Shown piece by piece: positions 1-64,000 of a DNA stretch of 64,000 nucleotides. This DNA comes from Vicinamibacteria bacterium. Its GTDB lineage: Bacteria; Acidobacteriota; Vicinamibacteria; Fen-336. The notes under the pieces were generated by a model. It saw only the letters and a program-made list of their open reading frames with translations, searched no databases and had not been told where the DNA came from. Location: positions 24,640-88,639 of the forward strand of contig CAUZDW010000008.1 in assembly GCA_963578825.1 (NCBI GenBank), in the 5' to 3' direction. Both the position numbers and the translations under genes were made by a program. Numbering within the stretch: the stretch's first letter is position 1; each line of letters starts with the position of its first letter.

Positions 1-975
1 CGAGATTCGACGTGTGGTGAGGACAACGAACGCGACGAGCGCGGCAAGGAGTACGGCGAGCGGCACGGCGACGGCGGGCCGGTGCAGGAGGGTCAGTGGC
101 GACACACGTCTCTCCGCACGACGCTCCCGACACCCCTCGATGTCGCGGAGGAGCGGAGCGGCGTTCGGATAGCGCGCCTCCGGGTCCTTGGCCAGACACC
201 GATAGACGATTGTCTCCACCTCGCGATCGACCTCGGGGCGGAGGCGGCGCACCGGCATCGGGTCGTCGCGAAGAACTGCGCTGATGACCGCCGCGGTCGT
301 CTCTCCCTTCATCGCACGCTGGCCGGTGAGCATCTCGTAGAGGAGCAGCCCGAAGGCGAACACGTCGGTGCGGGCATCCACTCCTCGGCCGTGAGCCTGC
401 TCCGGCGACATGTACGCGGGTGTTCCCAGGATGGCACCGGTCCCGGTGCGCGGCCCCTCGCTCAGCGTCTGCGCGCTGCTCGCCTCCGAGTCGGCGAGCG
501 GCGCCGTCAACTGCGCCAGACCGAAGTCGAGGATCTTCGCGTGACCGTCGGGGGTGATCATCACGTTGCTCGGCTTGATGTCGCGGTGGACGATCCCGGC
601 CGCATGGGCGGCCGCCAGCCCGGAGGCGATCTCCGTGGCGAGCCGGAGCGCTTCGTCCACGGCGAGAGGCCCACGGGCGAGCCGGGCGTGCAGCGACTCG
701 CCCTCGACGAGCTCCATTGCGATGAAGTCTGCGTCGCTGTCGGGGTCCCGTCCGACCTCGTAGATCGTGACGATGTGCGGGTGGTTCAACGAGGAGGCCG
801 AGCGGGCCTCCTGGAGGAAACGACGGCGATGGTCGGGGTCGCCGCCCGCCTCCGGCTTGAGCCGCTTGAGGGCGACCACGCGCTGCAGACGAGTGTCACG
901 GGCGCGGTAGAGGACACCCATGCCGCCCTCACCGAGCTCGCCGAGAATCTCGTAGTCCGCGAGGATCTCGCCCAT
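1..975 (-). CDS. Hanks-type Ser/Thr protein kinase with C-terminal TM segment; 3' end runs off window start
   Basis: Minus-strand translation from ATG (plus 973-975): MGEILADYEILGELGEGGMGVLYRARD...VALKRL...IVHRDIKPSN...DFGLAQ...GTPAYMSPEQ. The HRD codon lies at plus 586-588, in frame with the start (129 codons). There is no stop before position 1. The plus ORF 82..1026 in the track is an antisense shadow frame. Confidence 0.85.
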   Translation of the reverse strand, partial: MGEILADYEILGELGEGGMGVLYRARDTRLQRVVALKRLKPEAGGDPDHRRRFLQEARSASSLNHPHIVTIYEVGRDPDSDADFIAMELVEGESLHARLARGPLAVDEALRLATEIASGLAAAHAAGIVHRDIKPSNVMITPDGHAKILDFGLAQLTAPLADSEASSAQTLSEGPRTGTGAILGTPAYMSPEQAHGRGVDARTDVFAFGLLLYEMLTGQRAMKGETTAAVISAVLRDDPMPVRRLRPEVDREVETIVYRCLAKDPEARYPNAAPLLRDIEGCRERRAERRVSPLTLLHRPAVAVPLAVLLAALVAFVVLTTRRIS

Positions 976-1279
976 CACATATTCCTTCGACTGGCCTTCA
1001 ACGGACCCGGCGTCGTGTCAGGCTGACGGCGGGAGTCTACAACGTCCCCCGCTCTTGCGGGGCGGAGATGCCCCGCCATCCTCATGTTGGCGGGCGAGCT
1101 CAGCCGAAAGCATCCACGCCACCGCGCGACTTGTTGGCTGCGCGCCGCTATTGTTTGCGTGCGGGGTGCGTCCTCGAGCCCTTTTCGTCCGTATACCAGA
1201 TGACGGAGGCAACGCTGGACCTCGACCGGAAAGACGCGGAGCGCCTGCGCAAGGCGACCTCACGGGCCTCGAAGGCCTC

Positions 1280-1780
1280 ATGGGGCGCCATCAGCAGCGA
1301 CTCTTCCGGTACCTGCGGCGTCTCCTGGGAGACGAGACGATGGCGGAGGACCTGTTCCAGCAGACGTGGGTGAGGGTGGCCGAGCGGATCCGGAGCTTCG
1401 ACGCGGCGCGGCCGTTCGGCCCCTGGCTCCTCACCGTGGGACGCAACCTCGCCCTCGACCACCTGCGGCGGTACCGGCCGCAGAGCCTCGACGAGGCGGA
1501 CGAGCCGGTCGCCCCGGCCGAGCGCTCGAGCTCCGCGGGCGACGCCCTCGAGCGGCTCGCCCTCCGGGAGCGAAGGGAGCGGCTGGAGGCGGCCCTGACC
1601 GGTCTGGCCGCACACGATCGGGAGGCCCTCTCACTGCGCTTCGACGAGGAGCTGTCGCTCAAGGAGATCGCGGCGCTCGTCGGGGTGCCCCTCCCGACGG
1701 CCAAAGCGCGGCTCTACCGCGCCCTCCGCCGCCTGCGCACCCGGCTGCTCACGATGGGACCGAAGGAGGAGTGGGCCTGA
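1280..1780 (+). CDS. ECF (sigma-70 family) RNA polymerase sigma factor
   Basis: MGRHQQRLFRYLRRLLGDETMAEDLFQQTWVRV (region 2) ... LSLKEIAALVGVPLPTAKARLYRALRRLR (region 4 HTH). The first ATG in frame is at 1280. An upstream frame-0 ATG at 1200 encodes MTEATLDLDRKDAERLRKA, which reads like the missing region-2.1 start, so the 5' end is probably frameshifted (see findings). Confidence 0.8.
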   Translation: MGRHQQRLFRYLRRLLGDETMAEDLFQQTWVRVAERIRSFDAARPFGPWLLTVGRNLALDHLRRYRPQSLDEADEPVAPAERSSSAGDALERLALRERRERLEAALTGLAAHDREALSLRFDEELSLKEIAALVGVPLPTAKARLYRALRRLRTRLLTMGPKEEWA

Positions 1781-2242
1781 TGAGCGACCACGTGGAAGAT
1801 CTACTGGCGCTCGGGGCAGCCGGGTCGTTGACTCAGGACGAAGACGCCCGGGTGACCGAACACCTGGGCGAGTGCACGGCCTGCAGCGCACGGGCCGAGG
1901 AATGGCACCGCGTCGCGACGGAGCTCGGCCGGCTTCCCGAGCCGGCGCCCTCGCCGGAGCTCGTGGCCCGAACGCGTGCGGCTGTGGAGCGCTGGCAGGC
2001 CGAGCGTGAGGAGCGAGCGTGGAACCGGGCGGCGCTCGGCTTCGTGATCGTCTTCGGGTGGACGCTCACGGGCGTCGCCTGGCTGCTCCTCGAGATCTTC
2101 GTCGGCGAGCTCACGGTGCGTCGCGATCGGCCGCTCGGGTCCACCGCGGCGTGGTTCGGTGTCTACCTGGTCGCCGGATGGGTGATGCAGGGTCTGCGGC
2201 GATGCTTCTCGGTCGCCGCGCACCTGAGGAAGGGAGAATCGC
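1780..2242 (+). CDS. Zinc-finger (ZAS-type) anti-sigma factor, membrane-anchored; 3' end unresolved
   Basis: ATG at 1780 overlaps the sigma-factor TGA (ATGA). The translation MSDHVEDLLALGAAGSLTQDEDARVTEHLGECTACSARAEEW carries an H-x3-C-x2-C ZAS motif, followed by two hydrophobic helices (GFVIVFGWTLTGVAWLLLEIFV; AAWFGVYLVAGWVMQGL). The frame has no stop until 2802 and runs into the next gene in another frame as Arg/Gly-rich junk. The end coordinate is therefore the start of the downstream gene, not a stop. Confidence 0.55.
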
Positions 2243-2743
2243 ATGAGTCGTTTCCAGAAGGAATGGACCCTGGTCCCCACCGCGGCACGCGGCGTCGCGG
2301 CGTTCGCGTATCTCGCTTATCTCACCTTGATGGCGTCCATTTGGCTGCTGCCGCCAGCCATGGAGAAGCAATTTCCCCATCCGGTGCAGTGGGGCTTCTT
2401 CATCGGCACCGCCGCGCTGGGCCTGCTGCTGTGGGCGTTCATCCTGCTCGTGGGCTACATCTGGGCCGACGCGACGCGCAGGCAGATGAACGCCGTCCTC
2501 TGGGTGCTCCTCGCCATCTTCATCCCGAACGCTATCGGGATCATCCTGTACTTCATCCTGCGCGACCCCTTGACCGTGCCGTGCTCCTCGTGCGGGACAC
2601 CGGCAGGAAAGGACGAGGCCTTCTGCTCGGGGTGCGGGGCGTCGGTTCGCCCCTCTTGCGCCGAGTGCAAGCAACCGGTCCAGAAGGGCTGGACCCACTG
2701 TGGGCGCTGCGGCGCCGCGCTCGCCTCGGAGAACGCTTCCTAG
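2243..2743 (+). CDS. Membrane protein with PLDc_N-like motif and double zinc-ribbon C-terminus
   Basis: Good SD (AGGAAGGGAGAA) 7 nt before the ATG. Several TM helices; NAVLWVLLAIFIPNAIGIILYFILRDP resembles the PLD-nuclease N-terminal (PLDc_N) motif. The C-terminus has four CxxC pairs (CSSCG...CSGCG...CAECK...CGRCG). Confidence 0.7.
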   Translation: MSRFQKEWTLVPTAARGVAAFAYLAYLTLMASIWLLPPAMEKQFPHPVQWGFFIGTAALGLLLWAFILLVGYIWADATRRQMNAVLWVLLAIFIPNAIGIILYFILRDPLTVPCSSCGTPAGKDEAFCSGCGASVRPSCAECKQPVQKGWTHCGRCGAALASENAS

Positions 2744-2852
2744 GCACTCGGAACGGCACGACGGGCGGTCGTGGTGTACGCTCGTTCATGGCGGTCCCCT
2801 GATGATGTTCAGGGGGCCGTCCCTGCACCAGAACGCTCACCGTCCGCCGACC

Positions 2853-2874
2853 GCGCGAATGCTATGATTCGCGC
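2853..2874. promoter_or_regulatory. AT-rich inverted repeat GCGCGAAT-gctatg-ATTCGCGC upstream of znuA; candidate Zur operator
   Basis: Perfect 8-bp arms with a 6-nt spacer, ending about 18 nt before the znuA TTG start and its SD (AGGAGAAGG). It is an AT-rich core in a GC-rich background. Confidence 0.4.
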
Positions 2875-2891
2875 CCGCAGGAGAAGGCCTC

Positions 2892-3812
2892 TTGAGCGCA
2901 TCTCGCCGGGTCGAACAACGCCTCGTGCCCTTGGTGCTGGCTGGGCTGCTCGCGGCCTCCAGCGTCCACGTTTCGTGCGCGGGCTGCGCTCGGCGTTCGC
3001 TCGAGCGGCCCCAGGTGGCCGCCACCGTGTTTCCGCTCTACGACATCACCCGGCGCATCGCGAAGGACCGGGTGGACGTCCACCTCATCCTCCCTCCCGG
3101 CCTCGACGTGCACAGCTACGAGCCGCGACCCCGTGACGTGGAGGCGCTCGCCGACTCCAGCCTGATCTTCGCCGTGGGCCTCGGCCTCGATGCGTGGACG
3201 CAGGAGCTGGCCACGAGCGCCGGCGCCGGCGAGGCCCGTGTCTTCGAGCTGGGGCCGCTGGTGGATCCCATCTTCGCCCCGGCGGACCTCATCCAGAGCG
3301 AGCCCCTCATCGACGGGCACTTCTGGCTGGACCCAATCCGGGCCCAGCGGGCGGTCGAAATCATCGTCGAGGCCCTGGGCTCGCTGGATCCCTCGGGGGG
3401 CCCCTTCTACCGGTCGCGGGGCGAGGAGATGAGGCGGTCGTTCCAGGCCGTGCACGAGGAGACCGCTGGGCGCGCTTCCCGGTGGACCGGGAGTCGGATC
3501 GTCACGCTTCACGGCTCCTTGTTCTACTTTGCCGCGCGATACGACCTGGAAGTCGTGGGCGTCGTGGAGCCGGTGCCCGGGCAGGAGCCGACCGGGCAGC
3601 ATCTTGCAGGCCTGATCGACCTCTTGAAGGCCTCTGAGCCGGCGGTCCTCTTCTCGGAGCCCCAGATGGACCCCGTGCTCCTGCGAGCTCTGGCACGCGA
3701 AGTCGGCGTTCGTGCTCACGAGATCGACACGATGGGAGGGCGCCCGGGCACCGAGAGCTACGAGCAGCTCATGAGACACCTGGTGATGGTCGTGGACAAG
3801 GCGCTGCGGTGA
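2892..3812 (+). CDS. znuA: Periplasmic metal (Zn/Mn) ABC substrate-binding protein, TroA/ZnuA family
   Basis: Signal peptide followed by cysteines, then the motifs DVHSYEPRPRD, HFWLDP and TLHGSLFYFAARY typical of ZnuA/TroA cluster-9 binding proteins. TTG start. Confidence 0.8.
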   Translation: MSASRRVEQRLVPLVLAGLLAASSVHVSCAGCARRSLERPQVAATVFPLYDITRRIAKDRVDVHLILPPGLDVHSYEPRPRDVEALADSSLIFAVGLGLDAWTQELATSAGAGEARVFELGPLVDPIFAPADLIQSEPLIDGHFWLDPIRAQRAVEIIVEALGSLDPSGGPFYRSRGEEMRRSFQAVHEETAGRASRWTGSRIVTLHGSLFYFAARYDLEVVGVVEPVPGQEPTGQHLAGLIDLLKASEPAVLFSEPQMDPVLLRALAREVGVRAHEIDTMGGRPGTESYEQLMRHLVMVVDKALR

Positions 3813-4555
3813 ACGCGGCGATCCGGGCTCGGGACGTCTCGGTCGATCTCGGCAACAGAAGGGTCCTCGACGACGTGAGCTTCGACGTGGGGGGCGGGGA
3901 GTTTCTGGCGCTCTGCGGGCCGAACGGCGGAGGCAAGACGACCTTTCTCAAGGCCGCCCTGGGCCTTCTCCCTCTCCGGTCGGGCTCGATCGAGGTCCTG
4001 GACACCACTCCACGAGCCGCCCGTCCGCGTGTGGGCTACGTGCCCCAGGTCAAGACCTTCAACGCCGCGTTTCCCGCCCGCGTCGTCGACGTGATCGCGG
4101 CCAACCGCAAGGGACGCTGGCCGCTGCGGCTCGGTGCCGCGGAGAAAGAGAGTGTGCGCGCGGCTCTCGCCGCCGTCGGGGGAGAGCGGCTTCTGGAGGC
4201 CTCTCTCGGCGGCCTCTCCGGTGGAGAGATCCAGCGCGTCTACCTGGCCCGCGCGCTCGTGACAAAACCGCTGCTCCTCCTCCTCGACGAGCCCACCGCG
4301 GGTGTGGATGCGCGGGGTCGAGCGGAGTTCCAGGAGCTCCTCGCCGGCATTGCGACCGGCGGCGAGCTCGCGGTGGTGCTGGTGACGCACAGCGCGGGCG
4401 CGGTGCGCCGTCTCGCCGCGCGTGCCATCTATCTCAACACCACCGTGCGGGCCTGGGGCTCCCCCGACGAGGTCGTCGACAGGGAGTGGGACGATGGCGG
4501 GCGGGCCTTCTCGGGGCACGACCACACGAACGACTCCTTCTGCGAGGCCGAGTGA
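3809..4555 (+). CDS. znuC: Zinc/manganese ABC transporter ATP-binding protein
   Basis: Walker A GPNGGGKTT, signature LSGGEIQRVYLARAL, Walker B LLLLDEPTAGVD. The GTG start overlaps the znuA stop (GTGA). Confidence 0.85.
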   Translation: MNAAIRARDVSVDLGNRRVLDDVSFDVGGGEFLALCGPNGGGKTTFLKAALGLLPLRSGSIEVLDTTPRAARPRVGYVPQVKTFNAAFPARVVDVIAANRKGRWPLRLGAAEKESVRAALAAVGGERLLEASLGGLSGGEIQRVYLARALVTKPLLLLLDEPTAGVDARGRAEFQELLAGIATGGELAVVLVTHSAGAVRRLAARAIYLNTTVRAWGSPDEVVDREWDDGGRAFSGHDHTNDSFCEAE

Positions 4556-5388
4556 TGGCCGAGCTCGGGGAGGCCTTTCTCGCGCCGCTCTCCCACGGCT
4601 TCATGCTGCGTGCGCTGGTGGCGGGAGCCGCCCTCGGCGCGGTGGGAGCGCTCCTTGGCGTCTTCGTGGTGCAGCGCGGGCTCGGCCTCCTCTCCGACGG
4701 GCTCGCGCACGCGACTTTCGGCGGGCTGGCCCTCGGGCTCCTCCTGGGGTCCACCCTGGACCGGGCGATGTGGGTGGCGCTGCCCTTCACGGTGGCGATC
4801 GCCCTGGGCATCCAGTATGTGCGCCGCCACACGACCCTCGGCGGAGACGTCGCCACCGGCGTCTTCTTCGCCGTTTCGTTCGCCGCCGGCATCTTGTTCC
4901 TCGGTCTCCGCCCTCCGAGCTCTGCCCCCGTCAGCGTGGAGGGGCTGCTCTTCGGAAGCCTTCTCGCCGTGTCTCCCCAGGCCCTCACGACGATCCTCGT
5001 GGTGGCCGCGGGTGTCGTCGTCGTGCTGGCCGGCCTGGGGTCGCGGCTCGCCTACGCCAGCTTCGACCCGGAGCTGGCCGCGCTCTCGGGGGTGCCCGTG
5101 GCCACCCTCGAGTACGTTCTTCTGGCCCTCACTGCTCTGGTCGTGGTCGTGGGCGTGAAGACGGTGGGAGTGGTTCTTGTGTCCGCGTTCGTCGTCATCC
5201 CGGCCGCGACCGCGAACCTGCTGGGGCGGACCCCTGCGGGAATCGCCGCCCTCGCCGTCTCGCTCGGTGTGGGCGGGACCACCCTCGGGATCTTCGCCTC
5301 CTATCACCTCAACGTGGCGACGGGAGCAACGATCATCCTCACGCTGGGCGCGCTGTTCTTCGGTGCACTCGTCCTGCGGAAGAGGTGA
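4555..5388 (+). CDS. znuB: Zinc/manganese ABC transporter permease (ABC-3 family)
   Basis: [43 protein letters not shown]... with 8 or more hydrophobic helices. The ATG overlaps the znuC TGA. Confidence 0.85.
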   Translation: MAELGEAFLAPLSHGFMLRALVAGAALGAVGALLGVFVVQRGLGLLSDGLAHATFGGLALGLLLGSTLDRAMWVALPFTVAIALGIQYVRRHTTLGGDVATGVFFAVSFAAGILFLGLRPPSSAPVSVEGLLFGSLLAVSPQALTTILVVAAGVVVVLAGLGSRLAYASFDPELAALSGVPVATLEYVLLALTALVVVVGVKTVGVVLVSAFVVIPAATANLLGRTPAGIAALAVSLGVGGTTLGIFASYHLNVATGATIILTLGALFFGALVLRKR

Positions 5389-6125
5389 AAAAGGAAGAAC
5401 GCCAGGCACGCGAGAAAGCCCGGGAACGGCTTGCCGCCTACCTCGACTCCCTCGATCTGGAGCCTTCCGAGCCTTCGCCGTGCCCGTACCTTCCCGAGCG
5501 GGAGTCGCGGCTCCTGCTCATGCGGCCCCGCCAGCTCACACCTGGCCTCTACCAGCTCCTGCTGGACCTCAACTTCCGCCGACTCGGCTGGGGCGTCTAC
5601 CGTCCCCAATGCGAGGGTTGCGCCGAGTGCCGGCAGCTGCGACTCCCGGTTTCCGGCTTTCGGCCGTCCCGGGCCCAGCGCCGCTGCTGGCAGCGCAACG
5701 CCGACGTGGTCGCAACCGTGGGGGAGCCCGACGCGACGGAGGAGAAGCACGCCGTCTACAAGCGCTACCTCGAGACCCGGCACGACGGTGAGATGTCGGG
5801 CTCGTGGAAGGAGTTTGCCGATTTCCTGCACGAGGCGCCGCCCCTTGCCCAGGAGGTGGTCTACCGTGTCGACGGACGGCTCGTCGGGGCCGGTATCGTG
5901 GATGTCGAGCCGGACTCCATGAGCACCGTCTATTTCTACTTCGATCCGGATTTGTCCGACCGCTCCCCCGGCACCTTCAACGTGCTCTGGCTCCTGGAGG
6001 AGTGTCGGAGGCGAGAGCTCTCCTGGCTCTACCTGGGATACCACGTGGCGGATGGACGGGGGATGGCCTACAAGACCGGCTTCCGCCCACACGAGATCCT
6101 CGGGACAGACGGCGAATGGCGGTAG
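5385..6125 (+). CDS. bpt: Bacterial Bpt-type aminoacyl-tRNA--protein transferase (Asp/Glu leucyltransferase, ATE_N/ATE_C)
   Basis: CPYLPERESRLLL...NFRRLGWGVYRPQCEGCAECRQLRLPV...AVYKRYLETRHDG...VYFYFDPD. The GTG start overlaps the znuB TGA (GTGA). The stop is TAG at 6123-6125. Confidence 0.75.
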   Translation: MKKEERQAREKARERLAAYLDSLDLEPSEPSPCPYLPERESRLLLMRPRQLTPGLYQLLLDLNFRRLGWGVYRPQCEGCAECRQLRLPVSGFRPSRAQRRCWQRNADVVATVGEPDATEEKHAVYKRYLETRHDGEMSGSWKEFADFLHEAPPLAQEVVYRVDGRLVGAGIVDVEPDSMSTVYFYFDPDLSDRSPGTFNVLWLLEECRRRELSWLYLGYHVADGRGMAYKTGFRPHEILGTDGEWR

Positions 6126-6135
6126 AATTGGGTCG

Positions 6136-6576
6136 ATGTCTCTCCGCGCCGAGCCCGCGAGCCCTCACGATGTCAAGGACGCGCTCGATCTCCTCCGCCG
6201 CGCCGACCTGCCCGACACGGACGTGGCCGAGAAATTCGGCCACTACTTCGTCGTTTACGAGGACGACGGCCGGGTCGTGGGCGTCGCCGGCCTCGAGCTG
6301 CACGGCGAGGACGCCCTCCTGCGCAGCGTCGCCGTGAACGACGACTACCGCCGGCAGGGCGTCGGGACGTCGCTGGTCAAAGCCGCCCTCGAGCGGGCGG
6401 CTCGGCTCGCCCTGAGCTCGGTTTTTCTCCTGACGACCGACGCCCGGGAGTACTTCGCCCGAATGGGGTTCGCCGAATGCCCTCGGGAGGAGGCCCCGCC
6501 GGCCATTCAGGAGTCCTGGGAGTTCAAGACCGGCTGCCCGTCCAGCGCGGCCTTCATGAAGCGCACCGTCGGCTGA
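6136..6576 (+). CDS. GNAT family N-acetyltransferase
   Basis: MSLRAEPASPHDVKDALDLLRRADL...LRSVAVNDDYRRQGVGTSLVKAALERAARL...FLLTTDAREYFARMGF, an acetyl-CoA binding Q/RxxGxG/A fold. Confidence 0.75.
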   Translation: MSLRAEPASPHDVKDALDLLRRADLPDTDVAEKFGHYFVVYEDDGRVVGVAGLELHGEDALLRSVAVNDDYRRQGVGTSLVKAALERAARLALSSVFLLTTDAREYFARMGFAECPREEAPPAIQESWEFKTGCPSSAAFMKRTVG

Positions 6577-6587
6577 AGGCTCGACGG

Positions 6588-6932
6588 TCAGGCTTCTGCT
6601 GGATAGAGCGATTGGGCCCGGGCCAGCTCGGGCTCCATCCGCTCCATCCACATCAGGCGATACATGCGCCAGTCCCCACGGAGCGACCACCAGGGGTGGG
6701 TGAACGTGGCGGGCCGGTTCTTCTCGAAAAAATAGTGCCCGATCCACGCCGGGCCGTACCCCACCAGCGGCGCGAGGAGGAGCGCGAGGGGCGCCCCGAG
6801 GGTCAGCGCAGCGGAGACGGCGGCGAGCGCCATCGACGTGCCCAGGAAATGCAGCGCCCGGTTGACGGGATGGACGTGCTGCGACACGTAGTACGGCCAA
6901 AACACTTCGAAAGACGAGAGCTTGCGCTCCAC
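6588..6932 (-). CDS. DUF962 (Mpo1-like) membrane protein
   Basis: GTG start preceded by GGGAGGGAGG. The 114-aa translation VERKLSSFEVFWPYYVSQHVHPVNRALHFLGTSMAL...GYGPAWIGHYFFEKNRPATFTHPWWSLRGD is the DUF962 signature. Confidence 0.6.
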   Translation of the reverse strand: MERKLSSFEVFWPYYVSQHVHPVNRALHFLGTSMALAAVSAALTLGAPLALLLAPLVGYGPAWIGHYFFEKNRPATFTHPWWSLRGDWRMYRLMWMERMEPELARAQSLYPAEA

Positions 6933-7238
6933 CGTGACCTCCCTCCCGCGCCCTGACGGGTCGGACCAGGATTCACCCTCTCGTACGTCTCTCCCAGATG
7001 GTGGCCGATCATGACGCGGGAGGAGACCGAGCGCAAGACTTTCTCGCTCCGCTCGCCAATGGAGGCGCGTCCAGACGACGCAAGCGGCCCTTTTCGTTGA
7101 ACTTGAGCGTGCGAGAGGCTGACGATGACCGGCTCGGAGCCTCTCCAGTGCGGGGCATGGGCCATTGGCGCGTTGACGCACCGTCGCCGGCGTGACTATC
7201 CTCCTCAGCCGTCTCACCTACGAAGAGAGGAGCCCTTC

Positions 7239-9272
7239 TTGTCGACGACCCAACTCCTGGCTCGCCTGGCCTTCGCCGCGGTTCTGGCGTTCCTCCCCTC
7301 CGCTCTCCGGGCCGAGACGTTCAACGCGACGGAGATGATGGACCTGAAGCGTATCTCCGACCCACGGGTCTCTCCGGACGGGGCGCGGGTCGTGTTCGTA
7401 CTTGCGACCGCCGACCTGGAGGCGAACTCCAAGACCTCCGACCTCTGGATCGTCCCGATCGCCGGCGGCGAGCCGCGCCAACTCACGTCGCACCCCGCCT
7501 CCGACTCGAGCCCCCGCTGGAGCCCGGACGGCGGGTGGATCGCCTTCGTCTCCGCCCGAGAGGGCCAGGCTCAGGTCTTTCTTCTCGACCTGGCCGGCGG
7601 CGAGGCGCGGCGGGCAACCTCCTTCGAGGGCGGGGTGACGACGGTGTCCTGGATCGACGACCGGCGACTGCTCGTCGGGGCCGAGGTCTTCCCCGCCTGT
7701 GGTGCGGACGAGGAGTGCAACGCCGAGCGGCTCGCGGCGCTCGAGACTCCCTCCAGGGTGCGCGTCTACGCCAACCTCTTGTACCGCCACTGGGACACGT
7801 GGGACGACGGCCGCCGCCAGCATCTCTTCGCAGTGAGCGTCGACGGCGAAAGCGCGACCGATCTCACTCCCGGGCCGGACGACGTGCCGCCGTTCAGCCT
7901 CGACGGCCCCGAGGGGTTCTCGGTCTCGCCCGATGGCAAGGAGGTGTGCTTCTCACGCAAGGAATCCCGCGAGGAAGCCTGGTCCACGAACGGCAACGTG
8001 TGGGTGGTGCCCTCCACTGGCGGGCAGCCCGAGCGCGTGGCGGATGGGCCGGGTGACGAAGACGGATGCCAGTACAGCCCCGACGGCCGGCTGCTGGTCT
8101 GGCGCATGCAGGCGCGGGGAGGATACGAGTCGGATCGCTGGCAGCTCGTCGTGCGGGACCGCGCGACGGGCGCCACGCGGAGCGTCACCGCGGACTTCGA
8201 CCGCCAGGTGGACTCCTTCACGTTCTCTCCCGACTCCCGCACGATCTACTTGACAGCAGGAGACCGGGGCAGCAGCCATGTCTTCGCCGTGCCGGCTGCC
8301 GGGGGCGCAGTCAGGGCAGTGCTCGCGGGGGGCAGCGTTGGCGACCTCTCGGTCCTCCCGGACGGACGAACGCTCGTCGGAACCCAGACCGCGCACACCC
8401 ATCCGAGTGAGATCGTTCGCTTCGGCGCGGACGGGCGCGGACTCGAACGCGTGACCCGGCTGAACGACGCCCTCCTGGCGCCCTTCGGCCTCCGCCCCTC
8501 CGAGAGCGTCACCTACCAGGGGGCCGGCGGGCAGCCGATCCAGGCCTGGATCGTGAAGCCCCCCGACTTCGACCCAGGGAAGACGTACCCCCTGCTCGTA
8601 CTGATCCACGGCGGACCCCAGGGTGCGTGGTCCGACGCCTGGAGCTTTCGCTGGAACCCGCAGGTCTACGCCTCGGCCGGGTACGTGGTGTTCATGCCCA
8701 ACCCCCGGGGATCGATCGGCTGGGGGCAGGCTTTCATAGACGAGATCCGCAACGACTGGGGGGGCAGGCCCTACGAAGACATCATGAAGGGGACGGACTA
8801 CGCGGAGGCGCTGCCCTACGTCGAGAAGGGCCGCATGGTGGCCGCCGGAGCGTCGTACGGCGGCTACATGGTCAATTGGATCGCCGGCCACACGGATCGC
8901 TTCCGCGCCCTCGTCTCACACGACGGCTTGTTCGATCTGGCGGCCTTCTACGGCGCCACCGAGGAGCTGTGGTTTCCCGAGTGGGACCTCCAGGGGACCT
9001 ACTGGACGAACCCAGGGATGTACGAACGCTGGAACCCGCGGGCCTTCGTGCAGAACTTCAAGACGCCCACCCTCGTCATCCACGGCGAGCTCGACTACAG
9101 GGTCCCCCTCGAGCAGGGTTTGGCTCTGTTCACCGCCCTTCGAAGACAGGGCGTGCCGTCGCGCCTCGTGCTCTTTCCGGACGAGAACCACTGGGTCCTG
9201 AAGCCCGCCAACTCGGTGCGCTGGCACGAGGAAGTCCTCGGCTGGCTCAACCGGTGGACGAAGAAGGAGTAG
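7239..9272 (+). CDS. S9 family serine peptidase (prolyl oligopeptidase/acylaminoacyl-peptidase) with N-terminal beta-propeller, secreted
   Basis: TTG start after GAGGAG. Signal peptide, then TolB-like WD repeats (SPRWSPDG, SVSPDG), a GASYGGYM catalytic Ser motif, and the Asp/His region FPDENHWV. Stop is TAG. Confidence 0.85.
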   Translation: MSTTQLLARLAFAAVLAFLPSALRAETFNATEMMDLKRISDPRVSPDGARVVFVLATADLEANSKTSDLWIVPIAGGEPRQLTSHPASDSSPRWSPDGGWIAFVSAREGQAQVFLLDLAGGEARRATSFEGGVTTVSWIDDRRLLVGAEVFPACGADEECNAERLAALETPSRVRVYANLLYRHWDTWDDGRRQHLFAVSVDGESATDLTPGPDDVPPFSLDGPEGFSVSPDGKEVCFSRKESREEAWSTNGNVWVVPSTGGQPERVADGPGDEDGCQYSPDGRLLVWRMQARGGYESDRWQLVVRDRATGATRSVTADFDRQVDSFTFSPDSRTIYLTAGDRGSSHVFAVPAAGGAVRAVLAGGSVGDLSVLPDGRTLVGTQTAHTHPSEIVRFGADGRGLERVTRLNDALLAPFGLRPSESVTYQGAGGQPIQAWIVKPPDFDPGKTYPLLVLIHGGPQGAWSDAWSFRWNPQVYASAGYVVFMPNPRGSIGWGQAFIDEIRNDWGGRPYEDIMKGTDYAEALPYVEKGRMVAAGASYGGYMVNWIAGHTDRFRALVSHDGLFDLAAFYGATEELWFPEWDLQGTYWTNPGMYERWNPRAFVQNFKTPTLVIHGELDYRVPLEQGLALFTALRRQGVPSRLVLFPDENHWVLKPANSVRWHEEVLGWLNRWTKKE

Positions 9273-9325
9273 TCCCCCTCCATGGGTCGAGCGTCGCGGG
9301 GCCGACGATCCGAAGTCGTCGCGAA

Positions 9326-9751
9326 TCAGCGGGACCGACGACGTGTCAGCGTCCAGTTCTCGATGGACAATCCCTTCACGCGTTCGAACTCCGTCGTGTT
9401 GTTCGTCACGAGCGTGAGGCCGAGACTCCGCGCGTGTGCTGCAATGAACAAGTCGTTGGCACCGATGAGAGCTCCGCGCTTCTTCAGGTCCGCCCGAATC
9501 TCGGCGTAGTGAGAAGCGGTGTCGTCGTTGAAGTGTAGCGCCTCGACGTACGGTAGCAACGCGGCGAGCGCTGCTGCATCCTGCTTGCGGCGCGGCGATA
9601 TTTCGACACCGTAGAGCAATTCAGCCCGGGTGATGAACGACATACAGACGTCGGTCACAGGCACGGCCTGCAACCGGCGCAGCACCGGCGGGCTGGACCG
9701 CTTCATGATGTAGGAGCACGTGTCTGTGTCCAGCATGTACCGGGCCATCAA
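9326..9751 (-). CDS. vapC: PIN-domain toxin VapC (type II TA)
   Basis: MMARYMLDTDTCSYIMK...TRAELLYGVE...NDLFIAAHARSLGLTLVTNNTTEF, with the PIN acidic residues. The start overlaps the vapB stop (ATGA). Local GC is visibly lower than the surroundings. Confidence 0.8.
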   Translation of the reverse strand: MMARYMLDTDTCSYIMKRSSPPVLRRLQAVPVTDVCMSFITRAELLYGVEISPRRKQDAAALAALLPYVEALHFNDDTASHYAEIRADLKKRGALIGANDLFIAAHARSLGLTLVTNNTTEFERVKGLSIENWTLTRRRSR

Positions 9752-9975
9752 GGCTCGCGCTCCTGCACTGGCAGGTCCTCGACGTCGCCCATGAACGCGT
9801 CCGACGCGACGGCGGCGCTCTCGAGGTACGGACCCCAGTCTCGCGGGCGGGGAGAGAGGATCACGTCCTCACCCTCTTTGCGGATGAAGACCTCGTTTGT
9901 GGAGAACTGGTACTCCTTGGGCAGCCGCACGGCCTGGCTGCGGTTGGTCATGAAGACTTTGGCGGTACGCGGCAT
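9748..9975 (-). CDS. vapB: SpoVT/AbrB-type antitoxin VapB
   Basis: MPRTAKVFMTNRSQAVRLPKEYQFSTNEVFIRKEGEDVILSPRPRDW. There is a GGAGG 9 nt before the ATG. The ORF extension to 10023 only translates the upstream AT-rich palindrome. Confidence 0.75.
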   Translation of the reverse strand: MPRTAKVFMTNRSQAVRLPKEYQFSTNEVFIRKEGEDVILSPRPRDWGPYLESAAVASDAFMGDVEDLPVQEREP

Positions 9976-10002
9976 GGTCAGCAACCTCCAGAAATGGGTG
10001 CC

Positions 10003-10018
10003 ATATACGTGAGTATAT
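10003..10018. promoter_or_regulatory. Palindrome ATATAC-gtga-GTATAT in the vapB promoter; candidate VapB operator and -10 region
   Basis: Perfect 6-bp inverted repeat, AT-rich, about 28 nt upstream of the vapB ATG. On the minus strand it reads ...TATACTCACGTATAT..., which is -10-like. Confidence 0.4.
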
Positions 10019-10111
10019 CCCATCCCATCCGCTCTCGGCCGGCGCGCCGGTTTCGCCTACACTTGGGGCCGCCGGGGGCCCGAGCGGGCCACGCCGGGCA
10101 GGGAGTGTCCG

Positions 10112-13100
10112 ATGCGCGATCTGTGGCGATCCGTCGTGCTGGTTCTCGGGGTGGGGCTCGTGGTCGCCGCGGTCGTCTGCTCCCGCCCCCGACCCGTGGC
10201 CCGCGGACCACTCTCCCCTGCCGAGGCCGCCGTCGTCTCGGCGTTCACCGGGGGCACGATCTCCCGCGAGAGCCCAGTCCGGGTCGTGTTCAACGAACCC
10301 CTCGGCACGGGTCAGCCCCAGAACGCGCCTCTCGAGAGCGAGCCCTTCCGCTTTGACCCACCCCTCGAAGGGGTGACGGTCTGGACGTCTCCCAGCCGCC
10401 TCGAGTTCCGCCCCGGAGACCGTCTCGAGGAGGGCCGAACGTACTCCGCGCGCCTCGACCTCGAAGCCCTCCTCGGCAACGACGCCCCTGCCGATATCGA
10501 TCGCTTCGAGTTCACCTTCTCGGCGATGCGTCAGTCCTTCTCGGTCAACATCGAGGGCCTTCTGGCGGCGGACACGTCCGACATCGCCCAGCAGAAGCTG
10601 AGCGGGCGTCTCGTCACCGCCGATGTCGAGTCCGACGCGAAGGTCGAGCCACTGATCAGCGCCACTCAGGAGGGCAGAGCCCTCGAGATCGCCTGGAACC
10701 ACCACACGGACCGGCGCAGCCACGCTTTCGTAGTGAAAGCGATCGTCCGTGGCGACGAGACATCGAGTGTCGCTGTGCGGTGGGACGGCTCTTCGATCGG
10801 CGTGACCGAAGACGGCAGCCAGGAGATCGAGGTGCCTGCCGTCGACACGTTCACCGTGAGCCTGGCCCGCCCGGTGCAGGGCCGAGAGGAGTACGTGGAG
10901 CTGCGCTTCACGGACCCGCTGCGCCCCAACCAGAGCCTCAAGGGGCTCGTCGTCATCGGTGATCGGAAGGATCTCCGCTTCGTCATCCGCGGAAGCCTCG
11001 TCGAGATCTACGCCACGGGAGGCTTCTCGGGCGACCTGACCGTCCGGGTCGCCGCCGGTGTCAGAAACGCCCTCGGGTACCGCATGAAGGAAGCGCGCGA
11101 GCTGGGCGTTGCGTTCGAGCCGGTCAAGCCGCAGGTGCGCTTCGCCGGCACCGGCGTCATCGTGCCCACCTCGGCCAACCTAACCGTCGCCATCGAGGCC
11201 GTGAACCTCCGCGCTGTCGTCGTCGAGGCCATCCGGGTCCCCGAGACCAACCTCCCCCAGTTCCTGCAGGTGAACGACCTCGACGGCGAGCGGGAGCTGA
11301 ACCGTGTGGGTCGTGTCGTCTGGAGCAGGACCGTCTCCCTCGAGGTGACCGCCGACAAGCAGGATCGCCGGGTGGCGATCGGGCTGGATCTGTCTCCCCT
11401 CGTGGCGGACGGACCCGGCGGACTCTATCGGCTCACGCTCTCCTTCCGGCGCCCGCACATCCTGTGGTCGTGCCCGGGCGACGCCGCACTCGACGAGGAG
11501 CTGACGACCGCCAGCGAGCTGGCCACCGGCGAAGAGGAGGCCAGCTACTGGGACGCCTGGCTGCAGAACGAGGGCGACGATTGGCGGTCACGATACGAAG
11601 GCCGCCGCGACCCCTGCAACCCTGGCTACTACCAACACTTCTATGACCACGACATCCGCGCCTCGCGAAACGTCCTCGTGTCCGACATCGGTCTCATCGC
11701 CAAGGCGGGCGAGGACGGCACGGTGCTGCTGGTGGCCACGGACCTGCGTTCAGCGGCGCCCCTCCAGGGCGCTGCCGTCACGCTCACCGACTCTCAGCAC
11801 GGCACTCTCGCCACCGGGCACACCGGGGGCGACGGCCTCGTCCGCCTCGAGGTGGAGCGGGCTCCCTTCCTCGCCATGGCGCGCCACGGGAGACAGACCG
11901 GCTACCTGCGCCTCGACAACGGGAGCGCCCTCTCCATGGCGCATTTCGACGTCGCGGGGTCCCGGTCTCCCAAGGGTCTCAAGGGCTTTCTCTACGGCGA
12001 GCGGGGCGTCTGGCGGCCGGGCGACACGCTGCACCTCACGTTCATCCTCCAGGACCCCTCGGGACGGCTCGCCTCGGCCGAGCATCCTGTTCGCTTCGAG
12101 CTTCTCAACCCGCGGGGACAGGTGGTGCGGACGCTGACCCGGGCCGACTGGACCGACGGTTTCTCGGTCTTCGAGATCGCGACACCGCCGGACGCTCCCA
12201 CGGGCGCCTACACCGGGCGGGTCACGGTGGGCGGGGCGGTCTTCGAAAAGGCTCTCAAGATCGAGACGGTCATGCCCAACCGCCTCAAGATCGGCCTCGA
12301 CTTCGGACGGGAGATGCTGGAGTCGAGCGAAAGCCTGTCCGCCGCCCTGACGGCGACGTGGCTTCACGGTGCGACCGCCCGGAACCTGAAGGCCGACGTG
12401 GAGCTGGCGCTGTCCGCAGGGCGGACGCGGTTCGATCGCTGGGCCGAGTTCGTCTTCGACGACCCGACCCGGCGGTACGCGACCGAGCGCCAGACCGTCT
12501 TCGACGGCGCCCTCGACGCCTCCGGTCACGCGCGTGTCGACGCGCGGGTCGACCCGGGGGATGCTGCGCCCGGGATGCTCCGGGCCGACTTCACGACCCG
12601 TGTCTTCGAGCCCGGCGGGGCGTTCAGTATCGACCGCTTCAGCCTCCCGTTCTCGCCGTACGAGCGCTACATCGGCATCCGGCCGCCCAGGGGCGATCGG
12701 GCGCGGGGCATGCTCCTCACGGATACGACGCACGAGCTCAGCATCGTGGCGGTGGACTCCTCGGGACGCCCGGCGGGAGACGGCACGGTGGAGGTGAAGC
12801 TCTACAAGATCGACTGGCGCTGGTGGTGGGAGAAGGGCGAGCGTGGCCTGGCGGCGTGGGCGGAGGCGACCGCGCACACGCCCCTCGACTCGGGGGTGGT
12901 GACGCTCGAGGACGGAGTCGGGACGTGGCCCTTCGAGATCAAGCACCCCGAGTGGGGCCGCTACCTCATCACGGCTGCCGACCGGAAGGGCGGTCACCGG
13001 ACCGGGCAGGTCGTCTACATCGACTGGCCGGGATGGGCCGGGCGCGGGCGGAAGGAGGCCCAGGGGGCCACGGTCTTGACCTTCGCCGCCGAGAAGGAGG

Positions 13101-15673
13101 AGTACGACGTGGGCGAGACGGTGACTCTCGTCCTGCCCACCCCGCAGAAGGGGCGGGCCCTCGTCAGCCTCGAAACCGGGTCTTCGGTGCTGCGAACCGA
13201 ATGGGTCGAGGCCACCGGGACCGAGACCCGTTACCGTTTCGAAGCCACTCCGCGGATGGCGCCCACCATCTACGCCCACGTCACCCTGCTGCAGCCCCAC
13301 GGGCAAACGGCCAACGACCTTCCGATCCGCCTGTATGGCGTGACCCCGGTGAAGGTGCTCGACCCGAAGACACGCCTCCAGCCCGTGGTGGAGTCGGCGG
13401 AGGTCTTCTCTCCCGAGAGCCAGGCGACGATCACGGTCCGTGAGGCCTCGGGACGGCCGATGACCTACACGCTTGCCGTGGTGGACGAAGGGCTTCTGGG
13501 CCTCACCCGCTACGCCACGCCGAATCCCTGGGACCACTTCTACGCCCGCGAGGCCCTCGGTGTGAGGACATGGGACCTCTACGATCAGGTCCTCGGCGCC
13601 TGGGGCGGAGTGCTGGAGCGTCTGCTCGCCATCGGCGGAGACGAGGAGGGGGTGCGCGCCGACGCACAACGCGCCAACCGCTTTCCACCGATGGTGCGTT
13701 TCCTCGGACCCTTCCGCCTGGCCGCCGGGGCCGCCGGAACACATGACGTCGACGTGCCCCAGTACGTGGGAGCTGTCCGGGTGATGGTGGTGGCCGGACG
13801 GGATGGGGCCTTCGGTGCGGCCGATCGGCAGGCCTTCGTGCGGCGCCCGCTCATGATCCTGGCGACACTCCCTCGTGTGCTCGGGCCCGAGGAAGAGGTG
13901 GCGCTTCCGGTGTCGGTCTTTGCCATGGAGCCGCAGGTCCAGGACGTCGAGGTGTCGGTGAAGACCTCCGGGCCACTCCGGGCCGATCCGCCCGTCCGCA
14001 AGACGCTCTTGTTCGACGCCCCGGGCGACGATCTGGTGAGCTTCGATCTGCGGACCGCGTCGGGGCTCGGCGTCGGGACCGCCACGGTGGAGGCCGTCTC
14101 GGGCTCGGAGCGGGCGGTCCAGACCATCGAGATCGACGTGCGGATGTCGACGCAACTGGCGGTGGACGTCCTCGGCACGACGCTCCAGCCCGGGGAATCC
14201 TGGAGGCCCAGGGTGTCCTTCCCCGGGCTCCCCGGTACGAACGAGGCGACCCTCGAGGTGTCCCGGACTCCCCCCCTCGACCTGGGACGACGGCTCGCCT
14301 CGCTGCTGCGATACCCGCACGGCTGTGTGGAGCAGGCCGTCTCCGCCGCCTTTCCCCAGCTCTCCCTCGGCCGTCTTCTCGAGCTCGCCCCGTACCAGGA
14401 GGAACGGGTCGAAAAAAACGTCAAGGCCGCCCTGGAGCGACTGCAGTCGTTCCAGACCTCGGGCGGAGGCTTCGGCTACTGGCCCGGCGACGACGATCCC
14501 AGCGACTGGGTGACGAACTACGCCGGCCACTTCGTCCTCGAGGCCTGGGCCGCGGGCTACCTGCCCCCACCCGGGATGCTCGACCAGTGGACGCGGTTCC
14601 AGGAGCGACGGGCGCGGGCCTGGGTGCCGGGATCGGGACGGGCCGAGCTCGTGCAGGCCTACCGGCTCTTCACGCTGGCCCTGGCCGGAGCCCCCGAGCT
14701 CGGGGCCATGAACCAGCTCCGCGAGCAGGACACTCTGCCCGTGACCACCCGCTGGCGGCTGGCCGCGACCTACGAGATGGCCGGCCAGCCCGAGGCGGCG
14801 GACGCGTTGGCCACTCCGGGCCCGGTGACGGTCAAGCCCTATCGCGAGCTGGCCGGCACGTTCGGCTCGGACGTGCGGGACCGGGCAATGATCCTCGAGT
14901 CGCTCCTCATCCTCGAGCGGGGCGAATCCATCGGCCCTCTCGTGCAGAGCCTCTCCAAGTCTCTCTCTTCGAACCGCTGGCTCAGCACCCAGGAGACGGC
15001 GTACGCACTCCTGGCCCTGGCCCGATCCGCGGGACCGGTGGGAGCCGAGACGGCGTTCACGTGGGCGTGGCGAGACACAGAAGCGGTCCGGGCCACGTCA
15101 CCAGCTCCTCTCGTCCAGCGCGAGCTCGAGACCGACGAGGAGACGCGGGGCTCGCTCGTCGTGAGCAACGTGGGCGAGGGAGTTCTCTACCCTCGCGTCA
15201 TCCTGTCCGGGATGCCTGCGGTCGGCCGCGAGACCGCCGCATCCAACGGGCTCGTGCTCGGCGTCGAATACAAGACGACGGACGGTGGGGCTCTGAATCC
15301 GTCGCGCCTCGACCAGGGGACCGACTTCAAGGCCATCGTGACCGTCACCAACACCGGGGAGCGGGGCGACTATGACCAGCTGGCCCTCTCGCATCTCGTC
15401 GCCTCGGGCTGGGAGATCCACAACGAGCGGATGGGTCCCGGCGGTCGGCGGCCTCCGACGAGTATCACGTACCAGGACGTCCGCGACGACCGAGTCTACA
15501 GCTACTTCAATCTGCGAGCCGGGGAGACGAAGACCGTGGAGCTTCTCCTGAACGCCAGCTACCTCGGCCGCTTCTACCTCCCGCCGGTCGGGATCGAGGC
15601 CATGTACGACGCCACGATCAATGCCCGCGTCGTGGGGCGCTGGGTCGAGGTGGTGCAGGCGGGGAGCCGCTAG
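10112..15673 (+). CDS. Bacterial alpha-2-macroglobulin (YfhM/ECAM-like), 1853 aa, lipoprotein
   Basis: N-terminal signal with Cys (VAAVVCS). A long run of MG-like repeats leads to the thioester motif GCVEQ in LLRYPHGCVEQAVSAAFPQLSLG. C-terminal receptor-binding-like region. A single uninterrupted ORF with a TAG stop. Confidence 0.85.
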   Translation: MRDLWRSVVLVLGVGLVVAAVVCSRPRPVARGPLSPAEAAVVSAFTGGTISRESPVRVVFNEPLGTGQPQNAPLESEPFRFDPPLEGVTVWTSPSRLEFRPGDRLEEGRTYSARLDLEALLGNDAPADIDRFEFTFSAMRQSFSVNIEGLLAADTSDIAQQKLSGRLVTADVESDAKVEPLISATQEGRALEIAWNHHTDRRSHAFVVKAIVRGDETSSVAVRWDGSSIGVTEDGSQEIEVPAVDTFTVSLARPVQGREEYVELRFTDPLRPNQSLKGLVVIGDRKDLRFVIRGSLVEIYATGGFSGDLTVRVAAGVRNALGYRMKEARELGVAFEPVKPQVRFAGTGVIVPTSANLTVAIEAVNLRAVVVEAIRVPETNLPQFLQVNDLDGERELNRVGRVVWSRTVSLEVTADKQDRRVAIGLDLSPLVADGPGGLYRLTLSFRRPHILWSCPGDAALDEELTTASELATGEEEASYWDAWLQNEGDDWRSRYEGRRDPCNPGYYQHFYDHDIRASRNVLVSDIGLIAKAGEDGTVLLVATDLRSAAPLQGAAVTLTDSQHGTLATGHTGGDGLVRLEVERAPFLAMARHGRQTGYLRLDNGSALSMAHFDVAGSRSPKGLKGFLYGERGVWRPGDTLHLTFILQDPSGRLASAEHPVRFELLNPRGQVVRTLTRADWTDGFSVFEIATPPDAPTGAYTGRVTVGGAVFEKALKIETVMPNRLKIGLDFGREMLESSESLSAALTATWLHGATARNLKADVELALSAGRTRFDRWAEFVFDDPTRRYATERQTVFDGALDASGHARVDARVDPGDAAPGMLRADFTTRVFEPGGAFSIDRFSLPFSPYERYIGIRPPRGDRARGMLLTDTTHELSIVAVDSSGRPAGDGTVEVKLYKIDWRWWWEKGERGLAAWAEATAHTPLDSGVVTLEDGVGTWPFEIKHPEWGRYLITAADRKGGHRTGQVVYIDWPGWAGRGRKEAQGATVLTFAAEKEEYDVGETVTLVLPTPQKGRALVSLETGSSVLRTEWVEATGTETRYRFEATPRMAPTIYAHVTLLQPHGQTANDLPIRLYGVTPVKVLDPKTRLQPVVESAEVFSPESQATITVREASGRPMTYTLAVVDEGLLGLTRYATPNPWDHFYAREALGVRTWDLYDQVLGAWGGVLERLLAIGGDEEGVRADAQRANRFPPMVRFLGPFRLAAGAAGTHDVDVPQYVGAVRVMVVAGRDGAFGAADRQAFVRRPLMILATLPRVLGPEEEVALPVSVFAMEPQVQDVEVSVKTSGPLRADPPVRKTLLFDAPGDDLVSFDLRTASGLGVGTATVEAVSGSERAVQTIEIDVRMSTQLAVDVLGTTLQPGESWRPRVSFPGLPGTNEATLEVSRTPPLDLGRRLASLLRYPHGCVEQAVSAAFPQLSLGRLLELAPYQEERVEKNVKAALERLQSFQTSGGGFGYWPGDDDPSDWVTNYAGHFVLEAWAAGYLPPPGMLDQWTRFQERRARAWVPGSGRAELVQAYRLFTLALAGAPELGAMNQLREQDTLPVTTRWRLAATYEMAGQPEAADALATPGPVTVKPYRELAGTFGSDVRDRAMILESLLILERGESIGPLVQSLSKSLSSNRWLSTQETAYALLALARSAGPVGAETAFTWAWRDTEAVRATSPAPLVQRELETDEETRGSLVVSNVGEGVLYPRVILSGMPAVGRETAASNGLVLGVEYKTTDGGALNPSRLDQGTDFKAIVTVTNTGERGDYDQLALSHLVASGWEIHNERMGPGGRRPPTSITYQDVRDDRVYSYFNLRAGETKTVELLLNASYLGRFYLPPVGIEAMYDATINARVVGRWVEVVQAGSR

Positions 15674-15691
15674 GAAGCGGCGCGGCACCAG

Positions 15692-18169
15692 GTGAAGACG
15701 GTGAGGTTCAAGTGGCCACGATGGCGACCCGGCGTCGGCGCGAGGCTCGCCGGGGCCTCGCTCCTCGGCCTGTTCGCCTTCTGGGCGCTGGTGCCGGTGG
15801 TCCCTTTCGACGACCCGCTCTCCACGGTGATCCTCGACCGCGAGGGCCAGCTCCTCGGCGCAACGATCGCCGCGGATGAGCAGTGGCGTTTCGGAGTGGC
15901 GGCTGCCGCGGCAGTGCCGGAGAAGTTCGTGGCCGCCATCACCTGCTTCGAGGACCGCCGTTTCTTCCGACACCCCGGCGTCGACCCCCTGGCGCTGGCC
16001 CGCGCTCTCGGCCAGAACATCCGTCACGGCCGCGTGGTGAGCGGAGGCTCGACACTCACCATGCAGGTCGTGCGCCTGGCCCGCAAAGACCGGCCACGGA
16101 CATACACCGAGAAGGCCGTCGAGGCGGCGCTGGCTCTGCGGCTTTCGATGTCGCTTTCGAAGAAGGAGGTCCTCGCCCTCTACGCCGCATACGCCCCGTT
16201 CGGCGGAAACACCGTGGGCCTCGACGCTGCGGCGTGGCGCTACTTCGGCCGTTCGGCGGCGCGGCTCTCCTGGGGAGAGATCGCGACGCTGGCCGTGCTC
16301 CCGAACGCGCCGTCCCTGATCCACCCGGGGCGAAACCGGAGCCGGCTCCTGCTCAAGCGCAACCGGCTGCTCGACGCGCTGCGGGAGCGCGGCGCCCTCG
16401 ACGCCATGAGCGCCACGCTGGCCAAGGACGAGCCCCTGCCCCCGGCGCCCAGGCCGGTGCCCCGCGTCGCCCCCCATCTCCTCGAGCGCGTGCGAGCCGA
16501 GCGCCGAGCGGGATCCTGGCGAACCGGAGAGCCGAGCCCCTGGGTGTGGACCACTCTCTCCCACGACGTGCAGGTCCGGGCGAGCGTCGTCCTCGAGCGA
16601 CACCACCGCCGGCTCTCGGCACGCGGCGTCCACAACGCGGCGGCGCTCGTGGCCGAGGTCGACACGGGTCGGGTTCTCGCCTACGTCGGCAACCTCTCGC
16701 ACTTCGACCTGCCCGACCGGGGACACTGGGTCGACGTCGTCCCAGCGCCCCGGAGCACCGGAAGCATCCTGAAGCCGCTGCTCTATGCGGCGATGCTGGA
16801 CGCCGGTGAGGTGCTGCCCGGACAGCTCGTCCCCGACGTCCCCACACGCCTCGGGTCCTTCCACCCGGAGAACTTCGATCGCACCTACTCGGGGGCCGTT
16901 CCCGCCCAGCGGGCCCTCGCCCGCTCGCTCAACGTCCCGGCGGTGCGCCTGCTGAGGGCCTTCGGCACCGACCGCTTCACGGTGCTGCTCCGCCGGCTCG
17001 GGCTCACGACGCTCGAGAGATCGGGCGCACACTACGGCCTCTCGTTGATCCTGGGAGGGGCGGAGGGAACCCTCTTCGACGTCACCGGCGCCTATGCCGG
17101 GCTGGGGCGGCTGGTGAGACGCACCGAGCTCGGGGAGTCCCCGGAGGGCGCGTTCCATCCCCTGACCTATCTGGACGAGCCGTCTCCGGGGACTCGGAGC
17201 AGGAATGGCGACGCCCCGATCGGCCCGGGCGCCGTCTGGCTCACCCTCGAGGCCATGCTGGAGGTGGAGCGGCCCGGGGACGATTTCGCCTGGCGCGCGT
17301 TCTCGTCGTCCCGAAAGATCGCCTGGAAGACCGGAACCAGCTACGGCTTCCGGGACGCCTGGGCGGTGGGCGTCACGCCCCGTCACGTGGTGGGCGTGTG
17401 GGCGGGCAACGCGGACGGCGAAGGACGGCCCGGTCTCACCGGATACTCCGCCGCCGCCCCCATACTCTTCGATCTCTTCGACCTCCTCCCGGGGCGCGGC
17501 TGGTTCGAAGAGCCGGGTCGAGACCTGGCCGAAGTCGAAGTCTGTGCCGACAGCGGCATGCGCCGGGGTCGACACTGTCCGGCGGGCCGGCCGCAGCTCG
17601 TGACGATCCGGGGACTGGAGACGCCGCCCTGCGCCTACTGTCGGCTCGCCCACCTGGACCGGGGAGGCGACTGGCAGGTGCACGGAGACTGCGAGCGGGT
17701 GAGGGACATCGAGAGCGTGCCCCGGTTCGTCCTCCCGCCGGCGATGGAGACCTACTATCGCCTTCGGCACGCCGACTATCGGCCCCTGCCGCCGCTGCGT
17801 CCGGATTGCCGCTCGTCAGTGGGTCCGCGAGCGGCCGCCGCTCTCGACTGCGTCTCCCCGCGAGAGGGCGCGACGCTGTACGTTCCCGTCGAGATGGACG
17901 GCTCGCTTGGGCGGGTCGTCTTCGAAGCCGCTCACCGCGACCCGGCGACCACTGTCTTCTGGCACCTCGACGGCGAGTACCAGGGCCGGACCCGCGACAT
18001 TCACCAGATGGCCCTCGCCCCCCCGCCCGGGAGCCACGTCCTGACGCTCGTCGACGAGAGCGGCGAGTCCGTCACGCGCCGTTTCCGAGCGCTGCGTCGC
18101 GTCACAGCTTCAGGAGCCGCGGTGGGGGCGCCGCAGGCCGGGCGTCGCCGCCTCGCTCAGCGGGAGTAG
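15692..18169 (+). CDS. pbpC: Penicillin-binding protein 1C (transglycosylase/transpeptidase)
   Basis: GT51 motifs EDRRFFRHPGVD and GGSTLTMQVVR; transpeptidase STGSILKP, SLN and KTGTSYG; C-terminal PBP1C-specific domain. It starts 18 nt after the A2M stop, the classic A2M-pbpC pairing. Confidence 0.85.
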   Translation: MKTVRFKWPRWRPGVGARLAGASLLGLFAFWALVPVVPFDDPLSTVILDREGQLLGATIAADEQWRFGVAAAAAVPEKFVAAITCFEDRRFFRHPGVDPLALARALGQNIRHGRVVSGGSTLTMQVVRLARKDRPRTYTEKAVEAALALRLSMSLSKKEVLALYAAYAPFGGNTVGLDAAAWRYFGRSAARLSWGEIATLAVLPNAPSLIHPGRNRSRLLLKRNRLLDALRERGALDAMSATLAKDEPLPPAPRPVPRVAPHLLERVRAERRAGSWRTGEPSPWVWTTLSHDVQVRASVVLERHHRRLSARGVHNAAALVAEVDTGRVLAYVGNLSHFDLPDRGHWVDVVPAPRSTGSILKPLLYAAMLDAGEVLPGQLVPDVPTRLGSFHPENFDRTYSGAVPAQRALARSLNVPAVRLLRAFGTDRFTVLLRRLGLTTLERSGAHYGLSLILGGAEGTLFDVTGAYAGLGRLVRRTELGESPEGAFHPLTYLDEPSPGTRSRNGDAPIGPGAVWLTLEAMLEVERPGDDFAWRAFSSSRKIAWKTGTSYGFRDAWAVGVTPRHVVGVWAGNADGEGRPGLTGYSAAAPILFDLFDLLPGRGWFEEPGRDLAEVEVCADSGMRRGRHCPAGRPQLVTIRGLETPPCAYCRLAHLDRGGDWQVHGDCERVRDIESVPRFVLPPAMETYYRLRHADYRPLPPLRPDCRSSVGPRAAAALDCVSPREGATLYVPVEMDGSLGRVVFEAAHRDPATTVFWHLDGEYQGRTRDIHQMALAPPPGSHVLTLVDESGESVTRRFRALRRVTASGAAVGAPQAGRRRLAQRE

Positions 18170-19782
18170 AAGACCGCCCCGCTCGGCAGCTTGTGTCGGT
18201 GCGGGAAGAGTTGCCTGAACTCAGGGTCGTTCCGCAGGTTTCGGTGCGCATCCCGTGTGCGCCTGTCGAGGAAGCGGAGGTACACCGCGTCGATCGGCAG
18301 GAACTCGTCGTTGAAGCGCAGGACAGAGAGGATCGGGGGCCCATCCGGGCGACGGTCGAAGTGGGTGCGCACACTGCGGCGGCCCGTCTCCCACGTCACC
18401 TCCCAGGACACGTCCGACATGATCACGGCGTCTTCGCTGGTGTGGGCCTTCACGTACCTCAGGTCGCCCGCGGGGGTGCGATTCACCCCGAACTCCACGG
18501 TCTCGGCTGCCACCTTGACCTGCCCTGGATCGACCATGACGACGACAGCGAGGAGAAGACCAGCCAGACGAACGACTCTTTGGCGAACCCGCCCGAGGAG
18601 GGTCCAGATCACCCCCATCCCGACCACCAGGAGCCCGGGCAGGACGTGGTGATGGTAGCGGGCCAGGAAGATGTCGGTCAGGGACACGAATGCGGCGCCG
18701 GCGGCGAACGATGCGAACAGCAGCCAGGCGGAGCGCCTCAAGTCCCTGCCGATGGGGAGCGCGAGACCGAGGAGCGCGATCACCGGCAGGAAGGGGACTC
18801 CGCCAAGTCTCGGGAAGCGGATCAACAGCTTTTTAGCGTTGCGAGTCCATTTCTCCCAAACGCGATCAGGGTGCTGCCGCGCGTACTCGACGGGCGACAC
18901 GAAGTCGCTGACCCAGGGGTTGTTGACGTCCCATTTGTCGCCTTCGGCCTCGGGCAGGGTCCCCGCCGGGAGCAGGAAGTAGGAGTGAAGCGAGAACGTC
19001 GGGCTCCCCGCCACGCTCCAGTTCCTGGCCATCCAGGGGGTGATCAGGATCAGCATCCCCAGGACGAGAGCGCCTCCTCTCTGGCCCAACTCTCTCCAGG
19101 GCCGACGTCCCGGGGGGGTCTCGGCGAGGAGCGGCCAGAGGACCGCCAGAACGAAGAAGGGAGCGGCAAACAAGGCGTTCGTCCTGGCGAGCGTCGCCAG
19201 ACCCAAGGCGGCCCCGGCGGCGAAGGGCCAGCGCACTCCCCCCTCACCGAAAGCGCGCCAGGCGAAGAAGAGGGAAAGCGTGAAGAAGAACATCGCCGAA
19301 GGCTCGGCCAGGCCGGAGACGCCGGTCTCGAGAACGGCGCCGCTCGAGCTGAACAGCGCCGTGGCGGCAACCGCGGGCGCGAGGCCGACGGCCCGGCGCG
19401 TCCACTCGAAGAGCAGCATAGAGGTCGCGACGTGAAAGCCGATCCCGTACGCCAGGACTGCCGGGACACCGACTCCCAGGACCAGGAAGAGCCCGGCCAT
19501 GACGAGCGACGGCAGCGGGAAGCGATGAAGATTGGGCCAGGGCCCCTGGAGCAGATCGTGATCCTCGAGGAAGCGCAGGTGCAGCATGTAGATCGCCTGT
19601 CGGGAGCTGAAGCCTCGGCCTTCGGCAAGCTCCCTTCCGATCTGTGCGTAGTCGAAGCCGTCGGGGCGCGAAAGCCCGTCGACGGTCACCGCGGCAAAGG
19701 TGCACAGGCAAGCCGCCGTGACCACGCCGGCGGCCAGCCAGAGGTGGCGTCCGGTCACCGAGGGGTCCTCCATAGCCCGCAT
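18157..19782 (-). CDS. GT39/GT83 (ArnT/PMT-like) membrane glycosyltransferase
   Basis: 541 aa with about 11 N-terminal TM helices and a periplasmic C-terminal domain, the dolichyl-phosphate-mannose/undecaprenyl-phosphate sugar transferase architecture. Convergent with pbpC (13-nt overlap). Confidence 0.75.
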   Translation of the reverse strand: MRAMEDPSVTGRHLWLAAGVVTAACLCTFAAVTVDGLSRPDGFDYAQIGRELAEGRGFSSRQAIYMLHLRFLEDHDLLQGPWPNLHRFPLPSLVMAGLFLVLGVGVPAVLAYGIGFHVATSMLLFEWTRRAVGLAPAVAATALFSSSGAVLETGVSGLAEPSAMFFFTLSLFFAWRAFGEGGVRWPFAAGAALGLATLARTNALFAAPFFVLAVLWPLLAETPPGRRPWRELGQRGGALVLGMLILITPWMARNWSVAGSPTFSLHSYFLLPAGTLPEAEGDKWDVNNPWVSDFVSPVEYARQHPDRVWEKWTRNAKKLLIRFPRLGGVPFLPVIALLGLALPIGRDLRRSAWLLFASFAAGAAFVSLTDIFLARYHHHVLPGLLVVGMGVIWTLLGRVRQRVVRLAGLLLAVVVMVDPGQVKVAAETVEFGVNRTPAGDLRYVKAHTSEDAVIMSDVSWEVTWETGRRSVRTHFDRRPDGPPILSVLRFNDEFLPIDAVYLRFLDRRTRDAHRNLRNDPEFRQLFPHRHKLPSGAVFYSR

Positions 19783-19864
19783 TATTCACCAGACTGCTGC
19801 TGTGACGGGCGATCCGCGCTCGGCCCACCCGGTGAAAAGACTCCGAGCGCCGGGAGACGCTAGG

Positions 19865-20872
19865 ATGATCTTCATGAAGCACAGGCGAAGGCTGCTCGTC
19901 GCGGCTCTAGGCGTCGGTGTGGCGTTGACAGCAGCGTGCACGCCGCAGGCCGAGCCCCCCGTCCGAGTGGTCCTGATCACCCTGGACACACTGCGCCTGG
20001 ACTCCTTCCTCGGCAGCGCCGACCGACCGGGGCAGATGCCCCGGCTCAGGAAGTGGGCCGAACGGGGCCGCGTGTTCGAACTCTACTACTCGTCGACCTC
20101 CACGACGCAGCCCACCCACGCCACGCTTCTGACGGGCCTTCATCCGTGGGAGCACGGGGTGCCCCGCAATGGCAAGGTGAAGGCCCGGATCGCCGAGGGT
20201 TCGGACCCGGCGCGAATTCTCGCCAAGGCTCGGGGCCTCTACGACGGCGACGTGAGCTACCTCGACGGTGCGCTCGACCGGGTCCTCGTCCAGCTGGACG
20301 AGGACCGCGAGGAGATCGAGACCCACGTCCTGGTGGTGTCGGACCACGGCGAGAGCTTCGGGGAGGGCGGGTCCGTGGGCCACGGCCGGCGTCTGACGAC
20401 CGAGCAGATCCGTGTGCCCTGCTTCGGGCTTTCGCCACGGGTTGCGCCGGGCGTCAGCGTGCGGCCCATCGGGACCACGGACCTGACCACCACGATCCTC
20501 TCCCTCGCCGGCGTGGCCGGCGAAGCCCCGGGCGGCCGGGATCTCGTCGACCGCGAGACCGAGCCGGCGCGGGTCGTCGGGATGAGACGCGCTTTCGACA
20601 GGATCACCCACGAGAGGCGAATCGACGGCAGCGTGCACGTGCTCGAGGGGCTGAGATTCTACGTCCTCGACGGGCAAGACCTGGTCACTGGCAACGGACA
20701 GGGTGCCGTCACGCTCAACGACTCTTCGGAAGAGCTGGCCGATCCCGAGAGGGCCGCATCGGCCCGGCAGCTCTTCGCGGAGTTCGAGGAGCAGTTCATG
20801 GCGGTGACGCTCCGCTCGCGCGACGATGAGGAGACGCTGAAAAAGCTGGAGGCTCTGGGCTATGTTCGCTGA
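19865..20872 (+). CDS. Sulfatase / alkaline-phosphatase superfamily protein (secreted)
   Basis: Signal peptide MIFMKHRRRLLVAALGVGVALTAAC; LITLDTLRLDSF...TQPTHATLLTGLHPWEHG...VVSDHGESFGEGG, the sulfatase N-terminal motifs. Confidence 0.75.
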   Translation: MIFMKHRRRLLVAALGVGVALTAACTPQAEPPVRVVLITLDTLRLDSFLGSADRPGQMPRLRKWAERGRVFELYYSSTSTTQPTHATLLTGLHPWEHGVPRNGKVKARIAEGSDPARILAKARGLYDGDVSYLDGALDRVLVQLDEDREEIETHVLVVSDHGESFGEGGSVGHGRRLTTEQIRVPCFGLSPRVAPGVSVRPIGTTDLTTTILSLAGVAGEAPGGRDLVDRETEPARVVGMRRAFDRITHERRIDGSVHVLEGLRFYVLDGQDLVTGNGQGAVTLNDSSEELADPERAASARQLFAEFEEQFMAVTLRSRDDEETLKKLEALGYVR

Positions 20873-22238
20873 GGTGCGTCGCTCGCTCGTCGTCGGGCTG
20901 GTGGCGGGGGGCGTGTTGGCGGGCTGCACTTCGCCGGAGGTGGCACCGGACATCGTGCTGATCACCGCCGACGCCCTGCGAGCGGATCACCTCTCCATCA
21001 ACGGCTATCCTCGGGAGACGTCACCGAACATCGACCGGTTCGCTCGTGAAGCATGGCACTTCACCGAGGCCGTCACCGTCATCCCGAAGACGGGCCCCGC
21101 CCTCACCACGATGTTCACCGGGCACCAGACCGACACCCATCGAGTGCGGACCAACCTCTGGAGAATGCCCCGCGCGCTCCCGGTCCTCGCCGAGCGACTC
21201 GGGGACGAGGGATACCGGACGGCGGCGTTCGTGAGCAACCCCGCCGTCGGGGCGAGCATGGGCTTCGCCCGGGGCTTCGACACCTTCAAAGAGCTCTTCG
21301 CGGGCGACGGCGTGTCGGCGGTCAACGCCGCGTTTCTCCAGTGGGCTGCGGACGAGTGGACGAGGCCCTCTTTCGTCTGGCTCCACTACATCGACCCGCA
21401 TGGGCCCTACGACCCTCCTCCCGCGCTCGAGGCACTGTTCGTCGACGACGAGTGGGCGCAGTCGTCAGCGCGGGTCTCACTGGACTATGAGGCGAACCAG
21501 ATCGAGGGGGGCTCGCCCAACAAGCTGCTGGGGGCGGTGCCCCGCTACCAGCAGCTCGGCGACGAGGATCGCGTGGCGGTCTATGTGGCCCGCTACGACG
21601 CCGAGATCCGCCACGTCGACAACGCCTTCGGTGAGGTGATTCGCGCGCTCGAGGAGCTCGGCCGCTACGACAACGCCATGGTGCTGTTCACGGCCGACCA
21701 TGGAGAGAGCCTGGGCGAGCACAACTTCTACTTCGAGCACGGATGGTTCGCCTACGACGCGACCCTGCGCGTGCCGCTCATGATCAAGCGGCCCGGCCAG
21801 ACCGAGGGAGGGATCGTCGAAGCCCAGGTCTCCCTCGTGGACATCGTGCCGACGGTCCGCGACGTCGTGGGGGCCTCGTGGGAGGACGACGGAGCCGGCG
21901 GCAGCGTCTTCCGTGCACCCGAGAGCCGCCCCCTCGTGAAGATCGAGAGCGCCGGCCGCTACCCCGAAACGTTCCACGGTCTCAGGAGCACACGCTGGAA
22001 GTTTCTGAAGAGCCGCGCCCTGGGCTCGGAGGAGCTCTACGATCTGGCGGCCGATCCAGGGGAGACCGAGAATCGGGCCGGAGGCGAAGCGGAGCTCGCA
22101 ACGGAGCTTCGCCTCCGGCTCTCCGAGACCCGGGCCGCGCTCCGATCCGACGCCTCGCCCGTCGCTCCTCCACTGGAGGAGGACGAGATCGATGCGAGGG
22201 CCCGGGAGCAGCTGAAAGCGCTCGGCTACCTGCAGTGA
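20862..22238 (+). CDS. Sulfatase family protein (paralog of the preceding gene)
   Basis: Lipoprotein-like signal (VLAGCTSP); VLITADALRADHLSINGY...PALTTMFTGHQTDTH...FTADHGESLGEHNFYFEHG. Its C-terminus (KALGYLQ) resembles the upstream paralog (EALGYVR). Confidence 0.8.
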   Translation: MFAEVRRSLVVGLVAGGVLAGCTSPEVAPDIVLITADALRADHLSINGYPRETSPNIDRFAREAWHFTEAVTVIPKTGPALTTMFTGHQTDTHRVRTNLWRMPRALPVLAERLGDEGYRTAAFVSNPAVGASMGFARGFDTFKELFAGDGVSAVNAAFLQWAADEWTRPSFVWLHYIDPHGPYDPPPALEALFVDDEWAQSSARVSLDYEANQIEGGSPNKLLGAVPRYQQLGDEDRVAVYVARYDAEIRHVDNAFGEVIRALEELGRYDNAMVLFTADHGESLGEHNFYFEHGWFAYDATLRVPLMIKRPGQTEGGIVEAQVSLVDIVPTVRDVVGASWEDDGAGGSVFRAPESRPLVKIESAGRYPETFHGLRSTRWKFLKSRALGSEELYDLAADPGETENRAGGEAELATELRLRLSETRAALRSDASPVAPPLEEDEIDARAREQLKALGYLQ

Positions 22239-22353
22239 CACATCGAGTCGTCCGCGTCGGTCGCCCGCGAAGTGCGGGTCGCGTTCTCGAGGGCGAGAGA
22301 CCAACCACGGGGAACCGGCGCACCCAGCCTGCGGGTACAATCAGCACTCGCGG

Positions 22354-23628
22354 GTGGAGCGCTCCCGGTTCGAGAGCCTGGCGGCGGAGGACGGGGTGCG
22401 CGCGGCACGCTCCAACTACTACCCCTGGGTCGCCGTCGAGGGGATTGCGAAGGACGGCCTCTCGGGAGCCACCGGTGGCCTGGGCCTGGTGGGGCTGACC
22501 GGCTCACCCTTCTTCGACAAGCTGGCCATCGGCGTCAACGTCAGCTTCAACGCTCTCGACTTCGGCCGCACGAGCAACGCCGTGGACGCGGCCCGGTTCA
22601 CCGCTGCGTCGCTCCGCAGCCGCGAAGAGGCCGAGAAGGCCGCCGTCGTGTGGCAGGTCAAGACCGCCTACTACCGCTGCCTTCAGGCCGAAGACCTGCT
22701 CCAGGTGGCCCGTGAGACGCTCGAGGCAAGGGAGCTCACAGCGCGGCAGGCCCGGGTCTACTACGAGGCCGAGCTTCGGTCGAAGCTCGACGCCAGCTTC
22801 TCCGAGGTTCGTGTAAAGGAGGCCGAAGCAGAGCTGATACGCGCCGAGAACCAGCAACAGCTCGAGTTCGCGGCGCTCGATCTCGCCATGGGAGTGCCGG
22901 GAGAAGGCACCTACCGACTCGAGGCGACGCCGGCCGATTCCGAGCCCGGGGAATCACTCGAGGCTCTCGTCGAGAGAAGCCTGCTCAGCCGACCCGACCT
23001 CGCGGCGGCGCACCTCGAGGCCCAAGCCGTGCGCGCCTCTCTCGAGGCCGCTCGCAGCGAGAGGCTCCCGCAGATCCGTGCGGTGGCCAGCTTCGGGAAG
23101 GCCCGCTTCGCCGAAGGCGTCGACGGGAAGGACTGGGTGGTCGGGGTCGGGTTCAGCGTTCCCGTGTTCACCGGGTTCGCCGTGGATTCGCGCATCCACC
23201 AGGCGGAGTCGAGGCTGCGGGCGGCCCAGGCGGGTCAAAGAGCGATCGTGCAGCGTGTGCGCTTCGAAGTCCAGAGGGCCTTCCTGGGCCTGGAGACCGC
23301 ACGCTCCTTCACGGAGGTGGCCCGCGCCCAGGTGTCTCTGGCCGAGGAGTCCCTGCGTCTGGCCACCCAGAGATATGGAGCGCAGCTCGGGAGCTTCATC
23401 GACCTCACGGCGGCCGACCTGTCCCTGGTCCGCTCGAAGCAGGCCCACGCGCAGGCCGTCTACGACGTCATGATCGCCCGCGCGACCCTGGAGTTCGTGG
23501 TGGGAGAGCCTGCGCCCCACTCGGCGCGGTCGAAGGCCGTGGTGGCTCGAGACTCAGCCTCTACGAGGCTGCCGAGGAACGGCCCGACGCGTTGGAAGCC
23601 GCTGGAGGCCCTCGGCGACCTTCAGTGA
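22354..23628 (+). pseudogene. TolC-family outer-membrane efflux protein, 5'-truncated (no signal peptide or first helix)
   Basis: The translation has both TolC repeats (…SNYYPWVAVEG…FDKLAIGVNVSFNALDFG…; second repeat LVERSLLSRPDLAAAHLEAQAVRASLEAARSERLPQI…ATQRYGAQLGSFIDLTAADLSLV) but begins mid-helix at a GTG. The 115 nt upstream up to the sulfatase stop translate to junk in every frame. Confidence 0.5.
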
Positions 23629-23690
23629 GGTCGGTCTTCGAGTCGGCGGTCGCGATGGCCGGGCCACAAGAGGGTCCCGGACCTGACGTT

Positions 23691-25211
23691 CTACCAGAAG
23701 TAGAGATACAAGCCGATCGTCAGGGCGACGATCACGGCCCCAAAGAGCTTTGCCCTCGGGCTCGCCTTGAGGTCGACCTCGCCGGCGTCCGGAATCTCCC
23801 TCGGTTCCCCTGGGCTCACGTGCGTGTAGAGGAGCATCGCCGCCGACGTCGTGAGGAAGGCGAGGGCCGCCACGTTCAGGTACGGACCGTCGACGACCCA
23901 GATGAAGACGCCGTAGAGGGGCACCGAGACGAGCAGCCCCATCACGGCCGCTCCGGCGGGGACCCTCTTGATGAACATCCCCAGAATGAAGACCGCGAGG
24001 ATGCCGGGCCAGATGAAGTTCCACGCCATCTGCATGTAGTCGTAGATGGGTCCCATTCGCCGCAGCTCGGGGGCAAGAAGGCACGCCAGGACCACGAACG
24101 CAGCGGTGCTCATCCGCCCCATGGCGACGAGGGCCTTTAGCGAAGGCTTCGATTTCGCCCAGTGGCGCTTGTAGAGATCGATCGTCAGGATCGTGGAGGC
24201 GGAGTTCAGCATCGAGTCGAGCGAGCTCATGATCGCCCCGAACAGCGCCGCGAACATGACGCCTCGGAGCCCGGACGGGAGCAGCCTCTTCATCAGAAAG
24301 GGATAGGCCTGATCGGCCTCGGGGACCTCGGAGCCGTAGAGCTAGAAGGCAATGATCCCGGGAAAGACGACAAGGAAGGGAATGACGAGCTTCAAGGCAG
24401 CGGCGAAGAGAATCCCCGGCTGCCCTTCCTCCAGGCTCTTGGCGGCGAGGGCGCGCTAGGTGATGAACTGATTCAAGCCCCAGTAGCAGATGTTCGGGAC
24501 CCAGATTCCCAGCAGAAAGATCGTCCACGGCATCGTGGAGTGGTCCGCCGGCAGGACCATGTGGAGCTTGTCCTGATTCACCTCCAGGAAGACGCCGAGG
24601 CCGCCCACTTCCCGAAGGCCGAGAACCAGCACGACCGCGCCCCCCAGCATCAGCGTGATCCCCTGGACGAGGTCGGACCACACGACAGCCTTGAGGCCGC
24701 CGTAGACCGTGTAGGCGCCCGCCCGCACTCCGATGCCCCAGATGCCGTAGTAGAGATTGACGCCGAAGATGCTGTTGAGCGCGAGACCGCCGGTGTAGAG
24801 GACGCCGGCCATGGCCGCGACCACGTACATGATCATCAGGTAGAAGGCCATGATGGCCCGGGCGGTCGCGTTGTAGCGGTACTCCAGGTACTCGGGGAGG
24901 GTGTAGATCCCGGCGCGCAGGAAGCGTGGGAGCAGCACCAGGGCGACGAAGACGAGAGCGATGGCCGCGATCCACTCGAAGCTGGCGATGGCGAGGCCCA
25001 GTTCGAAGCCCTTGCCTCCCATCCCGATGAAGTGCTCCGTCGAGATGTTGGACGCGACCAGCGACAGGCCGATGAGCCACCAGGTCAGGCTGCGGCCGGC
25101 GAGGAAGTAGTCCTCGGAGGTGTCTTCCTTGCGCGAGGCATACAGCGAGACCGCTATGACAAAGACGATGAATCCGACGAAGGTGCCGATGTCGACGCCA
25201 GAGAGTTCCAT
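23691..25211 (-). pseudogene. Sodium:solute symporter (SSF) interrupted by two in-frame TAG codons
   Basis: A single reading frame (start ATG = plus 25209-25211) gives MELSGVDIGTFVGFIVFVIAVSLYASRKEDTSEDYFLAGRSL…GLNQFIT*RALAAKSLEEGQPGILFAAALKLVIPFLVVFPGIIAF*LYGSE…, with TAGs at plus 24456-24458 and 24342-24344. The first falls where SSF proteins have the Q of the conserved Q-R-x-LAAKS motif. The track splits it into ORFs 24456..25370 and 23691..24293. Confidence 0.7.
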
Positions 25212-25353
25212 GCTCGATTTGATCGGACTCGCCTTTGGGAGTAGCGCTCCCGAGCGGCCTTTGGCTGATCCCGCGTGAGGGCAGATTACATCACGGATTT
25301 CGGAGAGGACGGTGGAGAATAAACTGCTCGACGCGGCGTGGTAGATTTCGTCG

Positions 25354-26436
25354 ATGGAAGGCGGGCTCAAGCTGGGGATCGTCGGTGCGGGACGGATCGG
25401 CGTCTTTCACGCGCAGCACGTCCAGGAGATCGCCAGCGACCGAGGCGACTGCACGCTGAGCGCTGTGATCGACGCCCACGAAGACACCGCCGAGCGCGTG
25501 GCGGCGCAGCTGCAGGAACGCCAGGGTCAGCCCGTCCGCGCGTTCCGCCGCATCGAGGAGGCGATCGACGCCGGGGGCCTCGACGCCGCGGTCGTGGCGT
25601 CTCGCACGGAGGACCATGAGGCCCACACGCGCACCCTCGTCGACGCCGGGTGTCGTGTGCTCCTCGAGAAGCCCCTCGCCAGCTCCTTCGAGAGTGCTGC
25701 GGCGCTGGCGGAGCACCTCGCCGCACTGCCGGGCGGAGATCGGGCGGTCATGCAGGCGTTTCAGCGCCGATTCGACGAGCCGCTCCGGCGGGCCAAGGCG
25801 CTTGTCGACGACGGCGCCGTCGGCCAACCGTTCAAGATTGTGTCGGTGCTCGAGGATCCCGACCCGCCGCCGGAGGGATATCAGAGCCCCGGCCTGCTCC
25901 CCGACATGTCCGTCCACAACGTCGACGAGGTCGTGTGGCTCCTGGGCCAGCGCCCGGATCGCGCGACCGCAATGGCCAGTCGGCTCTACAACACCGCCAT
26001 CGCCTCGGTGAAAGAGGATTTCGACGACGCGCTCATGACCATGTGGTTCCCTGGTGGTGCGGCCGCCCAGGTGCAGGTGAGCCGCAATCACGTCGCCGGC
26101 TACCGCAACGAGACCTGGGTCTACGGCGATCGCGGGGTCGTGCACGTCGGCGGGTTTCAGGAGGATCCGCTGCGGGTCGACGTCGAGGCCCTCGCCCGTG
26201 GCCGAGTCATCGCCCGGGAGACCTTCAGGATGAGATCGTACGACGCCCCCAGCGTGCCGGTGTTCGTCGAACGCTTCGGTCCCGCATACCGCGCCGAGAT
26301 GGTGCACTTCATCAACTGCGTCACCCGGGGCGAGCCGTTCGCGGTCACACACGAAGACGGTCTGGAAGCGCTGCGCATCGTGGAGGCCGCGGCCCGGGCG
26401 GTTCAGACCCGCGACGGCGCCCCGCAGGGCGTGTGA
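25354..26436 (+). CDS. Gfo/Idh/MocA family NAD(P)-dependent oxidoreductase (inositol/sugar dehydrogenase-like)
   Basis: N-terminal Rossmann LKLGIVGAGRIGVFHAQH, EKP motif VLLEKPLA, and a C-terminal alpha/beta domain. Divergent from the symporter gene. Confidence 0.8.
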   Translation: MEGGLKLGIVGAGRIGVFHAQHVQEIASDRGDCTLSAVIDAHEDTAERVAAQLQERQGQPVRAFRRIEEAIDAGGLDAAVVASRTEDHEAHTRTLVDAGCRVLLEKPLASSFESAAALAEHLAALPGGDRAVMQAFQRRFDEPLRRAKALVDDGAVGQPFKIVSVLEDPDPPPEGYQSPGLLPDMSVHNVDEVVWLLGQRPDRATAMASRLYNTAIASVKEDFDDALMTMWFPGGAAAQVQVSRNHVAGYRNETWVYGDRGVVHVGGFQEDPLRVDVEALARGRVIARETFRMRSYDAPSVPVFVERFGPAYRAEMVHFINCVTRGEPFAVTHEDGLEALRIVEAAARAVQTRDGAPQGV

Positions 26437-26487
26437 GTCCCCAGACGCCGGGAGGGGATGATCCAATCCGGCCGTCCGATCCCGAGA

Positions 26488-26651
26488 TGGATCCGTTCGA
26501 GGGTGACGAAGACCAGGAGTCCTGGGAGCCGCCGAGCCCGGCACTGGGAGGCCCCGGTCAGCTGGTCGCTGCGGTGGTCCTCGCTTTCGTCGCTGGCGCG
26601 ATTCTCGTAGGCGCCGTGGCAGTGGCGTCCTGGCTTTTCCGGTTTCGCTGA
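26488..26651 (+). CDS. Possible small C-tail-anchored membrane protein (54 aa)
   Basis: MDPFEGDEDQESWEPPSPALGGPGQLVAAVVLAFVAGAILVGAVAVASWLFRFR: acidic N-terminus plus one TM helix. No SD seen and no homology recognised. Confidence 0.2.
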
Positions 26652-26672
26652 GCCACGCACGCCGAGCGGGAG

Positions 26673-26879
26673 CTACAAGAGCTTGTGACGGACCGCGAAC
26701 GTCACGAGCTCGGCGCTCGTGTCGATAGCGAGGCTCTTCATCGCACGGTACTTGTGGAAGGCCACGGTGCGTGCCGTGATGCCGAGGGCAGCCGCAGCCT
26801 GCTTCATCGAGCGGCCCTCCGCCAGAAGCTGGACGACCTCGCGCTCGCGAGGCGTCAGGAGCTCCACAGGATTGCTCAC
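26673..26879 (-). CDS. Small LuxR/GerE-type HTH protein (about 68 aa); start uncertain
   Basis: LTPREREVVQLLAEGRSMKQAAAALGITARTVAFHKYRAMKSLAIDTSAELVTFAVRHKLL is a canonical LuxR C-terminal HTH. The only nearby in-frame start is a GTG (plus 26877-26879) with no SD. Upstream in-frame sequence is junk. Confidence 0.35.
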   Translation of the reverse strand: MSNPVELLTPREREVVQLLAEGRSMKQAAAALGITARTVAFHKYRAMKSLAIDTSAELVTFAVRHKLL

Positions 26880-26929
26880 GACGTTGGGGGGCGGCAGGGC
26901 GTCGATGTCGCCGCCGTCGATCAGCGGTG

Positions 26930-27268
26930 TCAGGTAGCGGCGATTTTCGAGGGCCGCGCGGACCCCATGAAGATGACGCGGATCTCGTTGGGCTGGATCT
27001 CTTCGGTTCCGGGGAACCAGTTCGCGGCGCTCTTCAGCCACGGCATGGGCCGGATCCCCTCGAAGAGGAGTCCCTCCTTCCAGCGGTCCATGGGCACGCC
27101 GCCGAAGAGAGCGGCCTTGATGTCCGCCTCGCTGGACGGCGTCTGCTTGGGCGGCGCCTGGGCCAGCGCGGCCCCCGCCGTGAGAGCCACAGCGGCGGCA
27201 GCCGCAACGGCAACGAATTTCCTGGTCCAAGCACGGGCCCCGGCCCGGCGGTATCTGCTTGATTTCAA
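26930..27268 (-). CDS. Small secreted protein with Tat-like signal (RR + hydrophobic + AxA)
   Basis: MKSSRYRRAGARAWTRKFVAVAAAAAVALTAGAALAQAPPKQTP... Its 3' end overlaps the LuxR-HTH ORF by about 10 nt in another frame. Confidence 0.3.
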   Translation of the reverse strand: MKSSRYRRAGARAWTRKFVAVAAAAAVALTAGAALAQAPPKQTPSSEADIKAALFGGVPMDRWKEGLLFEGIRPMPWLKSAANWFPGTEEIQPNEIRVIFMGSARPSKIAAT

Positions 27269-27342
27269 CGGCTGATAAGTGCTCGTTTTTGCTTAGAGCA
27301 GTTTCAACTGGGCCGCAAACAGTGCCTCCATCGGGCTTGGTT

Positions 27343-27355
27343 CTGTGATACACAG
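27343..27355. promoter_or_regulatory. Inverted repeat CTGTG-ATA-CACAG upstream of the D-aminoacylase gene
   Basis: Perfect 5-bp arms with an AT spacer, about 38 nt before the GTG start. It is followed by the palindromic CCGATCGG-type motifs CGGGATCGGG and ACCGATCGGA. Confidence 0.25.
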
Positions 27356-27392
27356 ACCGGGATCGGGCCAACCGATCGGAAAGGGGCCTTAC

Positions 27393-28868
27393 GTGTCGCG
27401 ACTCGTTTTGTGCCTGTCACTCGCGCTTGCACCGCCGCTCCAGGCCAAGGACGGCTACGACGTCGTGCTCGAGGGCGGGCGCGTCATCGATCCCGAGACC
27501 GGCTTCGATGCCGTGCGGAACGTCGGGATCAGGGGAGATCGCATCGTCGAGATCTCGACAGACGCCCTCTCCGGCACCGAGGTCGTCGACGTGGGCGGCC
27601 TCGTGGTGGCCCCGGGGTTCATCGACCTGCACGCTCACGGGCAGACGAACGCAGCCAACGAGTACCAGGCCCACGACGGGGTGACGACCGCCCTCGAGCT
27701 GGAGCTGGGTGTGCCGTTCGTCAAGGCCTGGCTCGAGTTGAGAAAGGGCAACGCTCTCATCAACTTCGGCGCAACGGTGTCCCATGCGAGCACTCGCTGG
27801 ATGGCCATGGCCAAGTACGCCGACGAGGCCCGGCGAGCGCGCGCCGGGGCCGAGGGGGGGCACCTGCCGGCAGCCGTGACAGCAGCATTGAACCCACCCG
27901 GCTCGGCCCGCTATGAGGCCGTGACGAGCGCGGAGATGATCTCGATGACCGAGATCCTCTCCGCTGGTCTGGGTCAGGGGGCCCTGGGGATCGGCGTGCC
28001 GGTGGGGTACTACCCCGGGGCGACCCGGGAAGAGGTCTTCCGTGTCTACGAGGTTGCGGCAAAATGGGACGTTCCGGTCTACACCCACGTGCGCGATCCG
28101 GACATCCCGGCCATCCAGGAAGCCATCGCCAACGGTGGAGCCACGGGCGCGTCGGTCCACATCGTGCACCTCAACAGCATGGCGCTCGGGCGCGTCGGTG
28201 TGGCCCTCGCCATGATCGACTCCGCCCAGAAGCGTGGGCTCGACATCACGACGGAGCTCTATCCGTATACGGCGGGATCCACACTCATCGAGTCCGCCCT
28301 CTTCAATGAGGGCTGGCAGGACGTCTTTGGCATCGACTACGGAGACCTGCAGTGGGAGGGCACTGGCGAGCGGCTCACCGAGGAAACGTTTCGGAAGTAC
28401 CGTGCGACGGGCGGCACACTCATCCTCCACGTGATGAAGGAGGAGTGGATCGAGACGGGGCTCCGCGCGCCCTTCACGATGATCGGCTCCGACGGGATGC
28501 CCTTCGCGCCTCTCGCGCACCCCCGTTCCGCCGGAACGTTCTCGCGGGTCCTGGGGCGCTACGTGCGTGAGCGGCGCACGCTCTCGTTGATCGACGCGCT
28601 CCGCAAGATGACGATCATGCCGGCTCGACGGGCCGAGTCGGCCGCGCCGTCCATGCGTCTCAAGGGGCGGCTGCAGGTCGGATGTGACGCCGACATCACT
28701 ATTTTCGACCCCGCCGCGGTCATCGACACCGCAACCTTCGGCGAGGAGCTCACCTTCGCCGAGGGCATCCCACACGTCCTGGTGAACGGCACGTTCGTCG
28801 TCCGAGAGGGCAAGACGGTGCCCGGCGTGTATCCGGGCCGGGCCGTCCTAGGCAGGTACCGCAACTGA
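27393..28868 (+). CDS. Amidohydrolase-family N-acyl-D-amino-acid deacylase (D-aminoacylase)-like, secreted
   Basis: Signal peptide [18 protein letters not shown]; [10 protein letters not shown]...[12 protein letters not shown] (metal HxH)...TIFDPAAV. Confidence 0.8.
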
Positions 28869-28914
28869 GGGCCCCCACGAAGGAACCACAAGCCGAAGCA
28901 AAAGAGTGACCGCC

Positions 28915-29802
28915 ATGGAACGAAAGAAGGCCAGCGATTTCGACCCGGAGCTTCTCGATCTCTTCGACAGGTACGTCCACGGGGGGATCAGCCGCCGCAC
29001 GTTCCTGGATCGTGCGGGTCGCTTCGCCGTTGGGGGCGTCACAGCGGCGGCCCTCGTGGAGACCCTGAGCCCGAACTATGCCGCGGGCGAGCAGATCGCC
29101 TCGGACGACGAGCGGCTCGAGCCGAAGTCCATCGAGTACGAGTCGCCGAAGGGGTACGGCACGGTCAAGGGCTACCTGGTGCGGCCCGCGGGATCCAGCG
29201 GGAAACTCCCCGGTGTGGTCGTCATCCACGAGAACCGGGGACTCAACCCCCATATCCGAGACGTGGCACGCCGCACCGCCCTGGCCGGCTACCTGGCCCT
29301 CGCCCCCGACGGGCTCACGTCCCTCGGAGGCTACCCCGGCACCGACGACGAGGGCCGCTCGATGCAGCGAACGCTGGACCGGGACAAGCTCTTCGAGGAC
29401 TTCGTCGCCGCGGTGGAGTTCCTCCAGTCCTACCCGGGCTGCACGGGACGGGTGGGCTGCGTGGGTTTCTGCTACGGCGGCAGCGTCTCGAACGGGCTGG
29501 CCGTGCGGGTCCCCGACCTGGCGGCCGTGGTGCCGTTCTATGGGGGGCAGGCTCCCTCTGCGGACGTGGCGAACATCAAGGCCCCGCTGCTCCTTCACTA
29601 CGCGGGCAACGACAAGAGGGTCAACGCCGACTGGCCGGCCTACGAGGAGGCGCTCAAGGCCAACGGTGTCCGCTACACGGCCCACGTCTACGAAGACACG
29701 AGCCACGGCTTTCACAACGACACGACACCGCGATACGACGAGGCCGCCGCAAAGCTGGCCTGGCAGCGAACGCTCGAGTTCTTCGAAATGCATCTGAGCT
29801 GA
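28915..29802 (+). CDS. Dienelactone hydrolase family protein with Tat signal
   Basis: [24 protein letters not shown] is a twin-arginine signal. [21 protein letters not shown]…GFCYGG (nucleophile elbow)…HGFHND. Confidence 0.8.
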
Positions 29803-29829
29803 CGACGACAGCCCGACGAGATGCTGACC

Positions 29830-29853
29830 GGGGACGTGACGCCCCTTCTCTCC
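29830..29853. terminator. Weak GC hairpin plus T-rich tail between convergent genes
   Basis: GGGG-acgtgacg-CCCC followed by TTCTCTCC. The stem is only 4 bp, so low confidence. Confidence 0.25.
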
Positions 29854-29885
29854 TACCGTGCGGGGGATGTCCACTTCCCGGCTCG

Positions 29886-31685
29886 TCAGTGGCCCACTGC
29901 TCGGCCCTCGTTCTGCTCATCGAGCCAGGCGACCAGTGGCTCGAAGTATTCGACCAGGGCGGAGGCGTCCACTTCGCGCTGACCAGTGAGCGCCTCGAGG
30001 GCATCGGGCCAGGGCTGGCTCATGCCCATGGCCATCATGCGCCGTAGCCGATCGCCCGCCGCCTCGCTGCCGTAGATCGAGCAGCGGTAGAGCGGGCCTT
30101 CGTACCCGGCCTCGCGGCACAGCGCTCGATGAAACTGGAACTGGAGGATGCGGGCGAGGAAGTAACGCGTGTACGGCGTGTAGGCCGGCACGTGGTACTT
30201 GGCGCCAGGGTCGAAGTCGTCTTCGGTGCGAGGGGCGGGGGCCTCGATGCCCTGGTATTCCTCCCGCAGCTCCCACCATGCCTCGTTGTAGTGCTCGGGT
30301 GACAGCTCGCCCGAGAAGACCTTCCAGCGCCACTTGTCGATCACCAGGCCAAACGGCAGGAAGGACACCTTGTCGAGGGCGGTGCGGAGCAACAGGGCCA
30401 CGTCGGCGCTCGTGTCGGGCTCGCGGTCGAGCAGCCCGATCTCGACCAGGTAGCCCGGGGTGACCGAGAGGGCCACGGCGTCGCCGAGCGCCTCGTGGAA
30501 ACCGTCGTTGGCGCTCCCGCGGAAGAGAAACGGCTGCTGACGGTAGGCCCGCTGGTAGTAGTTGTGTCCCAGCTCGTGGTGCACGGTGACGAAATCCTCG
30601 GCGTCGACTTTGATGCACATCTTGATCCGGAGGTCCTGATTGTTGTCCACGTTCCAGGCACTCGCGTGACAGACCACCTCGCGATCCCTCGGCTTCACGA
30701 AGAGGGAGCGCTCCCAGAACGTGTCGGGGAGCGGCTCGAAGCCCAGGGACGAGAAGAAGCGCTCGCCGATTCTGACCAGCTCCAGCTCGTCGACACCCTT
30801 TCGACGGAGGAGCTCGGTGAGGTCGTAGCCTCGGCTTCCAGTGCCCAGCGCGACCAAGGGGTAGATGTTTCCCCACTCCTGAGCCCACATGTTCCCCAGG
30901 AGATGGGCGGGGATGGGCCCGGACTCCGGCACCTTGTCTGGCCCGTACCGGGCACGGAGCCCGGCACGCACGTGAGCGTGGAGGGCCTCGTAGAGGGGTT
31001 TCACCTGGCCCCACAGCCGGTCGAGCTCGGCCTCGAACTCGTCCGGGGCCATGTCGTAGTTCGACCGCCAAAGGACCCCGAGATCGTCGAAGCCCAGCTC
31101 GCGGGCGCCGGTGTTCCCGATCTCGACCGTGCGCTGGTACCTGGCCTTCATCGGAGGCGCGATGGTGCGCCACCCCTGCCACGCGTCGAGCAGCTCGTCG
31201 TAGTCACGACTCTCCGCCATGACCTTCTCGAGGTCGTTGAGCGGCCGGCCCTCGTGTTTTCCCTTGCCGTAGACACTCTCGAGGTCCACGGCGAGGCGGG
31301 CGAGCTCGGCCCGGTCGCCGGCGTCGGCTGGTCCGGGGAGGGTCTGGGAGAGCTTCAGGAGCTTCATCTGACGGGCGAGGTCGGGTGGAAGCTCGAGGCC
31401 ATCGTAGACCGCGGCCTCGGCAGCGAGCTCCACGCTGGTCCCCATGACGGCCTCTCGGGCCTCGGCCGCCACGGTGTCCGTGTCCCGGGTGATGAAGTTG
31501 GCCTGCACCCAGGCCGCGCGGGCCGATCGATTGTTGTCCTCCAGCAGGCGAGCGTTGGCGTCTTCCAGGAACGCCCGGGCATCGTCCACTGCGGGGACCG
31601 TCGTGCAGGCCGAAACGCCCAGGAGCGAAAGTGTCGTCGCGGCGGCCACTGCCGCCCATCGGCGCAGAGGGTGACTCTGTCTCAT
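29886..31685 (-). CDS. M2 family metallopeptidase (angiotensin-converting-enzyme-like peptidyl-dipeptidase), lipoprotein
   Basis: Signal with lipobox LLGVSAC. The zinc site HHELGHNYY plus downstream FHEALGD is the HEXXH...E arrangement of ACE/M2. SD GAGGAG before the ATG. Confidence 0.85.
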   Translation of the reverse strand: MRQSHPLRRWAAVAAATTLSLLGVSACTTVPAVDDARAFLEDANARLLEDNNRSARAAWVQANFITRDTDTVAAEAREAVMGTSVELAAEAAVYDGLELPPDLARQMKLLKLSQTLPGPADAGDRAELARLAVDLESVYGKGKHEGRPLNDLEKVMAESRDYDELLDAWQGWRTIAPPMKARYQRTVEIGNTGARELGFDDLGVLWRSNYDMAPDEFEAELDRLWGQVKPLYEALHAHVRAGLRARYGPDKVPESGPIPAHLLGNMWAQEWGNIYPLVALGTGSRGYDLTELLRRKGVDELELVRIGERFFSSLGFEPLPDTFWERSLFVKPRDREVVCHASAWNVDNNQDLRIKMCIKVDAEDFVTVHHELGHNYYQRAYRQQPFLFRGSANDGFHEALGDAVALSVTPGYLVEIGLLDREPDTSADVALLLRTALDKVSFLPFGLVIDKWRWKVFSGELSPEHYNEAWWELREEYQGIEAPAPRTEDDFDPGAKYHVPAYTPYTRYFLARILQFQFHRALCREAGYEGPLYRCSIYGSEAAGDRLRRMMAMGMSQPWPDALEALTGQREVDASALVEYFEPLVAWLDEQNEGRAVGH

Positions 31686-31710
31686 GGCTTTCTCCTCGTC
31701 TGTCTCGTTC

Positions 31711-33453
31711 TCACGTCTGGTCCAGGGACTCCACCCGGCCCGCGAGAGCGGCCAGGCCGTCGTCGAGGTCGGCAAGGGCGGACTCCGCCGCTCGCAGTCG
31801 ATCCCCCTCGGTTCGCACGAAGCGAGAATAGGGAGCGATGGCCTCGCGCACCTTCTGCAAGCTGCGGTCGCGCTCGCTCTCGAAGCTCGCGGTCAGGGAC
31901 GAGAGGAGCTTCTCGTGGAGGGAGGCCACCCTCGCCGCGAGCTCGGCCCGCGCCTTGCGACGGCGGGCAGGCAGGACGAAGAGCCCGAGCACCGAAAGGG
32001 CTCCGGCGGCCACCAGCCCGGTCACGTCGACAGCGGTGCTGGTGGCCAGGGTCGTCACCAGGGCGCCGAGTCCCAGGGCCGAGACTTGGAGGAGCGCCGT
32101 CTGGGCGACCGAGTCGCGCACGGTCTGAGCGAGGCGTCTGGCCTCGGCGGGGGCATCGTATCCATCGACTGCGCGCTGTGCCTCGGTGCGCACCGCCCCC
32201 AGAAGGCGCTGCCGGTCGTACCCGAAGCGATCCTCGACCCGACCCACCATCTTGTCGGCGTGGGCGACTTGCCGACCACCGAGGTGCTCCATGACGTCCT
32301 GCCACTGCCGGAGCTCCGCCTCCACCATCCAGTCGACGACCGCCTCCACCCGGGTCTCGACCTCGCGAGGCAGCTCGGCGACGACAGTCGTCTCGAAGTC
32401 CCGGCGGAGGCGCTCCTTGCTCAGCAGCTCGTGGATGCGCATCAGGCGAAGGCGCTCGTCGAAGAAAGCGTTCCCGCGCCGCTCGAAGTCGAGGAGGACC
32501 TTCTCGACGTCGGAGAGCCGCAGCCGGAAGTCCCGCTCCAAGTCGGCGCGACGGGCGGCGAGATCGGCCTCCACCGTTTCCAGCGTGTCGAGATCCCCCT
32601 CGAGAACCCTCAACCGGCCGTCGACGACCGCAGCCACCTCGCCGTGGACACGGCGGCCCACGCCCAGCGGGTTCTGGAGCTTCAAGCGGAACCGCTCGCC
32701 CTCGTCCAGGGTGGCGGTGACTCGGGCTTCGAAGGACTCGAGGCCGCTCGCGTCGAGCGCCACCTCGTCGCCGTCCAGACGGGCCTGAAGCGCCCGGCGG
32801 GCGGAGAGCGCGAACACCTCCGGCGCGAACCCGAGGGTCCGTTGCGCCTGGTCTCTCACATAGGTCACGACCCGTGAGACATCGTCCGGCGACTCGAGGA
32901 GATCGGCCTTGTTCACGACGACGATCACCTTCTTGCCCCAGGCCCGGATCGCCTCGAGAAAGGCCCGCTCGCTCTCGGCGAAAGGCCGATCGGAGGACGT
33001 GACGAACAGCACGAGGTCGGCGCGGGGGACGAACTCTCGGGTCAGGGCCTCGTGTTCTCTCAGCACCGCGTTCGTGCCCGGGGTGTCGACGATCACGAGA
33101 TCGCGGAGGATCTCGCTGGGGGCCGTGAGGCTCTCGAGCCCGGCCGCGGTCACCTCACGCCCCATCTCCTCACCGTGGCGAAGGAGACCAATGCGGGCCG
33201 TGGTCGGGGTGATTCCCTCCTCCAGCACTTTCTGGCCGAGGAGCGCGTTGATGAACGCGCTCTTCCCCGCGTTGAACTCCCCGACGACGACGAGCAGGAA
33301 GGGCTCCTCGAGCTGCTCGATCGAGTCGGCGAGGGCCTTCCGCTGCTCCTCGGGGGCCTCGAGTCGGACGAGCCAGTCCCGAAGCTCGCCGAGGAGGCGG
33401 CGCTCGTCGCCCAGGAGGGCGCGGCGCGTCTCGTCGAGGCTGGGCGTGATCAT
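31711..33453 (-). CDS. Bacterial dynamin-like GTPase (BDLP/DynA/LeoA family)
   Basis: G1 GEFNAGKSAFINALLG, G3 DTPG, G4 NKAD. Long coiled-coil stalk, then a C-terminal double hydrophobic paddle (LLQVSALGLGALVTTLA…LVAAGALSVLGLFVL). It ends 25 nt before the ACE-like gene start. Confidence 0.8.
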   Translation of the reverse strand: MITPSLDETRRALLGDERRLLGELRDWLVRLEAPEEQRKALADSIEQLEEPFLLVVVGEFNAGKSAFINALLGQKVLEEGITPTTARIGLLRHGEEMGREVTAAGLESLTAPSEILRDLVIVDTPGTNAVLREHEALTREFVPRADLVLFVTSSDRPFAESERAFLEAIRAWGKKVIVVVNKADLLESPDDVSRVVTYVRDQAQRTLGFAPEVFALSARRALQARLDGDEVALDASGLESFEARVTATLDEGERFRLKLQNPLGVGRRVHGEVAAVVDGRLRVLEGDLDTLETVEADLAARRADLERDFRLRLSDVEKVLLDFERRGNAFFDERLRLMRIHELLSKERLRRDFETTVVAELPREVETRVEAVVDWMVEAELRQWQDVMEHLGGRQVAHADKMVGRVEDRFGYDRQRLLGAVRTEAQRAVDGYDAPAEARRLAQTVRDSVAQTALLQVSALGLGALVTTLATSTAVDVTGLVAAGALSVLGLFVLPARRRKARAELAARVASLHEKLLSSLTASFESERDRSLQKVREAIAPYSRFVRTEGDRLRAAESALADLDDGLAALAGRVESLDQT

Positions 33454-33472
33454 GGTCGATGGTCGATGGTCG
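33452..33472. repeat. Tandem heptamer (ATGGTCG)x3 at the dynamin gene start codon
   Basis: Plus catggtcgatggtcgatggtcgg. On the minus strand this is CGACCAT x3, with the last copy supplying the ATG of the dynamin gene. Confidence 0.6.
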
Positions 33473-33560
33473 GCTGGACGCTCCCGGGGGCGCGCCAGGG
33501 GCGCGGGGAAGTTCCAAGGCGAGCTTAGTACGGAATGCGCGGCAAGGGGAATGGACCACC

Positions 33561-34640
33561 CTAGAACGTGTAGCCGAGGGCGAGAGTGACCGCGAAGTCT
33601 TCCTTGGAGACGCCCTCGGTCGGGGGCTCGGAGTCGTAGTTATAGAAACCCTTGATCACGAGATGGAAGTCGCTGAAGAGCTCCCGGTCCAGGCGCACGT
33701 TCAGGTCCACACGGTAGCGGCCCCAGTCGGTCAGCCCGAAGGTGACGATCGAGCCGATCTCGACGTCCGTCTTCGGGAAGTCGTAGGCGAAGTTGGCCCA
33801 GTCCAGGGCGATCAGGGCCTCCAGGTTCGTAGCCCTCTCGCCGTTCACTGGCACCTCGCGGTTGACGTAGAGGCCGGCGGCACCCAGGATCTCGTTGCCC
33901 TGGCTGCGCACCAAGTAGCGTCCCCAGGCGCCTGTGATGCCGGCGCGGAGGTCATAGCCAAGCGCAGTGTTCTGATCCGCGGAGACGCGCCCCATGGCAA
34001 AGTGACGACGCTCGAAGGTGCGGACATATGTCGCCGCAAGGGAGTTTCGTGTGGTGTCCTCGATGTTCTCCGGCCGCTGGAGGAACGAGCTGCCCTTGAG
34101 CTCGGCGGAAAAGGTCGGTCGAGTGAACTTGACGGAGAAGTCGCCGTTGAACTCGACCAGATCGCTGGCTTTCGTATAACCGAAACCGACGTCGACCGAG
34201 CCCGAGAGCCTTTTCCAGAAGCTGCTCTTGATGGACTGGACGCGAGCGATGGTCTCGAGGGGCACGGTCTCGATCCCGGTGGCCGTGGCGACCTGAAGCC
34301 CTTCGTCCGGGATGGTCTCCAAGGGGCCGAAGTAGAGACCGCCATAGAGGTCCTCGATCTCGAAGAGGCCCGCGGCCGTCAGCGACTCGATCTTGTCCCA
34401 TTCGATGTCGACGGTGCCCATGTCGTCGGTCTTGACCCGAATCTTCCCGCGCCTGAGGCTCACGATCTCGCAGGTGATCTGATCCCCGTTCTTGAGAACG
34501 ATGACGTCCGTCTTGGGGTCGGCGCGAGCCGGGACCGAGAAGCCGAGGACGACGATCGCGAGCCACACCGCACCGATGACGAAGAAACGGTACCGGACAC
34601 TGGAGGCCGGCGCGGAAACCACGGTGGGACGTGCGATCAT
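33561..34640 (-). CDS. Outer-membrane beta-barrel protein, DUF481-like
   Basis: Signal peptide; N-terminal VLKNGDQITCEIVS...GKIRVKTDDMGTVDIEW module; alternating amphipathic strands; C-terminal aromatic ...LALGYTF typical of OMPs. Confidence 0.55.
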   Translation of the reverse strand: MIARPTVVSAPASSVRYRFFVIGAVWLAIVVLGFSVPARADPKTDVIVLKNGDQITCEIVSLRRGKIRVKTDDMGTVDIEWDKIESLTAAGLFEIEDLYGGLYFGPLETIPDEGLQVATATGIETVPLETIARVQSIKSSFWKRLSGSVDVGFGYTKASDLVEFNGDFSVKFTRPTFSAELKGSSFLQRPENIEDTTRNSLAATYVRTFERRHFAMGRVSADQNTALGYDLRAGITGAWGRYLVRSQGNEILGAAGLYVNREVPVNGERATNLEALIALDWANFAYDFPKTDVEIGSIVTFGLTDWGRYRVDLNVRLDRELFSDFHLVIKGFYNYDSEPPTEGVSKEDFAVTLALGYTF

Positions 34641-34702
34641 GGTGGCAGGTACAAGGCGAGTATGCCCGGCCCGGGGGCGGTGGTAGTCTAGGCCTCCTCT
34701 CG

Positions 34703-35764
34703 ATGCTCTTCGACATCGGCCTCTTCCTGGGCGGTCTGGTGGTCCTCGTGACCGGCGGGCACGCCCTCGTGAACGGGTCCTCCGCGCTCGCTCGGCGGCT
34801 TCGGCTGTCCCCGCTCGTGATCGGTCTGACGGTGGTGGCCTGGGGCACGAGCGCGCCGGAGCTCGCGGTCAGCCTTGGTGCCGCTCTCGACGGCCGGGGA
34901 GGCATGGCTCTCGGCAACGTCGTCGGCAGCAACATCATCAACATCCTCGGCGTGCTCGGCGCCTCGGCGCTCCTCACACCGCTGGTGGTCTCGAGGCAGC
35001 TGGTGTGGCGCGACGTGCCGATCCTCGTCGTTCTGTCCGGAGCGGTCCTCGTGCTGGGCTACGAGGGGCATCTCGGGCGCGGGGAGGGTGGGCTGCTGTT
35101 CCTCGCCGGCCTCGGGTACACCGTCCACACCATCCGGGCGAGTCGGCGTGAGAGCGTCGCGGTGTCCGACGAGCGCCCGCGTGCAGAGGTTCGGCTTCCT
35201 CGTGCCAGCCTCCTGGTCGCGGTGGGGATGCTCCTGCTCGTGGTCGGGGCGCGCTGGATAGTGAGCGCGGCCACGACCTTCGCCCAGGCCCTGGGCGTGA
35301 GCGATCTCGTCGTGGGCCTGACGGTGGTCGCGGTCGGCACGTCGCTGCCCGAGGTGACTGCTTCGATCGTCGCCGCATGGCGGGGGGAAAGAGATATGGC
35401 GGTGGGAAACGTCATCGGCAGCAACATCTTCAATATCGTGAACGTGCTCGGCCTCACCGCACTCCTGGCGCCGCAGGGCGTGCCGGTGCCCGAGCCGGCG
35501 CTTCGATTCGACCTCCCGGTGATGATCGTGGTGGCGGCGGCCTGCCTCCCGATTTTCTACACCGGGCATCGGATCAACCGGTGGGAGGGGGCGCTGTTTC
35601 TCGGTTACTACGCTGTCTATCTCCTTTTCGTCGTGCTGCAGGCGGAGCGGCACGACGCGCTGCCGGCTTTCAGCCGGGCCATGCTCTTCTTCGTGATCCC
35701 GCTCACGGTGGCGACGGTGGGCGTCGTGGCCTGGCGCGAGCTTCGGCGCCCAGCCCGCACCTGA
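34703..35764 (+). CDS. Ca2+/Na+ antiporter (CaCA/YrbG family)
   Basis: Two alpha-repeats, GTSAPELAVS and GTSLPEVTAS; 10 TM helices. Confidence 0.8.
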   Translation: MLFDIGLFLGGLVVLVTGGHALVNGSSALARRLRLSPLVIGLTVVAWGTSAPELAVSLGAALDGRGGMALGNVVGSNIINILGVLGASALLTPLVVSRQLVWRDVPILVVLSGAVLVLGYEGHLGRGEGGLLFLAGLGYTVHTIRASRRESVAVSDERPRAEVRLPRASLLVAVGMLLLVVGARWIVSAATTFAQALGVSDLVVGLTVVAVGTSLPEVTASIVAAWRGERDMAVGNVIGSNIFNIVNVLGLTALLAPQGVPVPEPALRFDLPVMIVVAAACLPIFYTGHRINRWEGALFLGYYAVYLLFVVLQAERHDALPAFSRAMLFFVIPLTVATVGVVAWRELRRPART

Positions 35765-36052
35765 GCGGCGAGGCTGGGGCCTCCGAAGAGCACCAGGTTG
35801 CCGAGGAGGATACCGACGAGAAGCTCGCCGAGAACCACGGGCAGGCACCGGCGAGGAAGAAGGCGAGAGCAAGGAGGATCTGGGCCTGCTCCTCCTTCGC
35901 CCCTGCAGACGCAAGAACAGAGGGCAGAATCGCCATGCGAGCCCGCAGGTCTAGCGCCCGCGGCTTCGCCCACGGGATGTGGTATAGGTGTGGTGTCCGC
36001 CAGCCACGAGGGTCCCGTGGGGAAGGTCCGGGCCGCGGCGGTCAGGAGCCTC

Positions 36053-37282
36053 ATGAGCGATTTCCACCAGTTCGGTCCCGTCACTGCCATCCCGTTGCTT
36101 GCGGCCCGCGACCCGGAGGAGATGGAGCAGCGCCTCGAGGAGCTGACCGAGCGATTCCCCGTGTCGCTGGTCATTCCCATGATCCCCAGCGAGATGGATC
36201 GGCCCGCCCTTGGTCGAATCCTGGACGAGCTGTACCAGGTGAAGTGGATCGACACGCTCGTGGTCTCCCTGAATCGAGCCACCCTGGAGGACTACCGGCG
36301 CGCCGTCGAGTTCTTCGATCGCTACCAGGGACGCAAGATGGTGCTGTGGAGCGAGTCGCCGGCGGTCTCGGCCTTCGTGTCGGACATGGCGGCCGCCGGG
36401 CTCTACACGGGCGAGACAGGGAAGGGGCGCGCGTGCTGGCTGGCCATCGGGCTCATCCTCGCCGAGGATCGCACCTCCTACATCGCTTTCCAGGATGCAG
36501 ACGTCATCAACTACACACGCTGGATGCTGGGTCGCCTGGTGCTCCCCGCCATCGAGCCGACCGTCGATTTCGATTTCGTGAAGGCCTACTACGGTCGCGT
36601 CTCCGATCGACTCCACGGTCGGGTGACCAGGCTCCTGCTGACGCCCCTTCTTGGAGCGTTCACGAGGCTGATCGGCTCGGACCCCTACATCCGCTATCTT
36701 TCCTCGTTTCGCTACGCCCTCTCCGGGGAGTTCACCATCAAGCGCGATCTGGCCGAGCAGCTCCGGCTGCCCTGCGATTGGGGTCTCGAGATCGTGACGC
36801 TCTTCGAAGCGCTCCGGCACCGCGCTCCCGGGCGGCTCTGCCAGGTCGAGATCACCGAGCGCTACGACCACAAGCACCAGGATCTCTCCGGGCAGGACCC
36901 GACCCAGGGGCTCAACCGCATGGCGCGCGACGTCATCAAGCACCTGCTGAGAACGCTGGCCGCGGCTGGCGTGACCCTCTCGCCCGGGCTTCTCATGAGC
37001 CTTCTCGCGGCCTACCAGCGCCAGGCGGAGGATGCGGTCAACGACTCGTACGCCGTAGCGGTGGTCAACCACCTGAAATACGACCGGCACGCCGAGGAGC
37101 AGAGCGTGCACGTGTTCGCCGAGGCACTGAGGGCCTCGATCGACGAGTTCCTGGCCGATCCGCTGGGCCCTCCCCTCGTGCCGAACTGGTCGCGGGTGTG
37201 GGCGGGCGTTCCCGACGCGAGCGCGCGGCTGCTCGCCGCCGTCGAGAGGGGAGCGGAGCCCCCGAGCGGGGTTCGACGGTGA
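36053..37282 (+). CDS. Glycosyltransferase of the mannosyl/glucosyl-3-phosphoglycerate synthase type (MpgS/MggA-like)
   Basis: SD AGGAG before the ATG. 409 aa with IAFQDADVINY (DXD-like). It is immediately followed by, and start/stop-overlapped with, a YedP/MpgP-type phosphatase. The family assignment is an inference. Confidence 0.6.
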   Translation: MSDFHQFGPVTAIPLLAARDPEEMEQRLEELTERFPVSLVIPMIPSEMDRPALGRILDELYQVKWIDTLVVSLNRATLEDYRRAVEFFDRYQGRKMVLWSESPAVSAFVSDMAAAGLYTGETGKGRACWLAIGLILAEDRTSYIAFQDADVINYTRWMLGRLVLPAIEPTVDFDFVKAYYGRVSDRLHGRVTRLLLTPLLGAFTRLIGSDPYIRYLSSFRYALSGEFTIKRDLAEQLRLPCDWGLEIVTLFEALRHRAPGRLCQVEITERYDHKHQDLSGQDPTQGLNRMARDVIKHLLRTLAAAGVTLSPGLLMSLLAAYQRQAEDAVNDSYAVAVVNHLKYDRHAEEQSVHVFAEALRASIDEFLADPLGPPLVPNWSRVWAGVPDASARLLAAVERGAEPPSGVRR

Positions 37283-38133
37283 GCTCCCAGGACGGCACGC
37301 GGCTGGTCATCACCGACCTGGACGGAACGCTGCTGGACGGGGAGACCTACGACTTCCGGCCGGCGCAGCCCGGGCTCGACGCCCTGCGCGAGCGGCGAGT
37401 GAGCCTCGTGCTTTGTAGCAGCAAGACCCGGGCGGAGATGGAGCCTCTCGCCCGCGAGCTGGGGCTCGATGCCCCGCTCATCGTGGAGAACGGTGGCGCC
37501 ATCGTCCTTCGGGCGCGGATGCTCCCGTTCCTCCCTCCCGGGGGACGGCAGGACGGCGAGTACCTGGTCATCCCCCTGGGCAGCACTCGCGACGTCCTCC
37601 TCGCCGCCCTCGACCCGGTGGCAAAGGAGGCAGGGGTGACGGTCCGGTCGTTTTCGGTGATGACGCCGGGAGAGGTCGCGAAGCGGACCGGCCTCGACCC
37701 CGAGGCGGCGGCGCGGGCGCTCAAGCGCGAGTGGGACGAGCCGTTCGTGGTGGAACCGGAGGGGGACGGGGCCACGACCCTGCGCCTCGAGGAAGCGGCC
37801 CGGCAGCGGGGCCTTCGGGTGACTCACGGAGGCCGCTTCCACCACCTGACCGGAACCAGCGACAAGGGGCTCGCCGTGCGGATGCTTCTCAAGCTCCTCC
37901 CGGACGACCCGCGAGGGCGAACCGTCGGGCTGGGAGATGCGGCGAACGACCTGCCGATGCTCGAGGCGGTGGACCGGCCGATCCTGATGCCGCGGAGAGA
38001 CGGCACGGTCGACGCCGCCCTGGCGGCGGCGCTGCCGGGGGCGGAGCAGGCTCCGGAGCCCGGGCCGGCGGGCTGGTCTGCGGCCATCCTCGGCGTGTTG
38101 GCCGGAGAGTCGCTGCCCCGGGTCCCTGCATGA
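37279..38133 (+). CDS. HAD-IIB phosphatase of the mannosyl-3-phosphoglycerate phosphatase (MpgP/YedP) family
   Basis: LVITDLDGTLLDG (HAD motif I), SSKT (motif II), GLGDAANDLPML (motif IV). The GTG start overlaps the upstream stop. Confidence 0.75.
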   Translation: MSSQDGTRLVITDLDGTLLDGETYDFRPAQPGLDALRERRVSLVLCSSKTRAEMEPLARELGLDAPLIVENGGAIVLRARMLPFLPPGGRQDGEYLVIPLGSTRDVLLAALDPVAKEAGVTVRSFSVMTPGEVAKRTGLDPEAAARALKREWDEPFVVEPEGDGATTLRLEEAARQRGLRVTHGGRFHHLTGTSDKGLAVRMLLKLLPDDPRGRTVGLGDAANDLPMLEAVDRPILMPRRDGTVDAALAAALPGAEQAPEPGPAGWSAAILGVLAGESLPRVPA

Positions 38134-39395
38134 AGAAGGGCGACGTCCCCCTCGAGCCACACGTCTTGCGGCAGCTCGAGGAGCTCGGCACCATCGATCT
38201 CCTCGTGGGCATCCCGAGCTACAACAACGCGGACACGATTGGCCATGTCGTGCGGGCCGCTGCAGCCGGACTCGCCAAGTACTTCCCGGGGCAATCGGCG
38301 GTGATCGTCAACTCGGATGGAGGTTCGAACGACGGAACCGCAGAGGTCGTGGCGAAGACTGAGCTCCAGTCGCCAAGCGCGATCCTCGTGTCCCACCCGG
38401 TGAGCCCGGCGCACAAGATCGTGACCCCGTACCGTGGGCTGCCGGGCAAGGGCAGCGCCTTCCGCACGGTCTTCGCCATCGCGGAGAGGCTCCAGGCCAG
38501 AGCCTGCGCGGTGGTGGACTCCGATCTGCGCAGCATCAGGCCGGAGTGGTTCGAGCTTCTCCTCGGCCCGATCGTCGCCCAGGATTTCGACTACGTGGCG
38601 CCGATGTACCTCCGGCACAAGTTCGACGGGACGATCACGAACTCGATCGTCTACCCGCTCACCCGGGCGCTCTACGGTCGGGAGGTGAGACAGCCGATCG
38701 GAGGGGAGTTCGGTTTCTCCGGGCGTCTCGCCGGGCACTATCTCAAGAAGCCGGTCTGGGAAACCAACGTGGCCCGATTTGGCATTGACATCTGGATGAC
38801 GACCACGGCGATCGCCGACGGTTTCAAGGTGTGCGAGAGCTTCCTCGGGGCGAAGATCCACGACCCGAAGGATCCCGGCGCCGATCTGGCGGACATGCTG
38901 GTGCAGGTCGTCTCCGCCGTTTTCGATCTGATGGAGACGTACGAGGACCGATGGAAGGAAGTCGAGGGCGCGGAGGACGTGCCTCTGTTCGGCTTCCCGC
39001 ACGACGTCGGCCTCGAGCCGGTGAAGGTGAACGTCGGGCGGATGGTCCGGATCTTCCGCCAGGGCGTGCGAGACCTGGCCGAGGTCTGGGCCCGGGCGCT
39101 GGACGAGGCGACCCTTGCGGCGGTGACGGCGCTGGGCGACGACGATCGAGAGGCCTTCCGCTTCCCGGACTCCTTGTGGGTGAGAGTCGTCTTCGACTAC
39201 GCCCTGGCCTACCGGCGGCGAGCGTTGAACCGCGAGCAGCTCCTGCGCTCGCTGGTGCCGCTCTATCTGGGCCGCACCGCCTCGGTCGTCGTGCAGAACA
39301 TGGACAGCGGGGCCGAGGAGGTCGAGGCTTCGATCCGAGCCCTGGCCGAAACGTTCGTCGGCCAGAAGGACTACCTGCGTGAGCGCTGGACGTGA
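38130..39395 (+). CDS. GpgS-like (GT81-type) glucosyl-3-phosphoglycerate synthase family glycosyltransferase
   Basis: LLVGIPSYNNADTIGHVVRAAAAGL...VIVNSDGGSNDGTAEV...GLPGKGSAFRTVF...VVDSDLRSIRPEW parallels the GpgS pattern (LPALNEE..TI...LDSGSTDDT...PGKGEA...DSDL). ATGA overlap with the phosphatase. Confidence 0.6.
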   Translation: MKKGDVPLEPHVLRQLEELGTIDLLVGIPSYNNADTIGHVVRAAAAGLAKYFPGQSAVIVNSDGGSNDGTAEVVAKTELQSPSAILVSHPVSPAHKIVTPYRGLPGKGSAFRTVFAIAERLQARACAVVDSDLRSIRPEWFELLLGPIVAQDFDYVAPMYLRHKFDGTITNSIVYPLTRALYGREVRQPIGGEFGFSGRLAGHYLKKPVWETNVARFGIDIWMTTTAIADGFKVCESFLGAKIHDPKDPGADLADMLVQVVSAVFDLMETYEDRWKEVEGAEDVPLFGFPHDVGLEPVKVNVGRMVRIFRQGVRDLAEVWARALDEATLAAVTALGDDDREAFRFPDSLWVRVVFDYALAYRRRALNREQLLRSLVPLYLGRTASVVVQNMDSGAEEVEASIRALAETFVGQKDYLRERWT

Positions 39396-39420
39396 GCGCT
39401 TCGCTGGCGAGGAGGACACG

Positions 39421-40122
39421 ATGAAGGAGATCTTCGAGGAGGTCATCAACACCACGCTCGCGGAAGTCGGCGCGCGGTTCCAGGACTTCGTCCCGAACCT
39501 GCTGGCGATGCTGACTCTCCTGACGATCGGGATCCTCGCTGCGGTGACCCTCCGCCTATCGGTGGGCTTCGCCCTCAAGTGGATCTCCTTCGATCGCTTC
39601 TCCGAGAGGACCGGCATCAGCACCGTGCTGCGAAAGGGAGGCATCCGGGCCGTCCCCTCCCGGGTCCTGGCCCTCACCCTCGCGTGGCTCGTCCTGGCCG
39701 TGTTCGTGCTCCTCGCGGTGGCGGCGCTCGACCTGAGCGCGGCGGTGAACCTCGTGAACCAGGCCTTCGCCTACCTCCCGCATCTCCTCGTGGCCTTCGC
39801 GCTCGTTCTGCTGGGCAGCCTCGTCGCCGGCTTCGTCCGCCGTAGCGTCCTGATCGCCGCGGTCAACGCGGGAGTGCCGTCGGCCAGGCTCCTGGCGGGG
39901 GGGGCGCAGGTGGCTCTTCTCGTCCTCTTTGCAGCCATGGCCCTCGAGCATCTGGGACTGGGCCGCCAGGTGATCCTGACCTCCTTCAGCATCGTGTTCG
40001 GCGGCGTCGTCTTCGCTCTCGCGCTGGCCTTCGGTCTCGCGGGCCGCGACATGGCTCGTGAGACCCTCGAGAGGATGAGATCGCGCCAGACTAAGGAGGA
40101 CGACGAGCTGAAGCACCTCTAA
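39421..40122 (+). CDS. MscS-related membrane protein (conserved TM-helix repeat, PF05552-like)
   Basis: SD GGAGGA before the ATG. Four or more TM helices with repeated LAxxVxLxxAxxAL patterns and a charged C-terminal tail. Confidence 0.5.
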   Translation: MKEIFEEVINTTLAEVGARFQDFVPNLLAMLTLLTIGILAAVTLRLSVGFALKWISFDRFSERTGISTVLRKGGIRAVPSRVLALTLAWLVLAVFVLLAVAALDLSAAVNLVNQAFAYLPHLLVAFALVLLGSLVAGFVRRSVLIAAVNAGVPSARLLAGGAQVALLVLFAAMALEHLGLGRQVILTSFSIVFGGVVFALALAFGLAGRDMARETLERMRSRQTKEDDELKHL

Positions 40123-40168
40123 GAGCTCGTGGCGGCTTGCGGGACCTCTGCCCAGGCTCTCGAGGTTG

Positions 40169-42214
40169 CTAGCTCTGGATCTTCCCCAGCGCCTGACGCA
40201 ATGCCTCTCGAAAGTCGTCGTCGAGCATCTCGTTGTGGAGTTGCTCGTCCGTGGCGTCGGGCGAGAGGTATCGACCCTGGCCCAGGACTTTCTCGATGAG
40301 CGGCACGGCCTTGCTGGCGCGGGGCCCGAACGCGCCGAGGGACTTCGTTGCCGCGATGCGCACGGTCCAGTTCGAATCGGTCCGCAGGAGGTAGATCAGT
40401 ATGTCGAGTCCTTTCTCCCTGTCGAGGACCAGATCGCGCGCGCCGCGGGCTCGAACTTCCGGGTCGCTCGCGCGCGTTCTTCTTCGGGCGTTCTGGATCC
40501 GGGCTCGCGCCGCCGTTTTCTGCTGCCCCGCCCGAAAACGCTCCATCTGCGCCGCTCGCTGCAGCAGCCCCTTGTCGAGCTGATCGATGTACTCGGCGAG
40601 GCGCGGGTCGGAACGACCCGCCGCGATCATCTTCTTCTCGAAGGCACGGGCGTTCTCCAAGTCCAGCTTGTAGATGTAGGCCAGGGTGATTCCCCAGTAG
40701 GCTTCGGCCGCGAGGGTGTCGTCGAACTCCGCACCCTTCTTGTACCAGGCGATGGCTTCGTCGTACTCCTTCATCTCCGTGTAGGCCCACCCGAGACCCA
40801 ACGCCGCCTGCACCTGCTTCGGCTCGATCTCGAGCGCCTTGCGGTAGGCGGCGATCGACTCGGTGGGCTCGTCCCGGCTGCGGTAGACCCATCCGAGGTT
40901 CACCCAGGCATCCCCCTCCTCGTAGCCCGGAGTTTCGACGACCTTCTTGAGCTCTGCGAGCCCGCCGTCGAGATCGCCACTCATCCCGAGGAGCAAGCCA
41001 TGGGTCGAGCGGTAGCCGACGCTCTGAGGAGCCAGCTCAACGGCCCTGCCGTAGGCGTCGGCCGCGTCGTCGAGCCGGTCGCTGAACTGATAGGCCCGTC
41101 CCAGGAGTGCCCAGCCGTCGGCGTTACCGGGCAGGCCCTTGAGCGCGCTCTCGAGGTAGCCCAGGGCGGCCGCGTGGTCGCCCTCGCGCTCCGACATCTC
41201 TCCGAGGAGCATCTGGATCTGTGGGCTCGTGGGGTTGTCGGCGGCGGCCTTCTTCGCCTCCTCCATGGCGGCGTCGCCGTGGCCGCGAGCCAGCTCCGCC
41301 TCGATCAGCGCCAGGCGGGCGGGGGCGAAGCCGGGGTCGAGCTCCAGCGCCCTCCTGTAAGAGCGGGCGGCCAGATCGACCTGGCGGTTGGCCTCGAAGA
41401 TACGACCCACCGCGGTCTGCGTGATCGGGTTCGCCGGATTGAGAAAAGCGCCCTGCTGGGCCTGGGCGATGGCTGCGCCCCAGTTGTTCAGGTTCTCGGC
41501 GAGGAGGGCTTCGCCCAGGAGGGCGAAGCCCTCGGCGAAGGTCTCGTCGAGCCTAGTCGCCTGGCGTCCGGACGTGACAGCTTCCTTGGGCTTCCCCAGG
41601 GCGACCTGCACCCTGGCCAGCCGCGAGTAGGCGAGCGCCGACCGGGGGTCGAGCTCCACCGCCTGGCGCAGGGCCTGCTCCGCGTCGGCGTTGCGGCCGA
41701 GGGCGAAGAGGGCCTCTCCCCGAGCGATGTGCGCGGGTGCGCTGTGAGGACCGGTCGCGACCGCCCGGTCGGCGGTCTCCAGGGCGCCGGGACCGTCTTG
41801 GGTGCGCACCTGGGCGCGGGCCTTCGCCGCCAGAGTCGTGACGGTGGCCCCGGCCTCAACCGCCCGGTTTGCCAGCTCGAGCGCGTCCCTCCCGGTGCCC
41901 GTCCGCAATGCAAAGGTCGCGGCGGCGGCCAGGACGTCGGGACGCACGGCCGGGCTGGCGGTGGCTTGGGCGCGCTCGTAGGCGGCAGCGGCCTCCTCGA
42001 GATTGCCCAACCGTTCCTGCAGGCGGCCGAGTGCGAGGCAGCCCACGGCGCCGGCCTCCTCGGCGGCCTTCGTCAGGGTCTGGATCGCTTCGTCGGGCTT
42101 GCTCTCCTCGATCTGCTCGTGGGCTTTGTCGATGGCCTTGTCGAGCTTCGATTGGGCCCAAAGGGGACTGGCAAGCAGGGCCGCGACGAGCGACATGGCT
42201 GGCAAGTGGCGCAT
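40169..42214 (-). CDS. Secreted TPR-repeat protein with C-terminal HEAT/PBS-lyase-like repeats
   Basis: Signal MRHLPAMSLVAALLASPLWAQS. Many 34-aa TPR units (…ALGRLQERLGNLEEAAAAYERA…, …AYRKALEIEPKQVQAALGLGWAYTEMKEYDEAIAWYKKGAEFD…). The C-terminus DPEVRARGARDLV…NWTVRIAATKSLG is HEAT-like. Confidence 0.75.
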   Translation of the reverse strand: MRHLPAMSLVAALLASPLWAQSKLDKAIDKAHEQIEESKPDEAIQTLTKAAEEAGAVGCLALGRLQERLGNLEEAAAAYERAQATASPAVRPDVLAAAATFALRTGTGRDALELANRAVEAGATVTTLAAKARAQVRTQDGPGALETADRAVATGPHSAPAHIARGEALFALGRNADAEQALRQAVELDPRSALAYSRLARVQVALGKPKEAVTSGRQATRLDETFAEGFALLGEALLAENLNNWGAAIAQAQQGAFLNPANPITQTAVGRIFEANRQVDLAARSYRRALELDPGFAPARLALIEAELARGHGDAAMEEAKKAAADNPTSPQIQMLLGEMSEREGDHAAALGYLESALKGLPGNADGWALLGRAYQFSDRLDDAADAYGRAVELAPQSVGYRSTHGLLLGMSGDLDGGLAELKKVVETPGYEEGDAWVNLGWVYRSRDEPTESIAAYRKALEIEPKQVQAALGLGWAYTEMKEYDEAIAWYKKGAEFDDTLAAEAYWGITLAYIYKLDLENARAFEKKMIAAGRSDPRLAEYIDQLDKGLLQRAAQMERFRAGQQKTAARARIQNARRRTRASDPEVRARGARDLVLDREKGLDILIYLLRTDSNWTVRIAATKSLGAFGPRASKAVPLIEKVLGQGRYLSPDATDEQLHNEMLDDDFREALRQALGKIQS

Positions 42215-42278
42215 GGCGAGCCTCCTCTCGGTCGCTTCCTAACACTTATCACACAAACAAGCCGCACTCGCACCCAAG

Positions 42279-42300
42279 GTGTCCTGCTGCAGCAGGACAC
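42279..42300. promoter_or_regulatory. Perfect 22-bp palindrome GTGTCCTGCTG|CAGCAGGACAC
   Basis: 11-bp arms with no spacer, in the divergent intergenic region 65 nt upstream of the TPR gene start and about 270 nt upstream of the ATP-grasp gene start. Confidence 0.45.
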
Positions 42301-42570
42301 GGCAGGTGCCTCAGATTCGGTTCGGTTTGCCCCGGGGCTCGGGAAAACGAAAGCCTCTCCCCGATGCCTGGGCGGCGTACGCCGAGGCAGATGGTACCTC
42401 GCAAGTGATCGGCACCAAATTTTGTCGCTCGGATCCAATCTCGAACGTGTCTGGTCGACGCCAACGACTACCGACCGCGACAGCAAGGCCACCTCGCTCG
42501 GGAGCACTTCCACCACGGTCTCCTGGCGAAGCACGCCGGCGGGAGATCACGGGGCCGACGAGGAGAACCC

Positions 42571-43508
42571 ATGGCGGAGAGCGACACACGGATCGGCATC
42601 CTGCGCGGGCGCGAAAACTCCTTCCCCGACGCCTTCATCGAGAAGGTGAACGGGACGGCAAGGGCGTGAGTGCGGAGTACGTCCAGCTGGGCGGCACCAA
42701 GCTCAACGAGGATGTCCCCTATCGAGTCATCGTCGACCGCATGAGCCACGAGGTCCCGTACTACGAGGTCTAGCTGAAGATGGTGGCGCTGCAGGGGACT
42801 TACTGCATCAACAACACGTTCTGGCGCTGCGCCAACGACAAGTTCTTCGGCTATGCCGTGGCGGAGAAGCTCGGGATCGCCTCGCCGAAGACGGTGGTGC
42901 TCCCGAACAAATCCTATGTGGAGGATGTGACCGGGGACAGTCTGCGAAACCTCTGGCCCGTCGACTTTGCCGGCCTCCTGGACTACGTGGGCACGCCCTG
43001 CATCATGAAGCCCGCCTTCGGAGGCGGCTGGAAGAACGTCAACAAGATCCACTCGCTGGACGAGCTGATGGAGAAGTACGACGACTCCGGGACCCTCACG
43101 TTGATGTTGCAGGAGTTCATTTCCTGGGATGTCTTCATCCGGATTCCCACGGTGGGTCGGCGTTGGGCCCGGGCAATCCGCTACGATCCCGCGCCCCTCG
43201 CCCAGGGGGGCTATGATCAGGACTACGACGCGCTGAGCGCAAAGCTCCGGGACGAGGCCGAAGAGTTGTCCCTGCGGTTCAACCAGGCCCTGGGCTACGA
43301 CATGAATGCCGTGGAGTTCGCTGTGAAGGACGATCGCTTCTACGGGATCGACCTCACGAACTACACCCCGGACTTCGACCATCGCAGCCTGAAGGACGCC
43401 CACTTCCCCTGGGTCGTGGAGAAGATGGCGTCGTACGCGGTGGAAAAGGCCCTCTCGGACGAGCCCACGCCGAAGGTACCGGACTGGAAGGCGCTTCTCC
43501 TGCGCTAG
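42571..43508 (+). pseudogene. ATP-grasp family protein disrupted by a frameshift and an in-frame TAG
   Basis: The ATG at 42571 (SD GAGGAGAA) gives MAESDTRIGILRGRENSFPDAFIEKVNGTARA and then TGA at 42667. The neighbouring frame continues as GKGVSAEYVQLGGTKLNEDVPYRVIVDRMSHEVPYYEV, then TAG (42771-42773), then in the same frame LKMVALQGTYCINNTFW...CIMKPAFGGGWKNVNKIHSLDEL (ATP-grasp B-loop) through to 43508. Confidence 0.55.
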
Positions 43509-43569
43509 CTCTCTAGAATAGGGAGGGCACGAGGTCCAGTGCCGGGCCGCCGCAGGGCTTGGCGCGGGT

Positions 43570-44733
43570 TCAGCGGGCTGGTGGCATCAGCAGCAGGCAC
43601 ACAGGCTTCGGCACCCTCACCGGCGCCCCGACCGCAGCCGGCAGGCCGGTGGCGAGGTCGAGCCGAAAGACAGTGACCGTGGCCGAATTCTGGTTGGCGA
43701 CGAGGAGCAGTCGGCCCGTCCCATCGATGGCGAAGTGGCGTGGGTTACGGCCGCCTGTCGAAACGTGACCGGCTGGCGCCAGACGGCCCGAGTTCTCGTC
43801 GATGGTGAAGACGGCAAGGGAGTCGTGCCCGCGGTTGGAGCCGTAGAGGAAACGACCGTCCGGGGAGACCGCAATCTCGGCCGTCGAATTGCGGCCCTCG
43901 AAACCGATGGGGAGCGTCGTGATCGTCTGCGCGGGCTCGAGGATTCCGGAGGCAGCCTCGTAGCGAAACACTGTGACCGTGGAGAGAAGCTCGTTGATGG
44001 CGTAGACGTGGTTCCCGGAGGGATGGAACACGACGTGGCGCGGTCCCGACCCGGGCTCCGCGGCAGCGGACGGTGGGGTGTTCGGCTCGAGCGTGCCCGC
44101 GGCGGGATCGAAGCGATGGACGAAGACCCGGTCCGCGCCCAGGTCGGTGACGAGGGCAAAGCGCTCGTTCGGCGCCAGCGCCAGGCCGTGAGCGTGGGGC
44201 CTCTCCTGCCGCCGGCTGTCGGGTCCGGTCCCCTCGTGCACCCGAACGGCGGACGGGGCCTCCAGTCGACCGTCTGCCGTCAGCGGAAGGACTGAGACGT
44301 TGCCCCCGTTGTAGTTGGCCACGAGTACATTCCGTCCGGCGGCGTCGAGCAGGAGATGGCAAGGGTGTGCCCCCATCGACGGCTGCCGGTTGAGCAGCCG
44401 CAGATCGCCGCTCGCCGGGTCGATGGCGAAGGCGCTCACGGCCCCCGTGCTTTCTCCCCCGAAGTCGTCCGTCTCGTTGACCGCGTAGAGAAACCGCCCG
44501 GCCGGATGGAGGGCCAGAAAGGACGGGCTCTCTGAGTCTGCCGCCAGGGCGGAGCTCGTGGCCTTGCCGGAGTCGGGGTCGACCGCGAAGCGGTAGATCC
44601 CCCGGCTTTCGCCGTCGGTGTATGTACCGACGTAGACGACGATCATACCGTCTTCGGGCTCGGGCGCCCGGGCCGACGACCCGGTCGACGCTGCGGCAAG
44701 CGCCGCGAGGAGGATGATGGCTGTCTTGTCCAC
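43570..44733 (-). CDS. Lactonase family 7-bladed beta-propeller protein (6-phosphogluconolactonase-like), secreted
   Basis: Signal peptide, then repeated motifs of the carboxy-cis,cis-muconate cyclase/Pgl fold (YVGTYT…GIYRF, …PRHVVFHPSGNHVYAINEL…, …PRHFAIDGTGRLLLVANQNS…). Confidence 0.75.
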   Translation of the reverse strand: MDKTAIILLAALAAASTGSSARAPEPEDGMIVVYVGTYTDGESRGIYRFAVDPDSGKATSSALAADSESPSFLALHPAGRFLYAVNETDDFGGESTGAVSAFAIDPASGDLRLLNRQPSMGAHPCHLLLDAAGRNVLVANYNGGNVSVLPLTADGRLEAPSAVRVHEGTGPDSRRQERPHAHGLALAPNERFALVTDLGADRVFVHRFDPAAGTLEPNTPPSAAAEPGSGPRHVVFHPSGNHVYAINELLSTVTVFRYEAASGILEPAQTITTLPIGFEGRNSTAEIAVSPDGRFLYGSNRGHDSLAVFTIDENSGRLAPAGHVSTGGRNPRHFAIDGTGRLLLVANQNSATVTVFRLDLATGLPAAVGAPVRVPKPVCLLLMPPAR

Positions 44734-44801
44734 GTTCGAGCCCTCTCCCGGGCGTCAGGGCTGCCCGTCTCCGTCTTCGTCTTCATATCCAGCGCTCCAC
44801 T

Positions 44802-45293
44802 CTACTCCAGAGTGGACTGCAAGACCCTGGCGGTCTGCTCCTCGCGAAACGCGCGGAGCTTGTCCTTGAGCGCGGGCCGCGTGAGGGCCAGGATGGCAAC
44901 GGCGAGGAGCGCGGCGTTGGTCGCACCCGGCTTGCCGATTGCGAGAGTCCCTACGGGGATACCACCGGGCATCTGCACGGTGGCGAGGAGAGAGTCCAGG
45001 CCCTTGAGGGATACGCTCTCCATGGGCACGCCGAGGACCGGAAGCAGCGTGTGGGCCGCGACCACGCCGGCGAGATGGGCGGCGCCCCCGGCGGCGGCGA
45101 TCATGACCTCGATCCCCCGCTCCTCAGCCGAGGAGACATACTCGACAGTGGCCGCCGGCGTCCTGTGGGCCGAGAGGACGCGGCACTCGTGAGGAACACC
45201 GAAGCTGGCGAGGGTGTCCCTTGCGCGCTGCATCGTCTCCCAATCGGACGTGCTGCCCATGACGATGCCCACCAGGGGTGACTCGGAGGTCAT
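44802..45293 (-). CDS. purE: N5-carboxyaminoimidazole ribonucleotide mutase
   Basis: [16 protein letters not shown]...[24 protein letters not shown] is a near-identical PurE motif set. 163 aa. Confidence 0.9.
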
Positions 45294-45775
45294 CGCGTGG
45301 TCGCCGCTCGAGCCTTCTTCCGATGCTTCGACCCGTTCGAGGGGATCACTCCCGGGTGCAGCGCCGGCGGAAGGAACTTCTTCTCGACCTTCTTGTAGAC
45401 CTTCGGACGATTGTCACGGAGCCACTCGAGGAAGACGACCGGGTCGCGGAACGTGAGCGACTCGTGATCTTGATCGTTCACCTCGCAGGTTCTGTTGTCG
45501 AAGTTCCGGCAGAGATGGGGTCGTGTCTCGTAGATGCCACACAGGAGGTCGTCGCCGAGATTGCGGCATCGGGTCTCGAAGTGAACAGACCATTCCTTGT
45601 TGCCGTCGACATAGACGTACACGCTCTCGTGGTAGAGGTACCAGAGGATGTCGGTGGCGTAGCGCGCCCTGTTGGGCGTCTCTATCCCCACACCGACGTA
45701 GGTGCAGCACTTGGCGCAGTCGGTGCACTCGACGATCGCCCCTTCACGGACGACGGGCAACGGGATTCGATTCAC
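45290..45775 (-). CDS. YkgJ-family putative Fe-S/zinc cluster protein (CxxCxxCC motif)
   Basis: GTG start after [26 protein letters not shown] and later [14 protein letters not shown]. The stop overlaps the purE start. The 161-aa length was checked against the coordinates. Confidence 0.6.
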
Positions 45776-45867
45776 GGGTTCGTCCCTCCTGCGATGATCC
45801 GGGGGTACCGGTGGCGCGCCGCTCGTGCCGCAGCCGCCCCGCGCCAGCGGACCGTCAGAATAGCATC

Positions 45868-45912
45868 TCCTGTGCTTGACCGCTCCGCTCACGGTGGTTC
45901 TAATAGGCGATC
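45868..45912 (+). promoter_or_regulatory. Sigma-70-like promoter candidate for fabH
   Basis: TTGACC (45868-45873), a 17-nt spacer, then TCTAAT. The -10 is imperfect. Confidence 0.3.
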
Positions 45913-45926
45913 GACCTGCCGAGGAG

Positions 45927-45936
45927 CCCCCCCCCC
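45927..45936. repeat. Homopolymeric C10 tract between the fabH SD and start codon
   Basis: GAGGAG-CCCCCCCCCC-T-ATG, read directly from the sequence. Confidence 0.7.
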
Positions 45937-45937
45937 T

Positions 45938-46942
45938 ATGAGCCAGAGACGGGCCCGTATCACCTCACTCGGGACGTTTGTGCCGGAGAAGGTGCTCACC
46001 AACGCCGATCTGGCGAAGATCGTCGACACCTCGGACGAGTGGGTTCGAACCCGCACCGGGATCGAGCGTCGGCACGTGGTCGAGCCGGGAACGCCGACCA
46101 GTGAGCTCGCCGTCTCCGCCGCCCGCGAGGCGCTGCGCCGCCGGGAGATCGGTCCCGAGGACCTGGACCTCATCGTCGTGGCGACGGTGACGCCGGACAT
46201 GCTGTTTCCGGCGACGGCCTGCATCGTCCAGGACAAGCTCGGCGCCGTCGGGGCGTGGGGTTTCGACGTCTCCGCGGCCTGCTCGGGCTTTCTCTACGCG
46301 CTCACCGTGGGCGCACAGTTCATCCAGACCGGGACCCACCAGAAGGTCCTCGTGATCGGGGCCGACGTGATGACCTCGATCCTGGATTACGATGATCGCT
46401 CGACCTGCGTCCTCTTCGGGGACGGTGCCGGCGCGGTGCTCCTCGAGCCAGGTGAGGACGGTTCCGGCATCCTGGACTTCGGCCACGAGGTCGACGGCTC
46501 GGGAGCCAGCTTCCTCAACATGCCCGCCGGCGGCAGCCTGCGGCCCGCGACCCACGAGACGGTCGACGAGAGGCTGCACTACGTCAAGCAGGAAGGGGCA
46601 AGCGTCTTCAAATACGCCGTGCGGAAGTTCGCAGAGTCAGCGGAGGGGCTCCTGCTGCGGAACGACTTCACCGGCACCGACGTGGATCTCTTCGTCGCCC
46701 ACCAGGCGAACATCCGGATCATCGAGGCTGTCCAGCGGCGCCTCGGACTCCCGGAGGAGAAGGTCGTGAAGAACATTCACGAGTACGGGAACACGACCGC
46801 CGCGACGATCCCGCTCGCGCTGGGGACGGCCCTCGAACAGAAACGCGTGGACGAGGGTCACCTCGTTCTGCTCAGCGCCGTCGGAGCCGGCTACACGGCC
46901 GGCTCGGTTCTGGTGCGCTGGTCCGGGGTGCCCTGGGACTAG
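45938..46942 (+). CDS. fabH: 3-oxoacyl-ACP synthase III
   Basis: Catalytic Cys in [11 protein letters not shown], His in [10 protein letters not shown], Asn in [12 protein letters not shown]. 334 aa. Confidence 0.9.
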
Positions 46943-47406
46943 TCGCCGTCGACGAACTCGTGCTCGGCGAGGCGGACAGTGAGCACCGGGCATGGCGCAC
47001 GACGGACCACCCGCTCGGTCGTCGAGCCGAACAGAGCCTGATCCAGCATTCCCTTACCGTGGGTTCCGAGCACGATCATGTCGACCTCGTTTTCCCCGGC
47101 GAAGCGGATGATCTCGGCCGACGGCTTTCCTTGAACGACCTGCTCCACGACTTCGACCTTCTTCTCGCGGGCCAGAGTCCCGAGCTTGCCGAGCTCGGTC
47201 TTCGCGTAGCCCGAGATCTCCTGGAACACCTCGGCCATGGGTACGGGGAAGAGGTCGCTCGCGTAGCCCACGGTGAGGTTCTCGACGACGTGGAGCAGCG
47301 CGACCTGAGCCGAGTACTCACGAGCGAAGGAGATCCCGTAGGTCAGCGCGTGTCGCGCGCTCTCCGAGAAGTCGGTGGGAACCAGTACCTTCTTGAGCTT
47401 GATCAC
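46939..47406 (-). CDS. Universal stress protein (UspA family)
   Basis: [17 protein letters not shown]…[37 protein letters not shown]. Confidence 0.8.
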
Positions 47407-47572
47407 TCCCCACCTCCGGTGTGGGCCCCTCTACGTGGCGGAGCCTCGCAGATTGCGACGCTATTCTATCGTCGGCGCGGGGTGGTCGGAAAGGGCAAAA
47501 CAGGGGGCGTTTGACGGCGATGGCGGGGCGAGCCTATGCTTCGATGATGGCGACGCCAGCGGGAGTGGGCCT

Positions 47573-47857
47573 GTGATCCGCGGGATCATCTACTTGATTT
47601 ACGGGCTCATCGTGATGTTTCTTTTTCGCCTGGTCACCCGCTCGATCGTGCGCTTCTTCGCCGCTCCGGCAGACGTCCAGCGCCGGGAACGCCGGCCCGG
47701 GTCCCCGGTCGCCGAGGATCTCGTCCGCGATCCGATCTGCAACACGTTCGTGCCCCGATCGCGGGCGCTCACGGCTCTCGTTCAGGGCCACGAGGAGCAC
47801 TTCTGCTCCGAGGCGTGTCGCGATCGCGCCCGTGCGACGGCACCCCGGGCGTCGTAA
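47573..47857 (+). CDS. Small membrane protein with C-terminal YHS/TRASH-like metal-binding motif
   Basis: GTG start. One TM helix (IIYLIYGLIVMFLFRLV), then DPICNTFVPRSRALTALVQGHEEHFCSEACRD, matching DP-x-C-x-M/T ... G-x-x-YYFCSxxC. The TAA stop lies 11 nt before dinB. Confidence 0.4.
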   Translation: MIRGIIYLIYGLIVMFLFRLVTRSIVRFFAAPADVQRRERRPGSPVAEDLVRDPICNTFVPRSRALTALVQGHEEHFCSEACRDRARATAPRAS

Positions 47858-47868
47858 GACGGGGGGCC

Positions 47869-49095
47869 ATGCCTTCCCCGACGAGCCCGGGACGGCCCCG
47901 CTCGATACTTCATCTCGACATGGACGCCTTCTTCGCGGCGGTCGAGCAACGCGACAGGCCCGAGCTGAAGGGGCGGCCAGTCATCATCGGAGCCGACCCG
48001 AAAGGCGGTCGAGGGCGGGGTGTGGTCTCGACGGCCTCATACGAAGCGCGTCGCTTCGGGGTAGGGAGCGCCATGCCGATCTCGCAGGCCTTCCGCGCGT
48101 GCCCGCACGGCGTCTACCTGCCCCCGGACATCGAGCTCTACTCCCGGGAGTCCCGGCGCATCATGGACATCCTGCGGCGCGTCACCGATCGCGTGGAGCC
48201 GGTCTCGATCGACGAGGCCTTCCTCGACGTGACCGCCGGTGAGCGCGCTTTCGGAACCGGGGAGACCGTGGCCAGGCGGCTGAAGAAGGAGATCCGGGAC
48301 GAGACCGGCCTCACCGCCTCCGTGGGCGTCGCGACGTCCAAGCTCGTGGCCAAGGTGGCCTCCGACATGCGCAAGCCCGACGGCCTGGTCGTGGTGGTGC
48401 CCGGGGAAGAGGCCGCCTTTCTCGCCCCGCTCCCGATGCGACGGCTCTGGGGCGTCGGGCCGAAGATGGAGGAGCGGCTCGCGAAGCTGGGCGTCGTGAC
48501 CATCGGCGACCTAGCCGCCCTCGAGCACGGACGGCTCGAGAACCGGCTCGGGACCCACGGCCAGGACCTTCAGAAGCTGGCCCGGGGGATCGACGAGCGA
48601 GCGGTTCACGGCGAGTCCGAAGGGGCCAAGAGCATCGGCCAGGAGCACACCTTCGACACCGACACCGCGGACGCCGAGCGACTCCGCGCGTTACTGCTCT
48701 CTCTTGCCGACAGCGTCGCTGCACGCCTGCGCTCCCATGGCCTCAAGGGCCGCACCCTCACCCTCAAGTACCGCGACGAGACGTTCCGCACGAGGACTCA
48801 CGCTCGCACGCTGGGGGCCGGCGTGGACTCCGGCAACGCGATCTTCGACGTGATCTTTGCCTTGTTCGAGGACGTTCACGGGGGCAGAAGGGTCCGGCTC
48901 CTGGGGATCTACGCATCCCACTTCGGGTCGGGCTCCCCCCAGCTCGATCTCTTCCCGGAAACGGACGAGTCCCCCGGGGCAGCCGACCGCCTCCGCGACG
49001 AGGTCGCCCGACGCTTCGGGAAGGGGTCGCTCACCCGGGCGAGCCTGGTCGGCCACCGGGAGAGGCGCAATCCCTCCGACCGACCGACCGAGTAG
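47869..49095 (+). CDS. dinB: DNA polymerase IV (Y-family)
   Basis: ILHLDMDAFFAAVEQRDRPELKGRPVIIG...SIDEAFLDV...ASVGVATSKLVAKVASDMRKPDG, the canonical DinB motifs. Confidence 0.85.
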   Translation: MPSPTSPGRPRSILHLDMDAFFAAVEQRDRPELKGRPVIIGADPKGGRGRGVVSTASYEARRFGVGSAMPISQAFRACPHGVYLPPDIELYSRESRRIMDILRRVTDRVEPVSIDEAFLDVTAGERAFGTGETVARRLKKEIRDETGLTASVGVATSKLVAKVASDMRKPDGLVVVVPGEEAAFLAPLPMRRLWGVGPKMEERLAKLGVVTIGDLAALEHGRLENRLGTHGQDLQKLARGIDERAVHGESEGAKSIGQEHTFDTDTADAERLRALLLSLADSVAARLRSHGLKGRTLTLKYRDETFRTRTHARTLGAGVDSGNAIFDVIFALFEDVHGGRRVRLLGIYASHFGSGSPQLDLFPETDESPGAADRLRDEVARRFGKGSLTRASLVGHRERRNPSDRPTE

Positions 49096-49144
49096 GCCAC
49101 GTCGCTCATCCGCGACGCCTGCGAGGGCGAAGGCCAGGACCCGA

Positions 49145-50055
49145 CTAGTGTGGCCGCGCCAGCACGGCGAGCGCTGCTGCGCCCAGGCCCAGGGTCTCGC
49201 GCCACGGGAGGGACAAGCGATCCCCCGAGAAGAGTCGGGGCGCCGAGCCTGATGAAGCCATCTCCTGCAACCGGTCGCGAACGTTGTGGAGCTCACGAGC
49301 AAGATCGACAGTCGATGCGTAGCGCTCGGCGGGTTGCTTCTCGAGGCAGCGTTCGACGATCCACCGCGCCGGTGCGGGAAAAGAGGGGTTCAGCGACGAA
49401 AGAGGCTCCGGAGGAGCCTCGATGATTGCGGTCAGGGTCTGGGGCGGACTGTCGCGACGGAACGCCTGCCTCCCCGTCGCCATCTCGTAGACGATCGCCC
49501 CGAAGGAGAACTGATCGGACCGGAAGTCCACCACCTGGCCACGGGCCTGCTCGGGCGACATGTACCCGACGGTGCCAAGGACCGCGCCGTCCGCGGTCCT
49601 TGGAGAGTCCGGGCTGGCCGGCCAGGTGGAAAACTCCGAGCCGAACCAGACCTCTCGATCCCCGGAGGAGTGGCCCGCAGCTTGGCGAGACCGAAGTCGA
49701 GGACCTTGACGAGCCCGTCTCCGGTGACCATCACGCTCTCCGGCTTGAGGTCTCGGTGCACGATCTCCCGGAGGGTCTGTCCCTCGACGAGCTCCATCAC
49801 GATGTAGTGAAGGCCGGACTCTTCCCCGATCTCGTGGATCGTCACGATGTTCGGGTGGTTGAGGGAAGAGACCGCTCGGGATTCCTGGGCGAAGCGGGCG
49901 AGCCGAATCGGGTCGGACGCGAACCGCTCGGGAAGGAACTTCACCGCCACGTCGCAGTGGAGATCCTGGTCGTGGGCGCGGAAGACCTCTCCCATTCCCC
50001 CGACCCCGAGCTTGCCCGTGAGCTCGTAACGGCCGAACCGCATGCCAACCGACAC
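49145..50055 (-). pseudogene. Decayed Hanks-type Ser/Thr kinase (frameshift plus internal deletion)
   Basis: The N-terminal frame reads [20 protein letters not shown]...VAVKFL...HRDLKP...[10 protein letters not shown]. The activation-loop/APE region ([35 protein letters not shown]) continues in a different frame (track ORF 49145..49561). The segment between helix C and HRD (…[15 protein letters not shown]) is about 30 aa shorter than in kinase 1. Confidence 0.65.
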
Positions 50056-50077
50056 AGGTACGAGGGCCCCCTCTCGA

Positions 50078-51844
50078 TTATCTGTAGAGCGCTTCTATGG
50101 CGTCGCGATGATTCTCGTGGATCACTCGACGCTTCAGCTTCATCGTCGGCGTGAGCTCGGAGCTCTCGGTCGTCAACTCCCTGGGAAGCAGCGCGATGCG
50201 CTTGATCGACTCGTAGCGGGCCAGACCGCGGTTGATCTCTTCGACCTGCCCCTCGACGTACGCCCTGAAGATTGGACAGGCGGCGGCGGCCTCCGGCGTG
50301 CGCGCGGGACTCTCTGCCTTCTCCGCCTCCTGGACCACCCGGCTCGGGTCCACGGCCAGCAGAGCGACGAGGTACGGGCGGCGATCCCCGATGGCCACCG
50401 CCTGGGAGATCGCCGGGATCTGCTTGAGCTTGCCCTCGAGGAACTGGGGGGCGATGTTCTTCCCGCCGGCGGTGATGATCAGCTCTTTCTTGCGATCCGT
50501 GATCCGCACGAAACCGTCGGCGTCGATCTCGGCCACGTCGCCGCTGTGGAGCCAGCCCTCCGGCTCGATGACCTCCCGGGTGGCGTCGTCGTTCTTGAAA
50601 TAGCCCTTGAAGACGTGGGGGCCGCGCACCAGAAGCTCTCCGTCGTCCCCGAGCTTCATCTCGGTGCCAGGAAGGGGATGGCCGGATCGTCCGGTCCGGT
50701 ACGCCCGGGGCAGCGAGATCGTGGCCGGGCCCGTGAGCTCGCTCATGCCCCAGATGTCCATGATCGGGATCCCGAGGCTCAGGAAGAACTCCTGGGTCTC
50801 CAGGGCCAGGGGAGCAGCGGAGGCGATGGCGAGTCGGGTGGCATCCATTCCCAGCCGCGTCCTCACCTTGGAGAAGACGAGGCGATTGGCGAGCCCCCAG
50901 GTCCAGGGCCGGCCCTGACCGCGCTGGTCCGCGTAGCCGCCGGCAAGGCCCACCCGCCTCGCCCAGGCCGCGATCTTCTTCTTCAAGGGAGAACCCTGGG
51001 CACCCGCAGCCTGGATCCCGGCCTGGATCTTCTCCCAGACGCGGGGGACGCCGAGAAAGACGTGGGGACGCACCTCGCGCAGGTTCTCGCCCAGCTTGTC
51101 GACGCTCTCCGCGAAGTAAACGCAGGCCCCGGTAGCCATCGAGAGATATAGGGAGGAAATCTGCTCGGCGATGTGGGAGAGCGGCAGATAGGAGATGAGA
51201 CGGTCGTCGGAGCGGACCTCGAGCTGCTCGACCATCATCTCGGCGATCCAGGCGATGTTCCGGTGAGTCAGCATCACGGCCTTGGGGGCCCCGGTGGTCC
51301 CGGAGGTGTAGATGAGCGTGCAGACGTCGTCGGGACGGGCCGCAGCCATGCGCGCGTCGATGTCCTTCTCGTCGACCAAGGCGCCGCGCTCGAGCAGCTG
51401 GGCCCACGAGAGGGCGTCCGCTCCAGGCGGCTCCCCTTCCATCAGCACCATGTGCCGAAGCCGCGGCAGCCGGTCGCGTATGGCGAGGAACCTTTCGAGA
51501 TAGTCGCGGTTCTCGACGATCACGACCACTGCCTCGGCGTGCTCGGCAATGTAGTGACACTGCTCCGCGGTGTTCGTCGTGTAGACGCCCGCCGGGAGCC
51601 CGCCCACCGCCATGGCGGCGGCGTTGGCCACGTACCACTCCGGGCGACTGAAGCCCATGATCGCGACGCCCGCTCCCGGGGTCACCCCGAGGGCGACCAG
51701 CCCGCGTGCCGCCTGGCGGACGAGCGCCCGGTACTCGGCCCAGGTGATGGTCTCCCAGGCTCCTTTGTGCTTGTGCCGCATCGCAGGGCGGTCGGCGTGG
51801 GCACGAGCGGTCGCCTCGAAGACCTGGAACACGGTGTCGGGCAT
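50078..51844 (-). CDS. Long-chain fatty-acid--CoA ligase (AMP-dependent synthetase)
   Basis: AMP-binding motif [14 protein letters not shown]; ...GYGMSE-like WGMSELTG...; C-terminal [19 protein letters not shown]. Confidence 0.85.
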
Positions 51845-52001
51845 GAAACCTCCGGCGCAGAGCGTGGTGTGACACAGACACTAGGACCCGTGCAGGGGGG
51901 TGTCAAGGGTCAACGCCGATCGGAGGGCGGTTTGGACGACTTGGCGCGTGAGCCCGCGGCTCTCGGGTCGAGAGCTATGCTCCGCGGAATCCGGAGGGTC
52001 C

Positions 52002-53708
52002 ATGCTCATCCGCACCACCGTCTGCGTCGCGCTCCTGGCCCAGGTTTCTCCCTCGAGCACAGGCGAAGACGGAGCTGCCGATCTCGTCCTACGAAACGCC
52101 GTCGTTCATACGGTGGACCCGGCGCGGCCCCGGGCTCAGGCCCTCGCCATCCGAGGTGGTCGCATCCTGGCTGTGGGCTCGAACGAGGAGGTCCAGACGC
52201 TCGTGGGCCCGGAGACGCGGGTCCGGGACCTGGCCGGTCGCACGGTGGTGCCGGGCTTCGACGACTCCCACGCCCATCTCCTGGGAATCGGTTTCGCGCG
52301 GCTCGACGTGAACCTGCGGGGCACCACGAGCTACGCCGAGGTCGTCGAACGGGCCGCAGCGGCGGTGAAGACCCGCCGGCCAGGGGAGTGGATTCGCGGC
52401 CGCGGGTGGCACGAGGAGAAGTGGTCGGCACCGGCTTCAGGGTCGGTCAAGGGCTTCCCGACCCACGAAGCGCTTTCCGCCGTCTCGCCCGACAACCCGA
52501 TTCTCCTCGCGCGGGCCGACGGCCACGCGGTGCTGGCCAACGCGAGAGCGATGTCGCTGCTGGGCATCACCGGCGAAACGCCAACGCCCCAGGGAGGCGA
52601 GATCATCCGCGACAGCACCGGGGAGCCGACGGGCCTCTTCGTGGACAACGCCCAGGGCCTGCTCGGGGCCCCGGAGAGAACCGATTCGGAGCGGCGCCGA
52701 GCTCTGGATCTCGCGATGGACGAGTGCCTCGAGAAAGGCGTCACCAGCCTGACCGACGCCGGCGCCACGGAAGAAACGTTGGCTCTCTACAGGGCCTTCG
52801 CGGAGACGGGGCGGCTTCGCACACGGGTCTACGCCATGGTGTCCGGGCAGCGGACGATGCGTGCGGTGGGCCGGCCCGAGATCGGCCTAGGTGACGGTTT
52901 CCTCACGATCCGTGCGGTGAAGCTGTACGCCGACGGGCCCCTCGGCTCCCGGGGCGCAGCTCTCCTCGAGCCCTATGCGGACGACCCCGGCAACGTCGGC
53001 CTTCTGGTGACACCGCCCGAGCGCCTCCGCGAGGCGACGCGGGACGCGCTGGCACGAGGCTTCCAGGTCGGGATCCACGCGATCGGAGACCGGGCCAACC
53101 GGATCGTGCTGGACATATACGAGGAGGCCATGAATGAGGCCGCTTTGGGGGAGAGTCCTCGTTTCCGAATCGAGCATGCACAGCTCATCGACGCGAAGGA
53201 CATCCCTCGTTGCGGCCGCCTCGGAGTGCTCGCGGTGATGCAGGGCATCCACTGCACCTCCGATCGACCCTGGGCTCCCCGCAGGCTGGGTGAGGCCCGC
53301 GTGAACGAGGGGGCCTACGTGTGGCACAAGCTCCTCTCCTCTGGAGCGCGAGCCATCAACGGTACGGACGCCCCGGTCGAGGACCTCTCTCCCATCGAGA
53401 ATTTCTACGCCACCGTCACCCGGCAGGATGCGGCGGGGCGGCCACGGGGCGGCTTCGACCCCGACCAGAGGCTGAGCCGCGAGGAGGCGCTCCAGATGAT
53501 GACCAGGGACGCGGCCTACGCCAGCTTCGAGGAGTCGCGGAAGGGCTCCATCGAGCCCGGGAAGCTCGCCGGCCTCGTCGTCCTCTCCCGGGACACCCTG
53601 TCCGTGCCCGACGAGGAGCTCCTCGGGACGAAGGTCCTCGCCACGATCGTGAACGGCCGGGTGCTCTATGAGAGCCCCGAGCTCGCGGTAAACAGCGGCC
53701 CGCCGTGA
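52002..53708 (+). CDS. Amidohydrolase-3 (YtcJ-like) metal-dependent hydrolase, secreted
   Basis: Signal MLIRTTVCVALLAQVSPS; VVPGFDDSHAHLLGIG (HxH); ...GIHAIGDRANR...; C-terminal VLSRDTLSVPDEEL. Confidence 0.8.
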   Translation: MLIRTTVCVALLAQVSPSSTGEDGAADLVLRNAVVHTVDPARPRAQALAIRGGRILAVGSNEEVQTLVGPETRVRDLAGRTVVPGFDDSHAHLLGIGFARLDVNLRGTTSYAEVVERAAAAVKTRRPGEWIRGRGWHEEKWSAPASGSVKGFPTHEALSAVSPDNPILLARADGHAVLANARAMSLLGITGETPTPQGGEIIRDSTGEPTGLFVDNAQGLLGAPERTDSERRRALDLAMDECLEKGVTSLTDAGATEETLALYRAFAETGRLRTRVYAMVSGQRTMRAVGRPEIGLGDGFLTIRAVKLYADGPLGSRGAALLEPYADDPGNVGLLVTPPERLREATRDALARGFQVGIHAIGDRANRIVLDIYEEAMNEAALGESPRFRIEHAQLIDAKDIPRCGRLGVLAVMQGIHCTSDRPWAPRRLGEARVNEGAYVWHKLLSSGARAINGTDAPVEDLSPIENFYATVTRQDAAGRPRGGFDPDQRLSREEALQMMTRDAAYASFEESRKGSIEPGKLAGLVVLSRDTLSVPDEELLGTKVLATIVNGRVLYESPELAVNSGPP

Positions 53709-53712
53709 GCGA

Positions 53713-56391
53713 TCAGCGACCCCGGGGACGGCTCACGAGATTGGCCAGAAGCCGCCAGCCCCCGGGGACGCCGGCCGGGACCTGCCGGAAGAGCACGAGG
53801 CCCACGTAGGTCCAGGTCCCCTTGCCGACGCTGGCGTCGACGAGGATCCCCTTCTTCTCCCCGAGGTTGTTCGGGAAGGGATCGGTGGCGGCAAGAATCT
53901 CCACGTATCGAGGGTCTCTCGTGGCGAGAAAGTAGATCCCTCGCTCCTGCACCCACCCGGACCAGTCTGCATCGCCGAGCCGATTGGGCGCTGTGAGAAG
54001 AGCGTGGTCGGGGGCGAGGATCGTGAAGGATGCCGTCTCGTCGGTGATCCGCTGGCGGGTCACTGCCGCCGGGTAGGGGGCGAAGGGGCTCTCCGCCTCG
54101 CCACGGGATCGCCCCCGTGCGCGGCGGGGCGAAACCTGGTTGAACGCGAAGCGGTTGTATTGGACGACGAGGTGCCCGCCCGCCTCGACCCACTCCATGA
54201 GCCGATGGTGCACGGAGCGGAGATCGCGGCGGTTCTCGTACGCACGAATGCCGGTCACGATCGTCGAGAAGCGGGTCAAGTCTCCAAACGCCAGATCCTC
54301 GGCGGTGAGGAGCGTGAGGGGGACACCGAGCTGGCGAATGCCGTCGGCGACCGCATCTCCCGATCCCATCACGTAGCCGACCGAGGCGTCCGGCGCGACC
54401 CGGACGTCGAGGACGAGCACGTGCACTCGAGCGGCGTGGAGACGCTGTCGCCGGTGTGTGTGGTCGTAGGCGATCGCCTGCACAGTGTCCCGGTACTCGC
54501 GGCCCGCTCGAGAGGCAACGGCCTGGAGAACCACGGTGCCCGCGGTCGGCCGCGCCGGCGGCGTCACCTCGAAACGGGCGGCCACCTCTTCGCCCTCGTA
54601 GGCGAAGTGAAGCCGCATCTCGGATGGCTCGACGGTCCACCCCTCGGGCACCTCCAGCCGGACCATGGCCTCTCCGGTCCCGGAAGCGTTGTGGCGGGCG
54701 AAGACCCGAACCTCCAGGGGATGCCCCGCACCCGCCAGGGGCACGGCGGCTCGCTCCGGCGACACGCGAACCGATACCTCCGGGACGACCTGCACCACGT
54801 GCTGCTTCTCGCCTCCGACGAACGGACCGGGGTAGCGAAAGCGGGCGGGGGCCGTGAGCGTCGTCAGGGCGCCGGCGATGTGGATCTGCAGGCGGGCGAC
54901 GACGGCGGGCGGAGTCCAGGGGAGCGTCTCGTGAGCCGACACATCGAGGGCGTGGCGGTCGAGATCGCTCCGCCGGTGCCAGTAGGGTCCCGAGGGTCGG
55001 GCGTCGGCAGGCACGGTCACCGTGAACGTCAGACGCTCCTCCCCCGCGCCATCGATCCTTCCCATGACGGTCTGCGGCGCGGCAACCGTCCACCCCTCGG
55101 GCACCTCGACGGTGACATCGTCGACGTCGACGGGCGCGTCACCGTGGTTCCAGGCAGAGACGGTCACCTCGAACGACTGGCCAGGCGTCACCAGCCCGTC
55201 CTCGGCCCGGGCTTCGACGACGAGGCCCTGGGCCAGCACCAGGGCGCGCTCGATGTCCCGCTCTTCGTCCTTCAGGCGGGTGGCGATCTCGCCGCGGGCG
55301 ACGGAGTCAGGGACTTCGACGGGCAATCGCTCCAGGAAGGCGCGCGTCGCCTCCAGCGCTTCGGCCAGGGGGGGCGCCGCGTCGTCCAGGACCAGCGGGT
55401 TGAACGAATCCCGGGCGAGGGAAGCCTTCTCCTGCAGCTCGGCCAGCGAAGAACCGAGCGCGGACCCGGGGGCGAAGCGCGCGAGGCCGACGAGCGTCGT
55501 GTCCACCCCGTCGAGAATATCGTCCTCCGCCGCCTCGATTGCGGGCTCGGCGTCCACCAGGAAGTAGACGCCACGGGCCGGCCCGGGATCAGCCTTGAGC
55601 TGTCCCATGTCCTGGCACCGGTGCATGGATCGAGCAAGGCTTCCGAGCTCCTGCCACGTCATCCCGAGGAGGGGGTCAAAGACACCGGTCGCCATCTCGA
55701 CCGGCGTCCCGGGGAGGTCGACGGGAAAGCCGCCGGTTCCTCCCTGGTAGAGCTTCCGCGCCTGCCACGGCTCGAGACCCGCGCTCAGCTGGTCCGGAAA
55801 CCGCGCCGGGTCGGCGGCGGCGCGAAAGGCGTCCCGTGTGAGCTGGGCCACCGCTTGATGGTGCTGCCCCCCCCGACCGGGTGCCTCCAGCGGGAGAGTC
55901 AGCACGACGTCGGGGCGGAACGAACGGATGACCCGCACGATGTCCCCGGTGGTCTGCTCCCGACCCCACTTCTCCAGCGTCTCCTCCACACTGAAGGAGT
56001 AGCCGAACTCGTAGGGGCGGCCAAAGTACTGCTCCACGGCGTCCATCCGGTGCATCGCCATCAGCTCCTCGGTGCGGAGGACACCGAGGGCGTCGAACAG
56101 CTCGGAGCCAATGGCGTTCTGGCCGCCCTCGCCCCGGGTCAGGGTGAGGAGGGCGGTGCGCAGACCCATTCCGCGGGCCAGGCGGACGAGGAGGCCGTTG
56201 TGCTCGTCGTCAGGGTGAGCGGTGACGTAGAGCACGCGACCGCTCACGCCGACTCGCCTGAGAGCCAGCCCCAGCCCGCTGGCGCCGGTGTCGAGGGCAA
56301 GAGGCTCGAGCGGGGCTGTGGCCACAGCTCCGACGGAGACGACCATCGCCAGGGTCAGGAGCAGGACCAGAAACCTTCGCTCAGGATGCAT
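53713..56391 (-). CDS. Large (892 aa) PIG-L/LmbE-family N-acetylglucosaminyl deacetylase with long C-terminal extension
   Basis: Signal peptide, then VLYVTAHPDDEHNGLLVRLA (PIG-L HPDDE zinc motif). About 650 further aa with no motif I recognise. Confidence 0.7.
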   Translation of the reverse strand: MHPERRFLVLLLTLAMVVSVGAVATAPLEPLALDTGASGLGLALRRVGVSGRVLYVTAHPDDEHNGLLVRLARGMGLRTALLTLTRGEGGQNAIGSELFDALGVLRTEELMAMHRMDAVEQYFGRPYEFGYSFSVEETLEKWGREQTTGDIVRVIRSFRPDVVLTLPLEAPGRGGQHHQAVAQLTRDAFRAAADPARFPDQLSAGLEPWQARKLYQGGTGGFPVDLPGTPVEMATGVFDPLLGMTWQELGSLARSMHRCQDMGQLKADPGPARGVYFLVDAEPAIEAAEDDILDGVDTTLVGLARFAPGSALGSSLAELQEKASLARDSFNPLVLDDAAPPLAEALEATRAFLERLPVEVPDSVARGEIATRLKDEERDIERALVLAQGLVVEARAEDGLVTPGQSFEVTVSAWNHGDAPVDVDDVTVEVPEGWTVAAPQTVMGRIDGAGEERLTFTVTVPADARPSGPYWHRRSDLDRHALDVSAHETLPWTPPAVVARLQIHIAGALTTLTAPARFRYPGPFVGGEKQHVVQVVPEVSVRVSPERAAVPLAGAGHPLEVRVFARHNASGTGEAMVRLEVPEGWTVEPSEMRLHFAYEGEEVAARFEVTPPARPTAGTVVLQAVASRAGREYRDTVQAIAYDHTHRRQRLHAARVHVLVLDVRVAPDASVGYVMGSGDAVADGIRQLGVPLTLLTAEDLAFGDLTRFSTIVTGIRAYENRRDLRSVHHRLMEWVEAGGHLVVQYNRFAFNQVSPRRARGRSRGEAESPFAPYPAAVTRQRITDETASFTILAPDHALLTAPNRLGDADWSGWVQERGIYFLATRDPRYVEILAATDPFPNNLGEKKGILVDASVGKGTWTYVGLVLFRQVPAGVPGGWRLLANLVSRPRGR

Positions 56392-56434
56392 CGAAGCCCC
56401 CTCTTTTTCGGCTCGGTCGACGAACCAACGGCGC

Positions 56435-57634
56435 TCAGCGCCGCTTCAGGTTGAGAACCAGCCGGAGATTGAGGCGCAGCCGCGTGGTGCCCGGCGCGAT
56501 CTCGATGTCGACTGGCACCTCGACCTCGGCCGTCTCTGCGGTCGCCGGGGCTGGCGCGGCGACCGCCGGGGCCGGCGCTGCGGCCGGCGGCGGTGCCGAG
56601 GAGATCGCCGGTGGCGGCGTCGGGGGTGGTGTGACCGGAGCGGCAGGCATCGGGACGTGGCTCGCGCTCCGGTGATCCGGCAGCTCGTCGATCTCCTCGA
56701 GATCCATCTCGATCTCGGGCTCCGGAATCCCCGGGTTGGCGATTCGACGCCTGAGCTCCGCCGCCTCATCCCGCGAGCTCACCAGGGTTCCCTGCGGGTC
56801 GTGGGCAATGACGGCGCTCGGCTGAGGGATCGGTGCTCCGTAGGCGGAAGCCGGCGTGTCCTCGTGGATCACCATCGGGCGAGCGCTGGCGACGGGCTCT
56901 TCGACCTCGACGGCCGGGTCCCCGAGAAGGTTCGGCGCCGGGGCTGGTGCGGGTGCCGGCGGCGGGGCCACGGCGACGGGCGGGGCGGCGCGAGGCGGGG
57001 CGGGGGCCCGGCCCGCTCCTGGAGCGACTGGGGGAGGCGCGGCATCGCCGTACTTCGCCGAGAGCGACTTGAACACGAGCTTCGTGACCGCCTTGAGCGT
57101 GTCCTCGACCCCGGCCCCGTTGACGGCGATCGCCTCGTTGAACGGGTAGTTGTGGGGGTTCATCCGCTCGTTCAGGATCTCGATGGGCAGGGCGTTGGGC
57201 AGGTCTCGCTTGTTGTACTGAAGAACGATGGGGATCTCGTCGGGGTCGATCTCGTTGGCCTCGAGATTCTGTCGCATGTTCTCGAAGCTCTCGAGGTTGG
57301 CATCGAGCATCGCCTCCTGAGAATCACAGACGAAGACCAGAGCGTCGGCTCCCTTCAAGACCATCCGCCGCGTGGCGTTGTAGAACACCTGACCCGGGAC
57401 CGTGTACAGCTGGATGCGGGTCTTCATCCCGCGGATGCTCCCGATCTCGATGGGAAGGAAGTCGAAGAAGAGGGTGCGGTCCGTCTCGGTTGCCAGCGAG
57501 AGCATCTTGCCTTTGTTCTTGATGGGCAGCTTCTCATGGATCCACTGGAGGTTCGTGGTCTTGCCGCACAGTCCTGGCCCGTAGTAGACGATCTTGACCG
57601 TCAGCTCCTTCGTCGAGTAGTTCAAGAAGACCAT
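56435..57634 (-). CDS. MglA-like Ras-superfamily GTPase with about 200-aa Pro/Ala-rich C-terminal extension
   Basis: The first 195 aa read as a close MglA-family GTPase (…KIVYYGPGLCGKTTNLQ…TETDRTLFFDFLPIEIGSIRGMKTRIQLYTVPGQ…VLQYNKRDLPNA…). A low-complexity tail follows (APPPVAPGAGRAPAPP…PAPAPAPAP…PPPTPPPAISSAPPPAAAPAPAVAAPAPA), ending …RLRLNLRLVLNLKRR. Confidence 0.8.
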   Translation of the reverse strand: MVFLNYSTKELTVKIVYYGPGLCGKTTNLQWIHEKLPIKNKGKMLSLATETDRTLFFDFLPIEIGSIRGMKTRIQLYTVPGQVFYNATRRMVLKGADALVFVCDSQEAMLDANLESFENMRQNLEANEIDPDEIPIVLQYNKRDLPNALPIEILNERMNPHNYPFNEAIAVNGAGVEDTLKAVTKLVFKSLSAKYGDAAPPPVAPGAGRAPAPPRAAPPVAVAPPPAPAPAPAPNLLGDPAVEVEEPVASARPMVIHEDTPASAYGAPIPQPSAVIAHDPQGTLVSSRDEAAELRRRIANPGIPEPEIEMDLEEIDELPDHRSASHVPMPAAPVTPPPTPPPAISSAPPPAAAPAPAVAAPAPATAETAEVEVPVDIEIAPGTTRLRLNLRLVLNLKRR

Positions 57635-57739
57635 GCGTTTACGAGCATTTTACGGCCGGCCAGCCGGGCGAATCAACGTGGGCTGCTAGAATCGTCCTCC
57701 CGGGAGGACGGACGCCCATTTCCCGCAGGAGACAGACAG

Positions 57740-58408
57740 ATGCCCATTTTCGCTCTCGTCCTCGTGCTGGTTCAGGCCTCGGACGCCCCGCCGCCGGCCC
57801 CGGCGGCCCCAGTGCTCTCGGGGCCCACGGTGGCGCTCGACCTGTCTCAGGCGGGGCAGAGCCTCGGGACCATCACGATCGTGCTCCGGCCGGAGGAGGC
57901 GCCCTTGTCCGTCGCCAACTTCCTCCAGTACCTGCGCGCCGGCCACTACGACGGGACGATCTTCCACCGGGTCATGTCGGACTTCATGATCCAGGGGGGC
58001 GGTTTCACCCCGGAGATGGAAGAGAAGCCCACGAGAGACTCGATCCGGAACGAGGCCCGAAACGGCCTTCGGAATTCCCGAGGGACTGTCTCCATGGCCC
58101 GGACGGACGCGGCCAACAGCGCCACCGCCCAGTTCTTCATCAACGTCCGCAACAACCACAGCCTCGACTTCGGAATCCGGGGAGCCGGCTACGCCGTCTT
58201 CGGCCAGGTGATCGACGGGATGGACGTGGTGGATCTCGTCGTGCAGGCATCCACGACCCGCCGGGGGGAGCACAATGACACGCCCACGCGGGCGGTGATC
58301 ATCCAGAAGGCGTACGAGGTAGAGCCCGTGGCGGCGCCGTCGGCTCTCGCTCCCGAGGCCGAGGCAGGGGATGGCGGGCCACCCGTGGCCCCTCCGGAGG
58401 GGCGCTAG
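57740..58408 (+). CDS. Cyclophilin-type peptidyl-prolyl cis-trans isomerase, secreted
   Basis: Signal MPIFALVLVLVQASDA; FHRVMSDFMIQGGGF...SMARTDAANSATAQFFIN. Confidence 0.85.
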   Translation: MPIFALVLVLVQASDAPPPAPAAPVLSGPTVALDLSQAGQSLGTITIVLRPEEAPLSVANFLQYLRAGHYDGTIFHRVMSDFMIQGGGFTPEMEEKPTRDSIRNEARNGLRNSRGTVSMARTDAANSATAQFFINVRNNHSLDFGIRGAGYAVFGQVIDGMDVVDLVVQASTTRRGEHNDTPTRAVIIQKAYEVEPVAAPSALAPEAEAGDGGPPVAPPEGR

Positions 58409-58409
58409 C

Positions 58410-59840
58410 TCAGTCCTCGGGGCTGCTCTCAGGCTCGGGCTCTTGCAGGGGGACGGCGCGGAGGGCATCGAGGGCATCGAGGAGCTCTCGGGCCTTCGTG
58501 GAATCGAGCACCAGCACGGAGTCGTCGGCGCTGCGCCGGGCGTAGTGGGTGCCGTCCCTCTCACCCAGCTCGATCCAGGACTCGCCCTTCGCCCGGATCG
58601 TCACTCGGACACTCGGCGCGTCGAGCCCGTAGGACTCGAGATCCGACGGCTCGTCCCGAAACTCGAGGACCTCGACCCCGCTGATCTTGAACAGTGCATC
58701 CTCGACCGTGGTCGTCTCGAGCTCCGCCTCCTCCGGTGAGGTTCGCCTCCACTGGGTCTCGTCGAAGCCGTCTTCACCTTCGGTCGTGGCCTTCTGGTAG
58801 GTCTCCGCCCCTCCCTCCGAGACCACATCGAAGCCTTCGGTGTCGTAGGTCGCCACCTCGAGGAGCTTCTTCGCCCGAAGCGCATCCATGCCTTTCTCGA
58901 GGTCGGTGACGATGGCCCCGGGTACGATGGCCACGAGAGAGGATCCCTTCTCGCGGACGTGGAACTTGCCGTCGTCTTTGTCGCCGGCGGGGCTGCCGAT
59001 CTCCAGCGTGCGCGCCGTGCCGTCGGCGAGGACGAGGCGGACGGAGCGACCGGGGCGATCGAGGCCGAACGGGGTCAGGTCCCCGGCCTCCTCCTCGGCC
59101 ACCGCCTCCATCTCCAGGTTCTCGAGAGTGCCCAGGAGACCGTCGACCGACCAGCGCCCGGCCCGGGTCGCCAGTGGCTCGGTAAAGGCCCAGTCCCCGG
59201 CGTCGGTCCGTGCCAGGGCGTAGTCGCCTTCCGGGCCCCGGACCTCGAGAGTCCGTACGTCGTCGCGCTTCGCGTGGAGGAGATCCCGGTCTCGAAGGTC
59301 GAACGGCTCCTTCTCGAACGAGCTCTCCACGAACGCCTCCACGGTGTAGACACGGGGCGACGTGGGCGTTCGAGCGTAGACAGCCGAGCCGCCGGGTGCG
59401 GCGGCGCCGAACTCGACGACCATCGGCTCCCCGGCACCTTCGAGCGTGACGCTCACGGATCGACTGGGTGAGTCGAGCCCGTACTGGGCGACGTCATCGG
59501 CCTCCTCGACGACGACCTCTTCGGCCTCGAGCTTCTCGAGACGGGTGAGGATCGACTCGACGGCCGATTGGTCGGCGGGGGCCTCGAAGGGACTCGTCAC
59601 ACGCCACGCGCCCTCCACCTTCGACAGGCGGATCGTCGGAGCGTCGCTGGATGCGATGGAGATGGCCGTGGCCTGGTCCGGCTCGACGGAGAGGATCGTT
59701 TCCTTCGGGTCGTCGGAGGCGATCTCCTGACCCCACTCGAAATGCCAGATGTACAGACCCAGACCGACGAGGACGAGGAACGCGAGACCGGTCTTCCAGA
59801 ATTGCTTCACTGGTCTACCGCCTGCGCCACCAGGTGACAA
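58410..59840 (-). CDS. DUF4340-like protein (GldG-associated), N-terminal TM anchor
   Basis: TM helix LAFLVLVGLGLYIW, then repeated beta-rich about 100-aa modules. It sits immediately downstream of, and overlaps, the GldG-like gene, the usual position of DUF4340. Confidence 0.55.
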   Translation of the reverse strand: MSPGGAGGRPVKQFWKTGLAFLVLVGLGLYIWHFEWGQEIASDDPKETILSVEPDQATAISIASSDAPTIRLSKVEGAWRVTSPFEAPADQSAVESILTRLEKLEAEEVVVEEADDVAQYGLDSPSRSVSVTLEGAGEPMVVEFGAAAPGGSAVYARTPTSPRVYTVEAFVESSFEKEPFDLRDRDLLHAKRDDVRTLEVRGPEGDYALARTDAGDWAFTEPLATRAGRWSVDGLLGTLENLEMEAVAEEEAGDLTPFGLDRPGRSVRLVLADGTARTLEIGSPAGDKDDGKFHVREKGSSLVAIVPGAIVTDLEKGMDALRAKKLLEVATYDTEGFDVVSEGGAETYQKATTEGEDGFDETQWRRTSPEEAELETTTVEDALFKISGVEVLEFRDEPSDLESYGLDAPSVRVTIRAKGESWIELGERDGTHYARRSADDSVLVLDSTKARELLDALDALRAVPLQEPEPESSPED

Positions 59841-61425
59841 TGCCCGCGACGACGAAAAAAAACGGAACGATCACAAGCGCCACCCAGGCCACGTTCTGCT
59901 GAGCGGTGCGGCTCAGGAAGAGACTCTGGTTCTTCGGCTCCTTCGGGCGGATCGAGATGAGATCGGCGTCCTCGGCCAGCCACGCCACGAGGTTCAGGAA
60001 GAAGTCCTGGTTGCCCTGGAAACCGAGGAAGCTGTTGCTGGCGAAGTCGGTGTCCCCGACCGCCACCACCCGGCCCTCGGAAGCCTTCGGCTCCTCTTCC
60101 GCCGCGTTGTCCTCGCCCCCGCCTTCTCCTTCGGCGGGAGAGGGTGAGGGCTCGGGCTCGGGAGTCTCGCTCTTGATGGTCGCCACGGCGACAAGGGAGA
60201 TCGGGCCGAGGCGGTCGGTCTCCTCCTCGTACTCGAGAGCGCCCTCGAGCGTGAGCGTCGTCTCCGCCCAGGACTCGACCGAGGTCCGCCCGATGTCCTG
60301 GGCTGTGACGCCATCGATGGTGCCCTTGCCCGCCTGCATGCTGCGCGCGCCGGCGAAGACGGTCATGAGGCGGAAGTCCTTGGTGATCGCGTGGTACGGG
60401 TAGTCCATCACCAGGGGGGCGAGCTCGGAGGCACCGAAGATCTGGCCCATCCCGGAGATGTCCACGACGACGTCAGGGCCTGCCTCGAGGTTCCACTCCT
60501 CGAGAAGGGCCACGAGATTGGGGAAGGACTCCTTGAACTCGGGCTCCACCATGATCAGGGCCTTGCCCCCCGACCTGACGAACTCGCGGATCGGGGAGAT
60601 GGCCTCGGGCAGGAGGTCCTTCTCCGGCCCGGCCACCACCAGCACCGTGCACTGCTCGGGAACCACCTTCTCCCGCAGGAGGAAGACGCTCTCTACGTCG
60701 TAGAGGTTGGTCGTGAGCGCGGCCCTGGCCCCGGAGAAGCCCCGGTCGCCGCTGTTCTCCGACGACCGCTCACCCTGGCCTTCCACGAGACAGATGGTCT
60801 TCTTGCCCTCGCGAGTGACCGTGATGAGGGCATTCGTGATGTCCTGCTCGGAGTCGTTGTTGACACGCTCGCGCTGCTCGCCACTCTGGACGATCAGGAT
60901 GGGCCAGGGGCCCCTCACATCGAAGGCCTCGGCCCTGGCGGGACTCTTCACCGGATCGACGAAGTCGACCTCGAGCTTGTCGGAGAGGGACTGGTACTCC
61001 TTCAGCCGGTCCCGCCCGCGGAGCATCTCGCGCTCGCGCTGGAAGTACGTGATCGTGATCTTGTTCTCGAGCCCGGAGACGACCTTGCGGGTCTGGTCGG
61101 AGAGGCTGTAGCGCCGGTTCTCCGTGAGGTCGAAGCGCACCACGTGGCGGTTGAGCAGGTAGTTGGCGGCACCCAGTATGCCCAGGACGACCAGCGTCAG
61201 GACCAGGGTGTTGGTGCCGTGCTTCCACTGGCGCACACCCAGGCCCCGAGTGGCATCGTCCCACCGCAGGATCAGGTGCACCAGCACGAGAGCCACGCCG
61301 GCGATGAGCCACGGTTGGAGGCCTCCTGGCAGCGTCTTGCCCGACCGCGACCAGATCACCACCCCCACGGTGAGGGCGATGCCGGCGGGGGCAAGGACGT
61401 TGATCAGTCTCTTCAGGATGCTCAT
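59815..61425 (-). CDS. GldG-like ABC transporter auxiliary component (ABC_transp_aux)
   Basis: N- and C-terminal TM helices flanking a large periplasmic domain with …TITYFQREREMLRGRD… and …GRVVAVGDTDFASNSFLGFQGNQDFFLNLVAWL…; acidic low-complexity insert. Confidence 0.7.
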   Translation of the reverse strand: MSILKRLINVLAPAGIALTVGVVIWSRSGKTLPGGLQPWLIAGVALVLVHLILRWDDATRGLGVRQWKHGTNTLVLTLVVLGILGAANYLLNRHVVRFDLTENRRYSLSDQTRKVVSGLENKITITYFQREREMLRGRDRLKEYQSLSDKLEVDFVDPVKSPARAEAFDVRGPWPILIVQSGEQRERVNNDSEQDITNALITVTREGKKTICLVEGQGERSSENSGDRGFSGARAALTTNLYDVESVFLLREKVVPEQCTVLVVAGPEKDLLPEAISPIREFVRSGGKALIMVEPEFKESFPNLVALLEEWNLEAGPDVVVDISGMGQIFGASELAPLVMDYPYHAITKDFRLMTVFAGARSMQAGKGTIDGVTAQDIGRTSVESWAETTLTLEGALEYEEETDRLGPISLVAVATIKSETPEPEPSPSPAEGEGGGEDNAAEEEPKASEGRVVAVGDTDFASNSFLGFQGNQDFFLNLVAWLAEDADLISIRPKEPKNQSLFLSRTAQQNVAWVALVIVPFFFVVAGIVTWWRRR

Positions 61426-61429
61426 GGCC

Positions 61430-62227
61430 TCAGGCCCTCCACCGCTGGCTCTCCACCGACTGGTGGGCGAGGAAGAGGCCGAACACGATCACGCTCAGGT
61501 AGAAGACGACGTCCTTCAAGTCCACGACACCCTTCGCCAGGTCCTCGAGGTGAGAGGTGACACCGAGGTACGCCACGATCTTCATGACTGGCCCGGCGGT
61601 CGGGCTGTCGGCCCATCCCAGCGTCCACATGCCGAGGAAGAGGCAGAAGGACAGGATGCCGGCCACGATCTGGTTCCGCGTGAGGGTGGACACGAACGTC
61701 CCCATGGCGAGGAAGGCGCTACCGAGAAGGAAAAGACCCGCCGCTCCGGCGGCGACGGGCTTCCACTCGGGCGGATTGTCCGTGTACGTCCACATCAGTG
61801 CGACGTTCACCAACCCGGCGAGGATCATGAGCAGGTAGAGGCCGGCGGCGGCCAGGAACTTTCCCAGCACGACCTGCAGATCGCTGAGCGGCGAGGTGGC
61901 CAGGAGCTCGATCGTCCCCTGGCGCTTCTCCTCGGCGAACAGACGCATGGTGAGCATGGGGGCCATGAAGAGAGCCACCACGGCCATGTTCTGGAGTACC
62001 GGCTGGATGAGGTACTCGTTGAGCGAGAGGTTCGGACCTCCGCCCGGATACTGCATCTGCTGCTGAGCCATCCTCATCGACTGCTCGAGAAAGAAGGTGA
62101 ACCCGAAATAGAAGAAGATTCCGAACAGCATCGTCCAGACGAACAGGCCCACCCAGGCGATGGGACTGCCGAAGTAGTGGTGCCACTCCTTATGGATGAT
62201 GGCGCCGATGTTCCTGAAGGCGGTCAC
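61430..62227 (-). CDS. ABC-2 type permease (GldF-like)
   Basis: Six TM helices; …IHKEWHHYFGSPIAWVGLFVW…. It lies 5 nt after the ATPase gene. Confidence 0.7.
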   Translation of the reverse strand: MTAFRNIGAIIHKEWHHYFGSPIAWVGLFVWTMLFGIFFYFGFTFFLEQSMRMAQQQMQYPGGGPNLSLNEYLIQPVLQNMAVVALFMAPMLTMRLFAEEKRQGTIELLATSPLSDLQVVLGKFLAAAGLYLLMILAGLVNVALMWTYTDNPPEWKPVAAGAAGLFLLGSAFLAMGTFVSTLTRNQIVAGILSFCLFLGMWTLGWADSPTAGPVMKIVAYLGVTSHLEDLAKGVVDLKDVVFYLSVIVFGLFLAHQSVESQRWRA

Positions 62228-62245
62228 GGTTGTCTCCCCCTTCGC

Positions 62246-63205
62246 TCAGGCCGCGGGCGCCGTCTCGGCGCCCTGGTCGGTTGTCGTCAGTTCCAGGAAG
62301 ATGTCTTCGAGGCTCATGCCGACCTGCTCGAGGCCGAGGAGCCCGTGGCCAGCCGCCACGACGGCCGAGGCCAGCTCGGCCCGGACGTCGCGTCCGGCCT
62401 CGGCCTCGACGTCGACCACAAGCAGTTCGTTATGTCCACCCTTGAGGCGCGCGGCGAGAACGCCCGGCACCGCCCGCAGCGTGTCCAGGACAGGGATCTC
62501 CTCCCCTCGGATCTCGAGGCGCAGCGTGCCGGCGCCCGCGAGGCGGCGGGTCAGGTTCTCCGGCGTGTCCTCCGCCACGACGCGGCCCTTGTTGATGATC
62601 ACCACTCGCCCGCAGGTCATGGACACCTCGGGCAGAATGTGGGTCGAGAGGATGACGGTGTGCTCACCCCCGAGACTGCGGATGAGCTCCCGCGTCTCGA
62701 TGATCTGCTTGGGGTCGAGCCCGGCGGTGGGCTCGTCGAGGATCAGGACGTCGGGGTTGTGGAGAATGGCCTGGGCCAGGCCGACGCGCTGACGATAGCC
62801 CTTGGACAGCTTGCCGATAAGGGTCGTCCGAACGTCGCCCACGCGACACTTCTCGATGGCGTCGCCCACCTTCCCCTTGCGGTCCCCGGCCGAAACGCCC
62901 TTGATCTTCGCGCAAAAGTCCAGATAGTCGCGGACCGACATGTCCGGGTAGAGCGGAGGCGTCTCGGGCAGGTATCCCACCCGGCGGCGGACCTCCATGG
63001 GCTGCTCGTAGACGTCGTAGCCGCCCACCCGCGCCGTCCCTCCGGTCGGGGGCAGGTAGCAGGTGAGGATCCGCATGGTCGTGGTCTTCCCCGCTCCGTT
63101 GGGACCCAGGAAGCCCAGGATCTCCCCCTTGTTGACCCGGAACGAGACCCCATCCACCGCGGTGGCACGGCCGTACCTCTTGGTGAGGCTTTCAACCTCG
63201 ATCAT
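62246..63205 (-). CDS. ABC transporter ATP-binding protein (GldA-like)
   Basis: Walker A GPNGAGKTT, signature LSKGYRQRVGLAQAIL, Walker B VLILDEPTAGLD. Confidence 0.85.
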   Translation of the reverse strand: MIEVESLTKRYGRATAVDGVSFRVNKGEILGFLGPNGAGKTTTMRILTCYLPPTGGTARVGGYDVYEQPMEVRRRVGYLPETPPLYPDMSVRDYLDFCAKIKGVSAGDRKGKVGDAIEKCRVGDVRTTLIGKLSKGYRQRVGLAQAILHNPDVLILDEPTAGLDPKQIIETRELIRSLGGEHTVILSTHILPEVSMTCGRVVIINKGRVVAEDTPENLTRRLAGAGTLRLEIRGEEIPVLDTLRAVPGVLAARLKGGHNELLVVDVEAEAGRDVRAELASAVVAAGHGLLGLEQVGMSLEDIFLELTTTDQGAETAPAA

Positions 63206-63433
63206 CGTGCTCGCCTCTCACTGCTCATTTGTCTTCGGCCAGCCGCCCCCTCAGACGAAGCCGCCCGCTCCTCCTCGGAGCGAGGGACGCTCGTGTCTCT
63301 TCCGGGACTGGAGTAGCCGGGGCGCCCGGCCCGCCGTCGGGGAACACCCCCGCCGGTCGACGGCGCTTCAGCTGACCGACCAGTATCGTTAATATAGCGA
63401 CGATCTTTTCCATGTGTCAATATCAGCCACCCG

Positions 63434-64000
63434 ATGATGATGACCGCCTCGCCCAGAACCGCGCGCTGCGCCCGGCTCCGGCGCCTCGCCGACGACGTCC
63501 TCGGGGTCCCCGATCTGCCGGCCCTGCCGCGGCTGCTGACGGGAGATCTCCCTGCCGCACTCGGGGCCTCGAGCGCGACGCTCCTCCTGTGGGACCGCCG
63601 GCTCGAGAGCTTCGAGGGTGTCGCTCTCACCCGCGATGGCAGGCTCAGGACCTTCCAGCCCCGCCCGGCGGCTCGTCTCCGACGGCCACCTGTTGGAGAC
63701 CGCCGAGAACAAGGGCGAGGGGGCGCTCGTGCCTCTTCTGGCCCGAAGCGGGCTGGCAGGCACGCTCGTCCTGGGGCACGCGCCGCGGCGGCGGGGGCCC
63801 GTCTCCCCCGGCGAGGCGCGGATCGCCTCGCGGGCCGCCCTGGCCATCGAGAACAACGCGTATCAGAAGGAGCTGATCGCCTCCGAGCGCCTGGCGGCCC
63901 TCGGGACCATGGCGGGGATGCTGGCCCACGACTTTCGGGGTCCGATGACGGTGATCCGAGGCTACGCCGAGACGCTCCTGGCGCCAGGCCTCCCCCACGA
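63434..64000 (+). CDS. GAF-domain sensor histidine kinase, 3'-partial; apparent frameshift inside GAF
   Basis: From the ATG at 63434: MMMTASPRTARCARLRRLADDVLGVPDLPALPRLLTGDLPAALGASSATLLLWDRRLESFEGVALTRDGRLRTFQP (GAF N-terminal half). The +1 frame from about 63660 gives …LVPLLARSGLAGTLVLGH…GEARIASRAALAIENNAYQKELIASERLAALGTMAGMLAHDFRGPMTVIRGYAETLL (GAF C-terminal half plus HisKA H-box). It runs off the window end. Confidence 0.6.
   Translation, partial: MMMTASPRTARCARLRRLADDVLGVPDLPALPRLLTGDLPAALGASSATLLLWDRRLESFEGVALTRDGRLRTFQPRPAARLRRPPVGDRREQGRGGARASSGPKRAGRHARPGARAAAAGARLPRRGADRLAGRPGHREQRVSEGADRLRAPGGPRDHGGDAGPRLSGSDDGDPRLRRDAPGARPPPR

Follow-up and report, generated by a model that had tools for sequence, protein, structure and literature searches.

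In bacteria, pseudogenes build up after a recent change of niche, as seen in Salmonella Typhi, Yersinia pestis, Shigella, Mycobacterium leprae, and Sodalis, and genomes are streamlined in planktonic SAR11, Prochlorococcus, and OM43 Methylophilaceae. Streamlined genomes contain few pseudogenes, are small, and are usually low in GC. Mira, Ochman and Moran are said to have described, in 2001, a deletional bias in bacterial genome evolution. The amber codon (TAG) is reassigned in some phages and in pyrrolysine users. Among the Acidobacteriota, freshwater UBA12189 is treated as a case of genome streamlining in PMC11561045.

We analyzed a 64-kb stretch of DNA (the window) from an uncultured marine bacterium, probably a member of the Acidobacteriota, class Vicinamibacteria, recovered from environmental metagenomes with two distinct run-accession series. 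The lineage is apparently aquatic, and one of the relatives (L118) is from soil. The gene map, obtained by codon-model frame segmentation and Pfam scans, comprises about 52 genes. The window was compared to short-read assemblies of the same strain (strain A), which stem from several pipelines and carry ENA, JGI, or Logan sample labels, to a conspecific strain B (99.1–99.6% nucleotide identity), and to relatives, among them GCA_964194855.1 at 93%. Part of the ENA and Logan assemblies may be built on JGI runs and would then not be fully independent, and the comparison was made at the assembly level. With a probability of roughly 0.8, we concluded that this species is actively losing genes and that at least 8 of the approximately 52 loci are true pseudogenes or remnants, produced by ordinary mutations with a strong deletion bias. 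The lesions amount to 9 units at 8 loci, about one gene in six. The affected genes, together with a possible further one at 19874, are as follows:

1200 to 1780, plus strand: ECF sigma factor pseudogene; G run at 1253/1254 shortened by 1 nt, frame shift after codon 18
1780 to 2246, plus strand (natural gene; the reading frame is now 1780 to 2802): anti-sigma factor (zf-HC2 and 2 TM); 1-nt deletion at 2187
19874 to 20872, plus strand: short sulfatase-like gene; jump in the profile match between positions 75 and 248
22346 to 23628, plus strand: TolC-family outer-membrane factor (OEP), 5'-truncated; start and signal peptide gone
23691 to 25211, minus strand: sodium:solute symporter (SSF) pseudogene; single frame with TAG at 24456–24458 and 24342–24344
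26673 to 27292, minus strand: two gene remnants, a LuxR/GerE HTH (26673 to about 26960) and a secreted-protein N-terminal fragment (26933 to 27292)
42571 to 43508, plus strand: RimK/LysX-like ATP-grasp pseudogene; 1-nt deletion after 42656 and TAC to TAG at 42771–42773
49128 to 50060, minus strand: kinase 2 remnant, with kinase 2 at 49148 to 50043; about 93 nt deleted near 49767, 1-nt deletion at 49667, 3' truncation at about 49150
63434 to beyond 64000 (to about 64604, past the window), plus strand: GAF-HisKA-HATPase histidine kinase pseudogene; 26-nt deletion after 63660, frameshift

In the ECF sigma factor gene, Pfam regions r2 and r4 lie in frame 2 and the N-terminal 18 codons, which match nine orthologues, in frame 3. 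All nine orthologues (194–215 aa) start with M(T)EAxLDLDRxDxARLRK-GDLTGL, and a change of frame is needed between RLRK and GDL, where AAGGGCGAC has become AAGGCGAC at 1253/1254. The earliest in-frame ATG past the shift is at 1280, and the intact N-terminus is present in protein orthologues at 69–85% amino-acid identity. The natural TGA of the anti-sigma factor gene (2244–2246), which was identified by a zf-HC2 match in Pfam, overlaps the ATG of the next gene. As the 1-nt deletion at 2187 puts this stop out of frame, the open reading frame crosses the next gene to 2802. The orthologue has 155 aa and ends in LLGRRAQEEGRIA followed by the stop, and this C-terminus corresponds to frame 3 of the window. 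The gene was called by gene callers in none of the assemblies checked.

Upstream of the conserved region of the TolC-like gene, neither a start codon nor a signal peptide was found. Homologues align from their own residues 30–60, and about 42 N-terminal codons are missing. The deletion, with its junction at 22345/22346, also took the upstream RND pump gene. In strain B, 55 codons of an AcrB-type RND gene survive as a stub that starts 95 nt after position 22345; here, one strain-specific deletion reaches from the RND gene through GFO, and the symporter gene is deleted as a whole. The RND/TolC/symporter locus was subject to parallel, independent deletions in strains A and B. In strain A, both TAG codons of the symporter gene occupy positions at which all eight aligned homologues have Gln. 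The closest homologue (locus L013, 83% nucleotide identity) carries CAG at both sites, hence two CAG to TAG changes occurred; the intact orthologue P0001 (90% amino-acid identity) has CAG at both sites. The dN/dS value of the symporter pseudogene is 0.088, compared to 0.098 in an intact neighbour.

Of the LuxR regulator, only the C-terminal GerE HTH and the last receiver-domain residues were detected; GerE alone was matched in Pfam, and the receiver domain occurred in no frame. The alignment begins at residues 116–121 of the response regulators VraR and ChrA, and a change of frame separates this remnant from the adjoining secreted-protein fragment of about 110 codons. On these alignments, the regulator is probably truncated. 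The ATP-grasp gene (NCBIfam rimK_fam, E = 1e-8) is intact in L014 and L097, and L096 has a collinear copy at 85% nucleotide identity, by nucleotide comparison only. The full kinase 2 gene encodes a Ser/Thr kinase of about 893 codons (kinase, TM, and TPR), as found in L118 downstream of an AMP-binding gene. In the window, the Pkinase HMM match is divided between two frames and approximately 1.8 kb, about 600 C-terminal codons, is lost from the 3' end. The segment is entirely absent in L097 and L096, and the gene has thus been lost recurrently. More than 100 homologues of the histidine kinase, mostly of 395–412 aa, are encoded in one frame, and the gene is intact in L094 (93% nucleotide identity) and L095 (76%). 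For the short sulfatase-like gene, the jump in the profile match suggests an in-frame internal deletion, which would make it a possible further casualty; strains A and B differ there by 7 nonsynonymous and 3 synonymous changes.

With the exception of the 1-nt deletion at 49667, all lesions recurred without change in other strain-A assemblies, between one and nine for each lesion, and contigs labelled with several samples from ENA, JGI, and Logan are 100% identical to the window at all of these sites. The 26-nt deletion, for example, is identical in L005, L006, and L007. The deletion at 49667 occurs in one assembly, the window's own source contig, which provides the sole coverage. Strain B shares the ECF and anti-sigma frameshifts, the TAG in the ATP-grasp gene, the deletion (about 93 nt) and truncation of kinase 2, and the LuxR remnants, and it has different secondary hits within the same dead genes. 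Besides the RND-to-GFO deletion, it alone carries a 1-nt deletion at 28981 and, in the sigma factor gene, a W to TAG change at 1368 in L198 and the loss of 1 nt at 1410 in L197. Restricted to the window strain are the 1-nt deletions at 42657, which is newer than the TAG in the same gene, and at 49667. Over 16.7 kb aligned to L097 (93% nucleotide identity), the ATP-grasp indel is the sole frame-breaking coding indel; the remaining indels lie between genes or ahead of a probable start codon, or have a length divisible by 3. In seven relative loci, all orthologues of window-intact genes are collinear and stop-free, and intact orthologues of the symporter, ATP-grasp, and GAF kinase genes occur in relatives at 76–96% nucleotide identity. 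The lesions are thus shown to be real, derived, recurrent in further assemblies, and ordered in time, and the intact genes to be still constrained. All seven lesions listed in the earlier note are present and could each be defined against orthologues, the LuxR regulator and its adjoining fragment being an additional casualty. Its view that the disruptions are biological, with constraint lost on particular genes, is borne out by the recurrence in assemblies (49667 excepted), the types of lesion, the intact orthologues, and the different secondary hits in strain B.

These data also bear on two readings in which no gene would have been lost. Sequencing or assembly errors in the metagenome contig are a very improbable source of the lesions. 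Four of the lesions remove 1 nt from a short G/C run, a possible error context, the deletion at 49667 is covered by the source contig alone, and the long-read relative L118 contains many such artefacts. However, the same sequence was obtained in short-read assemblies from several pipelines and sample labels, nonsense substitutions and deletions of 26 nt, about 93 nt, and kilobases are not made by sequencing error, no other coding frameshift occurs against the 93% relative over 16.7 kb, and the older lesions are also present in strain B. Even harder to credit is that the genes are functional through recoding, be it by decoding of TAG as an amino acid, by programmed frameshifting, or by phase-variable switching. 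While two in-frame TAGs fall exactly on invariant Gln codons and 1-nt indels are located in G/C runs, 16 of 47 genes stop at a TAG just where their homologues end, the third in-frame TAG stands for Tyr instead of Gln, the window contains no tRNA genes, the runs are just 2–3 nt long and lack slippery heptamers, and all orthologues are single-frame. TAG recoding was therefore rejected, as TAG is a normal terminator in the window.

The lesions in the window comprise four 1-nt G/C deletions in runs of 2–3, one deletion of 26 nt and one of about 93 nt, at least two kilobase-scale deletions, and three TAG changes. Including strain B, the indels within dead genes are five 1-nt deletions, those of 26 nt and about 93 nt, and several of kilobase size. 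Among the eight signalling genes, in categories set post hoc, five were broken compared to 4 of 44 other genes (Fisher p = 0.002), namely those encoding the ECF sigma factor, the anti-sigma factor, the histidine kinase, the Ser/Thr kinase, and the LuxR regulator. Transport genes were not enriched among broken genes in the window (2/11 vs 7/41, p = 0.62); ZnuABC, a Na/Ca exchanger, an MS-channel-like gene, and a four-gene ABC-2 cluster are intact. Of the two categories named in the earlier note, signalling and transport, the enrichment holds for signalling only. Further lesions in strain B and the flank affect DLH, GFO, and an Lhr-like helicase; these are non-signalling genes and dilute the bias. 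Four long genes are, as previously noted, clean single reading frames, and they have full domain coverage:

10112 to 15673, plus strand: alpha-2-macroglobulin (A2M); full domain set, 1853-aa product also called in strain B
15701 to 18169, plus strand: PbpC (pbpC); full domain set, 822 aa in strain B
40169 to 42214, minus strand: TPR/HEAT repeat gene; missing at this position in L014 and L096
53713 to 56391, minus strand: PIG-L/NPCBM-associated gene; collinear with the L097 orthologue over its full length and with L095 over residues 28–563, where that locus ends

The chance that 13 random events miss all four is 0.046, or 0.12 if just the 9 first hits are counted, and the earlier argument that random error would hit long genes first therefore has marginal weight if taken alone. 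In the comparison of strains A and B, intact genes differ by 116 synonymous and 112 nonsynonymous changes and the pseudogenes by 4 and 12 (Fisher p = 0.039), and the latter are thus under relaxed constraint. Purifying selection still acts on the long envelope genes and on most genes for transport and metabolism.

We infer that particular sensing and efflux or uptake functions are no longer needed in the niche of this lineage. Neutral decay biased toward deletion would then follow. A dead gene or module goes on collecting hits, which accounts for the two or three lesions each in the sigma/anti-sigma pair, the symporter, ATP-grasp, and kinase 2. That selection is instead relaxed genome-wide, in a lineage that was bottlenecked, restricted to a host, or evolved in the laboratory and in which drift fixes pseudogenes wherever they are tolerated, is unlikely. 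The high lesion density, with more lesions in the flank and in strain B, and a within-species nonsynonymous-to-synonymous count near 1 would fit such a lineage, but such a high ratio is usual in comparisons of very close strains, as Rocha et al. reportedly described in 2006. Moreover, a bottleneck or host restriction predicts that proteins evolve faster throughout the genome, yet 67 synonymous and 20 nonsynonymous changes in six intact genes fall on the window branch, the same proportion as in the sister (76 and 22), GC equals that of the relatives, and Pfam scans detected no transposase or IS element in the 64 kb. As the intact genes evolve no faster than those of the sister, the bottleneck or host restriction suggested in the earlier note is unsupported; a laboratory-evolved lineage is excluded by the occurrence of the population in many environmental samples from two distinct run-accession series. 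Slightly less probable still is that inactivation itself was favoured, through regulatory economy or escape from a costly response, with the secondary hits representing hitch-hiking decay. This would agree with the parallel deletions at the RND/TolC/symporter locus, the loss of the same kinase gene in three related lineages, the disruption of both sigma and anti-sigma partners, and disabling hits that outnumber other changes in the symporter and ATP-grasp genes. Against favoured inactivation, recurrent loss is predicted equally for dispensable genes under deletional bias, and nothing is gained from second hits. Against our own reading, nonsynonymous change in the ATP-grasp and histidine kinase genes is hardly raised on the window branch, and two disabling hits per gene therefore exceed a simple neutral expectation, unless indels and nonsense changes are a large share of mutations. 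Relaxed selection and selection favouring loss are indistinguishable in these data.

Deletion-biased decay of dispensable genes, the reading that we prefer, places the window close to described cases. As in Salmonella Typhi and the other recent niche-changers, disrupted genes have intact orthologues in close relatives, frameshifts, nonsense changes, and deletions occur side by side, dead genes are hit repeatedly, and some lesions are strain-specific. In contrast to these, the window shows no IS elements, no detectable acceleration of its intact genes, no GC shift, and no evidence of a host, and belongs to an uncultured environmental Acidobacteriota population. In-frame TAGs at conserved sense positions of well-conserved genes resemble amber reassignment; however, TAG is a frequent genuine terminator here and the replaced residues vary (Gln, Gln, Tyr). 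As in streamlined planktonic bacteria, the losses mainly concern sigma factors, two-component systems, and other signalling genes, and an apparently aquatic lineage has lost what its soil relative L118 retains as a full kinase gene. Unlike streamlined genomes, the window organism has a GC content of 68% and is rich in pseudogenes, which would place it at an early stage at most. The indels in dead genes are, without exception, deletions; the window illustrates the deletional bias locally and does not differ from it. The window thus presents recent, ordinary gene decay at an early stage, which is known biology, here well resolved.

The window (68% GC) matches at 100% part of a 123,655-bp MEGAHIT contig (ENA ERZ27247711, k141_1151774, approximately positions 15,106-79,105). 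Identical contigs were also found in other ENA analyses, in the JGI metagenomes 3300031802-4, and in Logan assemblies of several SRR90399xx/SRR90400xx runs; the population with these identical contigs is referred to as strain A. As spurious open reading frames are abundant at high GC, the gene map was obtained by training a codon model on long ORFs, segmenting the window by coding frame, and scanning all candidates against Pfam, which yielded approximately 52 genes. Scans of the window for Rfam families and tRNAs gave no matches. The named MAG relatives belong to the Acidobacteriota, with a Vicinamibacteria label on one member of the PurE cluster at 90% identity. Within the genome collection, the MAG nearest to the window (GCA_964194855.1, CAXMOH01, loci L097 and L203; 93% nucleotide identity) is labelled 'uncultured Hyphomicrobium sp.'; relatives of these loci carry Acidobacteriota or Vicinamibacteria labels, and the Hyphomicrobium label or the binning of this genome is probably wrong.

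An earlier note had listed seven broken genes in the window. All seven lesions exist, and each could be defined by comparison with orthologues:

1253/1254: ECF sigma factor gene, one G lost from AAGGGCGAC
2187: anti-sigma factor gene, one G lost 18 codons ahead of the natural TGA
TolC-like gene: 5' end missing; alignments to solved structures and to 150 library representatives begin at residues 30-60 of those proteins
23691..25211, minus strand: SSF symporter gene, a single frame with two TAGs
after 42656 and at 42771: RimK/LysX-like ATP-grasp gene, one nucleotide lost and TAC changed to TAG, respectively
49128..50060, minus strand: Ser/Thr kinase remnant (kinase 2), kinase profile broken across two frames with a gap between them
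after 63660: GAF histidine kinase gene, 26-nt deletion

With the exception of a 1-nt deletion at 49667 in kinase 2, every lesion recurs unchanged in one or more other assemblies that carry a different sample label; the contigs compared came from several labelled samples and three assembly sources, and some of the assemblies may share runs or reads. Several of the lesions are of types that short-read error does not make. Across 16.7 kb aligned between the window and L097, the sole frame-breaking coding indel is that in the ATP-grasp gene, and the remaining indels are intergenic, located upstream of a likely start codon, or multiples of three. Judged by the assemblies, the lesions are not errors.

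The N-terminus of the ECF sigma factor, M(T)EAxLDLDRxDxARLRK-GDLTGL, is invariant across nine orthologues; in the window, codons 1-18 lie in one frame and the remainder in another. The syntenic orthologue of the anti-sigma factor (L175) has 155 aa, and a related protein has the C-terminus ...LLGRRAQEEGRIA*. The natural TGA of the anti-sigma gene overlaps the ATG of the next gene, and the frame-shifted ORF now extends through that gene to position 2802.

The ATP-grasp gene is intact in the relatives L014 and L097, and at the DNA level L096 has a collinear copy with 85% nucleotide identity. When metagenomes were scanned with the lactonase gene, L014 was the only close relative recovered, the 79 other loci being distant. 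More than 100 homologues of the GAF histidine kinase, mostly of 395-412 aa, were among the matches listed, and the gene is intact in relatives at 93% and 76% nucleotide identity. On the window branch, the ATP-grasp gene has accumulated 3 nonsynonymous and 12 synonymous changes, and the histidine kinase gene 4 and 9; both inactivations are therefore recent.

A chimeric query comprising kinase 2 and the histidine kinase returned only histidine kinase relatives among the 120 matches listed, and the orthologue was obtained instead by a scan of the genome-collection contigs. It is a syntenic gene of approximately 893 codons with kinase, transmembrane, and TPR parts, located downstream of an AMP-binding gene in an Acidobacteriota MAG (L118, a soil relative). 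Compared to this gene, kinase 2 lacks approximately 93 nt internally and everything after the start of the transmembrane helix, in addition to the nucleotide at 49667. The gene is wholly gone from L097 and L096. This absence and a flanking CGAGGG direct repeat had been taken as possible signs of a recent insertion, which was rejected because of the full-length syntenic orthologue in L118; kinase 2 is thus ancestral and has undergone repeated loss.

For the TolC-like gene, neither a start codon nor a signal peptide occurs upstream in any frame of the window. Its history became apparent from a conspecific strain, strain B, represented by Logan assemblies of SRR22804946-8 that are 99.1-99.6% identical to the window. 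Strain B lacks window positions 22346-25865 and has 250 bp in their place, which encode codons 1-55 of an AcrB-type RND transporter and are joined to the remaining 3' part of GFO. From this stub it follows that in the ancestor the TolC-like gene was preceded by an RND gene. Strain A has lost this RND gene together with the 5' end of the TolC-like gene, and an independent deletion in strain B removed the TolC-like and symporter genes, most of the RND gene, and the 5' end of GFO. Both TAGs of the symporter gene occupy positions that are Gln in 8 of 8 aligned homologues and CAG in the closest of them (83% nucleotide identity). Its dN/dS against the closest relative is 0.088, and that of an intact neighbouring gene 0.098. 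Two further loci with symporter homologues (L176 and L177) had no synteny with the window and added nothing on its LuxR or TolC regions.

Further remnants were found in and beside the window. Positions 26673-27292 contain a LuxR/GerE helix-turn-helix, in front of which only the final residues of a receiver domain remain, and approximately 110 N-terminal codons of a gene for a secreted protein; both genes are probably truncated. A gap in the profile match of a short sulfatase-like gene (19874..20872) suggests an internal deletion. On the same contig, approximately 6-8 kb past the right end of the window (L005, 1245-3056), an Lhr-like DEAD/DEAH helicase gene is frameshifted, lying in two frames, and truncated where its C-terminal helicase domain begins; it is immediately followed by a 221-aa HisKA/HATPase kinase without a sensor region. 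Both are probably gene remnants as well, brought together by a deletion.

Comparison of the two strains also allowed the events to be ordered. Common to both are the sigma and anti-sigma deletions, the ATP-grasp TAG, the LuxR remnants, and the internal deletion and truncation of kinase 2. The 1-nt deletions at 42657 and 49667 are missing in strain B and are therefore the newest events, specific to strain A. Only strain B has, in the already dead sigma gene, a Trp-to-TAG change at 1368 or a 1-nt deletion at 1410; secondary hits in dead genes are thus strain-specific. Strain B (L193) also carries a 1-nt deletion at 28981, in codon 23 of a dienelactone hydrolase gene (28915-29802) that is intact in the window, and its called product is reduced from 295 to 248 aa. 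Decay is therefore under way in the sister strain as well.

The strains differ in other respects. In the GpgS and MPGP genes (36053-38133) they diverge by about 3% (40 and 25 SNPs) compared to 0.4-0.8% elsewhere, and strain B stops aligning upstream of 35844, where a Na/H exchanger gene takes the place of the Na/Ca exchanger gene. On alignment, this region looks like a recombination or gene-replacement boundary beside compatible-solute genes. Just upstream of the start of dinB (Pol IV; 47920-49095), the window lacks one C at 47866 that is present in strain B and L097; the called DinB has 391 aa in the window and 408 aa in strain B, gene callers choosing the shorter form.

The long genes that the earlier note had set against the broken ones, A2M, pbpC, PIG-L, and TPR, are each a single ORF with a complete domain set, and all comparable genes intact in the window are collinear and stop-free in relatives. 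Several observations were made at these and other loci. The A2M gene ends in TAG (15671-15676), after which the frame carries straight on into PbpC, so that only one stop codon stands between these long ORFs. The 2-kb TPR/HEAT gene (40169-42214, upstream to approximately 42500) occurs in strain B and, at the edge of the locus, in L097. L014 (83% nucleotide identity) and L096 (78%) lack it, and there the ATP-grasp gene adjoins an MS-channel-like gene, which points to lineage-specific gain or to loss in relatives. Between the PIG-L and Ras-like genes, L095 (76%) has an extra 303-aa gene (1857-2768) that is absent from the window (56391-56435). A VapBC pair (9326-9975) is more conserved than its surroundings, with protein identities to relatives of 100% for VapB and 98-100% for the PIN toxin where flanking DNA is 92-94% identical; the DNA of the pair is 96.6% identical in L200.

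The window contains 9 lesion units at 8 loci among approximately 52 gene units in 64 kb, compared to 0 lesions in approximately 66 kb of orthologous sequence in relatives. When repaired, the SSF, histidine kinase, ECF sigma, and ATP-grasp genes align with orthologues over their full length, and the disabling lesions are absent from close orthologues. Between strains A and B, nonsynonymous differences number 12 against 4 synonymous ones in the pseudogenes, and 112 against 116 in the intact genes (p = 0.039), as expected under relaxed constraint; on the deeper branch this signal is weak. By this sequence evidence, the disrupted loci classify as (unitary) pseudogenes. Broken genes are concentrated among signalling genes (5 of 8 versus 4 of the remaining 44; p = 0.002, or approximately 1e-4 when weighted by length), with the restriction that the functional categories were picked after the data had been seen and that most of the lesions seen beyond the window or in strain B affect genes of other kinds. 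Transport genes, which the earlier note had included in the pattern, are not over-represented (2 of 11 versus 7 of 41). Its argument that random indel errors would hit the long genes first is weak on its own: those genes are indeed clean, and 13 random events would miss all four with a probability of 0.046, or 0.12 if only the nine first hits are counted. What stands of its interpretation is a biological pattern centred on signalling genes.

Several processes other than ordinary gene decay might account for such lesions. Recoding of TAG was considered because two TAGs occupy invariant Gln codons, and it was excluded since TAG ends 16 of 47 genes and the third in-frame TAG replaces Tyr, the three sites thus being Gln, Gln, and Tyr. 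Programmed frameshifting or phase variation would leave a frame-broken gene functional; it was excluded as the runs are only 2-3 nt and the orthologues are single-frame. The double hits could have arisen from a mutator burst, which is not supported given that synonymous changes are equal on the window and sister branches. The same counts bear on the bottleneck or host restriction proposed in the earlier note: in six intact genes, the window branch has 67 synonymous and 20 nonsynonymous changes versus 76 and 22 on the sister branch, and these like counts indicate no lineage-wide acceleration. GC content is 0.68 compared to 0.66-0.70 in relatives, with no drift towards AT, and Pfam scans of all window ORFs revealed no transposase domain. 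Neither demographic cause is thus supported by these tests, which cover the window. Adaptive loss and relaxed selection cannot be separated here.

Taken together, we conclude that the window presents a new and well-resolved case of ordinary pseudogene formation with a bias towards deletion, involving no new mechanism. Signalling genes appear to have been lost first, and the intact genes appear to show no genome-wide relaxation. More tentatively, at odds that we would put at about three in ten, the window may represent a free-living deep-ocean Vicinamibacteria species caught early in fast genome reduction. On this reading, signal-transduction modules and one efflux/uptake locus would be dismantled first, co-existing strains would lose the same loci by independent deletions, and the order of events would be readable straight from metagenomes. 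The value of the locus is as an example of fresh, deletion-biased gene loss in an abundant uncultured Acidobacteriota population in which strain comparison orders the events; if the pattern is genome-wide, it would bear on the debate over selection versus drift in genome reduction of aquatic bacteria. For annotation, the broken loci should be flagged as pseudogenes: automatic callers shortened the sigma factor, missed the anti-sigma gene, divided the symporter and ATP-grasp genes, and called the histidine kinase without its GAF half.

Host-restricted or bottlenecked bacteria share the high pseudogene density of the window; however, the faster protein evolution, insertion sequence expansion (assessed in the window only), and drift towards AT that accompany it in such bacteria do not occur here. 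Streamlined planktonic genomes are compact and have few pseudogenes, whereas pseudogenes and gene remnants are frequent in the window. Depletion in signalling and regulatory genes also marks such genomes; the enrichment of signalling genes among the casualties applies to this 64-kb window.

What the first reader, a model, noticed from the sequence alone, without database searches (positions are those of the whole stretch)
23691..25211. Sodium:solute symporter interrupted by two in-frame amber codons at conserved positions
One continuous 507-codon frame encodes a recognisable SSF transporter but contains TAG at plus 24456-24458 and 24342-24344, and it also terminates with TAG. The first TAG replaces the Q of the conserved Q-R-x-LAAKS motif, which CAG to TAG would explain in one step. 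There are no indels. Either this is a pseudogene created by two nonsense substitutions, or the gene is expressed through amber suppression.
Basis: seen in the sequence. Interest (0 to 1): 0.6.

Follow-up and report, generated by a model that had tools for sequence, protein, structure and literature searches.

The report
Young pseudogene of a sodium:sugar symporter
A sodium:solute transporter gene in one clonal strain of an uncultured, probably marine, bacterium has been knocked out by two C-to-T mutations that turn conserved glutamine codons into stop codons; this is ordinary recent gene decay, not a sign of an altered genetic code.

Summary
A 507-codon minus-strand frame (25211..23691) encodes a vSGLT/YidK-like SSF transporter. 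It has in-frame TAG at codons 252 and 290, no indels, and a TAG terminator. Both TAGs replace Gln residues that are invariant in 15/15 aligned homologues.

The TAGs are not assembly errors. Contigs from other assemblies and samples are 100% identical here, and at least three span both sites.

The evidence favours the pseudogene reading:
- Sister strains at 97.5-98% nucleotide identity have CAG at both sites.
- No metagenome locus carries TAG at site 1, against 32 with CAG.
- The window branch also carries radical missense changes (L163R, L265P, P358L) that no relative has.
- TAG terminates 16 of the 51 called genes, including this gene's own orthologues.
- Stop-codon usage has not shifted relative to the sister strains.
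- No tRNA lies in the window.

A second, highly conserved gene is also broken (ATP-grasp, 42571..43508). It has a 1-nt deletion plus TAC>TAG at a conserved Tyr. Glutamine-inserting suppression cannot explain either lesion.

A truncated response-regulator remnant lies next to the locus.

Verdict: an ordinary, recently inactivated gene. Amber suppression is not supported, but it cannot be formally excluded without the whole genome. Interest is low.

The parts
23691..25211 (-). SSF (vSGLT/YidK-like sodium:solute symporter) pseudogene; a 507-codon frame without indels
   Evidence: Homologues up to 98% identical and of full length. PDB vSGLT 2xq2 E=6e-102 over residues 3-506. Sister P0131 passes NCBIfam NF007790 (420 bits against a cut-off of 401).
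24456..24458 (-). Nonsense lesion 1: codon 252, CAG>TAG (Gln>stop) in the QRALAAKS motif
   Evidence: Q in all 15 aligned homologues. CAG in L006, L007, L008 and L005. 0 metagenome loci with TAG against 32 with CAG for the same flanking pattern.
24342..24344 (-). Nonsense lesion 2: codon 290, CAG>TAG (Gln>stop) in AFQLYG
   Evidence: Q in all 15 aligned homologues. CAG in sister strains and outgroups.
24723..24725 (-). Radical missense change on the same branch: codon 163, CTG>CGG (Leu>Arg) in a hydrophobic stretch (GIGVRAG)
   Evidence: L in both sister strains and both outgroups. The column holds only L/V/I in the other 15 sequences.
24417..24419 (-). Radical missense change on the same branch: codon 265, CTG>CCG (Leu>Pro)
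   Evidence: Pro occurs in no aligned homologue at this column.
24138..24140 (-). Missense change on the same branch: codon 358, CCA>CTA (Pro>Leu)
   Evidence: P in both sister strains and both outgroups.
23691..23693 (-). Natural TAG terminator of the gene, shared with all orthologues
   Evidence: All five aligned loci end ...TTCTGGTAG, and homology stops immediately after it.
25354..26436 (+). Divergently transcribed Gfo/Idh/MocA oxidoreductase, the conserved partner of the SSF gene in every related locus; intact here
   Evidence: Gene calls and Pfam families. Intact 360-codon ORF.
26673..26965 (-). Remnant of a LuxR-type response regulator (about 97 C-terminal residues; the receiver domain is missing). 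The full kinase plus regulator pair is present in strain L006
42571..43508 (+). Second pseudogene in the window: a conserved 312-aa ATP-grasp ligase gene, with a T>C change and a 1-nt deletion at 42656/42657 and TAC>TAG (Tyr68>stop) at 42771-42773
   Evidence: Intact 312-aa homologues at 98% identity and 100% coverage. DNA alignment. Both lesions are identical in six assemblies.

Best explanation
This is a recently inactivated (young) pseudogene of a vSGLT/YidK-type sodium:solute symporter in one clonal strain of an uncultured, high-GC bacterium that is probably marine. Two independent C>T transitions converted conserved CAG (Gln252, Gln290) codons into TAG. Translation is expected to stop at codon 252 and release a 251-residue N-terminal fragment. 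That fragment lacks the helix carrying the conserved Lys274 (aligned with position 294 of vSGLT, Ala in the 2xq2 chain; that the wild type has a sugar-binding Lys there is from my own knowledge) and everything after it, so no transporter is made. After the first lesion the gene drifted neutrally and picked up the second stop and radical missense changes (L163R, L265P, P358L). Shown: the lesions, their reproducibility, their absence from close relatives, and normal use of TAG as a terminator. Inferred: loss of function, and the order and neutrality of the later changes.
For: (1) Sister strains L006 and L007 are 97.5-98.0% identical in this gene and have CAG at both sites, as do L008 and L005. 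All 15 aligned homologues have Q there. A metagenome scan for the flanking motif found 0 loci with TAG and 32 with CAG. (2) Changes on the window branch number 8 non-synonymous (2 stops, L163R, K213Q, L265P, P358L, M409I, A447V) against 7-9 synonymous. The sister branches show 6:15 and 4:10. The window's missense changes are more radical (mean BLOSUM62 -1.0 against +1.1; one-sided Mann-Whitney p=0.03). (3) TAG is an ordinary terminator: 16 of the 51 called genes in the window end in TAG, counting alpha-2-macroglobulin and not counting the internal TAG that ends the SSF N-fragment call. These include PurE, Pol IV, PBP1C and alpha-2-macroglobulin, and the SSF orthologues themselves. In-frame extensions past TAG stops lose the coding composition, except at the SSF gene and at the junction of the two separately called genes alpha-2-macroglobulin and PBP1C. 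Orthologous genes keep the same TAG stops in the sister strains, so there is no shift away from TAG. (4) The ATP-grasp gene at 42571..43508 is broken by a frameshift plus a TAG at a conserved Tyr. A response-regulator remnant lies beside the locus. Gene decay is therefore occurring in this genome by several mutation types. (5) C>T on the sense strand is the commonest substitution class in this gene in all three strains (15 of 52), so CAG>TAG is an expected route to a stop, about 20% of nonsense paths. (6) No tRNA is found in the 64-kb window or in the additional 7.4 kb of L089.
Against: The excess of non-synonymous over synonymous changes on the window branch is not statistically significant (Fisher p=0.12-0.22). 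Two nonsense changes among about 17 substitutions, both CAG>TAG and both in the only two CCAGC contexts among the seven ancestral CAG codons, is mildly improbable (each consideration about p=0.05). The rest of the genome could not be searched for a suppressor tRNA. No expression data are available.
Confidence: 0.9

Rival explanations
1. The gene is functional because this strain carries an amber suppressor, for example a tRNA-Gln with a CUA anticodon, that reads both TAGs as glutamine and restores the wild-type protein.
For: Both TAGs sit exactly at invariant Gln positions, so a Gln-inserting suppressor would restore the native sequence. There are no indels. Both TAGs are followed by C; from my own knowledge this is a weak termination context in E. 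coli.
Against: TAG terminates 16 of 51 genes, and the same TAG stops are kept in the sister strains. The TAGs are absent from all relatives. The same branch carries L163R and L265P, which suppression would not repair. The other in-frame TAG in the window replaces Tyr and sits in a frameshifted gene. No tRNA is found in 71 kb. CAG>TAG at Gln is also what the commonest mutation class (C>T) produces.
Confidence: 0.03
2. The TAGs are sequencing or assembly artefacts, or a minority allele promoted to the consensus, and the real gene is intact.
For: The window comes from a metagenome assembly, and read-level data were not available.
Against: Contigs from other assemblies and samples built with different assemblers are 100% identical across this region. 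These are MEGAHIT-style k141 contigs of ERZ27247711, ERZ27247695 and ERZ27247714, and a Logan contig of SRR9039963. At least three of them span both sites. The exact fragment proteins are also recorded from NCBI and JGI/IMG sources. The ATP-grasp lesions are likewise identical in six assemblies, including JGI 3300031802.
Confidence: 0.02
3. Loss of the transporter was adaptive, for example escape from a toxic substrate or from a phage that uses it, rather than neutral decay. The first stop was selected and the rest followed.
For: There is a slight excess of nonsense changes for so short a branch. The clone carrying them is found at 100% identity in several samples. The neighbourhood is variable: the TonB-dependent receptor that follows the gene in L005 and L006 is absent here, and the regulator is truncated.
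Against: Nothing distinguishes selection from drift with one clone. The regulator truncation is shared with L007, whose SSF gene is intact. The ATP-grasp pseudogene shows that unrelated genes decay too.
Confidence: 0.15
4. The fragments work together as a split transporter: the 251-aa N-fragment plus a re-initiated C-fragment of 188-200 aa.
For: ORFs with ATG starts exist downstream: 23691..24293 (200 aa) and the called 188-aa gene.
Against: Residues 252 to about 306 would be missing. They form a conserved membrane segment with the invariant K274 and P278. No relative is split. Mutations L163R and L265P argue against constraint.
Confidence: 0.01

Closest known systems
vSGLT of Vibrio parahaemolyticus (PDB 3DH4, 2XQ2) and the E. 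coli YidK-type SSF transporters (NCBIfam NF007790 / PRK10484; Pfam PF00474)
   Same: Full-length sequence similarity (E=6e-102 to 2xq2 over residues 3-506). The SSF domain lies on both sides of the stops. The intact sister protein passes the NF007790 equivalog cut-off. The QR-x-LAAKS motif and the Lys aligned with position 294 of vSGLT (Ala in the 2xq2 chain) are conserved in the family.
   Different: The window copy has two premature stops and radical missense changes, so it is a decayed member, not a working one. The substrate is unknown.
Classical amber (CAG>TAG) nonsense mutations at Gln codons, such as the lacI amber sites and their C>T deamination hotspots (Coulondre et al. 1978; my own knowledge)
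   Same: A single C>T transition turns a CAG Gln codon into TAG. C>T is the commonest substitution class here.
   Different: The sites here are CCAGC, not the Dcm motif CCWGG. Other C>T changes on the branch share no motif. No methyltransferase was linked to them.
Reassignment or suppression of UAG: code-15 phages (UAG=Gln), pyrrolysine systems, supE-type suppressor strains (my own knowledge)
   Same: In-frame TAG at positions where Gln is expected.
   Different: Here TAG is a common terminator (16 of 51 genes). The in-frame TAGs are confined to two decayed genes, one at Gln and one at Tyr. They are not conserved in relatives. No tRNA(CUA) or pyl genes appear in the gene and Pfam lists for the window.

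Membership tests
Sodium:solute symporter family (Pfam PF00474, TC 2.A.21) | Significant match to the SSF profile | tested here: met
   N-fragment E=4.3e-42 (profile 1-177) and C-fragment E=1.3e-28 (profile 271-405), both far above the 22.8-bit cut-off.
Sodium:solute symporter family (Pfam PF00474, TC 2.A.21) | YidK/vSGLT-type subfamily (NCBIfam NF007790 equivalog; similarity to vSGLT) | tested here: met
   Sister protein P0131 (about 98% identical) scores 420.2 bits against a cut-off of 401. The window protein against 2xq2 gives E=6.4e-102 over residues 3-506. The window protein itself was not scored against NF007790.
Sodium:solute symporter family (Pfam PF00474, TC 2.A.21) | Uninterrupted reading frame encoding all transmembrane helices (a working member) | tested here: not met
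   Stops at codons 252 and 290. Homologues are uninterrupted at 505-521 aa.
Pseudogene (recent, unitary) | Disabling lesions relative to intact close orthologues | tested here: met
   CAG in the sister strains at 97.5-98% nucleotide identity, TAG here.
Pseudogene (recent, unitary) | Relaxed selective constraint on the lineage | tested here: inconclusive
   Non-synonymous to synonymous counts are 8:7-9 on the window branch against 10:25 in the sister strains (Fisher p=0.12-0.22). Missense changes are more radical (p=0.03).
Pseudogene (recent, unitary) | No full-length product is made | not testable with these tools
   This needs proteomics, ribosome profiling or transport assays.
Genome-wide UAG reassignment (e.g. 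UAG=Gln, table 15) | TAG rare or absent as a terminator, with genes running through TAG | tested here: not met
   16 of the 51 called genes end in TAG. Extensions past TAG lose the coding composition, except at the SSF gene and the alpha-2-macroglobulin/PBP1C junction.
Genome-wide UAG reassignment (e.g. UAG=Gln, table 15) | In-frame TAG in many genes at positions of one conserved amino acid | tested here: not met
   A scan of all 442 TAG trinucleotides found coding signal on both sides only at the SSF gene, the alpha-2-macroglobulin/PBP1C junction, the ATP-grasp gene and one weak upstream site. The first SSF TAG (24456) fell just short of this scan's thresholds; it is supported. The ATP-grasp TAG replaces Tyr, not Gln, and the gene is also frameshifted.
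Amber suppression / pyrrolysine | tRNA with a CUA anticodon (or pylTSBCD) in the genome | tested here: inconclusive
   No tRNA at all in the window or in L089, and no Pyl families in the gene lists. Only about 71 kb of the genome was available.
Programmed, conserved stop-codon read-through | The stop codon is conserved at the same position in related lineages | tested here: not met
   All relatives have CAG. 0 TAG against 32 CAG loci in metagenome contigs.

The most novel reading that the evidence does not exclude
This strain has acquired a supE-like glutamine-inserting amber suppressor tRNA. Under this reading the two TAGs at invariant Gln codons are tolerated, or even used to throttle expression of the transporter, in a free-living environmental bacterium that still uses TAG as a terminator.
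Probability: 0.03. Interest if true: 0.5.

Novelty: already known. Interest (0 to 1): 0.1.

Why it matters
It matters mainly as a negative result. In-frame TAGs at conserved Gln codons can look like recoding, but here they are young nonsense mutations in a decaying gene. The case shows which checks settle the question: close sister strains, terminator usage in neighbouring genes, and other broken genes nearby. It also means the two SSF fragments and the ATP-grasp fragments called as separate genes in public assemblies should be annotated as pseudogenes. It has no bearing on genetic-code evolution unless a suppressor tRNA is found in the rest of the genome.

Tried and rejected
1. Genome-wide TAG recoding. 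I compared ORF maps with TAG read as sense, tabulated stop-codon usage, and measured GC1/GC2/GC3 composition past each TAG stop. Rejected.

2. A metagenome scan for any SSF gene with TAG at site 1 (pattern AAYCARTTYATHACNTAGCGNGCNCT) gave 0 hits. The CAG control gave 32. The window's own contig is not in that collection, so the scan says nothing about this strain.

3. A branch-specific test of non-synonymous against synonymous changes was suggestive but not significant. The neighbouring Gfo/Idh/MocA gene was a poor control: it evolves fast in all three strains, and its N-terminus looks recombinant.

4. I looked for a methylation or deamination motif behind the C>T changes. The two TAG sites are the only CCAGC contexts among the ancestral CAG codons, but the other C>T changes share no motif. 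Left as a coincidence at about p=0.05.

5. Promoter and terminator scan around the gene: no sigma-70-like site, and terminator-like hits at chance level.

6. Pfam gave no family for the ATP-grasp pseudogene. Homologues were needed to recognise it.

7. The genome-collection scan did not find this species. The nearest representative is 92% identical in protein (89.5% nucleotide) and labelled 'uncultured Hyphomicrobium sp.', and more distant relatives are labelled Gemmatimonadota, Myxococcota or Deltaproteobacteria. The taxonomy of the window therefore stays unresolved.

8. The alpha-2-macroglobulin/PBP1C junction (in-frame TAG at 15671) looked like read-through by composition. It separates two genes that the public gene calls list separately, each with its own Pfam domains; from my own knowledge it matches the known yfhM-pbpC two-gene arrangement.

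Full report
**Observation**

The minus-strand frame 25211..23691 translates to 507 codons. It has '*' at codon 252 (TAG, 24456-24458), codon 290 (TAG, 24342-24344) and the last codon (TAG, 23691-23693). Pfam SSF (PF00474) matches the parts before and after the stops, at E=4e-42 and 1e-28.

The conceptual protein matches vSGLT (PDB 2xq2) at E=6e-102 over residues 3-506. An intact sister protein that is about 98% identical passes the NCBIfam equivalog NF007790, the YidK-type SSF transporter.

More than 7000 homologues were found, the best ones full-length at 505-521 aa. In an alignment of 15 of them, both TAG columns are invariant Gln. The orthologue DNA reads CAG at both. The gene aligns without gaps to five orthologous loci of the same length, 1521 nt.

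**Are the TAGs real?**

The exact 251-aa N-terminal fragment is recorded on six contigs, of which four places were shown. Those four contigs, from ENA assemblies ERZ27247711, ERZ27247695 and ERZ27247714 and from Logan's assembly of SRR9039963, are 100% identical to the window. The ERZ27247711 contig, L002 and L003 span both TAG sites; L004 spans only the first.

The fragment proteins are also recorded from NCBI and JGI/IMG sources. The window itself is part of ena:ERZ27247711:k141_1151774, a 123,655-bp contig, with record position = window position + 15105. An assembly error is therefore very unlikely. Read-level frequencies could not be examined.

**Is TAG recoded in this organism?**

No.

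- Public gene calls list 50 genes inside the window, plus alpha-2-macroglobulin, whose stop I read directly. Of these 51, 31 end in TGA, 3 in TAA and 17 in TAG. One of the 17 is the internal SSF stop at codon 252, so 16 genes terminate naturally in TAG.
- The TAG-terminated genes include PurE, Pol IV, a PPIase, PBP1C and alpha-2-macroglobulin.
- The SSF gene's own terminator is TAG in all five related loci, and homology ends right after it.
- In-frame extensions beyond TAG terminators lose the coding signature (GC1 above GC2, high GC3). The exceptions are the SSF gene and the alpha-2-macroglobulin/PBP1C junction. That junction separates two genes that are called separately with their own Pfam domains; from my own knowledge it matches the known yfhM-pbpC two-gene arrangement.
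- Orthologous genes in the sister strains keep the same TAG stops, so there is no sign of selection against TAG terminators in this strain.
- No tRNA gene lies in the window or in 7.4 kb beyond it.

**Are the TAGs conserved?**

No. The protein cluster around the nearest homologue contains two proteins, P0128 and P0131, that are about 98% identical to the window protein. Their loci (L007 and L006) are 98.0% and 97.5% identical in nucleotides, and both have CAG at both sites.

More distant orthologues (L008 at 89.5%, L005 at 85.9%) also have CAG. A scan of the JGI metagenome collection for the degenerate motif N-Q-F-I-T-TAG-R-A-L found nothing. The same motif with CAG found 32 loci.

**What else happened on this branch?**

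I compared the window with its two sister strains and used the two outgroups to assign direction.

| Branch | Non-synonymous | Synonymous |
|---|---|---|
| Window | 8 | 7 polarised (9 in all) |
| L006 | 6 | 15 |
| L007 | 4 | 10 |

The window's non-synonymous changes are Q252*, Q290*, L163R, K213Q, L265P, P358L, M409I and A447V. The sister strains carry only conservative replacements.

The count difference is not significant (Fisher p=0.12-0.22). The window's missense changes are significantly more radical (mean BLOSUM62 -1.0 against +1.1, p=0.03). An Arg and a Pro are introduced into conserved hydrophobic segments where no homologue has them.

This pattern fits a gene that lost constraint part-way along a short branch.

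**Is 'two CAG>TAG' suspicious?**

Only mildly. C>T on the sense strand is the commonest substitution class in this gene in all three strains, at 15 of 52 changes. With that spectrum, CAG>TAG accounts for about 20% of all nonsense paths, and about 1.9% of mutations are nonsense.

Given that the gene was picked out because it has a stop, a second stop among about 16 further changes has a probability of about 0.26. The two mutated codons are the only two of the seven ancestral CAG codons that sit in a CCAGC context (1 in 21). The other C>T changes share no motif, so I treat this as an unexplained minor coincidence.

**A second broken gene**

A scan for in-frame TAGs flanked by coding composition turned up 42771 (+).

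- There, an ORF starting at ATG 42571, preceded by GAGGAG, stops after 32 codons.
- A second frame continues to TAG 42771.
- A 242-codon ORF follows.
- The conceptual join is a 312-aa ATP-grasp ligase. It matches thousands of 312-aa proteins over 100% of its length, the best at 98% identity.
- The DNA alignment shows ATGG>AC-G (a 1-nt deletion at 42656/42657) and TAC>TAG at the nearly invariant Tyr68.
- Both lesions are identical in six assemblies, including JGI 3300031802 and Logan SRR9039920.

This gene cannot be rescued by a Gln suppressor. It shows that gene decay by mixed lesion types is under way in this genome.

Next to the SSF/oxidoreductase pair lies a 97-residue C-terminal remnant of a LuxR-type response regulator. 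The complete kinase plus regulator pair is present in strain L006. The sequence downstream of the SSF gene differs in every strain. L005 and L006 carry a TonB-dependent receptor there; the window carries an outer-membrane efflux gene instead.

**Mechanism (inferred)**

Ribosomes terminate at codon 252 and release a 251-residue fragment. The missing part starts with the membrane helix that carries the invariant Lys274. This aligns with position 294 of vSGLT, which is Ala in the 2xq2 chain. From my own knowledge, 2xq2 is the K294A mutant and Lys294 is a sugar-binding residue. No transport-competent protein is expected.

Near-cognate read-through of two consecutive UAGs would be negligible (my own knowledge). 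I could not tell whether the loss was neutral or advantageous.

**Comparison with known systems, and novelty**

The protein family is well known (SSF, vSGLT/YidK-type). The lesions are classical amber mutations at Gln codons. The defining features of UAG reassignment, pyrrolysine decoding or programmed read-through were each tested as far as the data allow. They were not met, or, for a genome-wide suppressor tRNA, could not be tested. The finding is real but ordinary: a young pseudogene.

**Verdict**

- Pseudogene: 0.9.
- Residual probability of natural amber suppression: about 0.03.
- Interest: 0.1.

Noticed in passing
window 42571..43508 (+): A second pseudogene. A highly conserved 312-aa ATP-grasp ('glutathione synthase/RimK-type ligase-like') gene is broken by a 1-nt deletion at 42656/42657 and by TAC>TAG (Tyr68) at 42771-42773. 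Public assemblies call it as three ORFs of 32, 35 and 242 aa. Intact homologues are 98% identical.
   Followed up: yes
window 26673..26965 (-): Only the C-terminal GerE/LuxR HTH part (about 97 residues) of a response regulator remains, and the receiver domain is missing. Strain L006 has the full HisKA_3 kinase plus regulator at this place. Strain L007 shares the truncation but has an intact SSF gene.
   Followed up: partly
window 22348..23679, against L007 11579..11858, L006 11580 onwards and L005 2708 onwards: Homology between strains ends right after the SSF stop codon. The window has an outer-membrane efflux (OEP) gene (22354..23628) here. L007 has only about 280 bp before the sulfatase gene. 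L006 and L005 have a CarboxypepD_reg/Plug TonB-dependent receptor. The SSF plus Gfo/Idh/MocA pair behaves as a two-gene cassette in a variable neighbourhood.
   Followed up: partly
window 10112..15673 and 15701..18169 (+): The alpha-2-macroglobulin and PBP1C genes lie in the same reading frame, separated only by TAG 15671 and a few codons, so by composition alone they mimic a read-through candidate. They are called as two separate genes with their own Pfam domains, and from my own knowledge they match the known two-gene yfhM-pbpC arrangement.
   Followed up: partly
whole window; 24342, 24456, 42770: The tetranucleotide CTAG is strongly under-represented (22 observed against about 73 expected from trinucleotide frequencies). 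All three premature TAGs lie in the pentamer CTAGC, although they arose from different ancestors (CCAGC twice, CTACC once). No explanation was found.
   Followed up: partly
window 25212..25353 and 25354..25375: The SSF/oxidoreductase intergenic region lacks about 31 nt that the sister strains have and is unusually diverged. The oxidoreductase N-terminus (MEGGLKLG) resembles the more distant L008 (MEGPLKLG) rather than the sister strains (VGAELKVG), which suggests a small recombination tract. A 17-nt core, CCGTGATGTAATCTGCC (25280..25296, minus strand), is largely conserved across the five loci (identical apart from one or two positions in three of them).
   Followed up: partly
L006 2472..4300 and 11812..14803: In the sister-strain contig (ctg122938, 505 kb) the Peptidase_M2 gene is split into 330 + 279 aa and the TonB-dependent receptor into three pieces. 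An IS (rve) transposase lies nearby. These are either long-read assembly indel errors or further pseudogenes.
   Followed up: no
window 9326..9975 (-): A PIN-domain toxin (140 aa) with an overlapping 75-aa putative antitoxin lies between the Tricorn-like peptidase gene and the alpha-2-macroglobulin gene.
   Followed up: no

Follow-up and report, generated by a model that had tools for sequence, protein, structure and literature searches.

The window, by which we mean the whole 64-kb stretch of DNA that was analysed, comes from a Vicinamibacteria bacterium whose genome has a GC content of 68%. ORF calling in the window yielded three consecutive genes on the minus strand, encoding a DUF481-family barrel, a dynamin-like GTPase and an M2 (ACE-like) peptidase, and other genes of the window encode transporters, hydrolases, glycosyltransferases, PBP1C and alpha-2-macroglobulin. 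A preliminary description of the region had given the three genes these identities and this shared direction, and the ORFs and Pfam matches agree with it throughout. In the order in which the genes would be transcribed, the features are:

33561 to 34640, minus strand: DUF481-family outer-membrane beta-barrel protein, 359 aa (Pfam PF04338)
33454 to 33560, minus strand: DUF481-dynamin spacer, 107 nt, which probably holds the promoter for the dynamin (and M2) transcript (aligned with relatives)
33521 to 33532, minus strand: conserved 12-mer CGTACTAAGCTC (alignment upstream of the dynamin gene)
33452 to 33472, minus strand: (CGACCAT)x3 perfect tandem repeat overlapping the dynamin ATG (TRF: period 7, 3.0 copies, 100% match)
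31711 to 33453, minus strand: solitary bacterial dynamin-like protein (BDLP/mitofusin class), 580 aa (Pfam, PDB profiles, AF2/Foldseek, G motifs)
32794 to 33306, minus strand: GTPase domain of the BDLP, approximately aa 50-220 (invariant alignment columns; Pfam Dynamin_N, MMR_HSR1 and GTP_EFTU stretches)
31963 to 32100, minus strand: two neighbouring hydrophobic segments of the BDLP, aa 452-472 and 475-497 (Kyte-Doolittle window scan)
31686 to 31710, minus strand: dynamin-M2 junction, 25 nt, with the Shine-Dalgarno sequence GAGGAG at 31692-31697; too short for a terminator
29886 to 31685, minus strand: predicted M2 (ACE-like) zinc dipeptidyl-carboxypeptidase, 599 aa from its ATG (Pfam PF01401, human ACE alignment)

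The product of the dynamin gene scores 89.5 bits against the Pfam dynamin-like GTPase model Dynamin_N, which has a cut-off of 27, and its G1 (GEFNAGKS, aa 58-65), G3 (DTPG, aa 123-126) and G4 (NKxD, aa 181-184) motifs show no variation in an alignment of orthologues (n=43 sequences). The AF2 model (pLDDT 81.4, pTM 0.71) contains long helices at aa 251-334, 361-392, 409-452 and 481-575 and, per this model and Foldseek, neck/trunk helical bundles are built from sequence on either side of the putative membrane element. The best Foldseek matches were BDLP, IniA, DLP1/2, LeoA and MFN1, at a probability of 1.00, and PDB profile searches retrieved Nostoc BDLP (2J68, 5.5e-20), Campylobacter DLP1 (5.4e-19) and mitofusin-1 (1.5e-08). 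We read aa 452-497, from their hydrophobicity, as a putative membrane-inserted hairpin or "paddle", and the sequence of this stretch is highly conserved. Structure prediction, which had been suggested earlier as a check on the paddle, returned a BDLP-type fold, but with a pLDDT below 50 at aa 454-485, within the putative paddle. The protein would be anchored in the inner membrane through this C-proximal hairpin, and by analogy with its solved relatives its presumed role is to tether, fuse or repair membranes in a GTP-dependent manner.

Those relatives establish the structural class of the protein. With Nostoc punctiforme BDLP (PDB 2J68/2J69) and Campylobacter jejuni DLP1/DLP2 (5OWV), the top matches by PDB profile and by Foldseek (TM 0.57 to DLP2), it shares a GTPase domain, a helical neck/trunk and a putative hydrophobic membrane-binding tip. 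However, identity to them is only 12-19%, its length is 580 aa versus about 600-730, and its putative membrane element, two segments of about 20 residues each, appears nearer to a mitofusin-type transmembrane hairpin than to the short Nostoc paddle, although model confidence there is low. The order of parts, from GTPase through helical bundle and hydrophobic hairpin to a long C-terminal helix, matches that of MFN1 and of mitofusin/Fzo1 proteins in general, but the protein is bacterial and much shorter, and the likeness is limited to fold and superfamily. Finally, the PADLOC models for LeoBC (7e-24, nearly full length) and LeoA (2e-20), which belong to the "Dynamins" defence system and ETEC LeoABC, both match this one single gene, and Foldseek also retrieved the LeoA structure 4AUR; the NCBIfam LeoA/HP0731 model, on the other hand, reaches only 19.9 bits against a cut-off of 325.

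Paired BDLP operons are familiar from the DynA fusion, DynA/DynB, DLP1/DLP2, IniA/IniC and LeoABC, and the preliminary description had taken pairing with a second dynamin to be the normal state of bacterial dynamins. This does not hold for the present family. No second dynamin gene or adjoining dynamin domain was found in the window or in any of 111 related loci so that, unlike the DLP1/DLP2 operon pair, the BDLP here is a solitary gene, and it is solitary in every locus examined. Its orthologues span Acidobacteriota and Chloroflexota, with neighbours that keep changing: when the ORFs within 5 kb of the dynamin were clustered, no neighbour family was found in more than 16 of the 111 loci, and a universal partner gene was accordingly rejected. 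The BDLP is thus a member of a conserved, solitary family that extends across both phyla.

The M2 peptidase covers model positions 5-580 of 581 in PF01401 (716 bits, cut-off 23) and aligns over its full length with each of the two catalytic domains of human ACE (E 3.9e-290), with the motifs kept. The ORF list runs to a TTG at 31775; we chose the ATG at 31685 because the N-termini of orthologues agree with it and a GAGGAG lies 6 nt upstream. An intact HEXXH...E site and a lipobox, both attributed to this protein earlier, can be located at HELGH (aa 370-374, 30564-30578) with E398 of HEALGD as the third zinc ligand (30492-30494), and at VSA↓C (MRQSHPLRRWAAVAAATTLSLLGVSA↓C), which ends a signal peptide, fits the pattern [LVI][ASTVI][GAS]C and would place the lipidated cysteine at Cys27. 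In this strain the protein is therefore a predicted lipoprotein, probably Sec-exported and lipidated at Cys27, and judging from its family it most likely serves to scavenge peptides, cleaving C-terminal dipeptides off oligopeptides at the cell surface or in the periplasm like the bacterial ACE homologues that have been characterised. XcACE of Xanthomonas is a characterised dipeptidyl carboxypeptidase. Like XcACE (mentioned in PMC3235092) and other bacterial ACE homologues, the present protein has a single M2 domain with HEXXH...E intact and a predicted secreted or periplasmic location; unlike them it is a predicted lipoprotein. The lipobox is the same in locus L081 and a lipobox is also seen in L083, but the orthologues of L112 and L113 have no Cys at this position. 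M2 homologues number more than 8000 from many phyla, and one of them, 65% identical (L115), has no dynamin nearby.

The DUF481 protein matches PF04338 at 53.7 bits (cut-off 21.1) over aa 159-359. It resembles E. coli YdiY-type barrels in this match of its C-terminal 200 aa and in its N-terminal signal peptide (...VPARA↓DPK), and differs from them in an additional N-terminal domain, about 110 aa long, without a Pfam match.

The dynamin stop codon (TGA, 31711-31713) had been reported to lie 25 nt before the M2 start, which was credited with a GAGGAG Shine-Dalgarno of its own, and the junction at 31686-31710 confirms both points. L081 and L083 have a homologous junction, and since its 25-nt length and conserved Shine-Dalgarno sequence are common to the window clade and L083, the two genes probably are co-transcribed, as was also proposed earlier, and have been for at least a moderately long time. 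The two most distant loci with an M2 gene have dynamin-M2 spacers of 72 nt (L112) and 297 nt (L113) bearing the -10-like boxes TAAGAT and TAGAAT, respectively, and the L113 spacer additionally forms strong hairpins (z = -4.4). Upstream of the dynamin, the 12-mer CGTACTAAGCTC occurs once in the window and precedes the dynamin gene in every relative at least 81% identical, with a single mismatch in L083; we infer that it contains a -10-like TAAGCT box. The same 12-mer lies about 50 nt upstream of FtsH in L084, an FtsH-dynamin locus. No consensus sigma-70 promoter or intrinsic terminator was found on either strand of 29500-35000 by a scan that is weak, if informative at all, at this GC content, and Rfam yielded no match at E up to 1 in the same interval. 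The preliminary description had also pointed out that a perfect (CGACCAT)x3 repeat supplies the dynamin start codon, and the repeat is indeed there. It is, however, one of 27 TRF rows of similar score in the window and is specific to this strain, being kept in neither L081 (98%) nor L108 (97%). Given this lack of conservation in such close relatives, we take it to be no more than chance or slippage and reject it as a regulatory or phase-variation element.

Whether the dynamin and the M2 peptidase occur together elsewhere was assessed in two sets of loci. The distant set comprises 80 genome loci with dynamins 44-58% identical to that of the window, from Holophagales, Thermoanaerobaculia, Vicinamibacterales, Bryobacterales, Anaerolineae and Caldilineaceae, and neither an M2 gene nor a DUF481 gene (nor a second dynamin) lies within 10 kb of the dynamin in any of them. 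The close clade, defined by a dynamin at least 70% identical, is a small sample of 12 loci. M2 follows the dynamin in five of these, namely the window, L081 (98%), L083 (81%), L112 (74%) and L113 (75%), and is missing in the other seven, which show six distinct arrangements: L082 and L088 (84%), L116 and L117/L118 (81%), L084 (74%) and L085 (71%). L086 (69%) and L087 (62%), just beyond the clade, are without M2 too. The adjacency is therefore limited to one shallow clade in which the dynamin is at least 73% identical. The preliminary description would have been refuted by a lack of conservation in every related genome, which is not what is seen, as the adjacency recurs in four related loci (L081, L083, L112 and L113). 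A metagenome scan for close relatives retrieved mostly contigs of 2-6 kb, with little downstream sequence.

A neighbour-joining tree (without support values) places M2-negative loci among M2-positive ones, which suggests one ancestral adjacency followed by approximately three losses, and the congruent identity matrices of M2 and dynamin point to vertical co-inheritance of the two. As a neutral control, a divergently transcribed Na/Ca exchanger gene is kept in 9/12 loci of the clade versus 5/12 for M2; because this gene is more widely retained, neutral synteny suffices to account for the adjacency, and dynamin and M2 do not form a conserved cluster beyond background synteny. In L082, L117 and L118 the dynamin has a PBP1C orthologue (79-80% identical) at a distance of 2-4 kb, and in the window this distance is 13.5 kb, which indicates that M2 sits within a variable segment running from the dynamin to an anchor formed by PBP1C and alpha-2-macroglobulin. 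Nevertheless, five of the lineages sampled, with protein identity as low as about 73%, have kept the adjacency although the genes on the far sides changed, so some selection for proximity is possible.

We consider it likely, with good confidence, that the three genes are independent and ordinary cell-envelope genes whose adjacency reflects shared ancestry in a family-level Acidobacteriota clade instead of a functional module, and that the dynamin-M2 pair is probably a lineage-specific, incidental bicistron. In this strain the two genes probably share one transcript, with its promoter within the 107-nt spacer, and M2 would be translated from its own GAGGAG site, while the DUF481 barrel would be transcribed separately. 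Such a bicistron looks like the by-product of a spacer that shrank between two ancestrally adjacent, separately transcribed genes. The preliminary description had left open whether the region was a novel envelope-stress or defence module or a coincidental operon; the module is not supported, and the coincidental operon is what fits best.

Other readings were weighed against this one. It seems quite unlikely that selection keeps the dynamin and M2 (perhaps also DUF481) together as a genuine functional envelope module. In one such scenario, the dynamin would remodel the inner membrane or produce vesicles when the envelope is under stress, and this activity would be linked to the delivery or release of the peptidase as a lipoprotein. 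Such a module would explain why the adjacency was kept in five lineages (dynamin 73-98% identical) despite turnover of the outer neighbours, and the tight junction without a terminator, the predicted envelope association of every product and the full-length similarity of the dynamin to LeoA and LeoBC are all consistent with it; in ETEC, LeoA has been implicated in secretion associated with vesicles. However, M2 is found at 0/80 distant orthologue loci, the adjacency has broken down on about three or more occasions inside the clade, and M2 is kept less widely than an unrelated divergent gene. Separate promoter-like boxes lie between the genes in L112 and L113, with hairpins in L113, the M2 gene of L081 is frameshifted beside an intact dynamin, and the predicted lipid anchor of M2 is not conserved. 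In the paper library searched, no paper names both a bacterial dynamin-like protein and a peptidyl-dipeptidase, and there was nothing relevant on the gene neighbourhoods of bacterial dynamin-like proteins in Acidobacteria. A more specific version, in which a solitary BDLP was recruited into a two-gene unit with an exported ACE-like lipoprotein that couples membrane remodelling or vesiculation to deployment of a surface peptidase, perhaps with DUF481 as a third component in the sub-clade at or above 81%, strikes us as very unlikely.

We regard as improbable a trans-envelope system formed by the DUF481 barrel and the BDLP, with M2 as a passenger, even though the gene directly upstream of the dynamin, in the same direction, is a DUF481 orthologue in 12/12 loci where the dynamin is at least 81% identical. 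The barrel is missing wherever the dynamin is 75% identical or less (L112, L113, L084-L087 and all 80 genome loci) and diverges far faster than the dynamin (58-86% versus 81-98% identity), and the two genes are separated by the conserved promoter-like box, which in L084 precedes FtsH, the gene that there occupies the DUF481 position. As for defence, the matches to the PADLOC LeoA and LeoBC models would allow the dynamin to be part of an anti-phage "Dynamins" system and the region to be a defence locus, but this we hold to be extremely unlikely. That system has a LeoA-type and a LeoBC-type gene together, as a rule in a defence or mobile setting; here there is a single gene among housekeeping and envelope neighbours, with no defence or mobile genes, so that the defence-island context raised in the preliminary description was not seen, and the NCBIfam LeoA/HP0731 score is far below its cut-off. 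Defence genes are typically patchy in distribution, and a slowly evolving, vertically conserved orthologue across two phyla, at 44-58% identity, is the opposite of that pattern. A defence system was accordingly rejected, despite the LeoA/LeoBC similarity, for lack of both partner genes and defence context.

If the dynamin and M2 were nevertheless a true unit, it would be a new kind of envelope module and would link a bacterial dynamin to an exported peptidase for the first time. As found, the pair matters little in itself and serves as a worked example of how a tight junction of two envelope genes, equipped with its own Shine-Dalgarno sequence, can come from lineage-specific synteny and not from function. 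A by-product of the analysis is a well-conserved family of solitary BDLPs of about 580 aa with a putative mitofusin-like hydrophobic hairpin, present in Acidobacteriota and Chloroflexota with no fixed partner, which counters the common assumption that bacterial dynamins are paired.

The locus consists of three co-directional ORFs on the minus strand, all with strong third-position GC bias, in a window of about 68% GC whose proteins have their named homologues in Acidobacteriota metagenome-assembled genomes.

Features of the locus (window positions, all minus strand)
33561-34640: DUF481 outer-membrane barrel gene, 359 aa; Pfam 53.7 bits against a cut-off of 21.1
33521-33532: 12-mer CGTACTAAGCTC in the 107-nt DUF481-BDLP spacer
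33452-33472: perfect 3 x 7-nt repeat, (CGACCAT)x3, overlapping the BDLP ATG
31711-33453: dynamin-like GTPase (BDLP) gene, 580 aa; Dynamin_N 89.5 bits against a cut-off of 27
31711-31713: BDLP stop codon TGA
31692-31697: GAGGAG, inside the 25-nt BDLP-M2 gap
31685: M2 start ATG
29886-31685: ACE-like M2 peptidase gene, 599 aa; Peptidase_M2 716 bits, model covered almost entirely

The preliminary description of this locus was borne out in every detail (ORFs, Pfam assignments, junction, motifs, lipobox, and repeat), and its gene annotation is right, as judged by Pfam, by the structure-class matches of the BDLP, and by comparison of M2 with human ACE. A profile of BDLP orthologues matched the PDB entries of Nostoc BDLP (5.5e-20), Campylobacter DLP1 (5.4e-19), DLP2, and mitofusin-1, and the G1, G3, and G4 motifs are invariant in the orthologue alignment. 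The structure prediction suggested in the preliminary description, computed with AlphaFold2 from 43 orthologues (pLDDT 81.4, pTM 0.71), supports a dynamin-class fold, with a GTPase domain and, after it, very long helices; in Foldseek the model was closest to BDLP, IniA, DLP1/2 (TM 0.57 to DLP2), LeoA, and mitofusins. Two conserved hydrophobic stretches in the putative paddle region (aa 452-497), modelled at low confidence, likely form a predicted membrane hairpin. The 580-aa protein genuinely belongs to the BDLP/mitofusin class. Its coding sequence also holds an imperfect tandem repeat at 32940-32992 (21-nt period, 2.5 copies, 79% match, TRF score 62). The start-codon repeat (CGACCAT)x3 is absent from a 98% identical relative (L081), is degenerate in a 97% one (L108), and scores like other rows among the 27 TRF rows for the window; it appears to be a product of slippage peculiar to this strain, and nothing about it points to a function.

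In the M2 protein the zinc-site motifs are intact: HELGH spans aa 370-374, and aa 398 is the Glu of a HEALGD motif further along the chain. Its alignment with human ACE is full-length for each of the two catalytic domains (E 3.9e-290), and by sequence pattern it begins with a signal peptide closing in the lipobox VSA|C (Cys27), a cysteine that the M2 orthologues of L112 and L113 lack. Close homologues of the family number more than 8000 and are spread over many phyla; L115, a 65% identical homologue and the only distant one whose context was read, has no dynamin nearby.

Gene order at related loci (BDLP protein identity to that of the window)
L081, 98%: DUF481-BDLP-M2; frameshift splits M2
L083, 81%: DUF481-BDLP-M2
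L112, 74%: BDLP-M2, gap 72 nt; without DUF481
L113, 75%: BDLP-M2, gap 297 nt; without DUF481
L082, 84%: DUF481-BDLP, then convergent ApbE gene; without M2
L088, 84%: DUF481-BDLP; no M2 match, contig short
L116, 81%: DUF481-BDLP, then response regulator
L117 and L118, 81%: DUF481-BDLP, then S9/DLH hydrolase
L084, 74%: FtsH-BDLP-Band_7
L085, L086, and L087, 71%, 69%, and 62%: unrelated neighbours

The conservation check proposed for the BDLP-M2 adjacency had a mixed outcome: the pair recurs in L081, L083, L112, and L113, but it is missing from other close relatives, and tblastn of flanks up to 10 kb found M2 at 0 of 80 distant loci. In a neighbor-joining tree, which carries no support values, M2-negative lineages are nested among M2-positive ones, which is most simply explained if the genes became adjacent once, in an ancestor, and were separated by about three losses since. 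The identity matrices of M2 and BDLP are congruent, which points to vertical inheritance of the pair. DUF481 lies 5' of BDLP at all 12 loci of at least 81% identity and at none below. In L081, M2 is present as two overlapping ORFs (L081:7769-9597) with a frameshift near aa 245; the gene may have decayed to a pseudogene, or the break may be a long-read assembly error.

The adjacency is not above background synteny, and three controls agree on this. At the 12 loci of at least 70% identity, an unrelated neighbour, the divergently transcribed upstream Na/Ca exchanger, is kept in nine, versus five for M2. PBP1C orthologues (79-80% identical to the window's) lie 2-4 kb downstream of BDLP in L082, L117, and L118, accompanied in L117 by an alpha-2-macroglobulin gene, whereas the window's own copies are 13.5 kb from BDLP, beyond M2, a dienelactone hydrolase, an amidohydrolase, an oxidoreductase, a symporter, an outer-membrane efflux protein, and sulfatases. 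M2 thus belongs to a variable stretch of about 13.5 kb bounded by two anchors. At 10013-18169 (+), the window's alpha-2-macroglobulin gene (1886 aa) stands immediately before the PBP1C-type penicillin-binding protein gene, the known A2M/PbpC pairing. A sodium:solute symporter (SSF) occupies two ORFs, 23691-24341 and 24456-25406 (-), of which the first matches the C-terminal and the second the N-terminal half of its Pfam model; the split may reflect a frameshift, gene decay to a pseudogene, or faulty assembly. A 494-aa ORF that Pfam does not recognise (35798-37282, +) is 82-89% conserved in relatives, always between the Na/Ca exchanger and a HAD hydrolase/glycosyltransferase pair.

The box CGTACTAAGCTC occurs once in the window, matched no Rfam family, and is conserved 5' of BDLP in every relative of at least 81% identity, at a varying distance from the ATG (sites include L081:5943-5956 and L082:5958-5971). 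In L084 (4118-4131) it stands about 50 nt 5' of FtsH, which holds the DUF481 position and overlaps the BDLP start. Analogous boxes, GATAGACT and GATAAGCT, lie 5' of BDLP in L112, L113, and L087. We infer that CGTACTAAGCTC is a putative -10-like promoter element (TAAGCT) of the BDLP transcript. If it drives BDLP, DUF481 would be a separate transcription unit and BDLP-M2 a bicistron in this strain. The co-transcription originally proposed is plausible. A consensus promoter/terminator scan of 29500-35000, which has little power in this genome, detected none. The third control on synteny concerns the most distant M2-positive loci, L112 and L113, in which spacers separate the two genes and carry AT-rich TAnnnT boxes (TAAGAT and TAGAAT, respectively) resembling those 5' of BDLP genes; the L113 spacer (L113:5704-6000) also has two long perfect hairpins (folding z = -4.4 versus shuffled sequence), which are candidates for a terminator or a REP-like element. 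Given these spacers, the 25-nt junction of the window clade looks like a secondary compaction.

The preliminary description had offered two readings, a novel envelope-stress or defence module or a coincidental operon, and stated that bacterial dynamins normally pair with a second dynamin. PADLOC models for LeoBC (7e-24) and LeoA (2e-20) do match BDLP along its full length, but with the NCBIfam LeoA model it reaches 19.9 bits where the cut-off is 325, none of the genes seen near BDLP is a defence or mobile gene, and no partner dynamin is encoded in the 64-kb window or at any related locus examined. The gene is, moreover, vertically conserved across two phyla. An orthologue-alignment scan with one genome per GTDB species gave the 80 distant loci (BDLP 44-58% identical) from Holophagales, Thermoanaerobaculia, Vicinamibacterales, and Bryobacterales, and, in Chloroflexota, from Anaerolineae and Caldilineaceae; the same tblastn searches of their flanks found neither DUF481 nor a second dynamin (0/80 each), and clustering of flanking ORFs at 111 loci gave neighbour families that recur at 16 loci at most. 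BDLP is therefore conserved and solitary, without a constant partner, and the defence or stress module of LeoA/LeoBC type fails as an explanation. A true BDLP-M2 module is very improbable: the adjacency is a piece of synteny that is confined to one lineage and has been broken repeatedly, and no paper in the library searched joins "bacterial dynamin-like" with "peptidyl-dipeptidase".

The best explanation, with good probability, is that the three envelope genes are independent and that their bicistron is incidental. The locus combines a housekeeping-type BDLP that is solitary, an ACE-like peptidase that is predicted to be exported and lies in a variable segment, and a DUF481 barrel acquired only in the shallowest sub-clade; each gene adds a member to an already known family. 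Some relatives have an FtsH protease gene whose end abuts or overlaps the start of BDLP (median gap 8 nt, 5 loci); in L084 (4169-8889) FtsH-BDLP is followed by a Band_7/SPFH gene, and four other loci fall in the FtsH cluster. This FtsH-BDLP-SPFH arrangement could link the dynamin to membrane quality control more meaningfully than the M2 adjacency.
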